The translations under genes and the position numbers were made by a program. Positions 1-34,489 of a stretch of DNA of 34,489 nt are shown piece by piece. How positions within the stretch are numbered: the first letter of the stretch is position 1; the number at the start of each line of letters is the position of its first letter. Under the pieces are notes generated by a model. That model saw only the letters and a list, made by a program, of their open reading frames with translations. It was not told the DNA's origin and did not search any database. This DNA comes from Candidatus Micrarchaeia archaeon (GTDB lineage: Archaea; Micrarchaeota; Micrarchaeia; Norongarragalinales; UBA8480), in assembly GCA_039794045.1 (NCBI GenBank), contig JBAMLY010000008.1, forward strand, positions 1 through 34,489, written 5' to 3'.

Positions 1-51
1 GCGTCACTAATTATTGAGCGCGGGGGTGCCAGAGCCTGGAAAATGGGCAGG

Positions 52-85
52 AAAACCTTGTCCAACGCGGACGGGGTTTTGCCAA
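52..85 (+). other. 34-nt BHB intron, tRNA-Leu position 30/31
   Basis: Helix GGCA/TGCC with bulges GG|A and AA|G; intron hairpin AAACCTTGTCC...GGACGGGGTTT. Confidence 0.88.
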
Positions 86-124
86 GCTTAGAACCCTGTG
101 GCTTAGCGCCTACGAGAGTTCAAA

Positions 125-170
125 ACCAGCTTCTTTTCTTTCAAAGAAAGAAAAAAGAGGTTGGGGAAAA
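125..170 (+). other. 46-nt T-loop intron (59/60), tRNA-Leu; intron family A
   Basis: Interrupts TTCAAA|T; hairpin CCAGCTTCTTTTCTTTC...GAAAGAAAAAAGAGGTTGG; boundary may shift 1 nt within the A-run. Confidence 0.85.
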
Positions 171-220
171 TCTCTCCCCCCGCACTACTTCCTCGTATTA
201 GAGCATTTTGCTTTCTCGCC

Positions 221-1177
221 TTAACCAATTATCGCGTTAAAAAGCAGTCCGATCAACACGATTGACACGAATAGTATTCCTACAAAGATTGCTATTAGTT
301 TTGGTTTGAGAACTTTCCTTAGTATAATCATTTCCGGAAACGACAAGGCGGTTACGCTCATCATGAACGCCAACGCAGTTCCGACCGCCATTCCCTTGCT
401 CATTAAAGCCTGGACTATTGGGATTGTTCCAGCCGCATTGGAGTACAAGGGTATTCCTATCATTACCGCAATTGGCACTGCAAGAATACTGCCTTTTCCC
501 GCGATTTCAGCCAGGAAACCAACTGGAACGTAACCGTGAATGAACGCGCCAACCCCGATTGCAATAAGGACGTATAAGCTTACCTTTTTCATTATGGTTT
601 TTACTTCGTTTTTCGCAAAACCAATTCTTTCCCTCAAAGTCATTTGCTTTTCCTTGACTTCTTTCGACCTGATTTCGTAAACAAAGTCCTCGACTTCCTT
701 CTCCAAATTCATTCTGCCGATCAAAATCCCTGCTACCACGGCGACAGAAAGACCGCTTAAAATATATAAACCAGTAATTTGCCAGCCAACCAGTCCAAGA
801 AGCAATGCTATTGCGACTTCGTTAACCATCGGGGAAGAAATCAAGAACGAGAACGTTATTCCCAGCGGAACCCCGGATTCGACGAACCCGATGAACAGCG
901 GAACAGCTGAACACGAACAGAAAGGAGTCGGCACCCCGAGCAAGGCCGCCAAAACGTTTCCCGCGCCTTCCTTCTTTCCGCCGAGCCACTTTTTAACTTT
1001 TTGGGGGGTTACGTACGTTCTTATCATGCCCACCAGGAAAACCATTACCAAAAGAAGAAGAAGCACTTTCACGGAGTCGTAGACGAAAAAATTCACTGCC
1101 TCCCCTAACTGGCTGCCTGGTTCCAGCTTCAACAACTGGAAAGCAACCCAAGCCCCTAAATCCTCAAGCAAACCCAA
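221..1177 (-). CDS. ArsP/DUF318-family permease
   Basis: 318-aa multi-TM protein with TPFCSCSAVP, FLISSPMVNE, GIPLYSNAAG and ALSFPEMIIL motifs; TTG start preceded by GAGGT. Confidence 0.88.
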   Translation of the reverse strand: MGLLEDLGAWVAFQLLKLEPGSQLGEAVNFFVYDSVKVLLLLLVMVFLVGMIRTYVTPQKVKKWLGGKKEGAGNVLAALLGVPTPFCSCSAVPLFIGFVESGVPLGITFSFLISSPMVNEVAIALLLGLVGWQITGLYILSGLSVAVVAGILIGRMNLEKEVEDFVYEIRSKEVKEKQMTLRERIGFAKNEVKTIMKKVSLYVLIAIGVGAFIHGYVPVGFLAEIAGKGSILAVPIAVMIGIPLYSNAAGTIPIVQALMSKGMAVGTALAFMMSVTALSFPEMIILRKVLKPKLIAIFVGILFVSIVLIGLLFNAIIG

Positions 1178-1181
1178 GATA

Positions 1182-1393
1182 TTACCTCAACCTAATGTTT
1201 TTTGAAACGTTGGATAAACCGGAAACATTAGGAGTAGGCAAAGCCGACGCGCTCACGCTGGCATTCGAGACGATAGGCGCGCCGGCGCCGGCATTGGTTG
1301 CGACACTCGCATCCGCGCCATCCCGGACGCCCCCAGACATCCAGCAAACAATAATGCTATCAGCGCAAACGCAACTAGAATACCTTTCTTCAT
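1182..1393 (-). pseudogene. Small lipoprotein gene, apparently frameshifted
   Basis: ATG at 1393 directly follows the upstream stop and gives MKKGILVAFALIALLFAGCLG (lipobox). That frame stops at 1253. A different frame continues with a Ser/Asn/Ala-rich tail (NAS, NVS sequons) to 1182. A G5 run (1330-1334) lies at the switch. Confidence 0.55.
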
Positions 1394-1624
1394 TTACTTC
1401 AGCCACTTCTTTATTTCTTCAACTTCGGCAACGCGCCCGTATGCCTTGACTTCGCCGTTCACTGCTATCGCGGGAGTAGACATTACGCCATAGCCAACAA
1501 TCTTTCCGATATCCGTCACCTTTACTATCTCGGCGTTTACTCCAAGCTCGGCAACCGCTTTCCCCGCATTTTCCTCAAGGGTTTTGCATTTCGGACATCC
1601 AGTTCCCAGAATCTCTATTTTCAT
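1394..1624 (-). CDS. Small redox-active disulfide protein (thioredoxin-like, MTH895 family)
   Basis: 76 aa, MKIEILGTGCPKC...GVMSTPAIAVNG; typical partner of ArsP-type permeases. Confidence 0.9.
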   Translation of the reverse strand: MKIEILGTGCPKCKTLEENAGKAVAELGVNAEIVKVTDIGKIVGYGVMSTPAIAVNGEVKAYGRVAEVEEIKKWLK

Positions 1625-1686
1625 TAAAGCACCGCCAACAATTTACACTAAAACATTTAAATATTTATGTGTATCAATAAGTCAAT

Positions 1687-1992
1687 ATGAAGGAAGCAGC
1701 AAGATTTTTGAAAATGCTCGGGGACGAAACCAGGCTCGAGATACTGGAGTTCCTGCTGGACGGCGAAAAATGCGTTTGCCAGATATTCCCCAAAGTCAAG
1801 CGCGCGCAGTCCACGGTATCTATACAGTTAGGCAAGCTGGAACAAGCGGGGCTGTTGAAGTCGAGGAGGGACGGCAAGAAAGTGTTTTACGGAATAAAAG
1901 ACTTCAGGGTCTGCGACGTGTTCAAGGCAATTGGTTTCGCAAAAGGAAAGGTGCTAAAGAGATCTTGCCACATAAACAGGGATAAAGAATGA
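1687..1992 (+). CDS. ArsR/SmtB-family transcriptional regulator
   Basis: LGDETRLEIL...GEKCVCQI...QSTVSIQL..L...GLL.SRRDGKKVFY winged HTH; divergent from the permease operon. Confidence 0.9.
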   Translation: MKEAARFLKMLGDETRLEILEFLLDGEKCVCQIFPKVKRAQSTVSIQLGKLEQAGLLKSRRDGKKVFYGIKDFRVCDVFKAIGFAKGKVLKRSCHINRDKE

Positions 1993-2315
1993 AAGCTTAT
2001 GACCTGAAAGAAAAAGTTGTTTTTTCCTCAGAAAAACCCGTCAAACGCCATTTTCTCAACGCCAAGGGATTTCACGCGGCGTTAATATGCCTTAAAAACG
2101 GCGTTGAGATAAAACCCCATCCCGAGGATTACGGCGTGCTATTAACCGTTCTTGAAGGAAAAGGAGTGTTCACGGATAGTAACGGGAGCGTTCTATTAGG
2201 AAAAAACCAAAGCATTTACATCAAAAAAGGAGAAGTAAGAAGCATAAAATCGGAAGAGGACTTGGTCGTGCTCGGCATTCAAGACAGAACAAACAGAGGT
2301 CATGGAAATGGCTGA
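1989..2315 (+). CDS. Cupin-fold protein
   Basis: 108 aa with IKPHPED..VLLTVLEGKGVF cupin pattern; ATGA overlap with the ArsR gene. Confidence 0.7.
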   Translation: MKAYDLKEKVVFSSEKPVKRHFLNAKGFHAALICLKNGVEIKPHPEDYGVLLTVLEGKGVFTDSNGSVLLGKNQSIYIKKGEVRSIKSEEDLVVLGIQDRTNRGHGNG

Positions 2316-2649
2316 CGACAAAAAGTTTTTAGAATGGCATGGGATTGCAAGGGACAGGATAAAATGGAATCCAACAGTAGACAAAAACAAATGCGTGGGT
2401 TGCGGGATGTGCGCGACGGGCTGCGGCAGAAACGTATATGATTGGGACTTCAAGGAAAATAAGCCAATTGTGGCCAGGCCGAACAACTGCCTGGTCGGGT
2501 GCGTCACGTGCTCGAACACCTGCCTTTGGGATGCGATAAGCTTTCCTGGCAAGGAGGTGCTCAGGAAAATAATCATTGATAACGGCGTAGTTGCAAGGGC
2601 GAAAAAGGAACTGGACAAGAAATTGGAGGAGACTGTGGAAAAATCATAG
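2302..2649 (+). CDS. 2x[4Fe-4S] ferredoxin-family protein
   Basis: CVGCGMCATGC and CLVGCVTCSNTC..DAISFP motifs; start may be at 2308. Confidence 0.85.
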   Translation: MEMADDKKFLEWHGIARDRIKWNPTVDKNKCVGCGMCATGCGRNVYDWDFKENKPIVARPNNCLVGCVTCSNTCLWDAISFPGKEVLRKIIIDNGVVARAKKELDKKLEETVEKS

Positions 2650-2658
2650 GTGGTTGAC

Positions 2659-3840
2659 ATGGAAATTTCTGCGCCAAGAACCGCACTAAAAAGAACTAAT
2701 GGCGTTAATATGAATAATAGCTCTAGATTTTTGAGAATTTCAATCATGCTCCTATTTATTTTTTCATTTGCTAGTCAGGTTTGGGCTGCTGATGCTGGCA
2801 ATAAGACCTGCGCTTACTTTTTTTATGGGAATGGGTGCCCGCACTGCGCGAAAGTTGAGCCGTTCATAAATGAAATCGAGGCAAAATATCCAAATCTTGA
2901 AGTCCATAGATTTGAGATATACAACAACAAGTCGAATCTGGTGTTGTTCAACAAGTTCGCATACTCTTACGGGATTCCGGAAAACGAAAGTGGAGTACCG
3001 ACAATATTTATAGGAAACACTTATCTTGTAGGCGACGAACCGATAGTGAAAAAACTTGAACACGAGATAGAATCAAATATTGGTGTTGGCTGCCCGGATT
3101 TAGAAAAGATAGTGAATCCGCTTGGGGAAACCGGACCCACATCTCAGACCAAGCCGCTGGGCGAACTTTCACTCGTTACTGTCATAGGCGCAGCGCTCGT
3201 GGATTCCATAAACCCCTGTGCATTTGCAGTTCTCTTGATACTGCTTGGAACATTATTGAATACGGGTGACAAGAGCAAGGCACTTAGGGGCGGTCTTGCA
3301 TTCACTATTTCAATATACATAGTTTACTTCTTGTTCGGGTTGGGCCTATTTTCAGCCCTGCAGGTATCTGGCCTTTCATACTGGTTCTACAAGATAATAG
3401 GCGCGGTCGCGATATTATTAGGGGTATTGAACATAAAGGACTTCCTATGGTATGGGAGTGGCGGGTTTGTGATGGAAATACCCCGAAGCTGGAGGCCCAC
3501 GCTTAAGAAATTGCTCGGAACTGTAACTTCTCCTGCTGGAGCTTTCCTTATGGGCTTTGTCGTTTGCCTGTTCGAACTGCCGTGCACTGGAGGCCCGTAT
3601 ATATTCATTCTCGGACTGCTTGCGGAAAAGTCTACTATGCTGGCAACAATACCAATACTCTTATTATACAACCTATTCTTTGTTGCGCCTCTGCTCGTAA
3701 TCACGTTCTTAATGTATGGCGGATTCAGAAAAGCCGAGGAAATGAACGAATGGAAGGAGAAAAACTTGAGGAAACTCCATCTGATAGCCGGGCTGATAAT
3801 GGTTGCGCTGGGGCTCATGGTAGTTTTCAATATGGTTTGA
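2659..3840 (+). CDS. Exported thioredoxin domain fused to a DsbD/CcdA-like membrane domain
   Basis: Signal-like N-terminus, FYGNGCPHC, VPT cis-Pro motif, DSINPCAF and ELPCTGGPY membrane Cys motifs; start uncertain (2650/2659/2710). Confidence 0.85.
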   Translation: MEISAPRTALKRTNGVNMNNSSRFLRISIMLLFIFSFASQVWAADAGNKTCAYFFYGNGCPHCAKVEPFINEIEAKYPNLEVHRFEIYNNKSNLVLFNKFAYSYGIPENESGVPTIFIGNTYLVGDEPIVKKLEHEIESNIGVGCPDLEKIVNPLGETGPTSQTKPLGELSLVTVIGAALVDSINPCAFAVLLILLGTLLNTGDKSKALRGGLAFTISIYIVYFLFGLGLFSALQVSGLSYWFYKIIGAVAILLGVLNIKDFLWYGSGGFVMEIPRSWRPTLKKLLGTVTSPAGAFLMGFVVCLFELPCTGGPYIFILGLLAEKSTMLATIPILLLYNLFFVAPLLVITFLMYGGFRKAEEMNEWKEKNLRKLHLIAGLIMVALGLMVVFNMV

Positions 3841-3881
3841 TTGGTGATTTGCGATGAATAGACATATGGAGGTAGATAAAC

Positions 3882-4484
3882 ACGACAACAAAATACGTAC
3901 CGAAAGGCTGGGCGTTTGAGTTCCATGGGCATAAATGCCCGTTCATGCCCATAGGATATCGCATGGGCATGCTGGCCATGGAGCATCTTGGGGTAGGGCA
4001 CGAAAGCGATCACGGCTTTTTCGTATTCCCTGAAATTGGCGAAGGCCACCCGCAGGCGTGCATGATGGACGGGATGCAGATAGCAACCGGAGCAACATAC
4101 GGGAAATTGCTGATGGCGAAGACATTTTACGGAAAGTTGGCCGCAACGTTTTACCACCCTAAAAAGGGCGCGGTAAGGTACGCCCTCAAACCGGAGTTTG
4201 TCGATGCCATGGGGAAGTTTAAATTCTTCGCATATCGCAAAGAAGGCATTGAACCGTCCCAAATTCCAGCGAAAGTAACGGATGAAGTTATAAACTGGGT
4301 TTATGAGCAGACAGACGAGTTCATGTTCAAGGTGGAGCCGAAGCCCGATTTCAAATTCAGTCCTGTAAAGGGTTCGTTCAACAAGACAAAATGCACTGCT
4401 TGCGGTGAATACGTCTTTGACAGATACGTGAGGATGAAAGACGGGCAACCATACTGCATTCCCTGCTCAGGATATGAAAAGTAA
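3882..4484 (+). CDS. FmdE-family protein with C-terminal zinc finger; non-canonical or lost start codon
   Basis: FEFHGHKCPFMPIGYRMG, ACMMDGMQIATGATYGK, CTACGE...CIPC. The conserved FHGHxCP motif lies upstream of the first in-frame ATG (3945). ACG at 3882 follows GGAGGT. Confidence 0.75.
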   Translation, partial: TTTKYVPKGWAFEFHGHKCPFMPIGYRMGMLAMEHLGVGHESDHGFFVFPEIGEGHPQACMMDGMQIATGATYGKLLMAKTFYGKLAATFYHPKKGAVRYALKPEFVDAMGKFKFFAYRKEGIEPSQIPAKVTDEVINWVYEQTDEFMFKVEPKPDFKFSPVKGSFNKTKCTACGEYVFDRYVRMKDGQPYCIPCSGYEK

Positions 4485-4514
4485 GGAAAAACGGTGGCGG
4501 CATAGGATTGGCGG

Positions 4515-5282
4515 GTGCGCAAGATGATAGAGTACATAATTGCTGGCGTGGCTACATTTGTTTTTACAACGGTTCTGACAATCGCGGGGCTGGGCGCGGC
4601 GTTCATACTGATACCAGTGCTTCTGGCTCTGAAAGTACCGCTATTGACCGCCATGTCGATAGCCCTACTTCTTAATGCGATTTCCATGGCTCTTGCTTCA
4701 ATAAGCTATGCGAGGGAAAAGCTGGTTGTATACAAAATTGCCATACCGATGATTATTGCCGCTACCATTCTTTCGCCTCTGGGTGCAATGACTGCGGAGC
4801 ACCTGCCAAAGAACATCCTGCTATGGTTGTTTGCAGGATTCTTGGTGTTTGCAGGTTCTATGATGCTCTTTTACAAACCAAAGCAGAAGGAAATCGACGC
4901 AGATGTCGAACAGTCGCTACCGATTGGCGTGGCAACAGGCTCTGCGGCCGGATTCTTTGGAGGGTTATTGGGCGTGGGCGGCGGGAATTTCATTGTTCCG
5001 GTACTGGTATGGGAGGGCCTTGACCCGAAAAAAGCGGCAGCTACGACTGCCCTTGTAGTCGTTTTTTCCTCCTTTGCAGGCTTTCTGGGGCATGTTTCCC
5101 TTGGAAATATGGACTATACACTCTTGGGAATCTGCGTGGTTGGTTCAATCCTCGGCGCCCTGTTGGGGGCTCACCTGATGAAGAAAACGCTGAGCAGAAG
5201 CCAAGTTAAGGCGGTAATAGGGCTCATACTCTTCATGGTGGCGGCGAAAATAATCCTGGATTTGCTGACTGCGTCTGGTTAG
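4515..5282 (+). CDS. Sulfite exporter TauE/SafE (TSUP) family membrane protein
   Basis: GLGAAFILIPVL and GLLGVGGGNFIVPVL repeats, AAATT motif, about 8 TM segments. Confidence 0.88.
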   Translation: MRKMIEYIIAGVATFVFTTVLTIAGLGAAFILIPVLLALKVPLLTAMSIALLLNAISMALASISYAREKLVVYKIAIPMIIAATILSPLGAMTAEHLPKNILLWLFAGFLVFAGSMMLFYKPKQKEIDADVEQSLPIGVATGSAAGFFGGLLGVGGGNFIVPVLVWEGLDPKKAAATTALVVVFSSFAGFLGHVSLGNMDYTLLGICVVGSILGALLGAHLMKKTLSRSQVKAVIGLILFMVAAKIILDLLTASG

Positions 5283-5309
5283 TGCTCGCGAATATGAAAA
5301 AGTGAAACA

Positions 5310-5657
5310 ATGGGAATTATAGACTTGCTGCTTAGAAGGGAGGGTCACGAGTATACAAGCAACAAGTACACGCGCCCAAGCGGGTATTACCCAATCACAA
5401 TGGATGTGGGATGATACCCGAAATGTAGTACGCTGAATGAACTGGACGCAGAAAAATGCGTAAAATGCGGGTACGACTTTAATGCGGAATTGGCCAGGGC
5501 CAACAAGGTCTACTATGTTTGCCCGGCTTGCGGGTATAAGATGGACACGATAATGACTCAGTGCCCGGCGTGCGGGGCAAAATTTGTATATAACGATAAC
5601 TCTGGCGGAGTACATAGGCGGCACGATGCCAGGAAGTCTTGTACTTCTTGTTCATGA
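5310..5657 (+). pseudogene. Double zinc-ribbon protein with internal stop
   Basis: Frame from ATG 5310 reads ...MDVG*YPKC...CVKCG...CPACG...CPACG; in-frame TGA at 5412-5414 and the first Cys appears replaced by Tyr. Confidence 0.6.
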
Positions 5658-6205
5658 CTGCGTGGCTCAACGCCTTCCTCTCAGGGGAATACGTCAGAGC
5701 AGTAACTATACTGGTAGGATTGGTTGCAGTTGGGGGGCGTTCTCAGCCTGAAAGAGTACTTGACCACGAAAAGAGAATTGGTTTGCAAGGTCGGTGGCGA
5801 AGAATCGCATAAAAAACGAGCGAAATACAGAGAATAATTTCTTCCCTGCTTTCGGCAGGCATTATTGTTTCAATCATAGCGCTCGCGTTTGTAGTTAACT
5901 CGGTTGAGTTTGCGTGTTCTTCAGCAATTCCCGCGATATTCACTCAAGTACTGGCAATAAGCAACATAAGCACCATAGAGCGTTATGCGTACCTCATACT
6001 ATACGACTTTTTCTTCATGTTGGGCGACTTGATAATATTCGGCTTGGCTGGTTTGGCGGTAAGCAGCGGCATCGCACAAAAGTACGCAAAATACTGTAAA
6101 GCAATAGGGGGAGCAATAATGGTCTTTCTCGGAGTGCTGTTGTTGTTCGCCGCACCTGCTGAAGTAATCAAAACAAGGGTTTTGCGGGGGGTTCTCTTCC
6201 CCTGA
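5600..6205 (+). pseudogene. Frameshifted, 5'-truncated redoxin-associated (DsbD-like) membrane protein remnant
   Basis: Pieces in different frames: YFLFMTAWLNAF, LVCKVGGEESHKK, then VNSVEFACSSAIPAIFTQVL...YDFFFMLGDLIIF. One frameshift lies at the A6 run 5811-5816. The left boundary is approximate. Confidence 0.6.
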
Positions 6206-6247
6206 TGGTTTTAAAATAACTTCAACGCCAGTTTTAGTGGTGCGAAA

Positions 6248-6655
6248 ATGTTTTTGTTTGCGTCGCCTGAAGTGGAACTGCTTTTGAATGCCTTGATTGC
6301 AGCAGAAGTAATGGTGGTAATTTACTTGTGGTACCAGAAAGGCATTTGGCCTTTCGCGCAACAAGAAATGGAAGCGCAAGAGTTCTCTATTCAAGTCCCC
6401 CTTAAAACAGAGGATGAAAGGGAAGCCGTGGAAGACATTGTAGAATCCAAGCTAAAGGAAATAGAGGAGTTGAACGCAATTAAGGAAAACGCTGCAGAAG
6501 TGATCAAGCAAGCTAAACGCAAGTACATGAAAGGAGAAATAGGCGTGGACTCTTACCGCGCTGTAGTGAATGAAGCCGAAAAGGAAATCATTGAAGCTGA
6601 CGCGCGCCTCAACCTATTACAGGAATTTGGGTCGCAGAACAGGCGAAGGGTTTAA
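6248..6655 (+). CDS. Hypothetical protein (N-terminal TM, coiled-coil)
   Basis: 135-aa ORF with GGTG SD-like element and protein-like composition. Confidence 0.7.
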   Translation: MFLFASPEVELLLNALIAAEVMVVIYLWYQKGIWPFAQQEMEAQEFSIQVPLKTEDEREAVEDIVESKLKEIEELNAIKENAAEVIKQAKRKYMKGEIGVDSYRAVVNEAEKEIIEADARLNLLQEFGSQNRRRV

Positions 6656-6658
6656 ATA
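6644..6658 (+). promoter_or_regulatory. Probable rRNA operon promoter (BRE + TATA)
   Basis: CGAAGGG-TTTAAATA about 310 nt upstream of the 16S 5' end, followed by a structured leader. Confidence 0.55.
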
Positions 6659-7450
6659 CCTATTTTGAGATAAGTTGTGTTACACGCGACTGACTTCTCT
6701 TTGTGACGTCGCGTCGTTCTTGCCGCAACGCGTTTTACAGTCGTTTAGGGCATTCCAGCCTTTACAGTGCGCGCGCTTTGAGAAGCCTTTGCGGGTTTCT
6801 TGCAGTGCGCGGGCGTTGACGGCGTCGTGATAATCCGAGGAGACTTCAACAGGCGCTTTTGCGTCGATGACGTTCGTTTCGGGTTTGATGCAGAAGACCT
6901 TGGGAGCAAAAAAGCTGAGAGTTAGTTCTTGCGGCCCTCTACGGCCACGCGCTATCGCGCGTGAGCCTCACACCAGTCGATCCTGCTGGAGGGCACTGCT
7001 ATCGGATTGCGACTAAGACATGCAAGTTTTAAGACCGGGCTTCCGGTCTTGGCGTACGGCTGAGTAACACGTAGTCAACATACCCTAGAGATTCGAATAA
7101 CTTCGAGAAATTGAAGCGAATTCGTTATAGGCAAGGATTTCTGGAAGGAAGCCTTGCTGAAAAGGAGCCTGAATTGCAGGGAGTTCCGCTCTAGGATTGG
7201 ACTGCGTCTGATTAGGCTGTTGGCGGGGTAACGGCCCACCAAACCAATAATCAGTAGGGGCTATGGGAGTAGTAGCCTCCAGAAGGGCACTGAGACAAGG
7301 GCCCTAGCCCTATGGGGTGCAGCAGTTACGAAACTTCCGCAATGCGCGAAAGCGTGACGGGGGTAGTCCGAGTGGCATTCGAAAGAATGCCTTTTGGCCA
7401 GTCCGAATAACTGGCAGAATAAGTGGTGGGTAAAGCCTGTGCCAGCCGCC

Positions 7451-7482
7451 AGCGGCAACAACTCACGAGTTGTCGCCGGTAA
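7451..7482 (+). other. 32-nt BHB intron in 16S 530 loop (about E. coli 526/527)
   Basis: Splits GTGCCAGCCGCC|GCGGTAATAC; helix GCCG/CGGT, bulges CC|A and AA|G, hairpin GCGGCAAC...GTTGTCGC. Confidence 0.9.
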
Positions 7483-7653
7483 GCGGTAATACAGGTAGCA
7501 CGAGTGGTGTCCGCGAATATTGAGCCTAAAGCGCCCGTAGCCGGTTCGGCAAATTTCCTGTGAAATCTTCCAGCTTAACTGGGAGGCTTGCAGGAAACAC
7601 TACCGGGCTTGGGAGTGGGGGAGGTCAGGGGTACGTCAGGGGGAGCGGTTAAA

Positions 7654-7692
7654 TCACGCGCGTAGCGCGACTTGTTGCGCGCGTTGTAACAA
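7654..7692 (+). other. 39-nt BHB intron in 16S 690 loop (about 696/697)
   Basis: Splits GCGGTTAAA|TGCTTTAATCC; helix GTTA/TAAC, bulges AA|T and AA|T. Confidence 0.88.
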
Positions 7693-7774
7693 TGCTTTAA
7701 TCCTTGACGGACCACCAGTGGCGAAGGCGCCTGACCAAAACACGTCCGACGGTGAGGGACGAAGGCCAGGGGAG

Positions 7775-7806
<32 letters not shown>

Positions 7807-7888
7807 AGTAAATGATGCAGACTAGACGTTGCACTTGCTTCGAGCAAGTGCAGTGCCGTAGCGAAGGCGATTAGTCTGCCGCTTGGGG

Positions 7889-7931
<43 letters not shown>

Positions 7932-8073
7932 TACCACAAGCCGTGGATGCTGCGGTTCAATTGGATTCAACGCCGGGAAACTCACCAGGAAAGACGGCAG
8001 GATGAAGCTCAGGCTGAAGACCTTAGCCAACAAGCCGAGAAGTGTTGCATGGCCAGCGTCAGCTCGTGCCGTG

Positions 8074-8172
8074 AAAGAGCAGCTTCCTCGAATGAAGGAA
8101 AGCTTTCCAACCGCGTTAAACGCGCGGGCGTTGCTTTCAGACGAGAGTTGAATGGGAGCTGTTTTTCGGTAC
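8074..8172 (+). other. 99-nt BHB intron in 16S (about 1079/1080)
   Basis: Splits CAGCTCGTGCCGTG|AGGTGTCAGGTTAAGTCC; helix GCCG/CGGT, bulges TG|A and AC|A, long stem AAGAGCAGCTTCC/GGGAGCTGTTTTT. Confidence 0.9.
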
Positions 8173-8820
8173 AGGTGTCAGGTTAAGTCCTGCAACGAGC
8201 GAGATCCCCGTTCACAGTTGCCATCTTTGAAGTGATTCAAAGAGCACTCTGTGAAGACTGCTTGCGTTAAGCTAGAGGAAGGAGGGGGCGACGCTAGGTC
8301 AGTATGGCCCGAATTTCCTGGGCCACACGTGGCATACAATGGCGGAGACAATGGGTTCCGACGCCGAAAGGCGAAGGCAATCTCAGAAACTCCGCCTCAG
8401 TTCGGATTGGGCGCTGAAACTCGTGCCCATGAAGCTGGAATGGCTAGTAATCGCGTGTCATCATCGCGCGGTGAATATGTCCATGCTCCTTGCACACACC
8501 GCCCGTCAAGCCATCCAAGCGAGGCTTTAATGAGGCTCGGACTTAGGTTCGAGTCGAGCTAAAGCTTTGTGAGGAGGGTTAAGTCGTAACAAGGTAACCG
8601 TAGGGGAACCTGCGGTTAGATCACCTCCAATTGGTCGAAAGCGCGAACGCAGAAGTTCTGTTCTCGCGCGAAACTAGAACTAATTCGGAGAATTCCAGGA
8701 ATCAATTCCGCCTGGAAGCGCTAAAGCATCGAGCTTGCCTCGATGATTTGCAATTTCCTTGGTCTTCTGCAAAAAAACTTTTGTGGGCTCGTGGCGCAGT
8801 GGTAGCGCGCCTGCTTTGCA

Positions 8821-8903
8821 AGCAACCCTTTTCTTCGTCGCTTCGCCTTCGGGGTTCAGTTCCTCGAAAAGCGTTGACGGAAAAAGAGAATGGTTGCCGG
8901 GAA
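8821..8903 (+). other. 83-nt canonical intron of tRNA-Ala; intron family B
   Basis: BHB with helix TTTG/CGGG and closing stem GCAACC/GGTTGC; near-identical to the tRNA-Glu intron. Confidence 0.9.
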
Positions 8904-8925
8904 AGCAGGAGGTCGCGGGTTCAAA

Positions 8926-9004
8926 AGCCATGCCTCTTTTCTTTTCGTAGGAGAAAAGACGCTGGGCGTGGCGCAGAGAAAACGCCGCGCCTGACAGCGG
9001 AGTA
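8926..9004 (+). other. 79-nt T-loop intron (59/60) of tRNA-Ala
   Basis: Removal restores TTCAAAT; contains hairpin GCCATGCC...GGGCGTGGC; boundary +/-1 nt. Confidence 0.8.
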
Positions 9005-9326
9005 TCCCGTCGAGTCCATTTTTTCGTGCAGGGCAACGCATTCGATTGCGTGTCTTGCTAACGCAACCGTTTCTTTGGTTGCGCCGCTCGCGAGTAAGTC
9101 CCCTTGATTGAGAGGGGCTTTGTAGAGCGCAGTGCGGAACGACTGCCTCGGGCTTTCAAGCCAGGAGGCTTTGCTTGAAGTGAAGCGCGACAGTGTTTGC
9201 GTTGGAGCGTGGAACGACAAGCAAAAAAGTCGGGTATGAAGCTTTTACAGGAAAGGAGTCTAACGGAAGATCACGTGCATGGAAGCCGCGAAAGCGGTTG
9301 CCGTGTAATGGTCTTTTGGGAAAAAA

Positions 9327-12277
9327 GTGCTACTAGTTAGTGCCGTACAGTGGATGGTTGGGCTCGGAAAACGATGAAAGGCGTGGCAAGCTGCGAAAAG
9401 CCAAGGGTAGGAGCAGGCGTCCTTTGATCCTTGGATTCCTGAATTGCTCGGAGACGAGTGAAGACCGGCGGAATTGAAATATCTTAGTACGCCGAGGAAG
9501 AGAAACCAACCGGGATTCCGTGAGTAAGGCGACTGAAAGCGGAGTAGAGCAAACCGAATGCCTCTGCGCAAGCAGGGGACGAATGTGGTGTTTGGACCTC
9601 CTTTTAGCACCGGAAATGCATTGTCTGAAGTGAGCTGGAATGCTCCGTCTTAGAAAGTGAAAGCCTTGTAGGACTAGCGTTTTCGGGCGTGGAGAGTTCC
9701 AGAGTAAGGCAGCCTTGCATGGCTGCAAGAACGTGGGAGGATTAACTTCCAACTCTAAACATATTTCGAGACCGATAGCGTAAATGAGTACCGTGAGGGA
9801 AAACTGAAAAGCACCCCGACAGGGGAGTTAAAAGTGCCTGAAACTGTGCGGCTACAGTGAGACGTGGCGTGAAAGGAATGTAGCGCGCGAAAGCGCGCCA
9901 AACAGCGTTGCGTCGTACTTCTTGAAGCAAGGGCCAGGGAGTTCAAGGGAGTGGCGAGCATTAAGCAAAGCGAAAGCGATTCCGCGCAACCGCGCAAGCG
10001 GCGAGGCGGGGCGTCTTAACGGGCGCCGAGTCACTGTCTTGAGACCCGAAGCCGAAGCGATCTATGCGTGAGCAGGATGAAGCCGCTCTTCCGAGTGGTG
10101 GAGGTCCGCAACCGATTCTGGTCTAACCGACCGGGTGACTCACGTATAGGGATGAAAGTTCATTCGAGCTCGGCATTAGCGGGTTCCCTCCGAAGTGTCT
10201 CCCAGGACAGCCTCGCTGGAGGCAGACTCTAGGTAGAGCCACCGATTAGGGGGCATGGGGAGTAAAATCCTCACCTTCTCGTCGAACTCCGAAGCTAGAG
10301 TCGCCGTAGAAGGCGGGAGTTGGGATGTACGAGGTAAGCGCGTACTCCGTGAGGGGAAAGACCCCTACTGCGGTTAAGGCCCCAAAGAAGTGGCTAAGTG
10401 GAAAGTCAAGACGTCTTGGTTCTCAGACAGCTGGGAGGTAGGCTTAGAAGCAGCCATCCTTTAAACAACGCGTAACAGCGGACCAGTCAAGTTCTGGGGC
10501 GTCGCAAACTATCGGGCCTAAGCCACTCGCCGATACCGTGGAACTGCAGTTGAACTGCAGATTTGGTAGGAGGGTGTACTGACTGAGTGGAAGGAGGTTC
10601 GCGAGAACCTCTGGATCGGTTAGTAACAAATATCCTGGTGCTAGTAGCATCTATTCCAGGCGAGAATCCTGGACGCCGGAAGGGCAAGGGTTTCTTGGCA
10701 ACGCTAGAAACCAACTTTTCTTTTGAGAAAAGAAGAAAGAGAGAAGAGGGTTGGCGAGTCGGCCAAGAGTAAGTCGGTCCTAAGGCTAAACGTAACCGTG
10801 ATGCCGAAAGGGAAACACGTTAACAATCGTGTACCTCGTTGGGGCGCGCGGCAACGCAAGTTCAAGTCAGACGCCTGTGGATAAGCCGAGCGGCTGCGAA
10901 GCCGTTCAACAAAGATAGCGCGAGGAAGTCTCGTTGTGAGGAGCACTCGCACAAATTTGGAGTAGCCCGCAAGGGTTCGGCTGATTCCGTGGGCCCGTGA
11001 AAATGGCTTGGAAAGCTTTCAACGAGTCCGTACCAAGAACCAGTACAGGTGCCCCTAGCAGAGAAAGCTAAGGCGTGGCAGGAAAACCGAAGCAAGGGAA
11101 CTCGGCAAGTTAGTCCCGTAAGTTAGCAAGAAGGGATGCCTACACTTCTTCCAAGATTACATCAAGGAGGACTTGTAGGTCTCAGTAACAAGGGGACGTC
11201 GACTGTTTACCAAAAACACAGGTTTCAGCAAGGTGGAAACGCTGAGTACTGAAGCCGACGCCTGCTCACCAGCAGTATCTGAAGCTGGGGTTCAACTCAG
11301 TCAAGGACTGCTAAGGAGCGGGAGTAACTCTGACTCTCTTAAGGTAGCGTAGTACCTCGCCGCTTAATTGGCGGCTTGCATGAATGGCGTAACGAGCGTC
11401 CCACTGTCCCTGCTTTGGACCTGGCGAACCTACTACACGGTGAACATGCCGTGGACTCCGAGTGGGAAACGAAGACCCCATAGACCTTAACAACAGTCTG
11501 TAGTTGCGTCGCGGTTGGTGATGCAAAGCGTAAGCAGGAGCCGTTAAGTCCGCTCTTTCGGGGGCGGGATAGGCGAAAGTGTGACACTGCTCTTCTTCGA
11601 CTACGTCGCTTACCCTAAAGGGACAGCTGCAGATGGGTTGTTCGACTGGGGCGGTACGCCTTCGATAACGAAACAAAGGCGCCCAAAGCTCAACTCAAGA
11701 GCGTCAGAAACGCTTTGTAGAGGGTTAAACACAAATGTTGGGCTGACTGTGTCCTTAACAAAATGGGATGCAGACGCGAAAGCGGGGGTTAACGAACAAT
11801 AGTGTGCCTCTTGATGGGGCCCTATTCTGACAGACAAGGTACCTTGGGGGTAACAGGCTCGTCGCGTGCGAGAGTTCATATCGACCACGCGGTTTGGTAC
11901 ATCGCTATCGGCTCGGGACATCCTGGTGGTGCAGGAGCCACCAAGGGTTGGGTTGTTCATCCATTAAAGTCCCACGTTAGTTGGGTTCAAAACGTCGCGA
12001 GACAGTTTGGTGGCATCTACTCGGAGTGTTTGGCTGGCTGAGGGTAAGGTTTCCTAAGTACGAGAGGAACGGGAAATCGGCGCCTCTAGTTAAGCTGTTG
12101 TGTCAACGCAGGCAGCATAGCCACGCGCCAAGGGATAAGTCCTGAAAGCATCTCAAGGACGAAGCCCCTCCTAAAACGAGCCAGCTTAGGACGCCCGTAG
12201 CAGACGGGTTTGATAGGGCAGGAGTGTAAACCAAGAGCGCAAGCGATTGGCGAGCTAACTGCTACTAAAGTCCGCAC
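9327..12277 (+). rRNA. rrl: 23S rRNA (archaeal) with one intron
   Basis: GTGGATGG..GGCTCGG 5' region, AGTACCGTGAGGGAAA, GTPase centre GGCTTAGAAGCAGCCA, TAAGGTAGCG, PTC loop, sarcin-ricin loop AGTACGAGAGGAAC; ends approximate. Confidence 0.96.
10708..10758 (+). other. 51-nt BHB intron in 23S (about E. coli 1328/1329); resembles family A
   Basis: Splits GGCAACGCTAG|TCGGCCAAGAG; helix CGCT/GGCG, bulges AG|A and AG|T, closing stem AACC/GGTT. Confidence 0.85.
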
Positions 12278-12523
12278 CCAAAAAACACTGCCATCGCTCC
12301 CCAGAGCGCGCGAGCGCGTTGAAGGGAAGAGAACTGAAAATAGTGTTTTTTTGGGGTAACACTTTTTCACCCAAAAAGCAACACCATTTAGCACGTCAAG
12401 AAATGACTCCGTTCCTTTCCAGTAAAAGCGTGCAAACGCGCGCTGCGCTCGCAGTTTCTTCAATGCCGAGCGGCAAGCATATTTTAAAAACGAAGCGCCC
12501 AAAAATTATTTGGGTGGCGCTCA

Positions 12524-13471
12524 TTGAAAAAACTGTTTTTTTGTTTCGGCTTGTTCCTGGCTTTGCTCACTGTTTTTGCTGGCGCGGTTGCCTCGGAAAA
12601 CCACGAAATAACGATTACTGTAAGCGAAGCACAGCAGCTCGTCCGCGTCGTCGGAGACTTTAATTATTCGGAAATACTGCCTGGATTTGATTACGAGCGC
12701 CCCATCGTAGTAGAGTGGAACGTTCCAGACAATGCCTTGCAAGCGCAAGCGCCAAACGGCATAACAATTTATGGACGCATTTCCACGACCGCAAAAAACG
12801 GTGATGCCTGGATTTCCTTCAAGAGGAGCCCGGACAGTCGTGCACGGAAAAGCCTTTCCTTCAAGCTTTACTGCAACGTTCAAGGCGGGCAGTGCTCAAC
12901 CAACTCAAAGCTTTCAGAGAACTTTTTAATAGTGTTGAACAAGCCAGCAAACGCTTTAGAGGAACACTACGAACAAGTTTTAGTTAACGCCAGCCTCTCG
13001 CCGTTGCCGTTGACTGAAGAAGAAAAAAAAGCGAGCGCCTTAAGCGACGAAATCGCGGTAACCGCCGCTGAAGCCGCGCAACTCGACAACGAGAGCGCAG
13101 CGTTCGCCAGTGAGGTAAACGGAGCGCTGGACACGGCGCGAAACGCGTTGAAGCTCGACGACTACGAGTTCGCGGAAGTGGAGTTAAAGCGAGCGCAGTC
13201 CAAGTTACTTGAAGCCCAACAACAAATGCAGGACCGCAAGCGCGAAGAAGAAGCCAGGAAGGCAGAGCAAGAGAAAAACGATTGGCTTACTGGTTTGTTC
13301 GCCGCAGGAAAAAGCGAGGTTTACTTGGCGGCCGCCCTCTTAGTCATTGCAGCGTTCGCGACATACTATTTCTATGCGCGAAACAAAGAGAAAGGAAGTC
13401 TTGACGACGTCGTCCTCGAAGCAGAAAAAGAAGAAGGACTCGGCAAGAAAGCGCCCTTCAAAAAACTTTGA
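12524..13471 (+). CDS. Hypothetical exported, C-terminally membrane-anchored protein
   Basis: Signal peptide MKKLFFCFGLFLALLTVFAGAVA, coiled-coil middle, C-terminal TM; TTG start after GGTGG. Confidence 0.75.
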   Translation: MKKLFFCFGLFLALLTVFAGAVASENHEITITVSEAQQLVRVVGDFNYSEILPGFDYERPIVVEWNVPDNALQAQAPNGITIYGRISTTAKNGDAWISFKRSPDSRARKSLSFKLYCNVQGGQCSTNSKLSENFLIVLNKPANALEEHYEQVLVNASLSPLPLTEEEKKASALSDEIAVTAAEAAQLDNESAAFASEVNGALDTARNALKLDDYEFAEVELKRAQSKLLEAQQQMQDRKREEEARKAEQEKNDWLTGLFAAGKSEVYLAAALLVIAAFATYYFYARNKEKGSLDDVVLEAEKEEGLGKKAPFKKL

Positions 13472-13754
13472 CGAGCGGGTGTGGCGCGCTTGCTCACGAA
13501 TTCCGAGAGGAAGCGTGATTACTTACAAGGAGCTAGCGCAAGCAATAGGCGCGCCTCGCGCTTGGCGTGCGGCCGCTAACGCGCTCGCCCGCAACCCGTT
13601 CGCGCCCAAGATTCCTTGTCACCGTGTGGTGCGCAGCAACGGAGCAATTGGAGGCTACTCAGGCAAGGGCGGCGCGCGGCAAAAAGAATTGTTGCTTAAG
13701 CGGGAGGGCGTGAAAATAATTAGGGGCAAGGTAGTGTTTTCGTCGTCGTTTTAG
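13374..13754 (+). CDS. ogt: O6-alkylguanine DNA alkyltransferase (MGMT/Ogt, C-terminal domain only)
   Basis: IPRGSVITYKELA...RAAANALARNP...IPCHRVV active-site motif; start uncertain and overlaps the upstream gene. Confidence 0.85.
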   Translation: MRETKRKEVLTTSSSKQKKKKDSARKRPSKNFDERVWRACSRIPRGSVITYKELAQAIGAPRAWRAAANALARNPFAPKIPCHRVVRSNGAIGGYSGKGGARQKELLLKREGVKIIRGKVVFSSSF

Positions 13755-14518
13755 CGCAGCCAACGCATTTTGCTTTTAATCCATTCTTCTGCTTGCCTTA
13801 ATTGCTTAAAATTGCGTTCGTCTTCCTTGAAGGCGTGCGAGTGAACAGTGCGGCGCAAGGACTTGCCTCGCTCGAACAACACTTCGTGCTTGGCGTGCAA
13901 GAGCTCATGGAAAATAATGTAGTGGAGAACGAATGAAGGGCAATTTGGTGAATCGAATGCCTTGCTCACTACAACCGTGTTGGTGGCAGAGTCGTGAAAG
14001 CCAAGCCTAGTAAAGCTTTTCTCGCGAGACCACGCAATCTTCGGCAAGTTCACGCCCGAAAATATTTCTGCGTAATCGCTAACAACTGCCGCCATTTCGC
14101 GCCTTAAATCGTAGTAGCTTCCCTCGTCCCGCGAACCCACTCTTCTTCCGCGCAGGCGGCGCAGCGAGTCGGAGAGCCTTGAAGCTGAAGCACTTGCAGC
14201 GAACGCCTTGTACGCGCGCAGGAGGCAAGCGTGCTCTGGTCTTGCGTGCTTGCGGAAGGCCTTGGAAAGCAAGTGCAGCGCGAGTCCCTGCACTGCTTCT
14301 TGTGGTGCTGCCTTGAAGCCGTCGCTCACGCGCGCAGTTATCTTGCCTCCCTGTATTTTCACTTCTGCCTTAAGTCCAGCGAACTCGTGAAAGCGCGCGT
14401 CCACGAAGAAATTGTTTACGCCTAAGAGCGAGCAGGCGCTGTAGAACGCGAGGTTCAAGTCTCCTTCGCCTGTCTGGGCTTCGTTTAGGCTTTTCACGAG
14501 CAAAAAACGGTCTTCCAC
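13751..14518 (-). CDS. SprT/YgjP-like zinc metallopeptidase-domain protein
   Basis: PSFVLHYIIFHELLH (HExxH) and downstream HSHAFK motif. Confidence 0.75.
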   Translation of the reverse strand: MEDRFLLVKSLNEAQTGEGDLNLAFYSACSLLGVNNFFVDARFHEFAGLKAEVKIQGGKITARVSDGFKAAPQEAVQGLALHLLSKAFRKHARPEHACLLRAYKAFAASASASRLSDSLRRLRGRRVGSRDEGSYYDLRREMAAVVSDYAEIFSGVNLPKIAWSREKSFTRLGFHDSATNTVVVSKAFDSPNCPSFVLHYIIFHELLHAKHEVLFERGKSLRRTVHSHAFKEDERNFKQLRQAEEWIKSKMRWLR

Positions 14519-14551
14519 AGCAATTTTATATTAAAAAAACCTTTTTATTGG

Positions 14552-14879
14552 TGGGGGCGGTGGGTGGATTGCTGTCGGTGGCATTTGCGTGCAAGCGCGT
14601 GCCGCTGAGGAACTTCCGCTTACCCTGGCGTTTCGCCAGCAATAGGCGCGAGAGCGCCCCGTTTAAGGCGGGAGCCAAGAGCAGAAACGACATCCGTCCT
14701 GCAGAGCAATGAAGAAAACGAGCTGGGAAGCAGGAGAAGAGCGAGCCAAGTGAAGCTAAAGCCGAACGAGGCGAGCCCTTTCGTGGAGTGAAACGTGCTT
14801 GGCTTGGTACAAGGCCGTAACGGCCGCTTAGTCCAATGCAATCAAAAAACAGAAAGCGGGGTACGGCCCGCCGCCCCCA
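14552..14879 (+). ncRNA. rnpB: RNase P RNA (archaeal)
   Basis: P1 TGGGGGCGGTGGG/CCCGCCGCCCCCA; CR-I GAGGAACTTCCGC; CR-II GCAGAAAC; CR-III TGAAAC; GCTTAGTCCAATG; CR-V AAACAGAAAGCGGGGTAC; TATA-like TTTTATAT at about 14524. Confidence 0.9.
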
Positions 14880-14937
14880 ACGAAACGTTTTAATGACGCG
14901 TGAAGCGCTGCAAGCGTTTTGTTTTAATGGTGGTTTA

Positions 14938-16707
14938 ATGCTGTCTGCGAAAGAGATTACTGACAAGTACTTAGAGTTCTTCAAGAGAAAGCAGCACGCA
15001 GTAATAGAGTCTGCTTCACTCATTCCAGAGAACGACCCAACCGTCTTGTTTACTACGGCGGGAATGCATCCCTTGGTTCCTTTTCTTTTGGGGCAGCCGC
15101 ACCCGCGCGGCAAGCGGCTTGCTAACGTGCAAAAGTGCTTGCGCACGGATGACATCGACGAAGTTGGGGACGCGTGCCACCACACTTTTTTCTTCATGCT
15201 CGGCAACTGGAGCTTGGGCGACTACTTCAAGAAGGAAGCAATTGAAATGAGTTGGGAATTCCTCACTTCCCCGGAGTGGCTCGGCATTCCCAAGGAAAGG
15301 ATTGCAGTAACTTGTTTTACGGGAGACTCTGACGCGCCCAAGGACGAGGAAAGCGCGGCGGTGTGGCGCTCGCTGGGAGTTCCAGAGGAAAGAATTTTTT
15401 TCAACGGAAAAAAAGACAATTGGTGGGGCCCAGCAGGCCAGAGCGGGCCGTGCGGCCCCGACACTGAAATGTTTTACTTTACTGGCAGGAAGGAAGGCGA
15501 GTGCGACAAGGAAGGCTGTGGCCCGGGCTGCCACTGCGGGCGGTGGGTGGAAATCTGGAACGACGTGTTCATGGAGTACAACAAAAACAAGGACGGCTCT
15601 TTCACTAAGCTTGCCCAGCAGAACGTTGACACTGGAATGGGGTTGGAACGCACTGCCGCAGTCCTTCAAGGCGCGTCCAGCGACTACGAAACAGAGTTGT
15701 TCAAACCAGTAATGGACTGGTTAAAGCAAAACGCTGTTTCGTCGAACGAGAAGTCACTGCGCATAATAGCAGACCACTTGCGCGCCGCGACGTTCGTGTT
15801 GGCAGACGAGAAGGGAGTGACGCCAAGCAACGTCGAGCACGGCTACGTGCTCCGCCGCCTCATTCGCAGGGCAATCCGGCACGCGCGCCAAATTGGAGTC
15901 AAGACGCCTTTCTGCAGGAAGGTCGCCGAGTTGTTCATCGAAATCTATGGCGCAGACTGGCCTGAGCTAACGCGCAACAAAGCCTTCGTGTTCGCCGAAT
16001 TAGAAAAAGAAGAAAAGCGCTTTGCGGAAACACTGGAGCGCGGCATTCACGAGTTCGAGCGAATATTCCTTGAAAGCAGTGGAAGAATTTCGGGTGAAAA
16101 CGCTTTCTTATTGTATCAGTCTTACGGTTTTCCCCTTGAAATGACTGTCGAGCTCGCAAAAGAAAAAAATGGCGTCGTGGACGAAACAGGATTTCAAGAA
16201 GCACTTGAAAAACACCAAAAAACTTCGCGCGAAAGCAACAAGCAAAAATTTGCTTCCGGGCTCGCCGACTTCAGCGAGAAAACGATTGCGTTACATACTG
16301 CTACTCACTTGCTTCAAGCCGCGCTGCGAAAGTTCTTGGGCGAAAGCGTGCAACAAAAAGGATCCAACATAACGCCCGAGAGGCTGCGCTTTGACTTCAG
16401 TTGGCCTGAAAAACTCTCGCCGCAACAAATCAAGTTAGTGGAAGACCAAGTCAACGAGTGGATAAAGCAAGGCATTCCAGTAGAACGCAAGGAAGAAACC
16501 ATTGAAGAAGCAAGAAAGGAAGGCGCGCTGGCTTTCTTTACAGCCAAATACGGGGAAAAAGTGTCGGTTTACACTATTCCAGGCGCGAGCAAGGAAGTCT
16601 GCACTGGCCCCCACGTGGAAAACACTTCCAAGCTCGGCAAGTTCAAGATTCTCAAGGAAGAAGCGGTTAGCGCAGGAGTGCGACGCATCAAGGCAGTGCT
16701 GGAGTGA
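14938..16707 (+). CDS. alaS: Alanyl-tRNA synthetase, compact form (589 aa)
   Basis: DPTVLFTTAGMHP, HHTFFFMLGNWS.GDYFK, GPCGP, VDTGMGLER, HTATH and CTGPH editing motifs; ends at GVRRIKAVLE. Start placed downstream of rnpB. Confidence 0.95.
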   Translation: MLSAKEITDKYLEFFKRKQHAVIESASLIPENDPTVLFTTAGMHPLVPFLLGQPHPRGKRLANVQKCLRTDDIDEVGDACHHTFFFMLGNWSLGDYFKKEAIEMSWEFLTSPEWLGIPKERIAVTCFTGDSDAPKDEESAAVWRSLGVPEERIFFNGKKDNWWGPAGQSGPCGPDTEMFYFTGRKEGECDKEGCGPGCHCGRWVEIWNDVFMEYNKNKDGSFTKLAQQNVDTGMGLERTAAVLQGASSDYETELFKPVMDWLKQNAVSSNEKSLRIIADHLRAATFVLADEKGVTPSNVEHGYVLRRLIRRAIRHARQIGVKTPFCRKVAELFIEIYGADWPELTRNKAFVFAELEKEEKRFAETLERGIHEFERIFLESSGRISGENAFLLYQSYGFPLEMTVELAKEKNGVVDETGFQEALEKHQKTSRESNKQKFASGLADFSEKTIALHTATHLLQAALRKFLGESVQQKGSNITPERLRFDFSWPEKLSPQQIKLVEDQVNEWIKQGIPVERKEETIEEARKEGALAFFTAKYGEKVSVYTIPGASKEVCTGPHVENTSKLGKFKILKEEAVSAGVRRIKAVLE

Positions 16708-16943
16708 AGATGGTTTTGATGAGTGAAAGCGAAACACGCGACCTTTTGAAGTATTTTCTTGAAGCAGGGCAGCTTAAGGTCATCAGGAACTCGGGTTGGT
16801 GCTGCAAGGAAGGACGAAAAAACCCTGAGAAGATCGCGGTCAAGCTCCTTTTCCACGACATGCACGAAGCCCTCCTGAAGAAAACCGACTCGGGCGACTG
16901 GTGGAAGGGCCTGAAGGAAGACGTCTCAAAACTCAAATACTGA
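16704..16943 (+). CDS. Small hypothetical protein
   Basis: 79-aa ORF filling the gap between alaS and the hydrolase, with GTGA overlap. Confidence 0.55.
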   Translation: MKMVLMSESETRDLLKYFLEAGQLKVIRNSGWCCKEGRKNPEKIAVKLLFHDMHEALLKKTDSGDWWKGLKEDVSKLKY

Positions 16944-16957
16944 AAAGGTGTTTTTCC

Positions 16958-17671
16958 TTGCAGCAAAAAATCGTTTTCAAGTCGCAAGGCAAAAAGGTTT
17001 CAGTGATTCTCGACGTGCCGCTCGCCGCAGGAAAGGTTCCTGCCCTCGTTTTATGCCATGGCTTCCTCGGCCGCAAAGAACAAAAACTTCTCTCTGTCTT
17101 TGCGCACGAGTTCTGCAAAGCTGGATTTCTTGTGTTTCGCTTCGACTTCTTTGGCTGCAACGCGAACAAGCCCGCAAAAAAAATAGTTGGCGTTCACGAA
17201 CACGAACGACAAATTCTTGACGCGCTTGCGCTATTGCGTAAAATGCGTGGTGTTGACAGCAAAAAAATATTCATCGCAGGCCACAGTTACGGCGCCAATA
17301 TTTGCCTTCTCGCCGCAGCGCACCGCAAAGTTGCTGGCGTGATTTTGTTGGCGCCGGGAAGGAAGTTCGAGAAGTATGCTCACCTCTTTAATAACAACAC
17401 CTTTAAGATTTTCGGCCGCAGCTTCGCCGTCACCAAACGAGCATGGCGCGGTTGGACGGAAACCGACTTGGACGACGCGCTAGCGAAAATAAAGTGTCCT
17501 TTGCTAGTCATAGCAGCTGGCTTGGATGAGTATGTGCCAATTAAAGAGCTAAAGAAAAGGTTTAGCGGCAAAGCAAAAATAGAGGTTTTCCGCTCGTCGG
17601 ACCACTTGATGCACGGATTCGAGGAAAAAGCCGCGAAGAAGGCACTCAAATTCATTACTCGAATTCGTTGA
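16958..17671 (+). CDS. Alpha/beta-fold hydrolase
   Basis: LCHGFLG, FRFDFFG, GHSYG nucleophile elbow, D..VP and SDH catalytic motifs; TTG start after AGGTG. Confidence 0.85.
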   Translation: MQQKIVFKSQGKKVSVILDVPLAAGKVPALVLCHGFLGRKEQKLLSVFAHEFCKAGFLVFRFDFFGCNANKPAKKIVGVHEHERQILDALALLRKMRGVDSKKIFIAGHSYGANICLLAAAHRKVAGVILLAPGRKFEKYAHLFNNNTFKIFGRSFAVTKRAWRGWTETDLDDALAKIKCPLLVIAAGLDEYVPIKELKKRFSGKAKIEVFRSSDHLMHGFEEKAAKKALKFITRIR

Positions 17672-17843
17672 AGGAAAAGCTCGAGCTTTTTTTCTTGCAG
17701 TCAATGCGGCGCGCAGTCATCCAAACACGGTAAGCATGCCGCCAGTCGTGTCTGCTGCTCTCGCCAAGAAAAACAGTTCACATCAAGCAATAAAACACTG
17801 AAGAAAATCAAAAGAAAATAAAAAATAAAGGATTTAACGGGCC

Positions 17844-17996
17844 TCAGCCCATCAATCCCTTGCGTTTTACGAACGCCCACAGCTTCTTCGTCATCTCGCT
17901 GGGCGCCATCTTCGAGTTGCCGAAAACTTCTCCGAGCGTAGTGTCGGAGACGCTGGCGAAACTGACGGTCATGCCGCCAAAGGGTTTCCTTGCCAT
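17844..17996 (-). CDS. 50-aa SWIB/MDM2-like mini-protein (absent from the ORF track)
   Basis: MARKPFGGMTVSFASVSDTTLGEVFGNSKMAPSEMTKKLWAFVKRKGLMG; strong SD AGGTGATC just upstream. Confidence 0.75.
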   Translation of the reverse strand: MARKPFGGMTVSFASVSDTTLGEVFGNSKMAPSEMTKKLWAFVKRKGLMG

Positions 17997-18145
17997 TACA
18001 GATCACCTTGGTTTCAAGCGAGTTTTAGAGGAAAAACCCCTCGCAAACCCACCGCTTAACTCACTGCGCCGTCCTTTAAAAAGACTATTCTACTAGGGAA
18101 AACTACCCTTTCCTAGAGGTAAAAAACAGGCAAAACGGCCGGCAG

Positions 18146-18904
18146 TCAGCTTTCTATCCTCTTGAAAAGCGCGGCCGCCGCGTAGGTGGAGACGACGAAG
18201 AAGAGCAGAAGCACCGCCACGCAGAGGGCGAGCGGCAGTTCCGACGAGCCGGTGAGGGTGAAGCGCAGCGCCTCCACGCCGTAAGTCAGCGGGTTCGCGT
18301 AGGAAAGCGCCTGCACAGGCAGGGGCGCGTTAACTAGCGGGAATAGCGCGCCGGAGAGGAAGAACATCGGCATTACGAGGAAGTTCATCACCAGCTGGAA
18401 GCCGTGCATGTCCTCCATCATGGAGGCGATTGCTATGCCGACCGACACGAAGGCCACCGAAATCAGCACCATCAAGACTATTGCGAGCGGCAGCGCGAGA
18501 AGGTTCAAGTGAACGCCCATCAGCAGCGCAATCACGAGCATCAGCAAACCCTGGATGACCGCGGTGGTGGCGCCGCCAAGAGCCTTGCCTATCGCGATGC
18601 TGGTGCGGCTCACGGGCGCGACTAGCGTTTCCTTGAGGAAGCCGAACTGGCGGTCCATTATTATCGTGACGCCAGAGAAAATCGAGCCGAACAGCAGCAC
18701 CATGCCGAGTATGCCCGGCGCGATGAACTCCATGTAGGAGCCGCTGAAGCCCGGAAGGCTGAGCGCGCCGTTCAGGCCAGTGCCGATTATTGCGAGGAAG
18801 AAGAAGGGCATGCCGAGGCTGCCGATGACGCGGCTCTTCGCGCGCCAGAAGCGGATGATCTCGCGCTTCCACAGCCAGTAGATTGCCGAGAGGTTCACGT
18901 TCAT
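18146..18904 (-). CDS. ABC-2 type transporter permease (DrrB-like)
   Basis: DRQFGFLKETLVAPVSR, PMFFLSGALFP, NPLTYGVEALR; ATGA overlap with the ATPase gene. Confidence 0.92.
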   Translation of the reverse strand: MNVNLSAIYWLWKREIIRFWRAKSRVIGSLGMPFFFLAIIGTGLNGALSLPGFSGSYMEFIAPGILGMVLLFGSIFSGVTIIMDRQFGFLKETLVAPVSRTSIAIGKALGGATTAVIQGLLMLVIALLMGVHLNLLALPLAIVLMVLISVAFVSVGIAIASMMEDMHGFQLVMNFLVMPMFFLSGALFPLVNAPLPVQALSYANPLTYGVEALRFTLTGSSELPLALCVAVLLLFFVVSTYAAAALFKRIES

Positions 18905-19890
18905 GGGCGTCTCCCCGCCTTCAGCCTCATGCGCCACGCGTCCTTCGCCGATGCGCCTTCCTCGCGGATCGCCCTGCCGGTGTGGTGAAGGAACACGTCG
19001 TCCAGCGACGGCTTGCGCAGGTTCACGAATGAAACCTTCAGGCCCGCCGAGCGCGCGGCCTCGATTATCTTCGGAATCTGCTTTTCGCCCTCGGAAACGC
19101 GGACAACCAGCTTGCTGTTCTCCGAAAGGACTTCCCTGCAGCAGCCCTTCTTGCGCAGCAACTTTTCAAGAAGCGCGTTGTCGTCGCAGGCTATTTCAAC
19201 TATGTCGCCGCCGAGGGAGTTCTTCAGCTCGGCTGGCGAGCCGCGGACTACTATCCTGCCGCGGTCGATTATCGCGATGCGGTCGCAGAGGCTGTCCGCC
19301 TCGTCCAGGTAATGCGTGGTAAGCACTATCGTGATCCCCTTTTCCTTTTTCAGGCGGCGGATGTACTGCCAGACGTGCTCGCGCGTCTGCGGGTCCAGGC
19401 CCAGCGTGGGCTCGTCGAGGAAAAGCACCTTCGGGTAGTGCAGCAGGCTGCGCGCAATCTCCAGCCTGCGCCTCATGCCGCCGGAAAAAGTCTTGACCAG
19501 GTCCTTGGCGCGGTCTGAGAGCTCAACCACTTCCAGCGCTTCCCTCATCCGCTGCTCGCGGTCCGCGCGCTCCACTCCGTACATCACTGCATGCAGTTCG
19601 AGGTTTTCCCGCGCGGTGAGCTCCTCGTCAAGCGAGGGGTCCTGGAACACTATGCCTATGCTGGCGCGCACCTTTCCCGAGTCGCGGACAACGTCGAAGC
19701 CGTTGACTTTCGCGCTGCCGCTCGTGGGGTGCTTGGTGGTGACGAGCATGGAGATGAGCGTGGTCTTTCCCGCGCCGTTGGGCCCCAGGAGGCCGAAGGT
19801 CTCGCCCTTGCGGACGCTGAGCGAAACCTTGTCCACTGCGGTGAGCTTGCCGAACCGCTTGGTCAAACTAGTTGTTTCGATGGCATTCAT
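18901..19890 (-). CDS. ABC transporter ATP-binding protein (DrrA-like)
   Basis: Walker A GPNGAGKTT, FSGGMRRR, LFLDEPT, LTTHY. Confidence 0.95.
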   Translation of the reverse strand: MNAIETTSLTKRFGKLTAVDKVSLSVRKGETFGLLGPNGAGKTTLISMLVTTKHPTSGSAKVNGFDVVRDSGKVRASIGIVFQDPSLDEELTARENLELHAVMYGVERADREQRMREALEVVELSDRAKDLVKTFSGGMRRRLEIARSLLHYPKVLFLDEPTLGLDPQTREHVWQYIRRLKKEKGITIVLTTHYLDEADSLCDRIAIIDRGRIVVRGSPAELKNSLGGDIVEIACDDNALLEKLLRKKGCCREVLSENSKLVVRVSEGEKQIPKIIEAARSAGLKVSFVNLRKPSLDDVFLHHTGRAIREEGASAKDAWRMRLKAGRRP

Positions 19891-19903
19891 TGCAGTTTAC
19901 CGT

Positions 19904-20209
19904 TCAGCGCTTCTGCGTGGCGTCCTCCTTCATGATGAACTTGACCATGAGGAAGATTACGAGCGCCACTATGATGAAGTCGATGACGGCGCCGATGAAG
20001 TCGCCGATGAGGAACTTGGAGTTGCCGACCTGCACCGCGATGGTCCTCCAGTCGCCGCCAGGAATAATCATCCCTACTATGGGCATCACGAGGTCGTTCA
20101 CGAGGGCGGTCACGAGCTTGGTGGCCGCGACGCCGATTATGAACGCGACCGCGAGGCCGAGAACCTGGTACTTCTTCAGGAAATCCTTGAATTCAGCAAC
20201 AAAACCCAC
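19904..20209 (-). CDS. mscL: Large-conductance mechanosensitive channel
   Basis: EFKDFL...LAVAFIIG.A..KLV.ALVNDLVMP...GDFIGAVIDFIIVA. Confidence 0.9.
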   Translation of the reverse strand: MGFVAEFKDFLKKYQVLGLAVAFIIGVAATKLVTALVNDLVMPIVGMIIPGGDWRTIAVQVGNSKFLIGDFIGAVIDFIIVALVIFLMVKFIMKEDATQKR

Positions 20210-20268
20210 TCGATCACCTTACAGGAATAATTCGCCTAGGATTTAAAACGGGAGTGCCGCGCGCTGAA

Positions 20269-20757
20269 TTACTGCTTGCGGGGCAGCTCGTCCTCGGCGG
20301 TCACGCGGAACAGTTTTGCGCCGCTTTTCTCGCACTCGAGCGCCTTGCGGCCGAAAGGCAGGAGAAGTTTCATCGCCTCTTCCTCGGAAAACCACGCGGC
20401 CCCGCTTTCATCCGCGCCCGCCTTGAGCTCGCCTTCCAACGGTTTCGCGGAAATTATGGCTACGAACATGTGGCACGGGTTTCCTATCAGCTCCCCCAGG
20501 CAAACCAGTTTTTCGGCCCTGGCGCGGATTCCCGCCTCTTCCTCGACCTCGCGCTCGGCGGCATCGAACAGCGACTCGCCGCCCGCAACCTTGCCGCCGG
20601 GCAGGCTCCAGTAGCCTTCGTAGTATCCCTTGCCCACCCGAATAAGCAGGAGCTTGCCTTCCTTGTTGCGCACTATGGCGTTGGCGTTGACCTTGAAGCA
20701 ACTGCGCGAAGGGCAGTCGTAGTAAAGCCTTCCTCCCTCGCAACGCGTTTCAGCCAT
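20269..20757 (-). CDS. NUDIX hydrolase
   Basis: WSLPGGKVAGGESLFDAAEREVEEEAG Nudix box. Confidence 0.88.
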   Translation of the reverse strand: MAETRCEGGRLYYDCPSRSCFKVNANAIVRNKEGKLLLIRVGKGYYEGYWSLPGGKVAGGESLFDAAEREVEEEAGIRARAEKLVCLGELIGNPCHMFVAIISAKPLEGELKAGADESGAAWFSEEEAMKLLLPFGRKALECEKSGAKLFRVTAEDELPRKQ

Positions 20758-20815
20758 TCAAAACACCTTGAAGTAAGAGTGCCGCGGGGGAGAATTGAAC
20801 CCCCGACCTCCAGAT

Positions 20816-20855
20816 GGCTCGAGCGACTTTAAAGCGACGAGCGCTTTTTTTCGCT
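20816..20855 (-). other. 40-nt canonical (37/38) intron of tRNA-Met
   Basis: Removal restores the CTCATAA loop. Confidence 0.82.
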
Positions 20856-20862
20856 TATGAGT

Positions 20863-20946
20863 TTCGCGCCAGCTTTTCCGTGGAGCTTTTTCGGGCAGCG
20901 AAGCAAAGGCTTGCAGCCGAGCGAAGCCGCGACGAAAAAAGGCTGA
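20863..20946 (-). other. 84-nt intron at 30/31 of tRNA-Met; diverged family B
   Basis: Removal restores the CCAGA/TCTGG stem; relaxed BHB; shares CTTTT..TCGTCGC and CGAAAA.GC...ACGGAAAAG blocks with the Ala/Glu introns. Confidence 0.8.
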
Positions 20947-21034
20947 CTGGCGCTCTAACCAACTGAGCTACCGCGGCAAATTATTTTGTTTTTGGGCGAG
21001 AATCAATAAAAAGCGTTGCTAATTAACTTGTTTC

Positions 21035-21529
21035 ATGGACTTGACTGCCTTGATTTCTTCTTGGAGTAACTCAGTGGTTACTGTTGTGGCTCGCTTTTTT
21101 CACGAGTACTGGGGGCTGGGAGTGTTCTTCTTGCCTGCCGGGCTATTGTTCGCGCGGAAAAAGAAGGCTTTAGTGCTCGCGTTGGCGTTGGCGTTGTTGT
21201 TGGTTCCGGTGCTGAAAAGCGTTTATGCTCAACCGCGTCCTTGCGCGAACTTGAAGGTCGAGTGCGAGCAAGACTACGGCTTTCCTTCGGCTCACGCGGT
21301 AGTCGCATTCGTTTTCGCTGCCGCTTCAGTGGGGTCTTGGCTTTTCTTTTTGTTCTTGCCTGCGGCGGTTTTCGTGGCTTTCTCGCGGGTTTACTTGGGA
21401 GTGCATAGCTTCGAGCAGGTCGCCGGCGGAGTGGCTCTTGGGGTAGTATTGTTTTTCGTGGCCGACGCTATAGTAGAGCGTATTAGTTCAGTGTTTGAAG
21501 GTGTTTTTTCTTGGCGGAAGTCAACTTGA
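21035..21529 (+). CDS. PAP2-family membrane phosphatase
   Basis: KxxxxxxRP, FPSAHA and SRVYLGVH motifs. Confidence 0.88.
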   Translation: MDLTALISSWSNSVVTVVARFFHEYWGLGVFFLPAGLLFARKKKALVLALALALLLVPVLKSVYAQPRPCANLKVECEQDYGFPSAHAVVAFVFAAASVGSWLFFLFLPAAVFVAFSRVYLGVHSFEQVAGGVALGVVLFFVADAIVERISSVFEGVFSWRKST

Positions 21530-22074
21530 AGGAAGCTCGGCGGCAGGCAGTGCACGTGTTGGCTGGCTTGCTTGTAGTCGCCTCGGTTTTCGTGGCGGGT
21601 TTCCAGCTTACTTTGTTGTTCTTGTTGGCAGTGTTGTGCGCTGGCTTTGCTTTGTCGACAGTTAAAGCGTTAGGTGGCTCGATAGGAGTTTTCGACGAGG
21701 CTTTAAAGCAATTAGAGCGAGGTGGCGTCATGCCTTTTCATGGCGCGCTCGCTTTCGTTGCCGGCGCTCTTTTTGCTCTCACGTTTTCTCCAGACCGCGC
21801 TTTTGGTTTGGGGGTGGTAATGATTCTCGCTTTCGGGGACGGTTTTTCTACTCTCGTGGGCTTGACTGGCCGTACGCGTCTTCCCTGGAACAAGAAAAAA
21901 ACTTGGCGGGGGTTGCTTGCCTTTACTTTGGCGGGAGGAATTGCCTCGCTTGCTTTCATGAGCGTGGCGGGACTTGGTTACGCTTTAATTTGTGGTTTAG
22001 TGGAAAGCGTTGACGCGGGCTTGGACGACAACATTCTAGTGCCAGTCGCCGCAGTAGCACTTAAAATGGTTTGA
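21511..22074 (+). CDS. Dolichol/phytol kinase-like (CTP-dependent) membrane protein
   Basis: RQAVH, LAFGDGFSTLVG, KKTWRG and DDNILVP motifs. Confidence 0.82.
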   Translation: MAEVNLKEARRQAVHVLAGLLVVASVFVAGFQLTLLFLLAVLCAGFALSTVKALGGSIGVFDEALKQLERGGVMPFHGALAFVAGALFALTFSPDRAFGLGVVMILAFGDGFSTLVGLTGRTRLPWNKKKTWRGLLAFTLAGGIASLAFMSVAGLGYALICGLVESVDAGLDDNILVPVAAVALKMV

Positions 22075-22092
22075 GTTAAGAGGTGTTTTTGA

Positions 22093-22731
22093 TTGCCGGA
22101 GAAAGGCGTTTTTATAGTCGTGGAAGGAATTGACGGCAGCGGCAAGGGCTTCATTACTTCGCGCTTGCAGGAATACGTGATGAACCGCTCCAAAAAATAC
22201 GATCACGTTCTCGTCACGCGCGAGCCAACGCATGGGAGGTTCGGGCAAAGAATTCGAGAGATTCTGCGCAGCGAGAAAGACCCTTACGCTGGAGCAAGAC
22301 AGTGCCTAGAGCTTTACGTTAACGACCGACGCGAGCACTTGCGCAACCACATAGAGCCAGCGCTGGCTAAAGGGTACGTGGTGTTGTGCGACCGCTACAA
22401 GTATTCCACTATCGCGTTCCAGCAAGCCCAAGGAATTCCACTTGCTGAACTCATGGCTTCCCAGCAGTCAATGCGTTCGCCTGACTTGGTTTTGTTGCTT
22501 GACTTGCCAGCAAAGATTGGTTTGGAGCGCGTGCGCGAAAGAGAGGGAAAAGAAGGGAACGAGAAGTTCGAGCAACTCGAGTTCGCGGAGAAAGTGCGCC
22601 AAAATTACTTGGACGTGGCAAGGCTTTTCCCGACAGAAAAAATTTTCGTGGTAGACGCTTCAAAAACCAGGGAAGAAGTGTGGGCGCAAGTCAAGAAAAT
22701 AGTTGACGACAGCGGCGTTCTACCTTACTGA
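22093..22731 (+). CDS. tmk: Thymidylate kinase
   Basis: FIVVEGIDGSGK, TREPT, VLCDRYKYSTIAFQ, PDLVLLLD. Confidence 0.92.
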   Translation: MPEKGVFIVVEGIDGSGKGFITSRLQEYVMNRSKKYDHVLVTREPTHGRFGQRIREILRSEKDPYAGARQCLELYVNDRREHLRNHIEPALAKGYVVLCDRYKYSTIAFQQAQGIPLAELMASQQSMRSPDLVLLLDLPAKIGLERVREREGKEGNEKFEQLEFAEKVRQNYLDVARLFPTEKIFVVDASKTREEVWAQVKKIVDDSGVLPY

Positions 22732-22778
22732 AACGAATTTATTTATTGCCTGCAAGAATTATTCAGCGATTTTTTGTT

Positions 22779-22936
22779 GCTCCAGTCGTCTAGCTCGGTC
22801 AAGGATACCGGCCTTTCAAGCAACCCTTTTCTTCGTCGCTCCGCCTTCGGGGCTCCGTTCCTCGAAAAGCGTTGACGGAAAGGAAAAGGCGCTGCGCAGA
22901 AAGCCGGCGACCCGGGTTCAAATCCCGGTTGGAGCA
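22779..22936 (+). tRNA. tRNA-Glu(TTC) with canonical intron
   Basis: GCTCCAG/TTGGAGC acceptor; CCGGC-CTTTCA|A-GCCGG; CCGGG-TTCAAAT-CCCGG. Confidence 0.93.
22819..22901 (+). other. 83-nt canonical intron of tRNA-Glu; intron family B
   Basis: 60 of the first 63 nt identical to the tRNA-Ala intron (manual alignment). Confidence 0.9.
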
Positions 22937-22949
22937 CTCTTCAATCACT

Positions 22950-23393
22950 TCATTTCTTTTTGCTTGGTTTGCTTAACCGTTTTTTTGAAACGAGGGGAAG
23001 CAACCACAACGGCTTTTTCGAAGGCGGTTGTGAAACAAAGTGAAGGCTGCCGTCTTCTTTTACGGCGACGAAGTCGTATTTTTCCACGAGCTCGTAAGTC
23101 TTGTAGCGAGCGGAATAATCAGAGCGAGTTATTTTCTTGTGAGAGAAAATCATTTGAGAAACGAAGTCATGCGCCTTCAAGTAATTCTTGTAAACCGAGT
23201 TGAAGCGCTTAACTGAAGCGAAAGCAGCTACTACTCCTCCTGGCACGAACGCGGCAGCAGCCAAAGAAAGAGGAGCTTCCTTTACCAGCATTTTTAAGAG
23301 CGAGTCTCTTTTTTCCACAAAGTCTTCTATGGCGCTCCGCAGTCTAGGGTGAACGTGCTCTGCAGCAACTACTTGTCCTTTTTCTTGCAGCAC
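22950..23393 (-). CDS. Hypothetical protein
   Basis: 147-aa ORF starting 4 nt after the enolase stop; no recognised motif. Confidence 0.6.
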   Translation of the reverse strand: MLQEKGQVVAAEHVHPRLRSAIEDFVEKRDSLLKMLVKEAPLSLAAAAFVPGGVVAAFASVKRFNSVYKNYLKAHDFVSQMIFSHKKITRSDYSARYKTYELVEKYDFVAVKEDGSLHFVSQPPSKKPLWLLPLVSKKRLSKPSKKK

Positions 23394-23397
23394 GCCA

Positions 23398-24663
23398 TCA
23401 ACTCTTCAAGCCAAAGCCAGCCTTGCGCCCCAGCTCTTCCTCTATGCGCAGCAAGCGATTGTATTTCGCGGTGCGCTCCCCCCTGCACGGCGCGCCGAAC
23501 TTGCATTGGCTCGCCCCCAAAGCAACTGCGAGGTCGGCGATGAAAGAGTCCTCTGTTTCTCCCGAACGGTGCGAAACCACCATGCGCCAGCCCGCCTTCT
23601 TGGCCAACAGCGCAGCGCCGATTGCTTCGCAGACAGTCCCAACCTGGTTCGGCTTCAAAAGTAGTGCATTGCAAGCGCACAACTGCACTGCGCGCTTTAT
23701 CCGCGAAACATTAGTTACAAGCAAGTCGTCACCGACAAGCTGCAGCTTTCTTCCGAGAACTAAGTTTAGTTCCACCCATCCTTCCCAGTCGTCTTCCGCC
23801 AAGCCATCCTCAACTGAGTAAAGCGGGTAATCCCTTGCAAGCCCTTCGTAAAGCGAAATCATTTTGCTTGACGAAAACTGTTTTCCCCGCAACAAATAAA
23901 CGCCGTCCTTTCCGAACTCGCTGGAAGCCGCGTCAAGCGCCAACGCAACCTTGTCAGCGTGGCCTGCCTGTTCTGCTGCCTTCAACAACACGTCAAAGCG
24001 CTCCTCCACGGTCTTCAACGGAGGAGCAAAACCGCCTTCGTCGGCAACCAGCGTTGCGCTAGCACCGAACTTCTTCTTCAAAATTGCTTTCAGCTCCGCA
24101 AAACACTCCGCGCCTATCTCGAGCGCCTCAGAAAAAGTTTTTGCTTTGATTGGCGCGAGCAAGTGCTCCTGGAAATCGTTCTCGATTCCAGCGTGCTTGC
24201 CGCCATTAATCATGTTGAACTGCGGCAAAGGCAAACGCAATCTCTTGTTTTCTGCTACTCTTGCAAGGAAAGCGTATAAGGGGATTCCGCGTTCCGCGGC
24301 GGCAGACCGCGCGACAGCCATTGAAACCGCTAGAACAGCGTTTGCGCCAAGCTTTCTCTTGTCTGGCGTGCCATCCAATTCAATCAAGCGCTCGTCGACT
24401 TCACACAAACAGCGCGCGTCAACGCCTTTCACTCTGCTAGCGATTCGCCCATTAATGTTCGCAACAGCTTTGAGGACGCCCTTGCCTCCGAAGGCCTTGC
24501 CGCCGTCGCGCAGTTCAAGCGCCTCGAAAGAACCAGTGGAAGCCCCCGACGGCACTATGGCTGAGAAGACGCCGCGGTTGGTGCGCACTTCTGCTTCCAC
24601 GGTGGGATTGCCTCTACTGTCCAGGACTTGGCGGCCGCACACTGAAATGATTCTTGAAGCCAT
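23398..24663 (-). CDS. eno: Enolase
   Basis: LDSRGNPTVEAEV, VPSGASTG, DEGGFAP, LVGDDL.VTN, SHRSGETED, ERTAKYNRLLRIEE; start at MASRIIS. Confidence 0.96.
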   Translation of the reverse strand: MASRIISVCGRQVLDSRGNPTVEAEVRTNRGVFSAIVPSGASTGSFEALELRDGGKAFGGKGVLKAVANINGRIASRVKGVDARCLCEVDERLIELDGTPDKRKLGANAVLAVSMAVARSAAAERGIPLYAFLARVAENKRLRLPLPQFNMINGGKHAGIENDFQEHLLAPIKAKTFSEALEIGAECFAELKAILKKKFGASATLVADEGGFAPPLKTVEERFDVLLKAAEQAGHADKVALALDAASSEFGKDGVYLLRGKQFSSSKMISLYEGLARDYPLYSVEDGLAEDDWEGWVELNLVLGRKLQLVGDDLLVTNVSRIKRAVQLCACNALLLKPNQVGTVCEAIGAALLAKKAGWRMVVSHRSGETEDSFIADLAVALGASQCKFGAPCRGERTAKYNRLLRIEEELGRKAGFGLKS

Positions 24664-24707
24664 GAAACAAATTAAATAGTTCTTCTTAATAGTTTTTTGG
24701 GATGCTC

Positions 24708-24917
24708 TTGTGCTTGGCGGTTCCAGGCAAAGTAACGCGAGTAATGAAGGCCGGCGTTGAAGTAACTTACTTTGACGGCAGCAAGCGCAAGGCCGCCGCA
24801 ATCTGCGTGAAGCCACGAAAGGACGACTACGTCATAGTGCAAGCTAAAACAATTCAAAAAATAGTTCCGCGAAAGGAAGCACTAGCAGCTATTTCCGCTT
24901 GGAAGAAATGCGTTTAA
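24708..24917 (+). CDS. HypC/HupF-like protein
   Basis: TTG start gives M-CLAVPGKV...DDYVIVQA; divergent from eno. Confidence 0.75.
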   Translation: MCLAVPGKVTRVMKAGVEVTYFDGSKRKAAAICVKPRKDDYVIVQAKTIQKIVPRKEALAAISAWKKCV

Positions 24918-25416
24918 CTTTCTTGATGGACTGCACGTAAGCCTTCAGCGCAGCCGAGTACTCTGAATCGTTTGGAAGCCACACCACCAAGCCGCGGTGA
25001 ACGAAGACTTTTCTGCCGTCGCGCAACAGTTCCTTGTACTTGCCCGGCGTTACCGCGATTTCCCTTCCTTCAGGAGTCAGCGCGCGAAACTCGCCGCCCT
25101 TGATTAGTATTGTGCACGGATAGGCAAGACAGTGTTCCGCCTCCTTCTTCATGACACGGGCGAGCGCCAGCCTGTCAGCGTTGTGCGCACCAAAAAAATG
25201 CGTTATTACTGGATGCTGTTTATTCTCTTCTAACGCTTTCTTTACGCCGTTTAACGCATCTGGAAACAACTGCAAGTGCTCCCAGCAAACGCATCCAGCG
25301 CTTAAAGCCCGCTGGAACTCGGCAACGCGGTTGGCCACGCCCCTGTCGCCGCTGCACGGCAAGGCAAAAGAGAGAAACATCCGCATTTCACGTTGCGTCA
25401 AGCCCTTTCCCGCCAT
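24889..25416 (-). CDS. Hypothetical Cys/His protein with HypC-like C-terminal motif (DUF6390-like, tentative)
   Basis: FLSFALPC, HFFGAHN, HCLAYPC, GRKVFVHRGLVV. Confidence 0.55.
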   Translation of the reverse strand: MAGKGLTQREMRMFLSFALPCSGDRGVANRVAEFQRALSAGCVCWEHLQLFPDALNGVKKALEENKQHPVITHFFGAHNADRLALARVMKKEAEHCLAYPCTILIKGGEFRALTPEGREIAVTPGKYKELLRDGRKVFVHRGLVVWLPNDSEYSAALKAYVQSIKKVKRISSKRK

Positions 25417-25465
25417 AATCGTTTTACGAGTAAAACATATATATTGGTTTAAGTAAAATTATTTC

Positions 25466-25855
25466 ATGAACAAGAAGCTTAGCCCAAACGAGTTCGACTT
25501 ATTCTTGAACTTTGTCTTCCGCCACAAGCGCTTCCTGAAGCCAAGGGAAACTAGTTTCAGTCAAGCGCAGTTGGAAGACGGCAAAAAACGCGTAGGGAAA
25601 GCAGTAAAAGCAGTTGACAAAAAGAAATTAAAGCCAGAAGAACTCGACGAAATGATTTCAAACCCGAAAAAGCGCTCGACAATCGCGAAAGAAATCAAGA
25701 AAGCATGCAACTGCACTCCAAGGCAAGCGCAAGCAATGGCTGAAAACTTTAGGGCCCTCGAGAACGCAGTCAGGCAGCCTAAGCCAACCAAAATAATTCT
25801 CGAGCCAGCCAAGAACGACAAGTTCTACGCCCCAAAACCTCACAACTACCGCTAG
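25466..25855 (+). CDS. Hypothetical basic protein
   Basis: 129-aa Lys-rich ORF behind an AT-rich divergent promoter region. Confidence 0.65.
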   Translation: MNKKLSPNEFDLFLNFVFRHKRFLKPRETSFSQAQLEDGKKRVGKAVKAVDKKKLKPEELDEMISNPKKRSTIAKEIKKACNCTPRQAQAMAENFRALENAVRQPKPTKIILEPAKNDKFYAPKPHNYR

Positions 25856-25886
25856 CAGCGCGAGACAACTTTTTCTCTTGTTTGTC

Positions 25887-27401
25887 TTACTTCACTTGCG
25901 CAAAGAGCACGCTGCCACGCTTTATTTTGACTCCCACAGCGAAGGCACCCCAGCGCGCGGATTCAATCGATTGCCCCGCAACCAATCCAGGCATTCCAAG
26001 CTGTTGCCAAGCCTCCTGCGCCTTGAAAGGCATGACAGGCGAAGCAAGAAGAGTTACAACGCGCAGCGACTCATGCAAGTGCGCGAGCACTGTCTTCAAG
26101 CGCGCATCGTTGTTTTTAGCGAGCGCCCACGGCTCGGTGTCGGAAGCGTACTTGTTTGCCGCCCTCACGAGAACCCAGAGCTTCTCGAGGCCGTGGTGAA
26201 ACTCCATTTTTTCAAAGCACTCAACGAACTCGTCGCGCGCCTTCAAAGCCATGGAAGCCAACTCTTTCTCGGGGTTTCCTTCAACGCCGCTAGCCGGAAC
26301 GACTCCGCCAGCGTAACGCTCTATCATAACGAGAGTGCGGTTCAACAAGTTTCCGTACTCTGCAGCTAAGTCGTTATTCAAGCGCTGCACGAGAGCGTTT
26401 TCGCTGAAGTCACCGTCAGCGCCTACAGCGATTTCGCGTAGCAAGAAATACCTTAGCGCGTCGGCGCCGTACTTGTCGGCGAGCTTGTGAGGGTCAACGA
26501 CGTTCCCAAGGCTCTTGCTCATCTTCCTGCCATCGACTGTGAGCCAGCCGTGCGCGAAAACTTTTTTCGGCAAAGGCAGTCCAGCAGCCAAAAGCATTGC
26601 CGGCCAGTAGACGGCGTGAAAGCGAAGAATTTCTTTACCAATTACGTGAACGTCGGCAGGCCAAAACTTTTTCTGTCTCTCGATGTCGCCGTCGAAAGCA
26701 AGCCCAGTCCAGTAATTAAACAACGCGTCAAACCAAACATAGGTGACGTGGCTCTCGTCGAACGGGAGGGGAATACCCCACTTGAGTGAGGCGCGGCTGA
26801 TTGACAAGTCCTTCAACTCGTCCTTGAAGAAGTTTATCACTTCAGGCGTCCGGAAGGAAGGCTCTACGAAGCCAGGGTTTTCATGGAAGTGCTTCAGCAG
26901 CGGCTCGCGGTACTTAGACATTTTGAAGAAATAGCTTTCCTCTCTCTGGCGCGAAACAGGGCGGCCGCAGTCCGGACACTTTCCGTCCACGAGCTGAGTA
27001 TCAGTAAAAAAGCTCTCGCAGGGAAGGCAGTACCACCCCTCGTAAACTCCCTTGTAAATGTCGCCTTCGTCGTAAAGCCTTTGCAGGACTTGCTGCACTT
27101 GCTTTTCGTGGTAAGAGTCAGTAGTGCGAATAAAGTGGTCGTACGAAATGCCTAGCTTCGCCCAAAGCGCTTTTATTCCAGGAATCAATTCGTCCACGAA
27201 TTGCTTGGGTGGTTTTCCAGCGGCTTCAGCAGCGCGCCAAACCTTTAAACCGTGCTCGTCGGTTCCAGTCAAGAAAAAGACTTCACTACCTTGCATGCGC
27301 TTGAAGCGCGCCAGTGCGTCAGACAATATAGTAGTGTAAGCGTGTCCTATGTGCAGCGGCGCGTTAGTGTAATAAAGCGGAGTAGACAAGTAAAACTTCA
27401 T
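25887..27401 (-). CDS. metG: Methionyl-tRNA synthetase (single-knuckle, monomeric, MetRS1-like)
   Basis: HIGH, LTGTDEHG, CLPCESF...CPDC, YVWFDAL, KMSKS; start at MKFYLSTP (504 aa). Confidence 0.95.
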   Translation of the reverse strand: MKFYLSTPLYYTNAPLHIGHAYTTILSDALARFKRMQGSEVFFLTGTDEHGLKVWRAAEAAGKPPKQFVDELIPGIKALWAKLGISYDHFIRTTDSYHEKQVQQVLQRLYDEGDIYKGVYEGWYCLPCESFFTDTQLVDGKCPDCGRPVSRQREESYFFKMSKYREPLLKHFHENPGFVEPSFRTPEVINFFKDELKDLSISRASLKWGIPLPFDESHVTYVWFDALFNYWTGLAFDGDIERQKKFWPADVHVIGKEILRFHAVYWPAMLLAAGLPLPKKVFAHGWLTVDGRKMSKSLGNVVDPHKLADKYGADALRYFLLREIAVGADGDFSENALVQRLNNDLAAEYGNLLNRTLVMIERYAGGVVPASGVEGNPEKELASMALKARDEFVECFEKMEFHHGLEKLWVLVRAANKYASDTEPWALAKNNDARLKTVLAHLHESLRVVTLLASPVMPFKAQEAWQQLGMPGLVAGQSIESARWGAFAVGVKIKRGSVLFAQVK

Positions 27402-27507
27402 GAAATTGTTTTCAACACAGCCAAATATATTTTTAAGCGTAAGCAAATAAAAAAGAATTAAGTGCCGGCAGTCAAACAAAAAAACTGGATAGAGGCGAAC
27501 AAAAGAA

Positions 27508-28152
27508 ATGGGATTGATACCAGACACCGTTTTTTTCACGAAAGGAGTTGGAAAACACAAAGAACAACTTCACTCTTTCGAGCTGGCGTTGCGCGACGCA
27601 GGAATAGAAAAGTGCAACCTCGTCACGGTTTCAAGCATTCTTCCTCCAGGTGCTGAAATAATTCCCCGCAAGATAGGAGAAAAACTCTTGAACCCAGGTG
27701 AAATAACTTTCGTGGTGATGAGCCGCAATGCAACAAACGAGCCAAACCGCTTGATTGCAGCATCGATAGGCGCAAGCATTCCAGCAGACAAGAGCGCTTA
27801 CGGTTACTTGAGCGAGCACCACTCGTTCGGCCAAACAGAAGAAAAAGCAGGCGAGTACGCTGAAGACTTGGCGGCATCCATGCTAGCTTCCACGCTTGGC
27901 TTGGAGTTCGACCCAGAACAAAGCTGGGACGAAAAAGAGCAAACATTTAAGTTGAGCGGCAAAATCGTGCGCACCACCAACATAACCCAGTCCGCCATAT
28001 GCGACAAGAATGGCTTGTGGACGAGCGTCGTGGCCGCCGCAGTCTTAGTATTCAATGGGAAAGAGAAAATTAAGGCACTAGCAGAACAAAACGGACAACA
28101 ACAACTAAAGCAAGAGCAAGCCCCACAACCCGCTAACCCCCCAAGCAAGTGA
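27508..28152 (+). CDS. pdaD: Pyruvoyl-dependent arginine decarboxylase
   Basis: [25 protein letters not shown] (Ser-Ser cleavage site), [15 protein letters not shown]. Confidence 0.93.
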
Positions 28153-28154
28153 GT

Positions 28155-29279
28155 TCAAGGAAACTCCAGCGTTTTACGCAATTCGGTGGTCTTCTTCTTC
28201 AACTCCTCGTCCAACAACGCCACTGCCTCGTCCTTTTTCTCCATGAAGCGCCTTGGAGTTTTCTTCAAGCCACTCTGCAACAGAGCATGTACGTAAAACG
28301 GCAACACTGCCGTAACGTCTGCGTGAACGTACTGCGAGTTCACAACGCATTCCGCGCTCGTCTTACCCCACGTGTGCCCTTCCCCTGCAGTGCAGGAAGA
28401 AAGAGCGCCATTGTCAACGTTGGCGTCACAAATTTGGATGTCGTAGTCATAGCCATTCGTTTCAATGAAGAGAATCTGCGATAAAGTGGGCTCTGGTTGA
28501 AGCGAGTAGTTCTTGGGAACACCGCCGCCCACTACTACAACGGCAAGCTTTCTGGAGTCATGGTTCTTCGCGTAGTAGTGCAAGGCCGCGAACTCGTAAA
28601 CGTCGCGCGCCAAGTCAAAAGAAAACTTGAAGTCCTTCACGCCCAGTGCTGAAAGCCTGGCGAGCTTTACGGCGTTCAAGAAAATCGAGCCGTCCTGCGG
28701 CGCGCCACAAAAAACTGGGACTTTGTTGAGCGCGGCTTGCACGAGAATGCTGTTGCTCTCGCTTGGCTTAGCCCCCCACTGTTCAATCAGTCGCGCGAGG
28801 TCCAAGCCCAACTGGTAGTGGAACTCTGGCGTCGTCATAGTGCGCTGGTAGGGAGGCTGGCTCAACAAAAACGAAAAAAGCTTGTCGGTGTCAAGCAACA
28901 CTTTCTCGTCGAAGCCAATGTCGTAAATGCGGATTACTTTGTTTTTGCGGTATTCCGTGTCACTGAAGAAAGGGTTTACCGCATAAAGCTTTTTTCCGAT
29001 CAAGCGGTGCACGTCATGGTACAAGTTAGCGCCCGTCGTCGTCAAAACATCTACCACTCCTTTCTTAATCAAGGGAACGACGCACGAAGTACCCAAGTCC
29101 GCCGGCGTCATGGCGCCAGACATCGTCAAAACGATTGCGCAATCTTCTTCCACCATGCGCTCCAAAATTTTGTAGCCGTTGCGCAACTGCCTGCCCACGA
29201 AAGCAGGGAAAGCGTTTTCAATCAATTCCTTTGTAGTCTCCTTCCCAGTTATTTGTTTAGTTTCAACTTCCGGGCCCAT
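28155..29279 (-). CDS. Deoxyhypusine synthase-like protein (possible homospermidine synthase)
   Basis: SGAMTPA, TTGANLYHD, RIYDI, DGSI, GGGVPKNY, GALS...EGHTWGK with the catalytic-position Lys; start at MGPEVE. Confidence 0.88.
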   Translation of the reverse strand: MGPEVETKQITGKETTKELIENAFPAFVGRQLRNGYKILERMVEEDCAIVLTMSGAMTPADLGTSCVVPLIKKGVVDVLTTTGANLYHDVHRLIGKKLYAVNPFFSDTEYRKNKVIRIYDIGFDEKVLLDTDKLFSFLLSQPPYQRTMTTPEFHYQLGLDLARLIEQWGAKPSESNSILVQAALNKVPVFCGAPQDGSIFLNAVKLARLSALGVKDFKFSFDLARDVYEFAALHYYAKNHDSRKLAVVVVGGGVPKNYSLQPEPTLSQILFIETNGYDYDIQICDANVDNGALSSCTAGEGHTWGKTSAECVVNSQYVHADVTAVLPFYVHALLQSGLKKTPRRFMEKKDEAVALLDEELKKKTTELRKTLEFP

Positions 29280-29381
29280 TAAGTGCTTGTTCTTGCTCAA
29301 GAATACCACTCCCAACCAAAAAAGTTGTAAAGTCTTTTTAATAGTAAGACAAACAAATATTTTGTGGTGCAAGGTGGTTGC

Positions 29382-30269
29382 TTGGAATTGTTTCACTCTA
29401 AAGCAAAATACGATTTTTGCGGCGCTGGAAAGCCTTTCGACGAATGCAGGGTGGTAGTGCTCCCCGTCCCATACGACGCGACCACCTCTTACGGCGGCGG
29501 AGCGCGGGATGGCCCCCACGCAATAATAAGTGCTTCGCGACAGCTTGAACTCTACGACGAAGAACTCGGCTGCGAGCCGGCCGCTAAAGGCTTTTACACT
29601 TTGGACGAGCTCGAGCCTTCCACGGATGGCCCTAAGCAAACTATTGAGAGAGTCGAGGAAGCAGTCGAAGCAATACTTGAAGCAAAGCGTTTCCCGGTAA
29701 TGCTGGGCGGAGAACACTCTCTCACGCTCGGTGCCGTGGAAGCAGCAAGAAAAAAACACCCTGAGATGGGCGTGCTGCAGTTTGACGCGCACGCTGACTT
29801 GCGCGACGAGTTCGAGGGAAGCAAGTACAACCACGCCTGCGTAATGCGCCGAGTAAGCGAGAAAGGAATAGCTTGCGCGCAAGTGGGAGTTAGAAGCGTA
29901 ATCCAAGAAGAAATAGATTATGCCGCAAAAAAAGGAAACCGCATTTTCTACGCGATCGAGAAAGCAAAATGGAAAGCCGAAAAAATTGCGGCAAGCCTGC
30001 CACGCGAAGTATACGTGACATTCGACTTGGACGCATTAGATTCATCGCTTATGCCTGCCACCGGCACTCCCCAGCCAGGCGGGTTGTCTTGGAGTGAAGC
30101 AACTTTCTTGTTGCGTGAAGTGATGGCGAGAAAAAAAATAATTGGTTTGGACGTCATGGAGCTCGCGCCGATTCCAGGAATGCGGGCACCAGACTTCGTC
30201 GCAGCAAAACTAGCTTACAAAATGATTGGCTACGCTTTATGCACTCAAAAAAACAATAATTTTAAATAA
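29382..30269 (+). CDS. speB: Agmatinase
   Basis: VPYDATTSY..G...GP, GGEHSLT, FDAHADLRD, TFDLDALD, TGTPQPGG; TTG start after AGGTGG. Confidence 0.92.
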   Translation: MELFHSKAKYDFCGAGKPFDECRVVVLPVPYDATTSYGGGARDGPHAIISASRQLELYDEELGCEPAAKGFYTLDELEPSTDGPKQTIERVEEAVEAILEAKRFPVMLGGEHSLTLGAVEAARKKHPEMGVLQFDAHADLRDEFEGSKYNHACVMRRVSEKGIACAQVGVRSVIQEEIDYAAKKGNRIFYAIEKAKWKAEKIAASLPREVYVTFDLDALDSSLMPATGTPQPGGLSWSEATFLLREVMARKKIIGLDVMELAPIPGMRAPDFVAAKLAYKMIGYALCTQKNNNFK

Positions 30270-30369
30270 GTTAAAGCAATAATACTACTGCTTTTTTAGT
30301 GCCTCACTTGACACCTTAAAGCAGCGCAAAACATTTTCCTACAATTTAGTTTACAGGAGGTAGATTTCC

Positions 30370-32019
30370 ATGCAGCAACAAATGGCGGGAAACCCGCAAA
30401 TAGTAATGCTTCCAGAAGGAAGCAGCCGCGTCCTAGGCAGGGACGCTCAACGCACAAACATAGCCGTGGCTTACGCTGTCGCTCAGGCAGTAAAAAGCAC
30501 GCTCGGCCCCCGCGGCATGGACAAAATGCTGGTAAGCGAGCTCGGCGACATCGTAATCACGAACGACGGCGCGACAATCCTTGAAGAAATGCACATAGAG
30601 CACCCTGCAGGCAAGATGATGGTAGAAATCGCTAAAACTCAAGACCAAGAAGTAGGCGACGGAACTACCACCTCAGTAGTGCTCGCAGGAGAACTCTTGA
30701 AGAACGCAATGGAACTCCTCGACCAAGACATTCACGCTTCCACCATAATAAGCGGCTACAAGCTCGCTGCAAGCAAGGCGCTCCAAATCCTGAACGAAAT
30801 AGGCATGGAAGTCAAGATAAGCGACACGAAAACCCTTGAAAAAATAGCGAGCATCAGCATGGCAAGCAAGACCGTGGGAGCAGGCGCTGGAAAAGACCAC
30901 TTGGCTTCCCTAGTAGTAAAAGCAGTGACTCAAGTCGCAGAAAAACGCGACGGCAAAAACTTCATCGACAAAGACTACATCAAAATAGAGAAAAAACAAG
31001 GCGGCGACATCTTCCAAACTACAGTCATAAACGGCGTCCTCATAGACAAGGAAGTCGTCCACCCAGGAATGCCAAAAAAAGTTGAAAACGCGAAAATCGC
31101 TCTCTTGGACGCTGCCCTCGAAATAGAGAAAACCGAAACCGACGCTCGCATCAACATCAACTCGCCAGAGCAAATGACTGCCTTCCTAGAACAAGAAGAG
31201 AAAATGCTGAAGGAAATGGCGGAGAAAGTCGTGAAAAGCGGAGCGAACGTCTTGTTCTGCCAGAAAGGGATAGACGACGTCGCGCAACACTACCTCGCAA
31301 AACAAGGAGTTGTTGCTTGCCGACGCGTCAAGAAAAGCGACATGGAGAAACTCGCACGCGCGACCGGCGCGCGCATCGTCACCACTCTAGACGACTTGAC
31401 TCCCAAAGACTTGGGCTTTGCAGGCACTGTTGAAGAACGAAAGATCGCGGGAGAGCAAATGACTTTCGTTGAAAAATGCAAGGAACCAAAAGCAGTAACC
31501 ATCTTCATTCGCGGAAGCACGAACCACGTAGTAGACGAAGCAGAACGCGCGGTAAATGACGCCCTAGGCGCAGTCGCGAGCGCCATAGAAGAAGGCAAGT
31601 ACACCGCGGGCGGCGGCTCAATCGAAATGGAGGTAGCAACACGCTTGAAAAAGTACGCAGTTGAAGTCGGCGGACGCGAGCAACTAGCAATACAATCCTT
31701 CGCAGAAGCACTTGAAGTCATTCCACGCACTCTAACCGAGTCATCAGGCATGGACCCAATCGACACGCTAGTAGAACTGCGCGCCAAACACGAGAAAAAA
31801 GACGGCATCGTCTACGGCGTAGACGTAATCAAAGGCAAAGTGGCAGACATGCTAGCGCTAAACGTAATAGAGCCACTGAAAGTGAAAAAGCAAGCCATCC
31901 AAAGCGCTTCCGAAGTAACGCAAATGATTCTGCGCATAGACGACATAATAGCTTCGAAAGGAAAATCTTCAACCCCGACCGACAAAGGCGGCTCCAGCGA
32001 CATGGGCGGCATGGATTAA
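30370..32019 (+). CDS. Thermosome subunit (group II chaperonin)
   Basis: [43 protein letters not shown]. Confidence 0.97.
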
Positions 32020-32071
32020 GCACTGCAACAAGCCAGGACTTTCCAGAGCGAAAGCCTGAATGCCTTCCCCC

Positions 32072-33004
32072 CTACCTTTTCTTTTTTTCTTTTCTTGCAA
32101 GCAAGTACTTCCAAGCGCTCAGCGCAGCCACCGCGCCTTCCCCGGCAGCAACAATTATTTGCTTTGCCGGAGAGTCAGTGCAGTCCCCAGCAGCGAAAAC
32201 CCCTGGAACGCTGGCAGCCTGCCGCCGGTCAACAATTATTTCGTTGAACTCGTTGAGTTTCAGGAAACCCCTCGCAAAACCTGTGCTTGGCTCGTAACCA
32301 ACCTCGACGAAGACGCCGTCCACAGCAAAAAACTTTTTCCTGCCATTCACTAAAACTTCCATGCCAGAAACAAGCTTGCCTCCAACAATCCTCGCAACAA
32401 GAGCCGAGTAAAAAACGCTTATCTTCCTCGAAGCCAAAACTTTTTCCTTCATTACCTCGTCTCCCTGCAACTCAGAGTTTATCGTGAACAACAGCGTTTT
32501 CCTCGCCACCTTCTCCAATTGCAGCACTGCATCCAAAGCAGAGTTGCCGCCGCCAACCACGGCGGCTACGCGGTCCCTCATCAAAGGAGCATCGCAGACC
32601 GCGCAGTAAAAAACTCCTTTGCCTGCAAACTCTTTCTCGCCTGGCACGCCCAACTGCCGCGGCCTAGCACCAGAAGCGATTACCAGCGAACGCGCCCTAA
32701 ACAAACCATTACGCGTTCTAACCGTAAAACACTCATCCGCGTCACGCGACAAAGAAACGACTTCTCCTTCCTCGTACTCCACGCCAGGGAAAATAGAGAG
32801 GTGGTCGAAAAACTTTTTCGCAAGCTCAGCCCCAGAAATGACTTGATAAGAAGGATAGTTAGCAACCTCTCCGCTAAAGACGGCCTGACCTCCCACCCTC
32901 TCGCTTAAAACAAGGACGCTCATCTTCTTTCGGGCAGCGTAAATCGCTGCAGTAACGCCTGCAGGCCCAGCCCCAACCACTATCAAGTCACGCAAACGCG
33001 GCAA
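32072..33004 (-). CDS. trxB: Thioredoxin reductase family FAD/NAD(P)H oxidoreductase
   Basis: GAGPAG, YCAVCDA, GGGNSA, GVFAAGD, KQ...AAGEG. Confidence 0.9.
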   Translation of the reverse strand: MPRLRDLIVVGAGPAGVTAAIYAARKKMSVLVLSERVGGQAVFSGEVANYPSYQVISGAELAKKFFDHLSIFPGVEYEEGEVVSLSRDADECFTVRTRNGLFRARSLVIASGARPRQLGVPGEKEFAGKGVFYCAVCDAPLMRDRVAAVVGGGNSALDAVLQLEKVARKTLLFTINSELQGDEVMKEKVLASRKISVFYSALVARIVGGKLVSGMEVLVNGRKKFFAVDGVFVEVGYEPSTGFARGFLKLNEFNEIIVDRRQAASVPGVFAAGDCTDSPAKQIIVAAGEGAVAALSAWKYLLARKEKKKR

Positions 33005-33011
33005 GCGCCAG

Positions 33012-33254
33012 TCACTCTTTCAAACCCAAAGCTTTCGCAATAGCTGGTTTGTCGAAACCCACGATTATTTTGCCGTCAACATCTATCACGGGAACGCCCA
33101 TTTGCCCGCTCTTCTCAATCATTTCCTGCGCGCGCCTCTCGTCAACACCAACATCGTAGGAAACAAAATTCACCTTGTTTTTCCTCAAGTAATCTACAGC
33201 CATATGACAATAAGGACAAGTTTGAGTCATGTAAACAATTACTTTATTCGCCAC
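33012..33254 (-). CDS. Glutaredoxin-like (NrdH/YruB) redoxin
   Basis: CPYC, SGQMGVPVIDVDG..IVGFD. Confidence 0.92.
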   Translation of the reverse strand: MANKVIVYMTQTCPYCHMAVDYLRKNKVNFVSYDVGVDERRAQEMIEKSGQMGVPVIDVDGKIIVGFDKPAIAKALGLKE

Positions 33255-33326
33255 TTTAATCCCCTCCTCTTAAAACACGATTCAGCCGACACCAGCAATA
33301 AAATAATTTAGCGAGAATTTTAAAGC

Positions 33327-34085
33327 CTACTGGTTAAACCGCTCAGGATCACGCAAGAAACCGTAAAAACAAGGGTGCTCCAAAAAAGAAGCATACAAAT
33401 TAGACGAATGAAGCAAAGCATGGTACTTTAATTGCGTTGCCTTGACGCGCTTCAACGGCGGAAGGCGGCGGTAGTGCTTGTTAGGAATAAAACTGCCGTC
33501 CTCCAAACAATAATAAGCCGCGCCACGCTTTCGCTTAAACAACTCGTATTCCGCGCTGCACTGCATTGCCTGCAAGTTAGCTAGGACAAGCGCGCAACTG
33601 CCGGCATTAATTGAAACATGCCCCCATCCCGGTGGAACCAATACTTTGTCGCCGGGCCGCGCTTCCACCACCAAAACGTCGGTCACCTCCCCCGCTTGAG
33701 GCGCGGCATGCCGCTGCAACAAAAACAAGGCCTCACCGAAAAGAACCTCGTAAACTTCCGGGTACTCCAAACCATCAACCGCAACAGAGTGATAGTGCCC
33801 GAAAGTCTTGTTGCGCTCCGGCTTCACGAAAACACTATCCAAAACCGTGACATCGTACTCCAAGCCAGCCAAACCAAAAACGTGGGCGTCCTCTCGCCTG
33901 CAAACATTGCGCCAAACCCTGTAAAGCACGCGGTCACTTTCCCCGCTCTCAACATCAAGCAAGACAGAACGCAAGTCCCGCGCAGTACGCTGCAAGACAG
34001 GCGGCAAAACCCTGCCACCAAAACGAGGCACTCCACTCAACGCGTCAAACTCGACGCGCAAAGGCGCGCAACCCAGCAAAACCAT
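33327..34085 (-). CDS. Cupin-type (archaeal) glucose-6-phosphate isomerase
   Basis: YDVTVL, KTFGHYH, YPEVYEVLFGEA, VPPGWGHVSIN, GAAYY; start at 34085 avoids overlap with the tRNA. Confidence 0.85.
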   Translation of the reverse strand: MVLLGCAPLRVEFDALSGVPRFGGRVLPPVLQRTARDLRSVLLDVESGESDRVLYRVWRNVCRREDAHVFGLAGLEYDVTVLDSVFVKPERNKTFGHYHSVAVDGLEYPEVYEVLFGEALFLLQRHAAPQAGEVTDVLVVEARPGDKVLVPPGWGHVSINAGSCALVLANLQAMQCSAEYELFKRKRGAAYYCLEDGSFIPNKHYRRLPPLKRVKATQLKYHALLHSSNLYASFLEHPCFYGFLRDPERFNQ

Positions 34086-34153
34086 GAAAAAACCAAGGAA
34101 AACGCCACTTAAAATACGTTCACGTAAAAAAAAGCAAGGCGGGCCCACTGGGA

Positions 34154-34201
34154 CTTTCCTCACCAACCTCCTTTTCTTTCTTTCAAAGAAAGGAAGCTGG
34201 T
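34154..34201 (-). other. 48-nt T-loop intron of tRNA-Arg; family A
   Basis: 28 of the first 30 nt identical to the tRNA-Leu T-loop intron; shared GAGGTTGG. Confidence 0.88.
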
Positions 34202-34223
34202 TTTGAACCCAGGACCTTCTGCT

Positions 34224-34251
34224 TTCCCCGCAAAACCGTTAACGGCTCGCT
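34224..34251 (-). other. 28-nt canonical intron of tRNA-Arg
   Basis: BHB helix CTTC/GGGG; hairpin GCCGTTAACGGT. Confidence 0.85.
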
Positions 34252-34270
34252 TAGAAGGCAGCTGCGCTAT

Positions 34271-34308
34271 TTGCCCAACCCTCTCCCTCGCTTGAAGGAA
34301 AAAGGCCG
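34271..34308 (-). other. 38-nt D-loop intron (19/20) of tRNA-Arg
   Basis: Helix GTCT/GGGC, bulges GG|C and AA|A; removal restores A20, the Arg identity element. Confidence 0.85.
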
Positions 34309-34440
34309 CCAGACTGCGCTATGGGCCCACTCAACAAAATTATTTGTCGAAACAACGTTATTTAGGGTTTCGCCTTGCCACGCAAAAAAAACAAGAAAAC
34401 ACACTGTTTTATACCCGCACGCGAAAAACCTTACTTGCAA

Positions 34441-34489
34441 GCGGGGAGGTGGGCCAACCAAAGCGCACCTCCTTTTCTTTGAAAAAGAA
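34441..34489 (-). tRNA. Probable 3' end of another intron-containing tRNA, truncated by the window
   Basis: Reverse complement ...AAAGAAAAGGAGGT (identical to the Arg T-loop intron) followed by CCCACCTCCCCGC, which resembles T-stem plus acceptor 3' strand; identity not determinable. Confidence 0.4.

What the first reader, a model, noticed from the sequence alone, without database searches (positions are those of the whole stretch)
20..34489. Genome-wide spread of short ORF-less BHB introns across tRNA and rRNA genes
Seen: all five complete tRNAs are interrupted (Leu 2, Ala 2, Met 2, Glu 1, Arg 3) and both rRNAs are too (16S 3, 23S 1), giving 14 introns of 28-99 nt. Each restores a conserved motif when removed, and most show strict or relaxed BHB junctions. 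None can encode a homing endonuclease. Known: archaeal EndA cleaves BHB motifs, and multi-intron tRNAs and tRNA intron transposition are described in Thermoproteales and ARMAN archaea. Inference: here a pool of non-autonomous mini-introns, falling into at least two sequence families, appears to have colonised both tRNA and rRNA. A plausible route is reverse splicing or gene conversion under a broad-specificity EndA.
Basis: partly seen in the sequence, partly recalled or inferred. Interest (0 to 1): 0.9.

Follow-up and report, generated by a model that had tools for sequence, protein, structure and literature searches.

The report
Mini-introns riddling tRNA and rRNA genes
In this tiny hot-spring archaeon (Micrarchaeota) all five complete tRNA genes and both large rRNA genes in the window are broken by short protein-spliced introns, a gene layout known from its relative ARMAN-2, and some of the introns are built around a repeated hairpin module that also lies outside introns.

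Summary
The window holds 5 complete tRNA genes with 10 introns (Leu 2, Ala 2, Met 2, Glu 1, Arg 3). The 16S gene has 3 inserts and the 23S gene 1, all 28-99 nt. Removing them gives five tRNAs that ARAGORN accepts, and restores rRNA continuity with intron-less relatives. Thirteen of 14 junctions fit a strict or relaxed bulge-helix-bulge motif.

The genome encodes a full-length epsilon2-type splicing endonuclease. It matches ARMAN-2 EndA (PDB 4fz2) at E=7e-127, with the catalytic triad and specificity-loop lysine conserved. It also encodes RtcB. No reverse transcriptase and no LAGLIDADG gene were found.

Genome-wide, about 31 of 42 tRNA loci are interrupted, 20 of them at T-loop position 59/60.

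Two sequence families are real: Ala-I1/Glu-I1, and Leu-I2/Arg-I3 with three more Leu genes. Sharing between tRNA and rRNA is weak inside this genome (23S intron against the T-loop family, E=0.047). It is clear across the order: the same hairpin-plus-box module sits in 23S introns of three relatives, in tRNA flanks and in tandem arrays. It is multi-copy in only 4 of 68 genomes.

No RNA data exist, so splicing and the route of spread are inferred. This is a new member of a known kind, with a useful lead on how such introns arrive. Earlier notes of this scan report similar modules on other DPANN DNA.

The parts
20..184 (+). tRNA-Leu(TAG). Exons 20-51, 86-124, 171-184. Introns 52-85 (34 nt, 30/31) and 125-170 (46 nt, T-loop 59/60, family B).
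   Evidence: ARAGORN 117.1 after splicing. BHB H4/h1/h'10 and H3/h5/h'10.
6970..8629 (+). 16S rRNA gene with three mini-introns.
   Evidence: Rfam RF01959, 1366.8 bits. Inserts seen in the model alignment and against 19 relatives.
7451..7482 (+). 16S intron 1 (32 nt). It splits the conserved GCCGCC|GCGGTAA motif.
   Evidence: BHB H4/h0/h'8. A homologue with compensatory stem changes lies at the same site in G018. 17 of 19 relatives have no insert there.
7654..7692 (+). 16S intron 2 (39 nt). The boundary can slide by up to 3 nt.
   Evidence: BHB H4/h0/h'2, the weakest of the rRNA junctions. 4 of 19 relatives have unrelated short inserts at the same site.
8074..8172 (+). 16S intron 3 (99 nt).
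   Evidence: BHB H4/h1/h'10. Homologous 91-nt intron at the same site in the closest relative G001 (72 of 103 aligned columns identical).
8785..9018 (+). tRNA-Ala(TGC) in the 16S-23S spacer. Introns 8821-8903 (83 nt, 37/38, family A) and 8926-9004 (79 nt, 59/60).
   Evidence: ARAGORN 121.8; G3:U70 read from the sequence. BHB strict H4/h5/h'6 and H3/h5/h'2.
9332..12287 (+). 23S rRNA gene with one mini-intron.
   Evidence: Rfam RF02540, 2379.4 bits. Alignment with 9 full-length relatives.
10708..10758 (+). 23S intron (51 nt) with a pyrimidine/purine hairpin. It resembles the T-loop intron family B.
   Evidence: H4/h0/h'4. nhmmer with the family B profile gives E=0.047 over profile positions 1-41 of 47-48. 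4 of 22 relatives have an insert at the same site.
20780..20977 (-). tRNA-Met(CAT), elongator type. Introns 20863-20946 (84 nt, 30/31) and 20815-20854 (40 nt, 37/38 or 38/39).
   Evidence: ARAGORN 120.9. BHB H3/h3/h'1 and H3/h1/h'1. The second junction gains h=5 only after the first intron is removed (by eye).
22779..22936 (+). tRNA-Glu(TTC). Intron 22819-22901 (83 nt, 37/38, family A).
   Evidence: ARAGORN 116.0. BHB H3/h5/h'3. 5 same-family relatives carry the two exons adjacent, that is without an intron.
34140..34328 (-). tRNA-Arg(TCT). Introns 34271-34308 (38 nt, D-loop), 34224-34251 (28 nt, 37/38) and 34154-34201 (48 nt, 59/60, family B).
   Evidence: ARAGORN 118.7 with either D-loop register. 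BHB H4/h1/h'12, H4/h4/h'5 and H3/h5/h'0.
34441..34489 (+). Truncated sixth tRNA: a Pro-like 5' exon (34441-34459) followed by an intron-like pyrimidine/purine hairpin that runs off the contig.
   Evidence: Read by eye. The same 19 nt open the intron-less tRNA-Pro genes at the ends of contigs C11 and C14.

Best explanation
The 14 inserts are archaeal bulge-helix-bulge introns. The genes are transcribed with them. The homodimeric epsilon2 splicing endonuclease, encoded on contig C11, cuts both 3-nt bulges of each strict or relaxed BHB. RtcB, encoded on contig C10, then joins the exons. The tRNAs and rRNAs become functional only after this step.

The introns do not have a single origin. Some are old and site-bound: 16S-I3 is shared with the sister genus, and the Leu isoacceptors share a T-loop intron. 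Others carry repeated modules. One is a pyrimidine/purine hairpin closed by an AACC/GGTT helix (family B). The other is a hairpin with conserved ends followed by the box AAAGCG-N2-5-ACGGAAA (family A). These modules recur in non-orthologous tRNAs, in rRNA introns, and in tRNA leaders, trailers and spacers. They are multi-copy only in scattered genomes of the order.

The unit that spreads therefore looks like the module rather than the whole intron. It persists wherever the broad-specificity endonuclease or end-trimming removes it from a stable-RNA transcript.

Shown: the gene anatomy, the BHB geometry, the enzymes and the distribution. Inferred: actual splicing, the order of splicing, and the way the modules move.
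For: ANATOMY
- 5 of 5 spliced tRNAs are accepted by ARAGORN, against 0 of 5 unspliced.
- The rRNA inserts are clean gaps in most relatives.
- BHB: 11 of 14 junctions are good as first scored, and 13 of 14 after the Arg-I1 register shift and the Met-I2 reading.

ENZYMES
- A 385-aa EndA aligns with PDB 4fz2 over residues 12-385 at E=7.1e-127.
- From that alignment and the residue numbers in PMC3488258 (passages read), Y234/H249/K280 match Y236/H251/K282. The loop GTYKAKKH matches the ARMAN-2 specificity loop, with K160 at K161.
- RtcB scores 579 bits.
- ARMAN-2 epsilon2 EndA cuts a relaxed 59/60 T-loop intron in vitro (PMC3239211, passages read).

FAMILIES
- Ala-I1/Glu-I1: 95% over 63 nt. Leu-I2/Arg-I3: 93% over 30 nt.
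- The family B profile hits 5 T-loop introns at E<=1.6e-10 and the 23S intron at E=0.047.
- 20 of about 42 tRNA loci carry a 59/60 intron.

MODULE
- Box counts are G000 8, G013 10, G022 22 and G038 12, against reversed-pattern controls of 0, 1, 0 and 0. The other 64 genomes have <=4 each, with controls of 0-4.
- All 8 of 8 G000 copies lie in tRNA introns or within about 110 nt of a tRNA gene.
- Copies lie inside 23S inserts in G007, G013 and G022.
- Closing stems of >=6 bp: 9 of 20 elements with their own arms, against 57 of 380 mismatched arm pairs.
- Of 31 pyrimidine/purine hairpins in the genome, 11 lie in the 0.9% of bases occupied by tRNA loci and 1 in the 23S intron.
Against: - No RNA of this organism is available. 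The RNA runs laid hold only conserved rRNA pieces of other organisms. Splicing, ligation and intron fate are therefore not observed.
- 16S-I2 has only a weak motif. Met-I2 needs prior removal of Met-I1.
- The three 16S introns of this genome show no similarity to any tRNA intron and no pyrimidine/purine hairpin (0 of 3).
- The 23S/T-loop match is borderline and of low complexity.
- 19 of the 31 pyrimidine/purine hairpins lie outside RNA genes. Several sit directly after genes like two-way T-run terminators. Part of the 'family' signal may thus be convergence on a common hairpin type.
- No transposase, reverse transcriptase or homing endonuclease was found in G000 to move anything.
- The genome-wide tRNA census rests on my own anchor-and-ARAGORN script. 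Anticodon assignment was ambiguous for several loci, and three loci are doubtful.
Confidence: 0.8

Rival explanations
1. Ordinary, vertically inherited BHB introns with nothing mobile. Similar introns in different tRNAs come from tRNA gene duplication and short-patch gene conversion between similar arms. The recurring hairpins are convergent solutions for the intron helix of the BHB.
For: - 16S-I3 is homologous at the same site in the closest relative G001.
- The T-loop family is mainly in four Leu isoacceptors, and relatives of other families have similar Leu T-loop introns.
- The Ala/Glu identity stops 20 nt before the 3' splice site, as a conversion tract would.
- Two neighbouring C15 tRNAs share an identical 43-nt T-loop intron.
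- No mobility enzyme was found.
Against: - The box module is multi-copy in only 4 of 68 genomes, from three different families. It is at background level in G000's own family: 11 genomes with 0-2 matches against controls of 0-3.
- It occurs outside introns, in tandem arrays and in 23S introns.
- 16S-I1 has its only homologue in a different family (G018), while closer relatives lack it.
Confidence: 0.3
2. The rRNA mini-introns are decayed remnants of homing-endonuclease introns (the usual homing cycle) and are unrelated to the tRNA introns.
For: - Relatives carry long 16S introns whose ORFs match LAGLIDADG domains. 3 of 4 tested are above the Pfam cut-off and 1 is below.
- Short hairpin introns beside endonuclease-bearing ones are described in Thermoproteales 16S genes (PMC4496867, passages read).
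Against: - In the 19 relatives aligned, the endonuclease-bearing introns sit at other 16S sites (alignment-core positions 748, 875, 1470). At G000's three sites only short inserts of 30-91 nt occur.
- The 23S intron and several relatives' mini-introns carry the same hairpin or box modules as tRNA introns.
Confidence: 0.2
3. The rRNA inserts are not spliced. They stay as expansion segments, or they are cut out without rejoining and leave fragmented rRNA.
For: There is no RNA evidence either way. 16S-I2 has a weak BHB.
Against: - All four rRNA inserts have a 4/4 central helix with two 3-nt bulges.
- They interrupt stretches that are invariant across the relatives aligned.
- EndA and RtcB are both present.
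Confidence: 0.05
4. The inserts are assembly or binning artefacts.
For: Contigs of this assembly break in repeated tRNA and hairpin sequences. For example, the last 55 nt of C6 are identical to the first 55 nt of C8.
Against: - Independently assembled contigs of the DNA run carry the same inserts with 0-1 differences.
- Relatives have inserts at the same sites, two of them homologous.
- The junctions fold as BHB motifs.
Confidence: 0.01

Closest known systems
Disrupted tRNA genes and epsilon2 EndA of Candidatus Micrarchaeum acidiphilum ARMAN-2 (Fujishima et al. 2011, PMC3239211; Hirata et al. 2012, PMC3488258; passages read)
   Same: - Same phylum. The relatives found with the EndA query are titled Micrarchaeota or Micrarchaeia.
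- Same three-unit EndA with the catalytic triad and the specificity-loop lysine.
- tRNAs interrupted at many positions, including 59/60 in the T-loop. ARMAN-2 EndA cuts a 59/60 intron in vitro.
   Different: - Here about three quarters of the tRNA loci are interrupted, and 20 carry a 59/60 intron.
- The passages I read describe no short ORF-less rRNA introns and no repeated intron modules.
tRNA intron transposition in Thermoproteales (Fujishima et al. 2010; recalled, and cited as reference 29 in a passage of PMC3239211 read; the paper itself was not read)
   Same: Highly similar introns at the same position in tRNAs of different identity: Ala/Glu at 37/38, and Leu/Arg at 59/60.
   Different: - A different phylum and a different endonuclease type.
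- The shared part is a core module, not the whole intron.
- The module also occurs in rRNA introns, in tRNA flanks and in tandem arrays.
Short (<50 nt) hairpin-forming BHB introns in 16S rRNA genes of Thermoproteales (Jay and Inskeep 2015, PMC4496867; passages read)
   Same: ORF-less mini-introns that keep a BHB motif, at recurrent 16S sites, with patchy distribution.
   Different: - A different phylum.
- Whether the sites are the same was not tested. I did not map the sites to E. coli numbering with a tool.
- Here a 23S mini-intron and relatives' mini-introns share modules with tRNA introns.
16S rRNA insertions reported in Micrarchaeota (Golyshina et al. 2017, PMC5498576; Sakai et al. 2022, PMC8784108; passages read)
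   Same: Introns or insertions in 16S genes of ARMAN-2, Mia14 and ARM-1 show that rRNA interruption is known in the phylum.
   Different: The ARM-1 and ARMAN-2 insertions are long (522 bp in ARM-1) and hold an ORF, and their splicing was called uncertain. Here the inserts are 32-99 nt, have no ORF, and have clear BHB junctions.

Membership tests
Archaeal BHB (endonuclease-spliced) introns | The insert interrupts a conserved stable-RNA gene, and removing it restores the gene. | tested here: met
   5 of 5 tRNAs are accepted by ARAGORN only after removal. 4 of 4 rRNA inserts are gaps in most relatives.
Archaeal BHB (endonuclease-spliced) introns | A strict or relaxed bulge-helix-bulge motif at the two splice sites. 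| tested here: met
   11 of 14 junctions have H>=3 plus a flanking helix of >=3 bp, and 7 of 14 have H=4. Arg-I1 meets the motif after a 1-nt register shift. Met-I2 meets it only after Met-I1 is removed (by eye). 16S-I2 is weak.
Archaeal BHB (endonuclease-spliced) introns | A splicing endonuclease and an RNA ligase are encoded. | tested here: met
   EndA on C11. RtcB on C10, 579 bits.
Archaeal BHB (endonuclease-spliced) introns | Excision and exon ligation are seen in RNA. | not testable with these tools
   Only the source DNA run holds this sequence. The RNA runs hold conserved pieces of other organisms.
epsilon2-type EndA | A single polypeptide with the three-unit architecture. | tested here: met
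   Full-length alignment to 4fz2, residues 12-385 against 14-387, E=7.1e-127. Pfam finds N-terminal, catalytic and second catalytic-like stretches.
epsilon2-type EndA | Catalytic Tyr/His/Lys, and the ARMAN-2 specific loop with its Lys. | tested here: met
   Y234, H249, K280 and the loop GTYKAKKH (K160) align with Y236, H251, K282 and GTYKVSEH (K161). Counted by me on the alignment, using residue numbers from PMC3488258.
Transposed tRNA intron families (Thermoproteales type) | Near-identical introns at the same position in non-orthologous tRNAs. | tested here: met
   Ala-I1/Glu-I1: 95% over 63 nt. Leu-I2/Arg-I3: 93% over 30 nt.
Transposed tRNA intron families (Thermoproteales type) | The similarity spans the whole intron. 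| tested here: not met
   For Ala/Glu the last 20 of 83 nt are unrelated.
Homing-endonuclease rRNA introns | The intron encodes a LAGLIDADG endonuclease. | tested here: not met
   The inserts are at most 99 nt. There is no LAGLIDADG match above the cut-off in G000. Relatives' long introns do encode them.
Self-splicing group I / group II introns | Ribozyme core. | tested here: not met
   No Rfam intron family matches in the window at the gathering threshold or at E<=10. The inserts are too short.
IS200/IS605-derived miniature elements | Ends shared with a TnpA-bearing element in the same genome. | tested here: inconclusive
   TnpA matches: G022 has 5, G013 has 1, and G000, G038 and G007 have none. 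No module end was seen at the borders of the 6 loci fetched.

The most novel reading that the evidence does not exclude
The core of many of these introns is a small non-autonomous mobile RNA/DNA module: a hairpin with fixed ends plus the AAAGCG-N2-5-ACGGAAA box, closed by an AACC/GGTT helix. It invades transcription units of stable RNAs, namely tRNA D-, anticodon- and T-loops, rRNA, and tRNA leaders, trailers and spacers. It survives there because the broad-specificity epsilon2 endonuclease or end-trimming removes it. It expands in bursts in scattered Micrarchaeota lineages. That would be a concrete, traceable vehicle for the gain of BHB introns.
Probability: 0.35. Interest if true: 0.75.

Novelty: new member of a known kind. 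Interest (0 to 1): 0.5.

Why it matters
Three practical points follow.

1. Standard finders miss these genes. ARAGORN finds 0 of 5 tRNAs in the window, and Rfam finds 1 of 5 above threshold. tRNA complements and completeness of such genomes are therefore under-called. Introns inside primer-binding stretches of 16S may also hide these organisms from amplicon surveys.

2. The genome is a compact test bed for the substrate range of the epsilon2 endonuclease. It offers 14 junctions in one 34-kb contig. They range from strict to barely recognisable, and they include rRNA sites and a case where one intron must go before the next can fold.

3. How BHB introns arrive is still open. A 2026 preprint on Asgard tRNA introns says so in its abstract (10.64898/2026.10.13.758758, abstract read). 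A module that is found in tRNA introns, in rRNA introns and free, and that is multi-copy in only 4 of 68 related genomes, gives a handle for tracing gains.

Tried and rejected
- RNA evidence. The one search for runs found only the probable source DNA run with the full stretch. The RNA runs X3 and X4 hold conserved rRNA pieces at 90-99% likeness. Their joints that skip 7651-7691 or 10701-10762 can come from relatives that lack the inserts. They say nothing about splicing here.
- Arg exons in relatives. The search with the Arg gene found only T-loop intron look-alikes, so the D-loop register could not be settled by comparison.
- Consensus structure of the module. RNAalifold on a MAFFT alignment of 16 elements predicted no pairs. 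I used an own-arm against cross-arm stem count instead.
- The box as a promoter. The upstream regions of the 16S gene, the RNase P RNA and three tRNAs show A/T-rich TATA-like boxes instead (by eye). Rejected.
- The box as a K-turn or C/D-box guide. I found no tandem G-A pairs and no C/D boxes by eye. No tool test was run.
- IS200/IS605 link. TnpA is present in two of the four module-rich genomes, but the element borders show no module ends. Left open.
- Rfam has no family for any intron.
- ARAGORN's own intron mode mis-assigns multi-intron genes. It called Met as Gly and, in my T-loop-spliced inputs, Leu and Ala as Ser and Arg as Val. I did not rely on it.
- My automatic choice of anticodon by ARAGORN score plus BHB score was ambiguous at several loci outside the window. 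Genome-wide isotype labels are therefore provisional.

Full report
WHAT THE WINDOW IS

The window is the whole of contig C8 of a 655-kb, 16-contig genome that is 92% complete. It carries a 16S - tRNA-Ala - 23S operon and an RNase P RNA. ARAGORN in default mode finds no tRNA in it. Rfam finds one tRNA above threshold and one below.

With the genome's EndA as query, 200 loci in public genomes encode relatives. The 80 kept loci are almost all titled Candidatus Micrarchaeota, Micrarchaeia or Norongarragalinales. The only sequencing run that holds the stretch is labelled a hot-spring metagenome.

CHECKING THE OBSERVATION: tRNA GENES

I read five tRNA genes by eye and fixed the exon coordinates by script. 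After removal of 10 inserts, ARAGORN accepts all five:

| tRNA | ARAGORN score |
|---|---|
| Leu-TAG | 117.1 |
| Ala-TGC | 121.8 |
| Met-CAT | 120.9 |
| Glu-TTC | 116.0 |
| Arg-TCT | 118.7 |

The positions are 30/31 (Leu, Met), 37/38 (Ala, Glu, Arg, and Met in one of two equivalent registers), the D-loop (Arg) and 59/60 in the T-loop (Leu, Ala, Arg).

CHECKING THE OBSERVATION: rRNA GENES

I fetched the rRNA genes of 40 relatives and aligned them.

- Against 19 full-length 16S genes, G000 has extra blocks of 32, 39 and 99 nt.
- Against 9 full-length 23S genes, it has one extra block of 51 nt.
- Each block interrupts sequence that is otherwise continuous and conserved.
- 17, 15 and 16 of the 19 relatives have nothing at the three 16S sites.
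- 18 of 22 relatives have nothing at the 23S site.

The total is 14 inserts of 28-99 nt, as claimed.

BHB GEOMETRY

I scored each junction for a 4-bp central helix (H) flanked by two 3-nt bulges, an exon helix (h) and an intron helix (h'). For comparison I scored 5000 random same-length site pairs per intron.

- Seven of 14 junctions have H=4/4.
- Eleven of 14 have H>=3 with a flanking helix of at least 3 bp.
- Nine of 14 lie in the top 2.5% of the controls.
- Strict motifs: Ala-I1 (4/5/6) and Arg-I2 (4/4/5).
- All four rRNA inserts have H=4/4.
- The D-loop intron of Arg looked motif-less (2/0/0). Moving its 3' boundary by one base gives 4/1/12 with the same ARAGORN score, so it is probably 38 nt long.
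- Met-I2 scores poorly in the primary transcript. Its exon helix is the anticodon stem, which Met-I1 splits. After removal of Met-I1 it would have five exon pairs (my reading). This predicts ordered splicing.
- 16S-I2 (4/0/2) is the weakest junction.

ARTEFACT CHECK

Contigs assembled independently from the probable source run cover 6900-7797, 7777-10454 and 10425-11382 with 0, 1 and 0 differences. These ranges contain all four rRNA inserts and tRNA-Ala. This is the same sample, so it excludes an assembler or binning artefact but not more.

THE ENZYMES

- One ORF on C11 holds two endonuclease-type domains. Read from an internal Met it is 385 aa.
- It aligns end to end with PDB 4fz2 at E=7.1e-127. 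That entry is the epsilon2 enzyme of ARMAN-2 (PMC3488258, passages read).
- Counting along that alignment, the catalytic Tyr/His/Lys and the lysine of the ARMAN-2 specific loop are all kept. That loop confers cleavage of relaxed motifs.
- RtcB is present.
- No reverse transcriptase, no LAGLIDADG gene above the cut-off and no Y1 transposase were found. The genome is 92% complete.

GENOME-WIDE PICTURE

I wrote an anchor search (acceptor stem plus T-arm, allowing a T-loop insert). I then removed candidate inserts filtered by BHB score and kept solutions that ARAGORN accepted.

- It recovers all five window genes.
- Together with one extra ARAGORN call (tRNA-Cys) it gives about 42 tRNA loci. Three of them are doubtful.
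- 11 loci are uninterrupted.
- 20 loci carry an intron exactly at 59/60, with H 3-4 and the 5-bp T-stem as exon helix.
- Isotype labels outside the window are provisional, because several loci had near-equal alternative solutions.

SEQUENCE FAMILIES

- Family A. Ala-I1 and Glu-I1 are 95% identical over their first 63 nt and unrelated over the last 20.
- Family B. The T-loop introns of Leu-TAG and Arg-TCT match each other and those of three further Leu genes on other contigs.
- A profile of these five finds them at E<=1.6e-10. It finds the 23S intron over nearly its whole length at E=0.047. That is suggestive only, because the sequence is a low-complexity pyrimidine/purine hairpin.
- The three 16S introns match no tRNA intron.

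So within this genome the claim that one pool colonised both tRNA and rRNA rests on a single borderline match.

RELATIVES

Intron presence is patchy.

- tRNA-Glu has its two exons adjacent, that is no intron, in five genomes of the same family. Others have inserts of other lengths.
- tRNA-Leu of the closest relative G001 lacks intron 1.
- 16S-I3 has a clear homologue at the same site in G001, whose 16S exons are 89.6% identical to G000. 72 of 103 aligned intron columns are identical. This fits vertical descent.
- 16S-I1 has its only homologue in G018, a different family with 83.6% exon identity. The hairpin stem shows compensatory changes, and closer relatives lack the intron.
- Relatives also have classical long 16S introns with LAGLIDADG ORFs. 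These lie at other sites than G000's three.

THE MODULE

The conserved part of family A ends in a box that I searched as AAAGCG-N2-5-ACGGAAA.

- In G000 it occurs 8 times. All copies lie inside tRNA introns or within about 110 nt of a tRNA gene. The flanking copies are upstream of two Thr genes, between Tyr and Asp, and just after His.
- Across 68 genomes of the order it is multi-copy only in G000 (8), G013 (10), G022 (22) and G038 (12). The reversed-pattern controls are 0, 1, 0 and 0. Everywhere else there are at most 4 matches, with controls of 0-4. That includes the 11 other genomes of G000's own family.
- The four rich genomes belong to three families.
- Three copies fall inside 23S inserts. 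One is G007, at the very site of G000's 23S intron. One is G013, between two 23S match pieces. One is G022, likewise.
- By eye, other copies sit in D-loop, anticodon-loop and T-loop contexts, directly before or after tRNA-Ala in the rRNA spacer, and in tandem arrays of 3-4 units.
- My strict anchor test flagged only 4 of 44 copies as inside and 4 of 44 as near a tRNA-like frame. The context tally therefore still needs proper annotation.
- The elements share fixed ends, with a 5' end reading ACCCTTT followed by pyrimidines, and a variable hairpin between them. Own-arm closing stems of >=6 bp occur in 9 of 20 elements, against 57 of 380 mismatched arm pairs.
- Pyrimidine/purine hairpins of the family B kind number 31 in G000. 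Eleven lie in tRNA loci, which make up 0.9% of the genome, and one lies in the 23S intron. Nineteen lie elsewhere, several directly after genes where they look like two-way T-run terminators.
- Such hairpins also occur in 7 of 19 short 16S inserts of relatives, and in 0 of 3 in G000.

HOW IT MOST LIKELY WORKS

Shown:
- the gene anatomy;
- the BHB geometry;
- a complete epsilon2 EndA and RtcB;
- the family structure;
- the patchy distribution of introns and modules.

Inferred:
- EndA cuts all 14 junctions and RtcB rejoins the exons;
- Met-I1 precedes Met-I2;
- the repeated modules, rather than whole introns, are what spreads;
- they persist in stable-RNA transcription units because they are removed there at the RNA level.

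The route is open. Gene conversion fits the sharp end of the Ala/Glu identity and the identical T-loop introns of two neighbouring genes. Reverse splicing lacks a reverse transcriptase here. A DNA transposon origin found no support in a quick look.

COMPARISON WITH WHAT IS KNOWN

- Heavily interrupted tRNA genes, 59/60 introns and the epsilon2 enzyme are described for ARMAN-2 (PMC3239211, PMC3488258).
- Similar introns in different tRNAs are described as transposition in Thermoproteales. I recall this paper; it is cited in PMC3239211 and I did not read it.
- Short hairpin BHB introns in 16S genes are described in Thermoproteales (PMC4496867).
- 16S insertions are noted in Micrarchaeota (PMC5498576, PMC8784108).
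- My searches for DPANN or Micrarchaeota rRNA mini-introns, or for modules shared between tRNA and rRNA introns, listed no paper that describes them. The library is incomplete, and I did not read supplements.
- Earlier notes of this scan report the same kind of shared hairpin core in tRNA and 16S introns, and after gene ends, in other DPANN genomes. They also report intron copies in this genome.

VERDICT

The finding is a new, unusually dense member of a known kind. The module is a lead worth a proper census.

Noticed in passing
G038:C123:18645-18810 (L115/L264); G022:C23:5612-5711 (L104/L250): Tandem arrays of the hairpin-plus-box module outside any recognisable tRNA. G038 has four 50-nt units and G022 has three box copies spaced 42 nt apart. 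Their function is unknown. The G022 array lies in a short open frame that may be spurious.
   Followed up: partly
G000 contig C10:8452-8752 (outside the window): The intact, intron-less tRNA-Thr(CGT) at 8621-8692 is flanked by duplicates of its own ends. Its leader plus first 15 nt are repeated about 170 nt upstream and followed by an intron-like, box-bearing spacer. Its last 16 nt are repeated 44 nt downstream, after a family-B-like hairpin. This looks like a footprint of intron loss or gain by partial replacement. tRNA-Thr(GGT) on C12 has a similar 3' repeat.
   Followed up: no
window 1-55 and contig ends generally: The first 55 nt of the window equal the last 55 nt of contig C6. Several contigs (C2, C6, C8, C10-flank, C12, C15) end in tRNA pieces or pyrimidine/purine hairpins. 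These repeats are what fragments the assembly.
   Followed up: partly
window 34441-34489 (+): A sixth, truncated tRNA. Its Pro-like 5' exon is identical to the start of the two intron-less tRNA-Pro genes at the ends of C11 and C14. Here it is followed by an intron-like hairpin that runs off the contig.
   Followed up: no
L031:3193-3738, L038:846-1448, L040:891-1451, L025:3541-3852 (relatives' 16S genes): Long 16S introns of relatives (620-1002 nt) encode LAGLIDADG-type homing endonucleases. 3 of 4 are above the Pfam cut-off and 1 is a weak remnant. They lie at sites other than G000's mini-intron sites.
   Followed up: yes
G000 contig C10:5669-6976 and 7183-7449: The RtcB ligase gene lies about 200 nt from a long tRNA-like locus. 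That locus is multiply interrupted, and my pipeline could not resolve it.
   Followed up: no
window 6651-6660 and 6812-6826: The only TATA-like box upstream of the 16S gene lies about 310 nt before it, which implies a long leader. A GCGTTGACGG string like the module's box occurs inside that leader (by eye).
   Followed up: no

Follow-up and report, generated by a model that had tools for sequence, protein, structure and literature searches.

Short hairpin introns of the bulge-helix-bulge (BHB) type (<50 nt) have been described in the 16S rRNA genes of Thermoproteales, Desulfurococcales and Aigarchaeota, and the accessible text of that study places them at 13 loci, namely 374, 548, 722, 781, 803, 901, 908, 919, 978, 1093, 1205, 1213 and 1391 (Jay & Inskeep 2015, PMC4496867). 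ARMAN-2 and ARM-1 are reported, in the part of the source drawn on here, to have 522 bp insertions in the 16S rRNA gene at E. coli position 1093, which encode a hypothetical protein and the splicing of which was called 'uncertain' by the authors (Sakai et al. 2022, PMC8784108). According to the sections available to us, the non-canonical tRNA introns of ARMAN-2 are cleaved by its epsilon2 EndA (PMC5829648, PMC3488258), enzymes of the epsilon2 type cleave relaxed BHB motifs (PMC5829648), and PDB entry 4FZ2 is the apo form of the ARMAN-2 epsilon2 enzyme (PMC12397907; PMC3488258). BHB introns have also been found together with group I introns in the rRNA genes of Micrarchaeota, and the archaeal group I sites given in the consulted text are LSU 1923, 1931, 2500 and 2593 and SSU 1498 (Nawrocki et al. 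2018, PMC6125680).

Here, the window (the whole stretch of DNA that was analysed, 34,489 nucleotides) was contig C8 of a 655 kb genome (G000) that comprises 16 contigs and is 92% complete. The window contains an rRNA operon in the order 16S-ITS-23S, with a tRNA legible in the ITS, and its 16S rRNA gene (Table 1) was the sole 16S match across the whole genome. This gene is 1660 nt long compared to the 1478 positions of the archaeal SSU model, and is longer than the model because it contains three inserts. The first of these, designated intron 1, lies between GTGCCAGCCGCC and GCGGTAA at 7439-7489, and reading the sequence confirmed both the coordinates and the letters of the 32-nt insert that had been proposed from the DNA alone. 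Our reading, which we hold with high confidence on sequence grounds, is that this insert is an archaeal BHB mini-intron in the 16S gene, with splicing by EndA and RtcB proposed. The original prediction that the 515F/Arch519 primer site is interrupted by a BHB intron was strongly supported by the exact boundaries of the insert, its recurrence, the constancy of the central helix and bulges, covariation of the inner helix, and the presence of EndA and RtcB.

Table 1. Coordinates of the 16S rRNA introns, their structural elements, primer sites and rRNA genes in the window. The arrow marks the predicted cut within a bulge.
Feature	Position	Strand	Details
16S rRNA gene	6970-8629	+	Rfam RF01959 (archaeal SSU model), 1366.8 bits
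LSU (23S)	9332-12287		Rfam match
Arch21F site	6971-6990	+	5 mismatches
340F site	7308-7325	+	perfect match
5' exon flank of intron 1	7439-7450		GTGCCAGCCGCC (sequence read)
Outer helix h, 5' strand UGCC	7440-7443	+	pairs with GGUA 7485-7488, 4 bp
Central helix H, exon strand GCCG	7445-7448	+	pairs with CGGU 7477-7480
Bulge 1, CC↓A	7449-7451	+	predicted 5' cut after C7450
Intron 1	7451-7482	+	32 nt, E. coli 526/527, helix 18 / 530 loop
Inner helix h'	7452-7459 / 7469-7476	+	8 bp, one G.U
Apical loop of intron 1	7460-7468	+	9 nt, UCACG within
Central helix H, intron strand CGGU	7477-7480	+	base-by-base check
Bulge 2, AA↓G	7481-7483	+	predicted 3' cut after A7482
3' exon flank of intron 1	7483-7489		GCGGTAA (sequence read)
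Intron 2	7654-7692	+	39 nt, in the helix 23 690 loop, after E. coli ~694-696
806R site	7783-7802	-	perfect match
Intron 3	8074-8172	+	99 nt, after E. coli ~1079

When MAFFT was used to align the gene with those of three relatives and with rrsH of E. coli, intron 1 fell after E. coli position 526, and the Rfam archaeal SSU model left 33 bases unaligned at this point, where the model has 1. A base-by-base check of the proposed fold showed that all four pairs of the central helix H were formed, one of them as G.U, and that this 4-bp helix separated two 3-nt bulges on opposite strands, which is the arrangement of a BHB. In BHB motifs, each bulge is cut between its second and third bases; G7483 of bulge 2 corresponds to E. 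coli G527. In silico excision at 7450/7482 restored the sequence found at the loci of 25 uninterrupted relatives as well as E. coli positions 515-533. The outer helix opened with an A7444.C7484 mismatch beside the bulge, the next 4 bp being those of helix 18, and because of this mismatch the BHB is near-canonical or relaxed and not quite textbook. Thus, the GCCG/CGGT helix and the CC↓A and AA↓G bulges of the original prediction stood, while its description of the motif as textbook was a little too generous, given the A7444.C7484 mismatch and an MFE fold other than the BHB. Intron 1 was without an ORF and had no paralogue in the genome, and a blastn-short search of the whole genome with the three introns returned only self-matches and chance matches of 11-16 nt, which gave no sign of a dispersed mobile family or of a paralogue for any of the three.

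The insert had at first been taken as a single oddity; instead, it marks a lineage-wide recurrent site, interrupted also in 27 genomes besides G000 and in 80 metagenome contigs, and the same gene holds two further BHB introns. In a set of related genomes (31 loci out of 41 genomes, with 2 of the loci being G000 itself), 25 of the 26 relatives' 16S loci that matched the site pattern were without an insert at 526/527 and read GTGCCAGCCGC-C-GCGGTAA, and 3 of the 31 loci fell outside the pattern. In G018, which belongs to another family of the same order, exactly this point is occupied by an insert of 30 nt that begins and ends like intron 1 and has a compensated stem. When only the exon flanks were fixed, a same-site insert was detected in 2 of 68 genomes of the order. 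Across the phylum sample, with the exon flanks fixed and the interior left free, inserts of 26-43 nt were detected in 28 of 401 genomes, a findable site (interrupted or intact) in 260, and the intact GTGC form of the site in 59, these denominators including the unpublished genomes G241 and G094, neither of which has the intron and on which nothing else here depends. Family f12 carried the insert in 22 of 30 genomes, and the site was findable in 22 of 30 and intact in 0 of 30; every findable f12 site (22/22) was therefore interrupted. No insert was detected in the 101 genomes of family f13, and the site was intact in 5 of the 7 other genomes of G000's own family. The 80 metagenome contigs contributed 46 distinct introns of 21-46 nt, found with a stricter pattern that preset the first base of the intron and its last six, such that those invariants hold there by construction. 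Two of the metagenome introns resembled the G000/G018 subtype (UCACG loop), and no apical sequence was conserved across the same-site subfamilies, which together ranged from 21 to 46 nt in length. Overall, the 526/527 intron recurs within the phylum: it is fixed in one family, and other families have it only sporadically.

Several further matches were considered in these searches and set aside. The introns of G068 (f12) and G214 (f23) were identical; lateral transfer between them was rejected, as their rRNA loci (L163 and L178) were 99.4% identical over 2775 bp and one organism's rRNA contig in two bins is the likelier explanation. Since this contig was probably binned twice, f23 was not counted as an independent family. 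The end of L163 also displayed exact repeats of 30-32 nt, spaced ~65-70 nt apart, with a CRISPR-like look. Surplus matches of the 13-mer GTGCCAGCCGCCH, which occurred in 62 of 401 genomes, were rejected as longer introns and attributed to chance, given that 10 of 10 surplus loci inspected were not rRNA; no longer intron at 526/527 was present among these 10 of the 38 surplus rows. A looser pattern, CAGCMGCN{15,45}GCGGTAAYAC, was non-specific and also matched bacterial records, presumably by chance, since a pattern this short was estimated to give thousands of such matches.

Comparison of the same-site introns revealed which parts of the motif are constant and which vary. All 28 genome introns began with A and ended in CGG[U/C]A[A/C], even though their interior had been left free in the search. 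Helix H formed all four pairs in 28 of 28, with an intron strand of CGGT in 27 and CGGC in 1; bulge 1 was CCA in every case, and bulge 2 was AAG in 7 and ACG in 21. No covariation signal comes from the outer helix or from the exon bases of helix H, all of which are invariant exon sequence, and helix H showed a single one-sided change, G.U to G-C, in 1 of 26 distinct rows. In the inner helix, by comparison, all 5 counted pairs had changed on both sides among the 26 distinct sequences, and sliding the partner by 1-3 columns left at most 51% of cells paired. In the alignment of the 26 distinct introns (A1), 96.4% of cells were paired compared to 86.8% in shuffles (0 of 500 reached the observed value), and when metagenome contigs were included (61 distinct introns), the inner helix had 267 of its 305 cells paired (87.5%) compared to a mean of 179.5 cells (58.8%) after the arms were re-dealt among the 61 introns (0 of 1000 reached the observed value), although such statistics overstate both significance and independence, since same-site sequences are kin. 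The inner helix of intron 1 is thus supported because its arms covary across the same-site introns.

The genome encodes candidate proteins for both steps of splicing. A single EndA gene was found on contig C11 (domains PF01974 and PF02778), the product of which matched PDB 4FZ2 with E = 1.4e-126 over 374 aa, and an RtcB ligase was detected with 579 bits. The broad specificity of epsilon2 EndA accords with the imperfect outer helices of the 16S introns of G000. All five genomes tested, of which four carry the intron and one lacks it, had a full-length EndA homologue, and EndA, being lineage-wide, therefore does not by itself account for which genomes have the intron. Judged from gene content and motif, intron 1 would very probably be spliced by epsilon2 EndA together with RtcB. 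In the proposed pathway, exon GCCG (E. coli 521-524) would pair in the pre-rRNA with the 3'-terminal CGGU of the intron, which would give a 4-bp helix bounded by two 3-nt bulges, together with a hairpin inside the intron and the lower portion of helix 18, a fold that the sequence allows and that covariation supports. Epsilon2 EndA would then cut after C7450 and after A7482, and RtcB would ligate the exons to give ...GCCGCC↓GCGGUAA... (arrow, ligated junction), the 32-nt intron probably being circularised. Helix 18 and its pseudoknot could form from that point on.

Both DNA and RNA data sets were searched for the insert or its spliced product. The original prediction had named source reads that lack the insert as a point against it; Logan contigs of the probable source run carried intron 1 with 0 differences at a depth of ~33, and these contigs come from a different assembler but probably from the same source sample, such that they are not independent of the assembly. 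In three RNA runs (X2-X4) from other habitats, groundwater or wetland, which contain the rRNA of other organisms and about a quarter of the sampled words, the joint 7450/7483 was absent from the 15 of 42 joints listed. One X4 contig, 94% alike, ceased to fit at 7450. Gaps at introns 2 and 3 in these runs were rejected as evidence of splicing: one X2 contig skipped 7652-7690 and several contigs had 6-8 other letters in place of 8075-8180, and these are most simply relatives without introns 2 and 3.

These observations also bear on whether the exons are re-joined at all. If EndA cut the BHB and the exons were left apart, the mature small-subunit rRNA would be fragmented at 526/527, an outcome that we consider improbable. 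The evidence for BHB recognition fits this outcome equally, and the RNA runs X2-X4 yielded no ligated junction; against it, RtcB is present in the genome, and, judging from ribosome structures, a break beside G530 and the pseudoknot strand at 524-526 would leave only tertiary contacts to hold the decoding centre together. Removal of bacterial intervening sequences by RNase III leaves the rRNA fragmented, and the exons of archaeal 16S BHB introns are generally re-joined after cutting. Also at odds with fragmentation, the consulted text of PMC4496867 describes archaeal 16S introns as BHB introns that are processed by the tRNA-splicing endonuclease.

It is very unlikely, in our assessment, that the 32 nt instead persist in mature 16S rRNA, where they would form a small hairpin that expands helix 18. 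Retention would agree with the RNA runs X2-X4, in which no splicing was seen, and with the fold of the isolated RNA, the MFE structure of which is not the BHB but a simple hairpin with closing pairs between the exons. The unconstrained MFE of 7434-7497 was -31.7 kcal/mol with exon-exon GCCGC/GCGGU pairing, compared to -22.3 kcal/mol for the hand-drawn BHB fold and -24.9 kcal/mol when helix H and the bulges were enforced; the BHB fold of intron 1 was thus not recovered by thermodynamic folding alone. The 57-nt stretch at intron 1 was more stable than all 200 shuffles (z = -2.77), which, like the exact boundaries and the 25 uninterrupted loci, argues against chance. However, retention offers no reason for the constant first A, the CGG[U/C]A[A/C] end and the 3-nt bulges in 28 of 28 introns, nor does it sit well with lengths of 21-46 nt and the lack of an apical sequence conserved across subfamilies, and a retained insert would break universally conserved bases of the 530 loop. 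The 530 loop acts in decoding. Finally, it is scarcely credible that the insert reflects an error of assembly or binning, or that this copy of the rRNA gene is dead: the genome is a 16-contig metagenome-type assembly and its best DNA match is probably its own source sample, hence a dependent check, but the Logan contigs carry the insert with 0 differences, same-site introns occur in the 27 other genomes and 80 metagenome contigs, and the genome has no 16S gene other than the interrupted one, which scores 1366.8 bits and lies in a normal 16S-tRNA-23S operon.

Returning to a spliced BHB mini-intron, a doubtful but conceivable view is that intron 1 is more than a tolerated parasite and that selection keeps it to gate the maturation of the decoding centre or, in a milder form, that sporadic copies have spread laterally. 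As a gate, the 3' end of the intron would sequester 16S positions 521-524 and block the 530-loop pseudoknot, such that small subunits would become translation-competent only once EndA and RtcB had acted; this would explain the interruption of 22 of 22 findable sites in f12 despite the lack of a homing endonuclease and of paralogues. In the milder form, lateral spread might proceed by reverse splicing or gene conversion. The UCACG-loop subfamily is common to G000 and G018, which belong to different families, and closer relatives of G000 are without the intron.

The two other introns of the same gene had related anatomies. Intron 2 formed all four pairs of its central helix (GUUA/UAAC) and had two AA↓U bulges with an offset or weak outer helix, its boundary sliding by up to 2 nt inside a run of A; it was absent from G001, G018 and G006 in the MAFFT alignment. 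Intron 3 likewise formed four of four central pairs, GCCG/CGGU, the same letters as in intron 1, with UG↓A and AC↓A bulges, an inner helix of at least 8 bp and a weak outer helix. Shorter versions were present at the intron 3 site in G001 and G018, and none in G006. Introns at 526, ~694 and ~1079 would together represent natural rRNA substrates for a broad-specificity epsilon2 endonuclease.

Other RNA genes of the window were also longer than expected. A tRNA-Ala(UGC) with a G3:U70 pair was legible by eye in the 16S-23S spacer (8785-9018), apparently interrupted by a long insert that follows the anticodon loop and by a second long insert in the T-loop; it was detected neither by ARAGORN, which found no tRNA in the whole window, nor by Rfam at E ≤ 1 in the ITS. 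A tRNA match at 22779-22936 (Rfam, 41.9 bits) spans 158 nt compared to the 71 positions of the model, and this gene carries a long intron or introns. The match to archaeal RNase P RNA at 14556-14875 scored 89.1 bits, barely over the threshold of 84 bits, and covers 320 nt compared to 288 model positions; there may be an insert there as well.

The position of intron 1 has direct consequences for primer-based surveys. In silico, 515F had no site with ≤ 3 mismatches in the 16S gene, and its best ungapped placement had 5 mismatches, every one of them among the seven bases at the 3' end; with the insert in the middle of the site, 515F, Arch519 and related primers therefore lose their binding site in DNA. 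The expected failure in V4 surveys was thus supported in silico, visibility from cDNA would follow if the intron is spliced as predicted, and the approximately five mismatches to 21F and the matching 340F and 806R sites were found as predicted (Table 1). The in silico 340F-806R product measured 495 bp compared to 424 bp, longer because introns 1 and 2 lie within the amplicon. By eye, two of the five differences from Arch21F compensate each other within helix 1 (CCGG/CCGG to CCAG/CUGG), and because of this the divergent 5' end of the 16S gene reads as a functional variant and not as decay. The sole 515F-like site in the window (≤ 3 mismatches) was GTGCCAGTCGCCGCAGTAG at 22039-22057, outside the rRNA operon; 4 of 100 shuffles gave such a site, and it is probably due to chance.

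Intact sites elsewhere in the phylum were also examined. Most other families of the phylum read GTGGCAGCCGCC, with G for C/T at E. coli 518 (GTGG vs GTGY), and the large families f14, f19 and f21 had the intact GTGG variant among the matches listed. Family f14 additionally has A for G at 527, GCCACGGTAA, a point mismatch to 515F that arises without an intron. The 515F/806R primers are a standard pair in microbial surveys and the one of the Earth Microbiome Project. On this in silico basis, standard DNA surveys probably miss G000 and the carriers of same-site introns, and no degree of primer degeneracy would let DNA amplicon surveys detect a lineage with an intron within the 515F/Arch519 site. 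Amplicon data on the abundance and distribution of this DPANN phylum are likely biased low, because of introns (28 of 260 findable sites) and of point changes in most other families.

Compared to the described systems, intron 1 combines a known intron type with a different position. Group I introns occur at SSU position 516 of eukaryotic nuclear rDNA, and group I introns and intron 1 alike sit in highly conserved rRNA segments and use the 530-loop region as an insertion site. Group I introns are self-splicing ribozymes of hundreds of nucleotides, in contrast to the 32 nt of intron 1, and a group I reading of intron 1 was rejected, as the SSU rRNA model alone matched the 16S span at the Rfam gathering score; nor would a ribozyme core fit into 32 nt. 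The tRNA introns of ARMAN-2, as described in the sections drawn on, resemble intron 1 in the type of EndA, in being small hairpins at unusual positions and in their relaxed outer helices, and they differ in the substrate, which is tRNA in ARMAN-2 and is predicted to be 16S rRNA here. The ARMAN-2 and ARM-1 16S insertions likewise occupy conserved 16S positions, probably in the same phylum as judged by EndA similarity; on the available description, they are long and coding and lie at 1093, whereas intron 1 is 32 nt, non-coding and at 526/527 with an explicit BHB.

The closest resemblance is to the short introns of PMC4496867, with which, according to its accessible text, intron 1 shares the lack of an ORF, a length of <50 nt and a hairpin that keeps the BHB, as well as a location in a highly conserved 16S site where 'universal' primers are interrupted. 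The host of intron 1 is no crenarchaeon; its genome, 0.66 Mb in size and of the DPANN type, encodes an epsilon2 EndA, and unlike those systems, intron 1 has no homing-endonuclease intron nearby for co-conversion. Neither 526 nor 694 nor 1079 is among the 13 loci listed, which sets intron 1 apart by locus, and the terms '526' and '530' are absent from the text of PMC4496867 that was available. No prior description of a BHB intron at 526/527 or in the 515F site was found in the literature searched, which included few subscription journals. Overall, the BHB mini-intron is a known type, and the 526/527 locus is absent from the 13 published loci; intron 1 thus points to a BHB insertion locus that is new and lies at the decoding centre, among bases next to the helix 18 pseudoknot.

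Follow-up and report, generated by a model that had tools for sequence, protein, structure and literature searches.

Why should two unrelated tRNA genes, 14 kb apart, carry almost the same intron? The question is raised by the 34,489-nucleotide stretch of archaeal DNA analysed here (the window), which contains a tRNA-Ala(TGC) gene at 8785..9018 and a tRNA-Glu(TTC) gene at 22779..22936, both on the plus strand. Our answer, to which we give a probability of roughly 70%, is that the two introns are copies of a small dispersed archaeal repeat, with the history and the mode of spread proposed below.

Two tRNA genes with look-alike introns

The introns lie at 8821..8903 in tRNA-Ala (element copy 1) and at 22819..22901 in tRNA-Glu (element copy 2), both on the plus strand. 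They are 83 nt long and occupy position 37/38, exactly as the first-pass annotation had reported. Its counts also hold: in an ungapped comparison 69 of the 83 positions are identical, including 60 of the first 63, and the exons of the two genes have nothing in common beyond generic tRNA features. Over the last 25 nt, likeness drops to about 56% by hand count on the alignment, compared to 95% in the core, a level that a simple recent duplication does not explain. BLASTN of the intron against the whole genome returned a sole long match (62/65 identical, E = 1.4e-24).

When introns are allowed, ARAGORN identifies tRNA-Glu(ttc) and its single 83-nt intron, and the Rfam tRNA model scores 41.9 bits at 22779-22936. 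The tRNA-Ala gene is located in the 16S-23S spacer and has the G3:U70 pair. It contains two introns, one more than the first-pass annotation had given; the second, of about 79 nt, is inserted into the T-loop (8926..9004, boundaries +/-1, plus strand), and the ARAGORN call of tRNA-Ala(tgc) requires the in-silico deletion of both. Once the introns are removed in silico, ARAGORN recovers canonical tRNA-Ala(tgc) and tRNA-Glu(ttc). The T-loop intron features a pyrimidine/purine hairpin and lacks the CGTTNACG linker described below. By eye, we noticed a possible third, diverged copy (AGCC-T6..., A5G-CTCCACG-GAAAAG) at 20873..20944 on the minus strand, within a disrupted minus-strand tRNA (20780-20977); it gives no match to the covariance model R1 used below. 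With default settings ARAGORN detects no tRNA in the window, and with introns allowed it detects 19 in the entire genome. Most tRNA genes of this genome escape standard tRNA finders.

At their 3' ends the two introns are tailored to their exons. The Ala 3' arm (8892..8903, plus strand) consists of GGTTGC, which pairs with GCAACC (8822-8827), CGGG, which pairs with the UUUG of the anticodon loop, and the AA of the 3' bulge. The Glu arm (22890..22901, plus strand; CGCTGC, GCAG, AA) has diverged from it. The anticodon-loop-pairing tetranucleotides are those predicted by the first-pass annotation, CGGG at 8898-8901 and GCAG at 22896-22899. For Ala, a strict 3-4-3 bulge-helix-bulge (BHB) motif can be drawn, in which helix H is UUUG/CGGG with three G.U pairs. 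The motif of Glu is relaxed, with three of four pairs in H (one mismatch) and three contiguous pairs in h'. Both BHB folds lie 8-10 kcal/mol above the predicted minimum free energy (MFE) structures. We infer that splicing takes place at the drawn sites. The first-pass annotation had also described the conserved part as a rod capped by a C(TTCG)G tetraloop. The rod is indeed found in the MFE structures of both introns (z-scores of -2.58 and -1.27). Its tip is formed by a 7-bp helix that ends in a loop of 7 nt, without the C(UUCG)G tetraloop. All three Ala/Glu differences within the common 63 nt map to unpaired positions of the common fold.

The host genome contains a gene for a 385-residue EndA that matches PDB entry 4fz2, the epsilon2 enzyme of ARMAN-2, from end to end (E = 7e-127), and a gene for RtcB (579 bits). 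Judged by these homologies, the host has an RtcB ligase together with an epsilon2-type EndA, a splicing endonuclease that can cut relaxed motifs. According to the excerpts available of PMC3239211 and PMC3488258, epsilon2 EndA splices the disrupted tRNA genes of ARMAN-2 / Micrarchaeota. The host is of that same lineage type, and the genes resemble ours in having multiple D-, anticodon- and T-loop introns, alongside a full-length epsilon2 EndA homologue. Their introns are described in those excerpts as short (13-25 nt), with no mention of a conserved core or of copies outside tRNAs.

A conserved core in many archaeal genomes

The element consists, in this order, of an AACCC-U-tract, a variable hairpin, an A-tract-G, the linker CGUUNACG and a G-A-tract. 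Its length varies from ~36 nt to ~90 nt, with a core of roughly 40 nt. About 20 nt are near-invariant over many archaeal phyla, and the hairpin insert varies freely. What the copies have in common is a set of conserved motifs and not the whole rod, a point absent from the first-pass annotation. In the window, covariance model R1 finds the core at 8824..8891 in Ala (44.9 bits, E = 6e-8, genome search) and at 22822..22889 in Glu (43.5 bits, E = 1.4e-7), both on the plus strand. The Ala core starts with the AACCC motif and the pyrimidine arm Y (CTTTTC; together 8824..8833). In the family consensus, the purine arm R1 (GAAAAG, 8866..8871) forms Watson-Crick pairs with Y. It is followed by the conserved linker CGTTGACG (8872..8879; family consensus CGTTNACG, with N free) and by the 3' purine tail R2 (GAAAAAG, 8880..8886), which mirrors purine arm R1 over five positions; all are on the plus strand, as is the Glu linker CGTTGACG (22870..22877).

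The helix formed by Y and R1 is 84.3% paired, and the number of cells in which both sides have changed is 153, compared to 60 +/- 8 after shuffling (0 of 500 shuffles reach 153). In 59 distinct rows, the Y/R1/R2 triad adjoining the linker is C-G-G 46 times, T-A-A 12 times and never mixed; these rows include related copies and a homopurine subfamily that largely drives the signal, and therefore represent fewer independent events than rows. The third triple is C-G-C in 47 of the 59 rows, T-A-T in 3 and G-C-G in 1, with 8 exceptions, and the first A of AACCC co-varies with the fourth linker base (A-T 52, G-C 5, G.T 1). Triad runs reach 9-14 in the homopurine subclass; the window copies have 5 (Ala) and 4 (Glu) consecutive triads, against a stem of 6 or more in class II intrastrand triplex repeats. 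At the level of sequence, the three-part co-variation of the family corresponds to what such class II repeats show. We dropped a reading of the linker as a promoter or origin box because its central N is free and the repeats on either side of it are of the mirror and not of the dyad type.

In bacteria, class II purine-motif intrastrand triplex repeats have been described as BoxC / PIT / TMECO (Holder et al. 2015, PMC4666352, of which part was available). As far as that text goes, they share with our element an architecture in which a 5' pyrimidine arm is followed by a purine arm and then by its mirror at the 3' side, the Watson-Crick pairing of Y and R, and the C-G-G and T-A-A triads, the triplex here being predicted from sequence. 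Both are also multi-copy, conserved and tied to local rearrangement. TMECO is G/C-rich, bacterial (Enterobacteria/Cyanobacteria) and has a short second loop, and the word 'tRNA' occurs 0 times in the text available; the archaeal element, in contrast, is rich in A/U and forms the body of introns, and its second loop is a conserved palindrome of 8 nt. Membership in the TMECO sequence family can be ruled out, as the element is A/U-rich and archaeal and its bacterial matches lack the helix.

The family reaches far past the Ala/Glu pair, which the first-pass annotation had missed. Searching the whole host genome (655 kb, 92% complete) with covariance model R1 gave 12 matches at E<=1, seven of which have E<1e-4. 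The seven strong copies comprise five tRNA introns (Ala, Glu-TTC, Asp and Val at 37/38; Glu-CTC in the D-arm), one tRNA trailer, 4 nt 3' of tRNA-His, and one copy beside a duplicated tRNA 5' fragment, where it follows a duplicated promoter and the first 15 nt of tRNA-Thr. A 14-mer from the linker region occurs nine times in the genome at <=1 mismatch. In the window, Rfam 15 at the gathering score returned tRNA, rRNA and RNase P RNA alone and nothing for the element; at E<=10, the intron and eight other copies gave chance-level hairpin matches only. Small ribozyme, K-turn/box C/D and H/ACA readings were dropped by eye, their motifs being absent.

Beyond this genome, 17 of the 61 related genomes contain matches to the covariance model at E<=0.001, the copy number per positive genome being 1-17. 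Even in the family itself the occurrence is patchy, with matches in 5 of 11 genomes. The 14-mer alone matches 44 of the 61 relatives, and a reversed control pattern also matches many; it is too unspecific in relatives, and the covariance model was therefore used instead. An exact two-motif pattern occurs at no fewer than 122 loci (>=122). Among the matches listed, 117 are archaeal, coming from many phyla by their record titles, and 5 are bacterial and lack the helix. In other groups, with copies on several contigs, we counted 6 in ANME-1, 8 in a Nitrosotalea MAG, 17 in Altiarchaeota, 3 in Aenigmatarchaeota and 1 in Methanocellales. The taxonomic breadth could be inflated by MAG contamination. 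Viral contigs scanned with the two-motif pattern yielded 0 loci, and so no vector is known for spread between phyla; a scan of metagenome contigs for the Ala/Glu-specific insert also yielded 0 loci, and hence no sister alleles.

When the element is deleted with its flank, ARAGORN recovers a tRNA for 28 of 125 copies, which lie in the D, anticodon and T regions, and 47 of 125 have a T-arm box in register. These automated counts are lower bounds to the ~70 of 130 copies placed in or next to tRNAs by eye, and none of the three is exact. For the T-box heuristic, the near-palindromic T-arm makes an antisense control invalid. The element is also found inserted into rRNA and in tandem arrays.

Origin of the Ala/Glu pair

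We compared the orthologous tRNA genes of 11 family relatives (G001-G011). An element intron at 37/38 of tRNA-Ala is present in G003, G007 and G011, three genomes of one related genus, and absent in G001, G002, G004 and G006. For tRNA-Glu(TTC), nine relatives were resolved, that is all except G001 and G009. Five of these have no 37/38 intron (G002, G004, G005, G006, G008) and four have an unrelated one (G003, G007, G010, G011), leaving an element-type intron in 0 of the 9 resolved (11 examined). Within the multi-copy family, the Ala and Glu introns are by far the closest pair.

The Ala intron being common to one genus and the Glu copy being found here only, the pattern fits a recent Ala-to-Glu copy or a conversion of the core. 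We infer that the Glu copy arose from the Ala copy recently in this lineage, or that the Glu core was overwritten by the Ala core. The first-pass annotation had suggested a recent intron copy with subsequent re-tailoring of the BHB arm. Closest-pair status and the orthologue pattern support the copy event. Re-tailoring after copying is possible, and a core-only conversion, or a module landing in an older intron, would explain the contrast between core and 3' end equally well.

We consider it possible, if somewhat unlikely, that there was no new insertion at all and that a single gene-conversion tract, with the conserved motifs at the 5' and 3' sides as its anchors, replaced the core of one intron by that of the other. 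Both tRNAs would then already have had 37/38 introns, element-type or other, and the 3' arms would have been left untouched. Consistent with this, the 60/63 identity ends at the conserved GGAAA motif, ahead of the poorly matching last 25 nt, and the unrelated introns of four relatives at 37/38 of tRNA-Glu(TTC) imply that this site is recurrently used. However, none of the nine resolved relatives has an element-type intron in tRNA-Glu(TTC), and, apart from the AGAA end, no clear resemblance links the Glu 3' arm of G000 to the g4 introns.

Intron gain by copying has a precedent in the transposed BHB tRNA introns of Thermoproteales (Fujishima et al. 2010, as summarised in the accessible part of PMC4090602 and also cited in PMC3239211 and PMC3218864), which are presumed to be copied at the DNA level, by a mechanism given as unknown. 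The copies described here are similar in that the Ala and Glu introns match at 62/65 positions and the same core recurs in other tRNA genes, namely Asp and Val (at 37/38) and Glu-CTC (in the D-arm). Compared to the Thermoproteales introns via that summary, they differ in that their ~40-nt core is defined by invariant motifs and, going by record titles, reaches far beyond a single order into many archaeal phyla, in occurring also in tRNA trailers, rRNA, spacers and tandem arrays, and in their three-part covariation.

Spread and possible function

If the two introns are copies of a dispersed repeat, the element would persist wherever a transcript can shed it, namely in BHB introns, tRNA trailers and gene spacers, the intron sites being the D-, anticodon- and T-loops of tRNAs, and rRNA. 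Each window copy would add a 3' arm, made up of the strand closing the 5' end of the element, the 4 nt that complement the anticodon loop, and AA. This arm would build the splice motif, which the epsilon2-type EndA should cut, after which RtcB should join the exons. Spread probably occurs at the DNA level, without a dedicated enzyme encoded here; one strand folding into a hairpin or class II triplex may promote it, through template switching, conversion or local duplication. The 92%-complete genome has no match to RVT_1 (reverse transcriptase) or Y1_Tnp (Y1 transposase). Mobilisation of the IS200/IS605 type was rejected, given that there is no Y1_Tnp match and that the bases before AACCC vary, with no fixed target. 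With Y1_Tnp as the transposase family searched, and with flanking direct repeats at a few non-intron copies only, the element does not look like another kind of MITE either.

The near-invariance of ~20 nt across phyla exceeds what is expected of a purely selfish, enzyme-less repeat and therefore argues for an interaction with a conserved host factor, or for function. Archaeal pre-tRNA-Trp introns carry a box C/D guide RNA, which is likewise a structured, conserved RNA inside a tRNA intron; unlike there, inspection of both window introns reveals neither a C (RUGAUGA) nor a D (CUGA) box, and no Rfam snoRNA family reaches threshold in either. The core could be a functional RNA module that is kept for the released, possibly circular, RNA or for the precursor, and not a selfish repeat. 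The first-pass annotation had likewise considered selection on the excised circular RNA. Possible roles would be binding of a conserved protein, an exonuclease block, an aid to pre-tRNA folding or processing, or transcription termination at the U-run. We regard this as unlikely, even though the hairpin insert is free to vary around the near-invariant nucleotides, all tRNA-associated copies in the genome are in sense orientation (10/10), the stand-alone copies among the matches listed often follow, by eye, either a stop codon or the 3' end of a tRNA, and the three core differences of the window copies avoid stems. The patchiness and the variable copy number (none found to 17) speak against an essential RNA. 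Outside genes, copies occur in either orientation (L163, L167); there are tandem arrays, and a few copies, all non-intron, have flanking direct repeats of 12-62 nt. No Rfam family matches, and a purine-motif triplex, if that is the pattern, does not form in RNA (PMC4666352, in the part available).

An assembly artefact, in which one intron sequence was collapsed or chimerically placed at two loci (the refutation named by the first-pass annotation), has the near-identity of the introns as its sole support and is extremely improbable, given that the copies disagree at 14 of 83 positions and that two Logan contigs of run X1 (2,678 nt and 22,837 nt) with unique flanks span the two loci, with 1 difference at each, at depths of 36 and 35.6, this equal depth indicating no collapse. 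Run X1 may be the source sample, and the check is that of an independent assembler, not of independent data.

Returning to the dispersed repeat, we tentatively propose that its core is a self-folding three-stranded module, an enzyme-less copier at the DNA level and a mobile seed of archaeal tRNA and rRNA introns. The pyrimidine arm, purine arm and mirror purine tail would be joined by the CGUUNACG turn. The module would land at the loops and ends of stable-RNA genes, and a few 3' nucleotides matching the upstream exon would turn it into a removable BHB intron. Searches of the literature with motif strings and word combinations found no description of the element; the supplements of the ARMAN and Thermoproteales papers, which are possible sources, lay outside these searches. 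A motif string does occur in a T-cell paper and a bark-beetle paper, both unrelated by title and abstract.

How archaeal tRNA introns originate and move is called unknown in a review (PMC4090602, in the part available), and their arrival is left an open matter in the accessible text of a 2026 preprint on Asgard archaea (10.64898/2026.10.13.758758). The element gives a concrete, sequence-searchable handle on their spread. Our analysis adds fresh copies (Ala/Glu), presence and absence at orthologous tRNA genes of family relatives, and extragenic copies caught with flanking duplications. The question of intron gain thereby becomes testable, via comparative genomics, cleavage of precursors by the crystallised epsilon2 endonuclease and biophysics of 40-nt oligonucleotides. 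If the core does act as a mobile seed, it would be the first defined vehicle of archaeal intron gain, across most archaeal phyla.

A shared intron in tRNA-Ala and tRNA-Glu

The archaeal rRNA operon of the window comprises 16S rRNA (6970-8629, + strand) and 23S rRNA (9332-12287). The tRNA-Ala(TGC) gene lies in the 16S-23S spacer, and the tRNA-Glu(TTC) gene is located 14 kb downstream. Both contain an 83-nt insert after position 37 (tRNA-Ala, 8821-8903; tRNA-Glu, 22819-22901), as the first-pass annotation had reported. In an ungapped comparison the two introns are identical at 69 of 83 positions, including 60 of the first 63. BLASTN of either intron region against the whole 655-kb genome returned the other as the only long match (62/65, E about 1e-24). 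ARAGORN found no tRNA in the window when run without introns; with introns allowed, it called tRNA-Glu with exactly the 83-nt intron, and tRNA-Ala only if a second, ~79-nt intron in the T-loop (8926-9004) was removed as well. Collapse or mis-assembly of the two loci had been named as the way in which the similarity could be artefactual. It does not apply, because contigs that another assembler produced from the sequencing run X1 span the two loci with equal depth; it is possible that X1 is itself the sample from which the assembly was made. The intron pair is correctly observed and non-random.

The minimum free energy (MFE) structures of both introns are the same rod (z -2.58 for Ala and -1.27 for Glu). 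The rod had been predicted from the sequence; the UUCG tetraloop predicted at its tip was not found there. A bulge-helix-bulge (BHB) can be drawn, strict 3-4-3 for Ala and relaxed for Glu, in both cases 8-10 kcal/mol above the MFE. The genome encodes the machinery needed for splicing such introns: an RtcB ligase and an endonuclease of 385 aa, which can be aligned over its full length with the broadly specific epsilon2 enzyme of ARMAN-2 (PDB 4fz2). The ARMAN-2 papers (PMC3239211, PMC3488258) deal with the endonuclease and the disrupted tRNAs of this lineage, but their accessible text describes no conserved intron core.

Anatomy and covariation of the element

The most conserved stretch of the introns, AGCGTTGACGGAAA, occurs nine times in the source genome at ≤1 mismatch. 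Beyond the pair, it is found in five more disrupted tRNA genes (the D-arm of the Glu-CTC tRNA, position 37/38 of the Asp and Val tRNAs, and the D-loop of tRNA-Leu(CAG) and of one further tRNA gene), in the spacer from tRNA-Tyr to tRNA-Asp, and once in an unclear context. A covariance model, model R1, was built on 85 short copies taken from other genomes. It scores the window introns at 44.9 (Ala) and 43.5 bits (Glu), and matches seven copies in the source genome at E<1e-4. One of these lies 4 nt behind tRNA-His. Another (G000:C10:8380-8720) lies upstream of an intact tRNA-Thr(CGT), after a duplicated promoter and the first 15 nt of tRNA-Thr, a direct duplication of 62 nt that flanks the copy. 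An oppositely oriented element in each of two family relatives, G003 and G011, is flanked by a 15-nt copy of this tRNA-Thr 5' end.

Read from its 5' end, the element consensus begins with A-ACCC and a run of 3-7 U, after which two complementary stem strands enclose a loop or insert that is between 3 and about 50 nt long; next come an A-run plus G, the linker CGUUNACG, and G plus an A-run, often followed by further purines. The N in CGUUNACG stands for any base: it is A in 26, G in 23, T in 19 and C in 17 of the 85 copies. Intron copies continue beyond the element with a strand paired to the element's 5' end (as GCAACC/GGUUGC in the Ala intron and as (A)ACCC/GGGU(U) in many other copies), with 4 nt complementary to the exon bases directly before the 5' bulge, and with the two bases of the 3' bulge. 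Strong difference between the two window introns is confined to this last part, 3' of the element.

The helix between the pyrimidine arm (Y) and the first purine arm (R1) has 84.3% of its cells paired. Both sides are altered in 153 cells, compared with 60 ± 8 in shuffles, and the covariation clearly exceeds every slid control; the compensatory changes therefore support the helix. The purine tail after the linker (R2) is a mirror copy of the R1 arm, not a direct repeat, and asymmetric copies obey the mirror rule (U3-C-U4/5, U5-C-U2, U4-C-U3-C-U2). Triads were counted in 59 distinct copies, from the relatives and the window, that had been aligned with the help of the model; many of these copies are related, so that there are fewer events than rows. 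The last C of AACCC, the last R1 base and the first R2 base form C-G-G in 46 copies and T-A-A in 12, with no mixed case. Covariation also links the initial A of AACCC to linker base four (A-T 52, G-C 5, G.T 1), and the third AACCC base varies jointly with the second and seventh linker bases (C-G-C 47, T-A-T 3, G-C-G 1, with eight exceptions). Because the model leaves all these columns unpaired, the counts do not depend on it.

In structure, the element comes closest to the bacterial BoxC/PIT/TMECO repeat, as presented in the accessible portion of PMC4666352. In the same text, Holder et al. (PMC4666352) define a class II purine-motif intrastrand triplex by the arm order Y, R, mirror-R and by C-G-G and T-A-A triads, and they state that purine-motif triplexes do not form in RNA. 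On that account the fold of the element would lie on single-stranded DNA. Some of the covariation is explained just as well by alternative Watson-Crick helices, and not by a triplex, namely the G-C-G triple and a pairing of the 5' AAC with the linker that competes with the linker's own hairpin.

Distribution and genomic contexts

Of the 61 genomes searched from the same order, 17 have matches to model R1 at E≤0.001, with 1-17 copies each; within the family, 5 of 11 relatives do. A scan of the genome collection for exact ACCCTTT, a gap of 15-45 nt and AGCGTTNACGGAAA gave at least 122 loci, at least 117 of them in records with archaeal titles. Among the matches listed, these include Micrarchaeota, Aenigmatarchaeota, Iainarchaeum, Nano-, Woese- and Parvarchaeota, Altiarchaeota, ANME-1/Methanophagales, Syntrophoarchaeum, Methanocellales, Methanosarcinales, Thermoplasmata and Nitrososphaeria. 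At least five loci have bacterial titles, and all five lack the helix; viral contigs gave no match to the two-motif pattern. Five genomes with the pattern were searched whole and contain 1-17 copies each, on several contigs.

The element occurs in three tRNA loops, at tRNA ends, as insertions in 16S and 23S rRNA, in spacers within ribosomal-protein operons, and in tandem arrays with periods of 42-50 nt. Copies lie within 23S rRNA (L039, G022:C21) and 16S rRNA (L162, G003:C28:1567-1616), and a Micrarchaeia MAG has two tandem copies within 23S rRNA (L044). In G022, a tRNA-Ala without intron is followed by a copy in the spacer. At L031 (G038:C123:18100-19000), four tandem minimal units with a 50-nt period precede a gene whose product, judged by eye, we take to resemble a CCA-adding nucleotidyltransferase. 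Direct repeats of 12-62 nt flank some non-intron copies.

In the 92%-complete source genome, gene finding gave only 11 tRNA genes when introns were excluded and 19 when canonical introns were permitted; most tRNA genes seem to carry non-canonical or multiple introns. The T-loop intron of tRNA-Ala (8926-9004, + strand) combines a U-rich/A-rich hairpin with a GC hairpin (z -3.23) but has no CGTTNACG linker; in each of the seven family relatives inspected, tRNA-Ala has T-loop introns too. At 20780-20977 (- strand), the ARAGORN call of tRNA-Gly(acc) with a 126-nt intron is a miscall. This gene is probably a tRNA-Met(CAT) with two introns, since an anticodon-loop-like mini-exon, CTCATAA, sits between two inserts, the first of which resembles a diverged element copy with the linker CTCCACG. 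The tRNA at ~34140-34322 (- strand) has three introns and an Arg-TCT-like anticodon loop, CTTCTAA; its anticodon-loop intron contains CCGTTAACGG. The first 29 nt of its T-loop intron are identical to those of the T-loop intron of tRNA-Leu(CAG) (G000:C11:30440-30720), so that these T-loop introns are a second family that has been copied from tRNA to tRNA. The intron of a tRNA-Ser(CGA)-like gene (G000:C10:7183-7450) is roughly 180 nt long and has a pyrimidine/purine hairpin; where the linker is usually found, a second hairpin carries the mirror purine tract in its loop. The 16S gene (6970-8629) probably holds about 180 nt of insertion(s), because the match spans 1660 nt on a 1478-position model; no strong element match was found inside it.

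Origin of the pair and nature of the element

Among the searched genomes, the element occurs in tRNA-Glu(TTC) only in this one. Five of the 11 family relatives (G002, G004, G005, G006, G008) have no 37/38 intron in this gene, and all four genomes of the related genus g4 have an unrelated one; these counts leave out G001 and G009, in which the gene was not resolved. In tRNA-Ala(TGC), three g4 genomes have an element-type 37/38 intron of another subtype; G001, G002, G004 and G006 have no element intron there and retain their T-loop introns. The Ala intron site is thus the older of the two. A 30-nt insert specific to the window pair had no further match in the whole genome or in metagenome contigs.

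The copy event proposed in the first-pass annotation is supported in outline. The data fit a new copy that entered Glu and had its 3' arm adapted afterwards, a route favoured by the lack of any element-type Glu intron in relatives. Core conversion between two older introns, or insertion of the module into an older intron, fits too; both are slightly favoured by the sharp fall in identity exactly where the conserved 3' motif ends.

Mechanism and function of the element we infer. It is most likely a duplicative, selfish repeat, which would persist at sites where RNA processing removes it: its patchiness, its varied contexts, the flanking direct repeats and its presence at a tRNA site in some family relatives but not at the orthologous site in others all fit. 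The 92%-complete genome gave no match to a reverse transcriptase (RVT_1) or an IS200-type transposase. The main fact that a selfish repeat leaves unexplained is that about 20 nt are extremely well conserved from phylum to phylum; this keeps alive a reading as a functional RNA or one that involves a host factor.

The closest described phenomenon, in the accessible text of PMC4090602, is that BHB introns have been copied from one tRNA gene to another in Thermoproteales. A literature search over accessible article text, which included the motif strings, found no description of the element. Beyond the two introns, the larger result is a pan-archaeal, three-part structured repeat that has apparently not been described so far and that furnishes the body of many tRNA introns.

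Follow-up and report, generated by a model that had tools for sequence, protein, structure and literature searches.

The 23S rRNA gene in the window, a 34,489-nt stretch from the genome of a Candidatus Micrarchaeia archaeon (G000, 655 kb), contains a 51-nt insert that we read, with a probability of roughly 70%, as a small non-coding archaeal 23S intron. It would belong to a family of pyrimidine/purine hairpins shared with tRNA introns, and would not be a recent copy of family A, a set of T-loop introns in tRNA genes of G000. The features concerned are given below, where R1 denotes the covariance model trained on just the five family-A tRNA introns and BHB stands for the motif bulge-helix-bulge; the genomes of relatives are denoted G003, G007, G011, G013, G021, G036, G040, and G052.

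20..184, forward strand: tRNA-Leu(TAG) gene, with a family-A T-loop (59/60) intron at 125-170 (46 nt; R1 score of the gene's intron, 62.8 bits)
9332..12287, forward strand: 23S rRNA gene, host of the putative intron (Rfam RF02540, 2379 bits, full length)
10702..10705, forward strand: exon strand CGCT of the central 4-bp helix H, whose partner in both the MFE and the centroid fold is 10753-10756
10706..10708, forward strand: 5' three-base bulge AGA (folds), with a predicted cut after G10707
10708..10758, forward strand: 51-nt insert, interpreted as an intron of BHB type (53-nt insertion relative to the Rfam model; relatives have CGCTAG|TCG)
10709..10712, forward strand: 5' strand AACC of the intron helix h', partner GGTT at 10749-10752 (by complementarity; the MFE fold has ACC:GGT)
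10715..10724, forward strand: pyrimidine tract CTTTTCTTTT, paired in the folds with part of the purine tract
10725..10748, forward strand: purine run of 24 nt (direct reading and folds)
10753..10756, forward strand: intron strand GGCG of helix H (folds; same-site introns in relatives have AGCG or GGCG)
10757..10759, forward strand: 3' bulge AGT within a larger internal loop (folds), with a predicted cut after G10758
34140..34328, reverse strand: tRNA-Arg(TCT) gene, with a family-A T-loop intron at 34154-34201 (48 nt; R1, 61.1 bits)

Aligned to the Rfam archaeal LSU model, the gene has 53 additional bases in a single hairpin loop of 23S domain III, where the model itself has 2. Since AG occurs at either end of the insert, its boundaries may move by 1-2 nt. 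The region folds at -36.4 kcal/mol (z -3.0), a value equalled by 1 of 200 shuffles. At the junction, the predicted fold shows a 4-bp helix, CGCU:GGCG, with the 5' bulge of 3 nt, and the 3' bulge lies inside a larger loop (AA opposite AGUCG), hence the BHB is relaxed rather than canonical. The pairing of the terminal GGCG (10753-10756) with the exon CGCT (10702-10705), proposed in the original prediction, is thus recovered, and the three sequences quoted there (the 23S insert and the introns of tRNA-Leu and tRNA-Arg) are all found in place. The insert is of low complexity; its purine run is longer than the pyrimidine arm, which leaves the arm two alternative partners in the folds, and no clean mirror repeat was seen by eye in the purine tract. 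The cut after G10707 is placed on our assumption that the canonical BHB rule applies; together, the predicted cuts join CGCTAG to TCGG and give the loop CGCTAGTCG, as in many relatives.

The original prediction had asked whether relatives lack an insert at this 23S site, and 34 of the 39 relatives readable there do (26 judged by sequence and 8 by BLAST coordinates). The other five carry inserts at the same point, of 104 nt in G007, 99 nt in G013, 109 nt in G021, about 178 nt in G036, and about 124 nt in G040. All same-site inserts have a 3' tail complementary to the exon CGCT (GGCG or AGCG, and GGCA in G036 and G040). Four genomes keep the exon 4-bp helix and the 3-nt 5' bulge while the intron helix varies (AACC/GGTT, GACC/GGTT, AGC/GCT, GAC/GTC). 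Expansion segments are expected to be stable within a lineage; this insert is sporadic even inside one genus, being present in G007 and absent from its genus-mate G003. We read the 23S insert as an intron-like element and not as a lineage-wide expansion.

The enzymes for removal are encoded in G000. Its EndA is a single long reading frame of 472 aa, in which a Pfam scan finds PF01974 (74.6 bits) and two PF02778 stretches, and RtcB is present as well (PF01139, 579 bits). In the precursor, the insert would fold into a pyrimidine-tract/purine-tract hairpin, whose foot would form with the flanking exon a relaxed bulge-helix-bulge composed of H (CGCU:GGCG), the 5' bulge AGA, h' (AACC:GGUU), and AGU on the 3' side. 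The single long EndA would cut after G10707 and after G10758, and RtcB would join the exons into the loop CGCUAGUCG, as in intron-less relatives. From this fold and enzyme set we infer that the 51-nt insert is spliced in vivo. The only sequencing run found to hold the whole stretch is a DNA run, probably the source of the assembly. RNA contigs aligned to the stretch belong to other organisms and skip the insert region, as either an intron-less gene or a spliced RNA would, and have no bearing on G000. A 16-letter junction pattern, being too short, gave only chance matches in bacteria over genome contigs, and two longer patterns gave no match over metagenome contigs.

T-loop introns were collected by a T-arm scan, which first returned 422 rows, mostly false; after filtering, 57 rows remained, of which 14 were accepted by eye as T-loop hairpin introns. 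Family A comprises five of the tRNA T-loop introns of G000, about 90% identical to each other. Among 61 genomes, none beyond G000 has the family at member-level scores, and given this and the high self-identity we consider it young. Its terminal motifs, AACCARCTT and GAGGTTGG, recur in the 23S insert, whose 3' motif is longer by a single G, in line with the original prediction that the insert and the T-loop introns have motifs in common. The pattern AACCARCTT...GAGG(N)TTGG occurs at six sites in the 655-kb genome, namely the five tRNA T-loops and the 23S insert, and nowhere in the reversed control; this count is circular, because the pattern was built from both partners.

The covariance model and shuffled controls proposed in the original prediction gave a divided answer. 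With R1, the family members obtain 48.8-71.7 bits; the 23S insert, at 29.9 bits (genome-wide E 5.8e-4, rank 6), lies below their range. The insert is the best non-member and at the same time practically tied with other hairpins, the next matches having 29.7, 29.4, 27.6, and 27.0 bits. Its local alignment to family A scores 21.5, which dinucleotide shuffles attain in 10 of 2000 trials and shuffles that preserve the purine/pyrimidine pattern in 62 of 2000 (p ~0.03). Searching G000 with the insert by blastn-short gave no family-A match at E<=10 and no paralogue. The distance between the insert and family A (alignment scores 16-22) matches that between family A and the second T-loop family, B (18-26). 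The likeness of the insert to the T-loop family A of G000 is real but weak, modestly above chance; these scores do not show a specific common ancestor of the two.

Sharing of intron sequence between tRNA and rRNA genes is strongly supported by the alignments in two relatives that also have an intron at this 23S position. The 23S intron of G007 matches the 110-nt D-loop intron of tRNA-Glu(TTC) with E 7e-19 and 82% identity over 97 nt; the alignment scores 62 (z 13 and z 8), a value that 0/2000 shuffles reach under either null. The first 46 nt of this 23S intron have 87-91% identity to T-loop introns in G003, G007, and G011. The 23S intron of G021 has at least 10 copies of 84-93% identity in tRNAs, 16S, 23S, gene ends, and the RtcB reading frame. 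At E<=0.001 it has 39 matches, including 11 tRNA genes, two further 23S sites, 16S, the RtcB frame, and eight sites after ORFs; the tRNA contexts were assigned mostly by eye, and only two of the tRNAs, plus one site in 16S and two other regions of 23S, were confirmed by Rfam. Copies stand directly after ORF stop codons, and the RtcB frame that holds a copy has an in-frame stop and two interruptions, of 51 nt and 35 nt. In both G007 and G021, identity extends over 89-97 nt, non-tract segments included. For a 37-nt module of the G013 intron, the 20 matches listed include the intron itself and, at 92-97%, 14 others. A search of five genomes from the genus of G040 found no paralogue of its same-site intron. 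G000 shows the hairpin form, and the tRNA-intron, rRNA-intron, and after-gene contexts are all seen for one high-identity family in G021; a crude scan of hairpins against ORFs proved too noisy and was set aside. As to the proposal that a common ancestor moved between RNA classes, sharing across classes stands for G007 (score 62, 0/2000) and G021 (84-93%), but for G000 the scores do not show a specific link to family A (29.9 vs. 48.8-71.7 bits). Because copies also follow ORF stop codons, a shared pool of hairpin repeats would account for the resemblance no less well than direct movement from tRNA to rRNA.

The G000 insert itself may be related to the intron families of G007 and G021, although the alignments point to this only weakly. 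Its score with the same-site intron of G007 is 19, reached by 14/2000 and 33/2000 shuffles. Another match is to the 37/38 intron of tRNA-Gly(CCC) in G011 (score 24.5, 0/2000 shuffles), where 28 of 29 aligned bases are the same, in the same orientation and at the 5' end of the intron; this shuffle count overstates the significance, as the match came from searching 61 genomes. A match in G052 is antisense to the adjoining tRNA. Introns of G000 do not score significantly against the G021 module (the score is attained by 14 to 86 of 1000 shuffles, and by 71/1000 for the 23S insert); that the 23S intron and family A might form the two halves of a composite unit hence remains a guess. In the same operon of G000, the three inserts in 16S are not hairpins of the pyrimidine/purine type; thus, the hairpin character is not common to every insert of this genome.

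We therefore picture short pyrimidine/purine hairpin modules that, in this archaeal order, would make up tRNA introns at several positions as well as rRNA introns and would also lie at gene ends; the likeness of the 23S insert to the T-loop introns of G000 would reflect this shared pool and no recent direct copying. A broader, more tentative version, to which we give somewhat less than even odds, is that hairpin repeats spread across the order and, where the flanks can form a BHB, became spliced introns in tRNA, 16S, 23S, and protein genes (RtcB in one relative), the 23S intron and its T-loop look-alikes coming from one repeat. If true, one intron-generating repeat would be a concrete source for archaeal introns.

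In its strict form, the original prediction would have the 23S intron and the family-A introns of G000 share a single ancestral intron, transferred directly from a tRNA gene to the 23S gene or the reverse. In both, AAACCA(A/G)CTT and GAGG(G)TTGG keep the same register relative to the splice junctions, the C6 copy of family A has the AACCAAC that is identical in the 23S intron, the alignment to this copy is reached by only 11 of 1000 purine/pyrimidine-preserving shuffles, and the insert is the top non-member match of R1. We nevertheless regard direct movement as improbable: the R1 score falls short of the members and is tied with other hairpins, BLAST finds no match, and the insert is equally near family B (19-22; the score with the C11 copy is reached by 1/1000 shuffles). 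Moreover, family A is young and at member level confined to G000 among the 61 genomes, whereas a related intron occupies the same 23S site in another genus. Unrelated inserts might also have come to look alike, since BHB introns need hairpins and this lineage favors pyrimidine/purine tracts. The low complexity of the insert core fits such convergence, as do the 62/2000 purine/pyrimidine-preserving shuffles and the many hairpins that R1 scores at 25-30 bits; furthermore, the two conserved ends are mutually complementary and so amount to one signal, not two. Convergence or chance is still unlikely in our estimate, given the identity over 89-97 nt with non-tract segments in G007 and G021 (0/2000 for the G007 score), the 28 of 29 aligned bases that the G000 intron has in common with the start of the G011 tRNA-Gly intron in one orientation, and the 16S inserts of the same operon, which have no such hairpins.

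A different doubt concerns splicing itself, as the insert might be kept in mature 23S rRNA as a small hairpin expansion. According to the folds it merely extends an existing hairpin, the 3' half of the motif is non-canonical, the run search yielded DNA only, and in eukaryotes the corresponding helix has an expansion segment. Three observations make retention quite improbable: the presence of the insert is sporadic even between the genus-mates G007 and G003; four genomes preserve the exon helix and the 5' bulge despite differing intron helices; and paralogues of same-site introns lie in D- and T-loops of tRNAs and, with an in-frame stop, in the RtcB frame. Such paralogues must be removed, for the host gene would otherwise be non-functional. 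We thus retain the reading of the 51 nt as an intron from a hairpin family shared with tRNA introns.

Archaeal protein-spliced introns are copied between tRNA genes; to our knowledge, their origin and mode of movement are not known. What is new here is that one sequence family supplies both tRNA and rRNA introns and, in G021, is also found in a protein-coding gene and at gene ends. A family with so many contexts suggests that these introns are made from a repeat element, and intron gain becomes open to testing in genomes whose copies are still 84-93% identical. There are practical consequences as well. Hairpin inserts hide tRNA genes from standard finders: without its intron option, Aragorn reported 21 tRNA genes in G000 and none of the intron-bearing ones of the window, and with this option tRNA-Glu was found. 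The inserts also lengthen the rRNA genes that are used in classification. Our literature search found no paper on intron sequences common to archaeal tRNA and rRNA genes. Small introns without reading frames in archaeal rRNA genes were reportedly described by Kjems and Garrett in 1991.

Several known systems resemble parts of this picture. In the Thermoproteales, tRNA introns have been transposed, so that a single genome carries families of short, similar BHB introns at various genes and positions, their persistence being limited to places that satisfy the BHB requirement (Fujishima et al., 2010, Mol Biol Evol, as summarized in PMC4090602 and PMC3239211). Family A of G000, with about 90% identity across five tRNAs, is like that case; as summarized in these sources, the Thermoproteales work deals with tRNA genes only, whereas here 23S and 16S are involved and, in G021, also a protein-coding frame and positions directly after ORFs. 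The small archaeal rRNA introns of Jay and Inskeep (2015; PMC4496867) are likewise sporadic, located in a conserved rRNA region, and devoid of a reading frame, and their flanking BHB has a relaxed counterpart here; those treated in the part of that source available to us come from Crenarchaeota and Aigarchaeota, while the present putative intron is from a DPANN-type genome, lies in a hairpin loop of domain III, and would have a repeat module in common with tRNA introns.

Candidatus Micrarchaeum acidiphilum ARMAN-2 has non-canonical tRNA introns and a three-unit epsilon-2 EndA (Fujishima et al., 2011; PMC3239211). It is like G000 in having T-loop 59/60 introns, relaxed motifs, and one long endonuclease, that of ARMAN-2 being of broad specificity; the 472-aa EndA of G000, with its extra N-terminal domain stretches, is likened to it by length and domains, and in the available part of that account rRNA introns and shared intron sequences go unmentioned (PMC3239211). 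Finally, Sugahara et al. (2012; PMC3293823) proposed, as far as the part of the text at hand goes, intron gain by integration of mobile elements and tied tRNA introns to duplicated tRNA fragments and mobile DNA. Two loci, C10 in G000 and C6 in G052, resemble this model, with a tRNA followed by a hairpin and then by a second copy of the 3' part of the tRNA; unlike the mobile elements of that model (PMC3293823), the repeats described here are 35-110 nt long.

The window is contig C8 of the source genome (655 kb in 16 contigs, 92% complete) and carries, besides an rRNA operon, the RNase P RNA and intron-bearing tRNA genes.

RNA genes of the window considered here
6970-8629, 16S rRNA gene of the rRNA operon
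9332-12287, 23S rRNA gene of the rRNA operon, with an insert at 10708-10758
20-184, tRNA-Leu(TAG), with a T-loop intron at 125-170 (46 nt) splitting the loop between A59 and T60
34328-34140, minus strand, tRNA-Arg(TCT), with a T-loop intron at 34201-34154 (48 nt)

The 23S rRNA aligns cleanly to the Rfam archaeal LSU model apart from one domain III hairpin, which we take to be helix 52 in E. coli numbering; in its loop a 53-base stretch faces two model positions. Within the order, 39 relatives could be read at this site. The insert is absent from 34 of them (26 by sequence, 8 by adjacent BLAST pieces), many of which read CGCTAGTCG, and five have an insert at exactly the same point, namely G007 (104 nt), G013 (99 nt), G021 (109 nt), G036 (approximately 178 nt), and G040 (approximately 124 nt). 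G007 belongs to the same family as the source genome, and its genus-mate G003 lacks the insert.

In the predicted fold, the exon sequence CGCU (10702-10705) pairs with GGCG of the intron (10753-10756). On the 5' side a three-base bulge AGA (GAA in the MFE structure) is followed by an AACC/GGUU helix that opens the intron hairpin, and on the 3' side AGU lies within a larger loop. The folding energy of the region, -36.4 kcal/mol (z -3.0), is equalled by 1 of 200 shuffles. In a bulge-helix-bulge, cleavage occurs after the second bulge base; cuts placed by this rule yield CGCUAG+UCGG, the loop of the insert-free relatives. In the four hairpin-type introns at this site the exon-facing tail stays complementary (GGCG, AGCG, AGCG, GGCG), while the intron helix differs by paired substitutions. 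The source genome encodes the ligase RtcB and a single long splicing endonuclease, EndA, whose 472-aa frame contains one catalytic stretch and two from the N domain; we infer that these enzymes would splice the insert.

The 16S gene of the same operon has three inserts relative to the Rfam model (33, 40, and 100 nt, at about 7451-7482, 7653-7692, and 8074-8173), all in conserved regions; their GC content is higher, and none is a pyrimidine/purine hairpin. In the 16S-23S spacer (about 8785-9018), a tRNA gene with only a weak, partial Rfam match contains a long T-loop insert with a CTCTTTTCTTTTC/GGAGAAAAGA hairpin.

The original prediction derived the 23S intron and family A, five T-loop (59/60) tRNA introns of the source genome, from a common ancestor, and the three sequences that it quoted (the 23S insert, tRNA-Leu, and tRNA-Arg) were found in place. 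Its motif pair turns up at six places of the genome, the T-loops of five tRNAs plus the 23S insert (reversed control, none), but this count is circular because the pattern came from both partners. When the five tRNA introns alone are used to build a covariance model, the members score 48.8-71.7 bits and the 23S intron scores 29.9 bits (genome-wide E 5.8e-4). The latter is the top non-member, followed by matches at 29.7, 29.4, 27.6, 27.0, 26.6, and 25.0 bits, nearly all of them pyrimidine/purine hairpins within or beside tRNA genes. Local alignment of the 23S intron with family A gives a score of 21.5, which 10 of 2000 dinucleotide shuffles reach; when shuffling preserves the purine/pyrimidine pattern position by position, 62 of 2000 do so. 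With blastn-short against its own genome, the insert has no family-A match at E<=10.

Pairwise alignment scores among 13 T-loop hairpin introns of the source genome, picked by eye from 57 candidate rows, and the 23S intron
Within family A: 31-47
Family A versus family B, the second T-loop family (two tRNAs): 18-26
23S intron versus family A: 16-22
23S intron versus family B: 19-22
23S intron versus other T-loop introns: 11-16

The likeness is thus genuine, but by these scores the 23S intron is a neighbor of family A and not a member. The comparisons do not establish the strict claim of a direct link: the intron falls outside the member score range, and member-level matches to family A occur in the source genome alone among 61 genomes.

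Several other hairpins or related sequences were seen. The sequence at C15:51237-51291 (minus strand) of the source genome begins like family A, with the same 13 bases (AACCAGCTTCCTT), and ends with GGAATTGG; its middle is GC-rich, and it has no obvious tRNA context. Pyrimidine/purine hairpins at C13:6900-6938 and C6:22339-22380 lie directly 3' of tRNA genes, as trailers and not introns. At C10:8621-8760, and at L074 of the relative G052 (C6:73950-74400), a pyrimidine/purine hairpin stands between a complete tRNA (Thr and Pro, respectively) and a second, downstream copy of that tRNA's own T-loop-3' and acceptor-3' part. The arrangement could be left over from the gain or loss of an intron or from an integration event.

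In relatives, the kinship between tRNA and rRNA introns is closer. The G007 same-site intron matches a second place in that genome (E 7e-19, 82% over 97 nt), a 110-nt D-loop intron; once this is removed in silico, aragorn recognizes the gene as tRNA-Glu(TTC). Their alignment score of 62 is reached by 0 of 2000 shuffles of either type (z 13 and z 8), and both fold as the same nested rod. The first 46 nt of the G007 intron are 87-91% identical to T-loop introns of G003, G007, and G011. At E<=0.001, 39 matches were obtained for the G021 same-site intron, with identity as high as 91-93% over 89 nt.

Locations of the G021 copies, by context
11 tRNA genes, in the T-loop, D-loop, or anticodon region (two with Rfam confirmation, the others assigned by eye)
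Two further 23S regions and the 16S gene (by Rfam)
Eight places after ORFs (in five of the eight, a long open frame ends <=10 nt from the copy)
One RtcB reading frame
Four further places, context not assigned

In G013, a 37-nt module of the same-site intron is present in at least 15 copies of 92-97% identity; no paralogue of the G040 same-site intron was found. The broader form of the original prediction, that sequence is shared across RNA classes, is well supported by the sequences of G007 and G021. Inserts at other 23S sites (100-745 nt; L008, L009, L012, and L017, in the 23S genes of G001, G032, G007, and G028) occur in relatives and not in the source genome; four of these, examined by sequence, are complex and are not hairpin modules.

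The RtcB homologue of G021 (L245, C30:2750-3250) is interrupted twice. The first interruption, 51 nt long and located between MPDGHEG and (Y)GFPIGGV, contains an in-frame stop. Its hairpin module is the one found in the tRNA and rRNA introns of that genome, and it has a clean 4-bp helix and 3-nt bulges. The second, of 35 nt, shifts the frame and separates GGVGY from DINCGVR. Each is a candidate for a protein-spliced intron of an mRNA, here that of the ligase itself.

The 23S intron of the source genome resembles the rod of the G007 same-site intron with its inner part missing; the alignment score of these two introns, 19, is reached by 14 of 2000 shuffles and by 33 of 2000. Of the first 29 bases of the source-genome intron, 28 are identical to the beginning of a tRNA-Gly(CCC) 37/38 intron of G011 (0 of 2000 shuffles reach the score, a count that overstates significance, as the match came from a search of 61 genomes). 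The scores of introns of the source genome with the G021 module are not significant in the shuffle test.

The insert is best read as a mini-intron, probably spliced by EndA and RtcB, made of one hairpin module out of a family of repeats that supplies tRNA and rRNA introns in this order. Because copies lie at gene ends as well, the sharing may be better explained by a common pool of repeats than by direct transfer from intron to intron.

Our literature search found no paper on intron sequences common to tRNA and rRNA genes. Introns are known to transpose from one tRNA gene to another (Fujishima, 2010, as cited in passages of PMC4090602 and PMC3239211), and ARMAN-2 combines 59/60 tRNA introns with a broad-specificity EndA, according to a passage of PMC3239211.

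Follow-up and report, generated by a model that had tools for sequence, protein, structure and literature searches.

The window, that is, the whole stretch of 34,489 nucleotides that was analysed (positions 1 to 34,489 of contig JBAMLY010000008.1, assembly GCA_039794045.1, Candidatus Micrarchaeia archaeon), carries on its minus strand a tRNA-Met(CAT) gene split into three exons by two introns. The gene is of the elongator type, with G1:C72 and a CCAGA/TCTGG anticodon stem. The preliminary description had placed an intron of 84 nt at position 30/31 within 20863 to 20946, and ARAGORN and the cloverleaf agree that this interval is exactly intron 1 of tRNA-Met. The junction is numbered Sprinzl 30/31 because the D-loop has 9 nt. 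The features of the gene, and those of the two tRNA introns with which it is compared below, are as follows.

20780..20977, minus strand: tRNA-Met(CAT), elongator type, three exons and two introns, read from the sequence and by ARAGORN on the joined exons
20947..20977, minus strand: exon 1 (positions 1–30), from the cloverleaf reading
20863..20946, minus strand: intron 1, 84 nt, at 30/31, from the cloverleaf reading and ARAGORN
20936..20945, minus strand: outer 5' block CAGCCTTTTT of intron 1, starting at intron base 2, with 8 of the 10 bases of the consensus CAACCCTTTT
20873..20913, minus strand: element copy as aligned by model R3, with inner 5' block CAAGCCTTTG, loop GCTTCGCTG and 3' block AAAAGCTCCACGGAAAAG, from the 14.0-bit match and its alignment
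20874..20890, minus strand: 3' block AAAAGCTCCACGGAAAA of intron 1, with 15 of 18 consensus bases and one 1-nt gap
20863..20872, minus strand: 3' adaptor CTGGCGCGAA of intron 1, read from the sequence and the constrained fold
20856..20862, minus strand: exon 2 (positions 31–37, ACTCATA, with the CAT anticodon), from the cloverleaf reading and ARAGORN
20816..20855, minus strand: intron 2, 40 nt, at the canonical 37/38, outside the element family
20780..20815, minus strand: exon 3 (positions 38–73), from the cloverleaf reading and ARAGORN
8821..8903, plus strand: 37/38 intron of tRNA-Ala(TGC), 83 nt, containing a complete element copy (8823–8885; R3, 46.7 bits, E 5.5e-11)
22819..22901, plus strand: 37/38 intron of tRNA-Glu(TTC), 83 nt, containing a complete element copy (22821–22883; R3, 44.3 bits, E 3.0e-10)

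Removal of both introns by coordinates leaves a 74-nt tRNA-Met(cat) that ARAGORN accepts, and removal of intron 1 alone leaves a gene that ARAGORN calls as tRNA-Met with a 40-nt canonical intron. Taking intron 1 out of the sequence therefore restores the cloverleaf by which an archaeal bulge-helix-bulge tRNA intron is recognized. The junctions were set from the cloverleaf; brute-force choice of splice sites with ARAGORN was uninformative, as hundreds of wrong joins were accepted. The tRNA-Met gene is missed by ARAGORN at default settings and by the Rfam search. Default tRNA finders returned none of the three window tRNA genes examined (Ala, Met and Glu), and 11 genes genome-wide.

The splice motif of the 30/31 intron is, in the predicted fold, a relaxed bulge-helix-bulge form and not the strict hBHBh' motif. 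The CTGGCGC in the 3' adaptor is the reverse complement of the exon sequence GCGCCAG, and the adaptor and exon are predicted to form a helix and a 3-nt bulge around the 3' splice site. At this site GAG/CTC and CGC/GCG enclose a clean bulge of 3 nt (AA|A) in the fold. The 5' site falls in an asymmetric internal loop beside CAGC/GCTG with no clean 3-nt bulge, and the predicted central helix has three pairs plus a C.C mismatch. Constraining the splice sites costs 1.1 kcal/mol (−77.3 against a minimum of −78.4 kcal/mol). The 37/38 intron of tRNA-Ala has, by reading, the strict canonical hBHBh' motif. The genome encodes a full-length epsilon2-type splicing endonuclease (EndA): an open reading frame of 472 aa on contig C11 matches PDB 4fz2 (E 1.4e-126, residues 14–387 of 395) as well as Pfam PF01974 and PF02778. 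An RtcB ligase was also found (E 9.5e-175). The structure 4fz2 is named in PMC3488258, the report of the ARMAN-2 epsilon2 EndA crystal structure. Broad specificity is a property of the ARMAN-2 enzyme in the available excerpts of PMC3488258 and PMC3239211, and it is carried over to the present EndA by analogy.

A non-coding hairpin element of 30–110 nt is repeated in this genome. Its two blocks, CAACCCTTTT on the 5' side and AAAAGCGTTGACGGAAAA on the 3' side, enclose a variable hairpin and are followed by a short site-specific tail; in the basal stem AACCCTTTT pairs with AAAAGCGTT, and conservation extends to the unpaired 3' tail GACGGAAAA. The 655-kb genome has 10–11 clear copies, whose sites are D-loops, position 37/38, and the trailers and spacers of tRNA genes. 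A nhmmer profile made from eight of them recovers those eight at E 1.5e-15 to 1.9e-4. Model R3, built from 27 copies in other archaea without any sequence of this genome, recovers ten at E 5.5e-11 to 2.6e-3 (Ala, Glu-TTC, His trailer, Tyr-Asp spacer, Val, Asp, Glu-CTC, Leu, Thr-like and Arg-TCG). All 12 copies of this genome, Arg-CCG and Met included, are in sense orientation relative to the tRNA. The "family B" of the preliminary description is wider in scope than the three tRNAs from which it was drawn, comprising a hairpin element in ten to eleven clear copies here and others in genomes labelled as many archaeal phyla. Partial 5' tRNA copies adjoin an element copy on contig C10 of this genome and in the relative G007.

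The structure and identity of the element were sought in several ways. RNAalifold on MAFFT alignments of the copies in this genome gave eight weak pairs and later none, and a hand-drawn P1/P3 structure was 87.9% paired with covariation no greater than in shuffles. No Rfam family matches the element. Judged by eye against consensus motifs, K-turn, hammerhead and integron attC identities did not fit: the partner strand lacks GA, the core has mismatches and R''/R' pairing is absent. The tail has no complement of at least 10 bases in 16S, 23S or RNase P RNA; with G-U pairs counted, its pairing with rRNA or RNase P RNA extends over 9 bases at most, an unremarkable length. In this genome, which is 92% complete, searches for RVT_1, Y1 transposase, tyrosine recombinase and Cas1 found none, and no mobilising enzyme for the element was found.

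The Met intron resembles the introns of tRNA-Ala and tRNA-Glu above shuffled controls, though modestly. The strings quoted in the preliminary description are present, that of Met on the minus strand within 20863–20946, that of Ala from 8827 and that of Glu(TTC) from 22825 with one mismatch to Ala, and its lengths of 84 nt against 83 nt for both Ala and Glu hold. The Ala/Glu 21-mer has two matches at ≤3 mismatches, with none expected (100 shuffles), and the element copies of Glu and Ala are 95.4% identical over 65 nt (blastn). The global alignment of Met with Ala has a z of 3.3, a score reached by 0 of 2000 dinucleotide shuffles, and that of Met with Glu a z of 2.6, reached by 10 of 2000; the corresponding local scores were reached by 30 of 2000 and 127 of 2000 shuffles. 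Identical columns number 57/99 for Met-Ala, 59/99 for Met-Glu and 72/84 for Ala-Glu. No Met match to the Ala or Glu intron was found by blastn-short at E ≤ 1. The likeness lies at the ends of the Met intron, which resemble the ends of the Ala and Glu(TTC) 37/38 introns, and in TTCGTCGC and CTTCGC, which all three introns have directly after a T-run.

Taken alone, the match of the Met intron to the element is marginal, and genome-wide it is not significant (E 0.5–1). The sequence-only model R1, built without Met, matches the intron with 12.7 bits (E 0.0095 in 61,748 bases) over model positions 4–59 of 60, and this is the top match in the window after two seed copies. With model R3 the intron reaches 14.0 bits (E 0.044 in 62,425 bases). 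The structure-aware model R2 gives E 0.082 in 57,741 bases and aligns only a truncated inner hairpin, and its structure term lowered the rank of Met. The preliminary description had proposed a structure-aware comparison with shuffled controls; the global sequence alignment stood above its shuffles, and the structural model brought no gain. T-run/A-run hairpins are common near the tRNA genes of this genome, with R2 scores comparable to that of Met. Across the genome Met ranks 19th by nhmmer (E 0.99), 18th by R2 (E 0.93) and 16th by R3 (E 0.47), all E-values being rough because the models were calibrated only briefly.

The two blocks of the element can nevertheless be located in the Met intron. 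The element's 5' block (8/10) stands at the 5' end of the intron, and its 3' block with the GACGGAAAA tail is present at 15/18 with one 1-nt gap. The choice of 5' block differs by model, the outer one being taken by R1 and the two-block score and the inner one by R3 and MAFFT; by hand count the inner block CAAGCCTTTG likewise has 8 of the 10 consensus bases. The two-block score of Met is S = 21, for which the chance in a single 84-nt stretch is roughly 0.002 by our own arithmetic; 39 loci in the genome have S ≥ 21, and known copies, or mirror readings of these, account for about 13. Comparably low scores occur among bona fide copies, including Arg-CCG, which R3 misses, the Thr-like copy (S = 21) and the His-trailer copy (S = 22).

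Orthologous introns in relatives strengthen the case, on sequence grounds, for counting the Met intron in the element family. Position 30/31 is occupied in 9 of 11 same-family relatives by introns of 19–81 nt with very different sequences, and it is intron-less in G001 and G007; the 37/38 intron of tRNA-Met is present in all 11 orthologues compared. The Met locus has no target duplication, and the intron-less G001 and G007 provide its only empty-site pairs. The Met 30/31 introns of G011 and the present genome, which belong to different genera, agree in 66 of 84 columns when aligned. In G011 the outer 5' block CAGCCTTTTT is represented by CGACCTTTTT, and its CGACC...TCGAC replaces CAACC...TTGAC, a compensated stem variant; the same paired change CGACC/TCGAC is found in the Ala 37/38 copy of G008 and in the Ala T-loop copy of G001. 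The model scores of the G011 intron are weak (E 0.12–0.22). G008 has a clear element copy at 30/31 of tRNA-Met (R3, E 2.6e-4), which differs from the Glu D-loop copy of G007 by three mismatches and one 1-nt gap over a 40-column local alignment.

The Met 30/31 introns are closer to the element copies of their own genus than to the Met introns of other genera. The local alignment scores of the G008 Met intron are 31, 28 and 26 against the D-loop copies of G007 Glu and G008 Glu and against G008 Ala; with the Met introns of the present genome and G011 they fall to 10 and 8. The Met intron of the present genome scores 16 against its own Ala and Glu introns and 8–10 against the Met introns of genus g4. 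Since the intron tracks the copies of its own genus, re-invasion or intron-to-intron conversion probably also occurred. R1 and R3 gave no match to the generic T-run/A-run introns that tRNA-Met has in G009, in G010 and in genus g3 (three genomes). No likeness to the element is detectable in the Met introns of G009, G010, G002, G003 and G004, which gives no support to descent of all 30/31 introns from a single insertion.

The element occurs in metagenome-assembled genomes (MAGs) labelled as many archaeal phyla, and we found no published description of such a cross-phylum element; the literature matches listed for the string AACCCTTTT were unrelated. Both blocks are near-identical across these MAGs, and 34 of 37 copies start with CAACCCTTT, the copies having been selected by a 3' 17-mer only and not by the 5' block. 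The hairpin covaries: two-sided changes were counted in 17 cells, where shuffles gave 6.6 and 0 of 500 reached the observed count. Target direct repeats of 13–34 nt flank 5 of 33 cross-phylum copies, with the upstream repeat abutting the 5' block in four of the five; a repeat of at least 11 nt was present in only 0.5% of mismatched control pairs. Within the family the element is patchily distributed. Twelve family genomes have 0 to 18 copies each at E ≤ 0.001, and the three g3 genomes and G009 have none. The Glu-TTC gene is a 75-nt intronless gene in five relatives, with the element at 37/38 in the present genome and in the D-loop in G007 and G008. For Ala, the element lies at 37/38 in the present genome, G006 and G008 and in the T-loop in G001; the Ala 37/38 position is without it in G001, G002, G004 and G009. 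An insertion that makes an inverted copy of the upstream flank, proposed to explain the exon-complementary tail, was rejected (mean 5.8 against 5.2 in mismatched controls, 33 copies). A viral vector was also discarded: of 16 exact 17-mer matches in viral contigs only three had the 5' block, two of them in the same context, which is too few. A pattern search in relatives at ≤2 mismatches could not be told from noise, as the controls gave counts much like those of the real pattern.

The 84-base interruption of tRNA-Met is, judging from its blocks and orthologues, most likely an old and worn copy of the mobile hairpin element. Its earlier reading as a diverged family-B intron may be kept in this form, with the qualification that the match is marginal when taken by itself. 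We consider it probable that the 30/31 intron is spliced by proteins, that its body is a diverged copy of the non-coding element, and that it is a tolerated selfish insert. The element would have entered 30/31 in an ancestor of several genera within this family, whose members are small DPANN (Micrarchaeia-like) archaea. It would have survived there because the last 10 intron bases can pair with exon bases 22–30 and 32–34, a pairing that may yield a relaxed bulge-helix-bulge to be cut by a broad-specificity endonuclease and resealed by RtcB. The Met copy may then have decayed in place, and in part it may have been homogenised with the element variant prevailing in each lineage or have given way to it; it would be of no use to the tRNA. 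Homologous conversion between tRNA genes, already regarded as inadequate in the preliminary description, cannot explain the placement of the Met intron because the exon flanks differ. The same description held that the element had reached a non-homologous site. The presence of the element at several tRNA positions agrees with this; the arrival was not a recent jump in the present genome, as 30/31 is filled in 9 of 11 same-family genomes, and conversion or re-invasion is possible.

Two other histories of the intron were weighed. If its likeness to the element were due to chance or convergence, the 30/31 intron would be an unrelated old hairpin intron with the generic features of a stable intron, namely a stem of T-run and A-run, CGC/GCG repeats rich in GC and a tail complementary to the exon. 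The genome-wide E-values of 0.5–1, the lack of a BLAST match, the many generic tRNA-adjacent hairpins that R2 rates as high as Met and the approximately 26 presumably random loci that share its two-block score would all fit such an origin, as would the plain T/A hairpins that G009 and genus g3 have as short Met introns. However, both blocks stand in order at the intron ends with the spacing of the family, the model match is near full-length, and the orthologous plain-hairpin introns give no model matches. Moreover, the G011 orthologue has the paired CGACC/TCGAC variant of two undoubted copies, the G008 Met intron is a clear copy, and TTCGTCGC and CTTCGC follow the T-run in Met as in Ala and Glu, so that we regard a chance likeness as quite improbable. 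It is also unlikely that the interior of an unrelated 30/31 intron was overwritten by the element through recombination or conversion, with no insertion at a new site. The widely divergent sequences, 19–81 nt long, that fill 30/31 in 9 of 11 relatives and the local alignment scores that place the Met intron of each genus nearest to its own copies are expected under overwriting, but repeated insertion at a favoured site gives the same pattern. Conversion needs common ends and only the element blocks are common, which implies that a copy was already there, and the 66/84 identity of the Met introns of the present genome and G011 across genera argues against a recent overwrite in the present genome.

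The element could instead be a functional RNA module, a small RNA under conservation for which tRNA precursors (their introns, trailers and spacers) and the 3' ends of genes serve as platforms for expression and processing and that spread by selection for the RNA rather than by selfish mobility. The near-identical blocks across MAGs labelled as different phyla (34/37 starting with CAACCCTTT), the hairpin covariation (17 vs 6.6, 0/500 shuffles), the sense orientation of 12/12 copies in this genome and the conserved, unpaired 3' tail GACGGAAAA are all compatible with a function. Against this stand the lack of a matching family in Rfam, the absence of a complement of at least 10 bases in 16S, 23S and RNase P RNA, and copy numbers of 0–18 among close relatives, with none in three g3 genomes. 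Target duplications and decayed copies such as that in Met suit a selfish insert better, and we hold a functional module to be only a minor possibility.

Small non-autonomous mobile repeats of prokaryotes include MITEs and the Rickettsia palindromic elements. Like the present element, these are short, non-coding, multi-copy hairpins whose copy number varies between relatives and which have target duplications. In contrast, the duplications here are long and variable (13–34 nt), the loop varies and the ends are fixed, the tRNA-associated copies are all in sense orientation, and the in-gene copies are removed at the RNA level as introns.

Transposition of tRNA introns is known in Thermoproteales (Fujishima, Sugahara, Tomita and Kanai 2010, Mol Biol Evol 27:2233, as cited in PMC4090602, PMC3239211 and bioRxiv 10.64898/2026.10.13.758758). 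There, as is presumed here, the endonuclease tolerates relaxed bulge-helix-bulge motifs, and the movement mechanism is called unknown in the available parts of PMC4090602 and bioRxiv 10.64898/2026.10.13.758758. Unlike in Thermoproteales, the present introns are in a DPANN phylum with an endonuclease of the epsilon2 type, and their shared core is one defined hairpin element that also lies outside tRNA genes and in MAGs with many phylum labels, sometimes with target duplications of 13–34 nt. Recurrent families in Thermoproteales are defined by at least 70–80% identity across tRNA types in the excerpted text of bioRxiv 10.64898/2026.10.13.758758; the Ala-Glu pair (72/84) reaches this level, and Met-Ala (57/99) and Met-Glu (59/99) fall well below it. 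Candidatus Micrarchaeum acidiphilum ARMAN-2 likewise has introns at non-canonical positions, with more than one per gene (PMC3239211, in excerpt), and a three-unit single-chain endonuclease, the 4fz2 chain that the open reading frame in the present genome resembles (PMC3488258, in excerpt). The examples in the available sections of PMC3239211 and PMC3488258 are at 59/60 and 53/54, not 30/31, and those sections describe no shared intron family or mobile element. In the model for Caldiarchaeum subterraneum (PMC3293823, abstract), an integrating element disrupts tRNA genes, and, as here, intron gain and stray 5' tRNA fragments are tied to a mobile element; that element, however, is 1.8 kb long and encodes a recombinase, and the present one is non-coding and 30–110 nt long.

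These observations bear on how archaeal tRNA introns spread, since their entry into new positions has been an open question from the time that "transposition" was inferred in Thermoproteales. The moving unit may now be named as a short hairpin with fixed ends, which takes the form of an intron at four kinds of tRNA position, of a tRNA trailer or spacer, and, in other archaea, of a free insertion with target duplications. Default tRNA finders overlook such interrupted genes (none of the three examined in the window was found), which is of consequence for annotation. The Met copy adds a time axis, with a site that is filled across genera and a copy that decays yet follows the variant of each lineage. 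As a tentative and rather doubtful extension, the element may be a self-contained "proto-intron", a fixed-end hairpin cassette of 30–110 nt that spreads within and between archaeal phyla without an enzyme of its own, enters with long target duplications and is a main source of non-canonical tRNA introns in DPANN and some Euryarchaeota. Were this true, tRNA copies would persist where the variable tail permits a bulge-helix-bulge, and the strictness of the sense orientation would hint at a step through RNA, either reverse splicing or RNA-templated insertion by host enzymes.

The tRNA-Met(CAT) gene, as read from the sequence, consists of three pieces, and the segment at 20863-20946 that the preliminary description had marked as an intron at position 30/31 coincides exactly with its intron 1.

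Features of the window, with the tRNA-Ala and tRNA-Glu introns compared here
20780-20977, minus strand: tRNA-Met(CAT) gene, in three pieces
20947-20977, minus strand: tRNA-Met exon 1
20863-20946, minus strand: tRNA-Met intron 1, 84 nt
20856-20862, minus strand: tRNA-Met exon 2, ACTCATA
20816-20855, minus strand: tRNA-Met intron 2, 40 nt
20780-20815, minus strand: tRNA-Met exon 3
8785-9018: tRNA-Ala(TGC), in the 16S-23S spacer
8821-8903: tRNA-Ala(TGC) 37/38 intron, 83 nt
about 8935-9007: tRNA-Ala second intron, in the T-loop, about 59/60
22779-22937: tRNA-Glu(TTC)
22819-22901: tRNA-Glu(TTC) 37/38 intron, 83 nt

Splicing the exons by these coordinates gives a 74-nt tRNA-Met(CAT) that ARAGORN accepts, and removal of intron 1 alone leaves a tRNA-Met called with a canonical 40-nt intron. 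By reading, G1:C72 and the anticodon stem CCAGA/TCTGG identify the elongator type, and the junction of intron 1 is Sprinzl 30/31 because the D-loop is 9 nt. Default ARAGORN found no tRNA in the window, which also holds an archaeal rRNA operon and RNase P RNA, and Glu was the sole tRNA found there by the Rfam search. Across the genome (G000; 655,099 bases in 16 contigs, the window being contig C8), ARAGORN reports 11 tRNA genes with its intron option off and 19 once it is switched on; of 22 Rfam tRNA-model matches at E ≤ 1, 16 exceed the model's cut-off. Multiple or non-canonical introns thus hide many of the tRNA genes in this 92% complete genome from routine callers.

The similarity of the Met intron to the Ala and Glu introns is confirmed as an observation. 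The 37/38 introns of Ala and Glu(TTC) are 95.4% identical over 65 nt (72/84 aligned columns overall), and the Met intron shares 57/99 columns with Ala and 59/99 with Glu. No dinucleotide shuffle out of 2000 scored as high as the Met-Ala global alignment (z 3.3), and 10 of 2000 did so for Met-Glu (z 2.6); for the local scores the corresponding counts were 30 and 127 of 2000, respectively, and blastn-short gave no match of Met to either intron at E ≤ 1.

The element that probably underlies this similarity, family B, is a short non-coding hairpin with fixed 5' and 3' blocks around a variable hairpin. The Ala intron's 3' motif occurs at 11 places in G000 at ≤3 mismatches, and an eight-copy nhmmer profile finds those copies at E 1.5e-15 to 1.9e-4.

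Element copies in G000, read from their contexts
At 37/38: Ala, Glu(TTC), Val(TAC), Asp(GTC), Arg(CCG)
In the D-loop: Glu(CTC), a Leu gene, Arg(TCG)
In the Tyr-Asp spacer: one copy
Directly 3' of tRNA-His: one copy
3' of a duplicated 17-nt 5' fragment of tRNA-Thr: one copy

The element therefore sits at non-homologous positions in G000 even with Met left aside. By reading, the 5' block of intron copies begins within the first few intron bases, and 10-25 site-specific, exon-pairing bases separate the 3' block from the 3' splice site. At the Thr locus (C10, about 7100-8750), a duplicate of the first 17 nt of the tRNA-Thr gene stands upstream and abuts the element, and the true gene lies about 130 nt further on; this arrangement resembles an insertion accompanied by a long target duplication rather than an intron. 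T-run/A-run hairpins also lie upstream of the Thr genes.

The element also occurs outside the lineage of G000. A search for exact matches to the 17-mer AAAAGCGTTGACGGAAA in one genome per prokaryote species returned at least 120 stretches, and our figures rest on the 80 listed. Among these listed matches, 37 of 80 loci are archaeal by record title, labelled Micrarchaeia/Micrarchaeota, Iainarchaeum, Aenigmatarchaeota, Woesearchaeota, Nanoarchaeia, Parvarchaeota, Methanocellales, Methanophagales, Syntrophoarchaeum, Methanosarcinales, Methanobacteriota, Thermoplasmatales or unclassified; these taxa are MAG labels, for which mis-binning is possible. Again among the matches listed, a loose pattern places the 5' block ≤100 nt upstream in 36/37 archaeal loci (37 copies), 34/37 copies start with CAACCCTTT, and the block is absent from 43/43 bacterial loci; its match is weaker or more distant at L070 and L114. 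In an alignment of 27 short foreign copies the ends are invariant and the loop is free, and the stem extension covaries, with 93.7% of cells paired and both-side changes in 17 cells versus 6.6 in shuffles (0/500 reach this value).

Some of the foreign copies interrupt tRNA genes as introns, at the D-loop, anticodon loop or T-loop, and many lie elsewhere, behind stop codons, in intergenic sequence or in tandem. Direct repeats of 13-34 nt flank 5/33 copies (mismatched control pairs have a repeat ≥11 nt in only 0.5%), and in four of these five at most 1 nt separates the end of the upstream repeat from the 5' block. Such repeats are the signature of DNA insertion. At L112, a copy stands after the fourth codon of a gene, and the 34 nt behind it duplicate the ribosome-binding site, start codon and first codons, which rebuilds the gene start downstream. 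Two identical copies lie in tandem, 66 nt apart, at L062, and at L118 the 5' part is repeated just downstream of a full copy. Three of 16 exact 17-mer matches in IMG/VR, on uncultivated viral contigs (L208, L212, L216; the last two represent one context), are minimal copies composed of the 5' block, a few-base loop and the 3' block.

Whether the Met intron belongs to this family was assessed with models built without it. The nhmmer profile gives Met 9.1 bits (E 0.99 genome-wide, rank 19) over profile positions 4-63. The sequence-only covariance model R1, from nine G000 copies, gives 12.7 bits (E 0.0095 in 61,748 bases; model positions 4-59 of 60) and ranks Met twelfth, after ten true copies and one partial match; Glu(CTC), outside the seed, was recovered at 29.3 bits. 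With a hand-drawn structure (R2; 87.9% of cells paired, covariation not above shuffles), the alignment to Met is truncated, E is 0.082 in 57,741 bases and 0.93 genome-wide, and generic T-run/A-run hairpins score as well, so this structure-aware comparison, of the kind that the preliminary description called for, does not by itself establish membership. R3, seeded with the 27 foreign copies only, finds ten of the G000 copies (E 5.5e-11 to 2.6e-3) and aligns Met at 20873-20913 via an inner 5' block (14.0 bits; E 0.47 genome-wide, 0.044 in 62,425 bases). The two-block score of Met (S=21) is reached by 39 G000 loci, of which known copies and their mirror readings account for about 13; by arithmetic, this gives a chance of about 0.002 for one 84-nt stretch. 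Undoubted diverged copies fare essentially no better (Thr-like S=21, His-trailer S=22), and R3 misses the Arg(CCG) copy altogether. The common verdict of nhmmer, R1 and R2 on Met is marginal.

Elsewhere in the window, the T-loop intron of tRNA-Ala is a plain CTTTTCTTTT/AAAAGAGAAAAG-type hairpin to which R3 gives only a partial-hairpin match, on both strands. The 16S rRNA match (6970-8629) is 1660 nt versus a 1478-position archaeal model, so an intron or expansion of about 180 nt is probably present in the gene; no element copy in this region was matched by R3 at E ≤ 5.

Orthologues add to the models. Nine of 11 same-family genomes (G002-G006, G008-G011) carry a 30/31 intron of 19-81 nt in tRNA-Met, and G001 and G007 lack it. 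The G011 Met intron is identical to that of G000 in 66/84 columns and has CGACC...TCGAC in place of the consensus CAACC...TTGAC. This substitution affects both strands of the basal stem and recurs in the G008 Ala 37/38 and G001 Ala T-loop copies. R3 matches the G008 Met intron at E 2.6e-4, and a 40-column local alignment of this intron with the G007 Glu D-loop copy contains three mismatches and one 1-nt gap. The plain hairpin Met introns of G009, G010 and genus g3 match neither R1 nor R3. In G007 (L015), an antisense copy (R3 30.7 bits) lies directly upstream of tRNA-Met, and 12 nt of the tRNA 5' end are repeated about 134 nt upstream. Taking models and orthologues together, we consider the G000 Met intron a likely copy by descent.

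Occupancy of the other sites varies among the relatives. tRNA-Glu(TTC) is a 75-nt intron-less gene in G001, G002, G004, G010 and G011, and has a 37/38 intron unrelated to the element in G005 and G006. G007 and G008 have the element in the D-loop of this gene, and G000 alone has it at 37/38. For tRNA-Ala, three genomes (G000, G006, G008) have the element at 37/38 and G001 has it in the T-loop; 37/38 is empty in G001, G002, G004 and G009. This survey covers genes found in full with the anchors used, thus excluding G009 Glu and G005 Ala. Copies at E ≤ 0.001 number 9 in G000, 4 in G001, 0, 0 and 0 in genus g3, 9, 16, 4 and 18 in g4, and 0, 2 and 1 in g5.

Each genus's Met intron is nearer to its own genus's other copies than to the Met introns of other genera. 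The local alignment scores of G008 Met are 26-31 against g4 copies versus 8-10 against G000 and G011 Met, and the corresponding value for G000 Met with G000 Ala and Glu is 16. Therefore, either position 30/31 was invaded more than once or the copies exchange sequence. The preliminary description held that the same element had reached a non-homologous site, which simple homologous conversion between tRNAs would not explain. This reading is partly supported. Placement at non-homologous tRNA positions holds for G000, with Met a likely member on marginal model matches; the choice between conversion and transposition is too simple, as repeated invasion and sequence exchange both fit the genus-wise scores.

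G000 encodes RtcB and a 472-aa splicing endonuclease matching residues 14-387 of 395 of PDB 4fz2 (E 1.4e-126), an entry that appears in the paper reporting the ARMAN-2 epsilon2 EndA crystal structure (PMC3488258); the ARMAN-2 enzyme cleaves strict and relaxed motifs, according to PMC3488258 and PMC3239211. In the predicted pre-tRNA-Met fold, exon GAG would pair with anticodon-loop CTC and CGC with intron-tail GCG, the 3' bulge would be AA|A, and the 5' splice site would lie in an asymmetric loop adjoining CAGC/GCTG. The splice-site motif would thus be relaxed, in a fold 1.1 kcal/mol above the minimum-energy fold. Searches of G000 (92% complete) gave no RVT_1, Y1 transposase, tyrosine recombinase or Cas1 match; a Phage_integrase-family (tyrosine recombinase, Xer-like) match is present in 14/14 control genomes and none is in G000. 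All 12 tRNA-associated G000 copies, Met included, are in sense orientation to the tRNA gene, which hints at an RNA step or selection. The tRNA-intron copies read in other phyla are likewise sense.

Rfam holds no family matching the element, and our literature searches found no published description of it. Related introns at different tRNA positions are already known in Thermoproteales, as PMC4090602, PMC3239211 and bioRxiv 10.64898/2026.10.13.758758 report, and the kind of event is alike. What is new beside Thermoproteales is a defined cross-phylum element, and an old Met site that follows each lineage's own variant.
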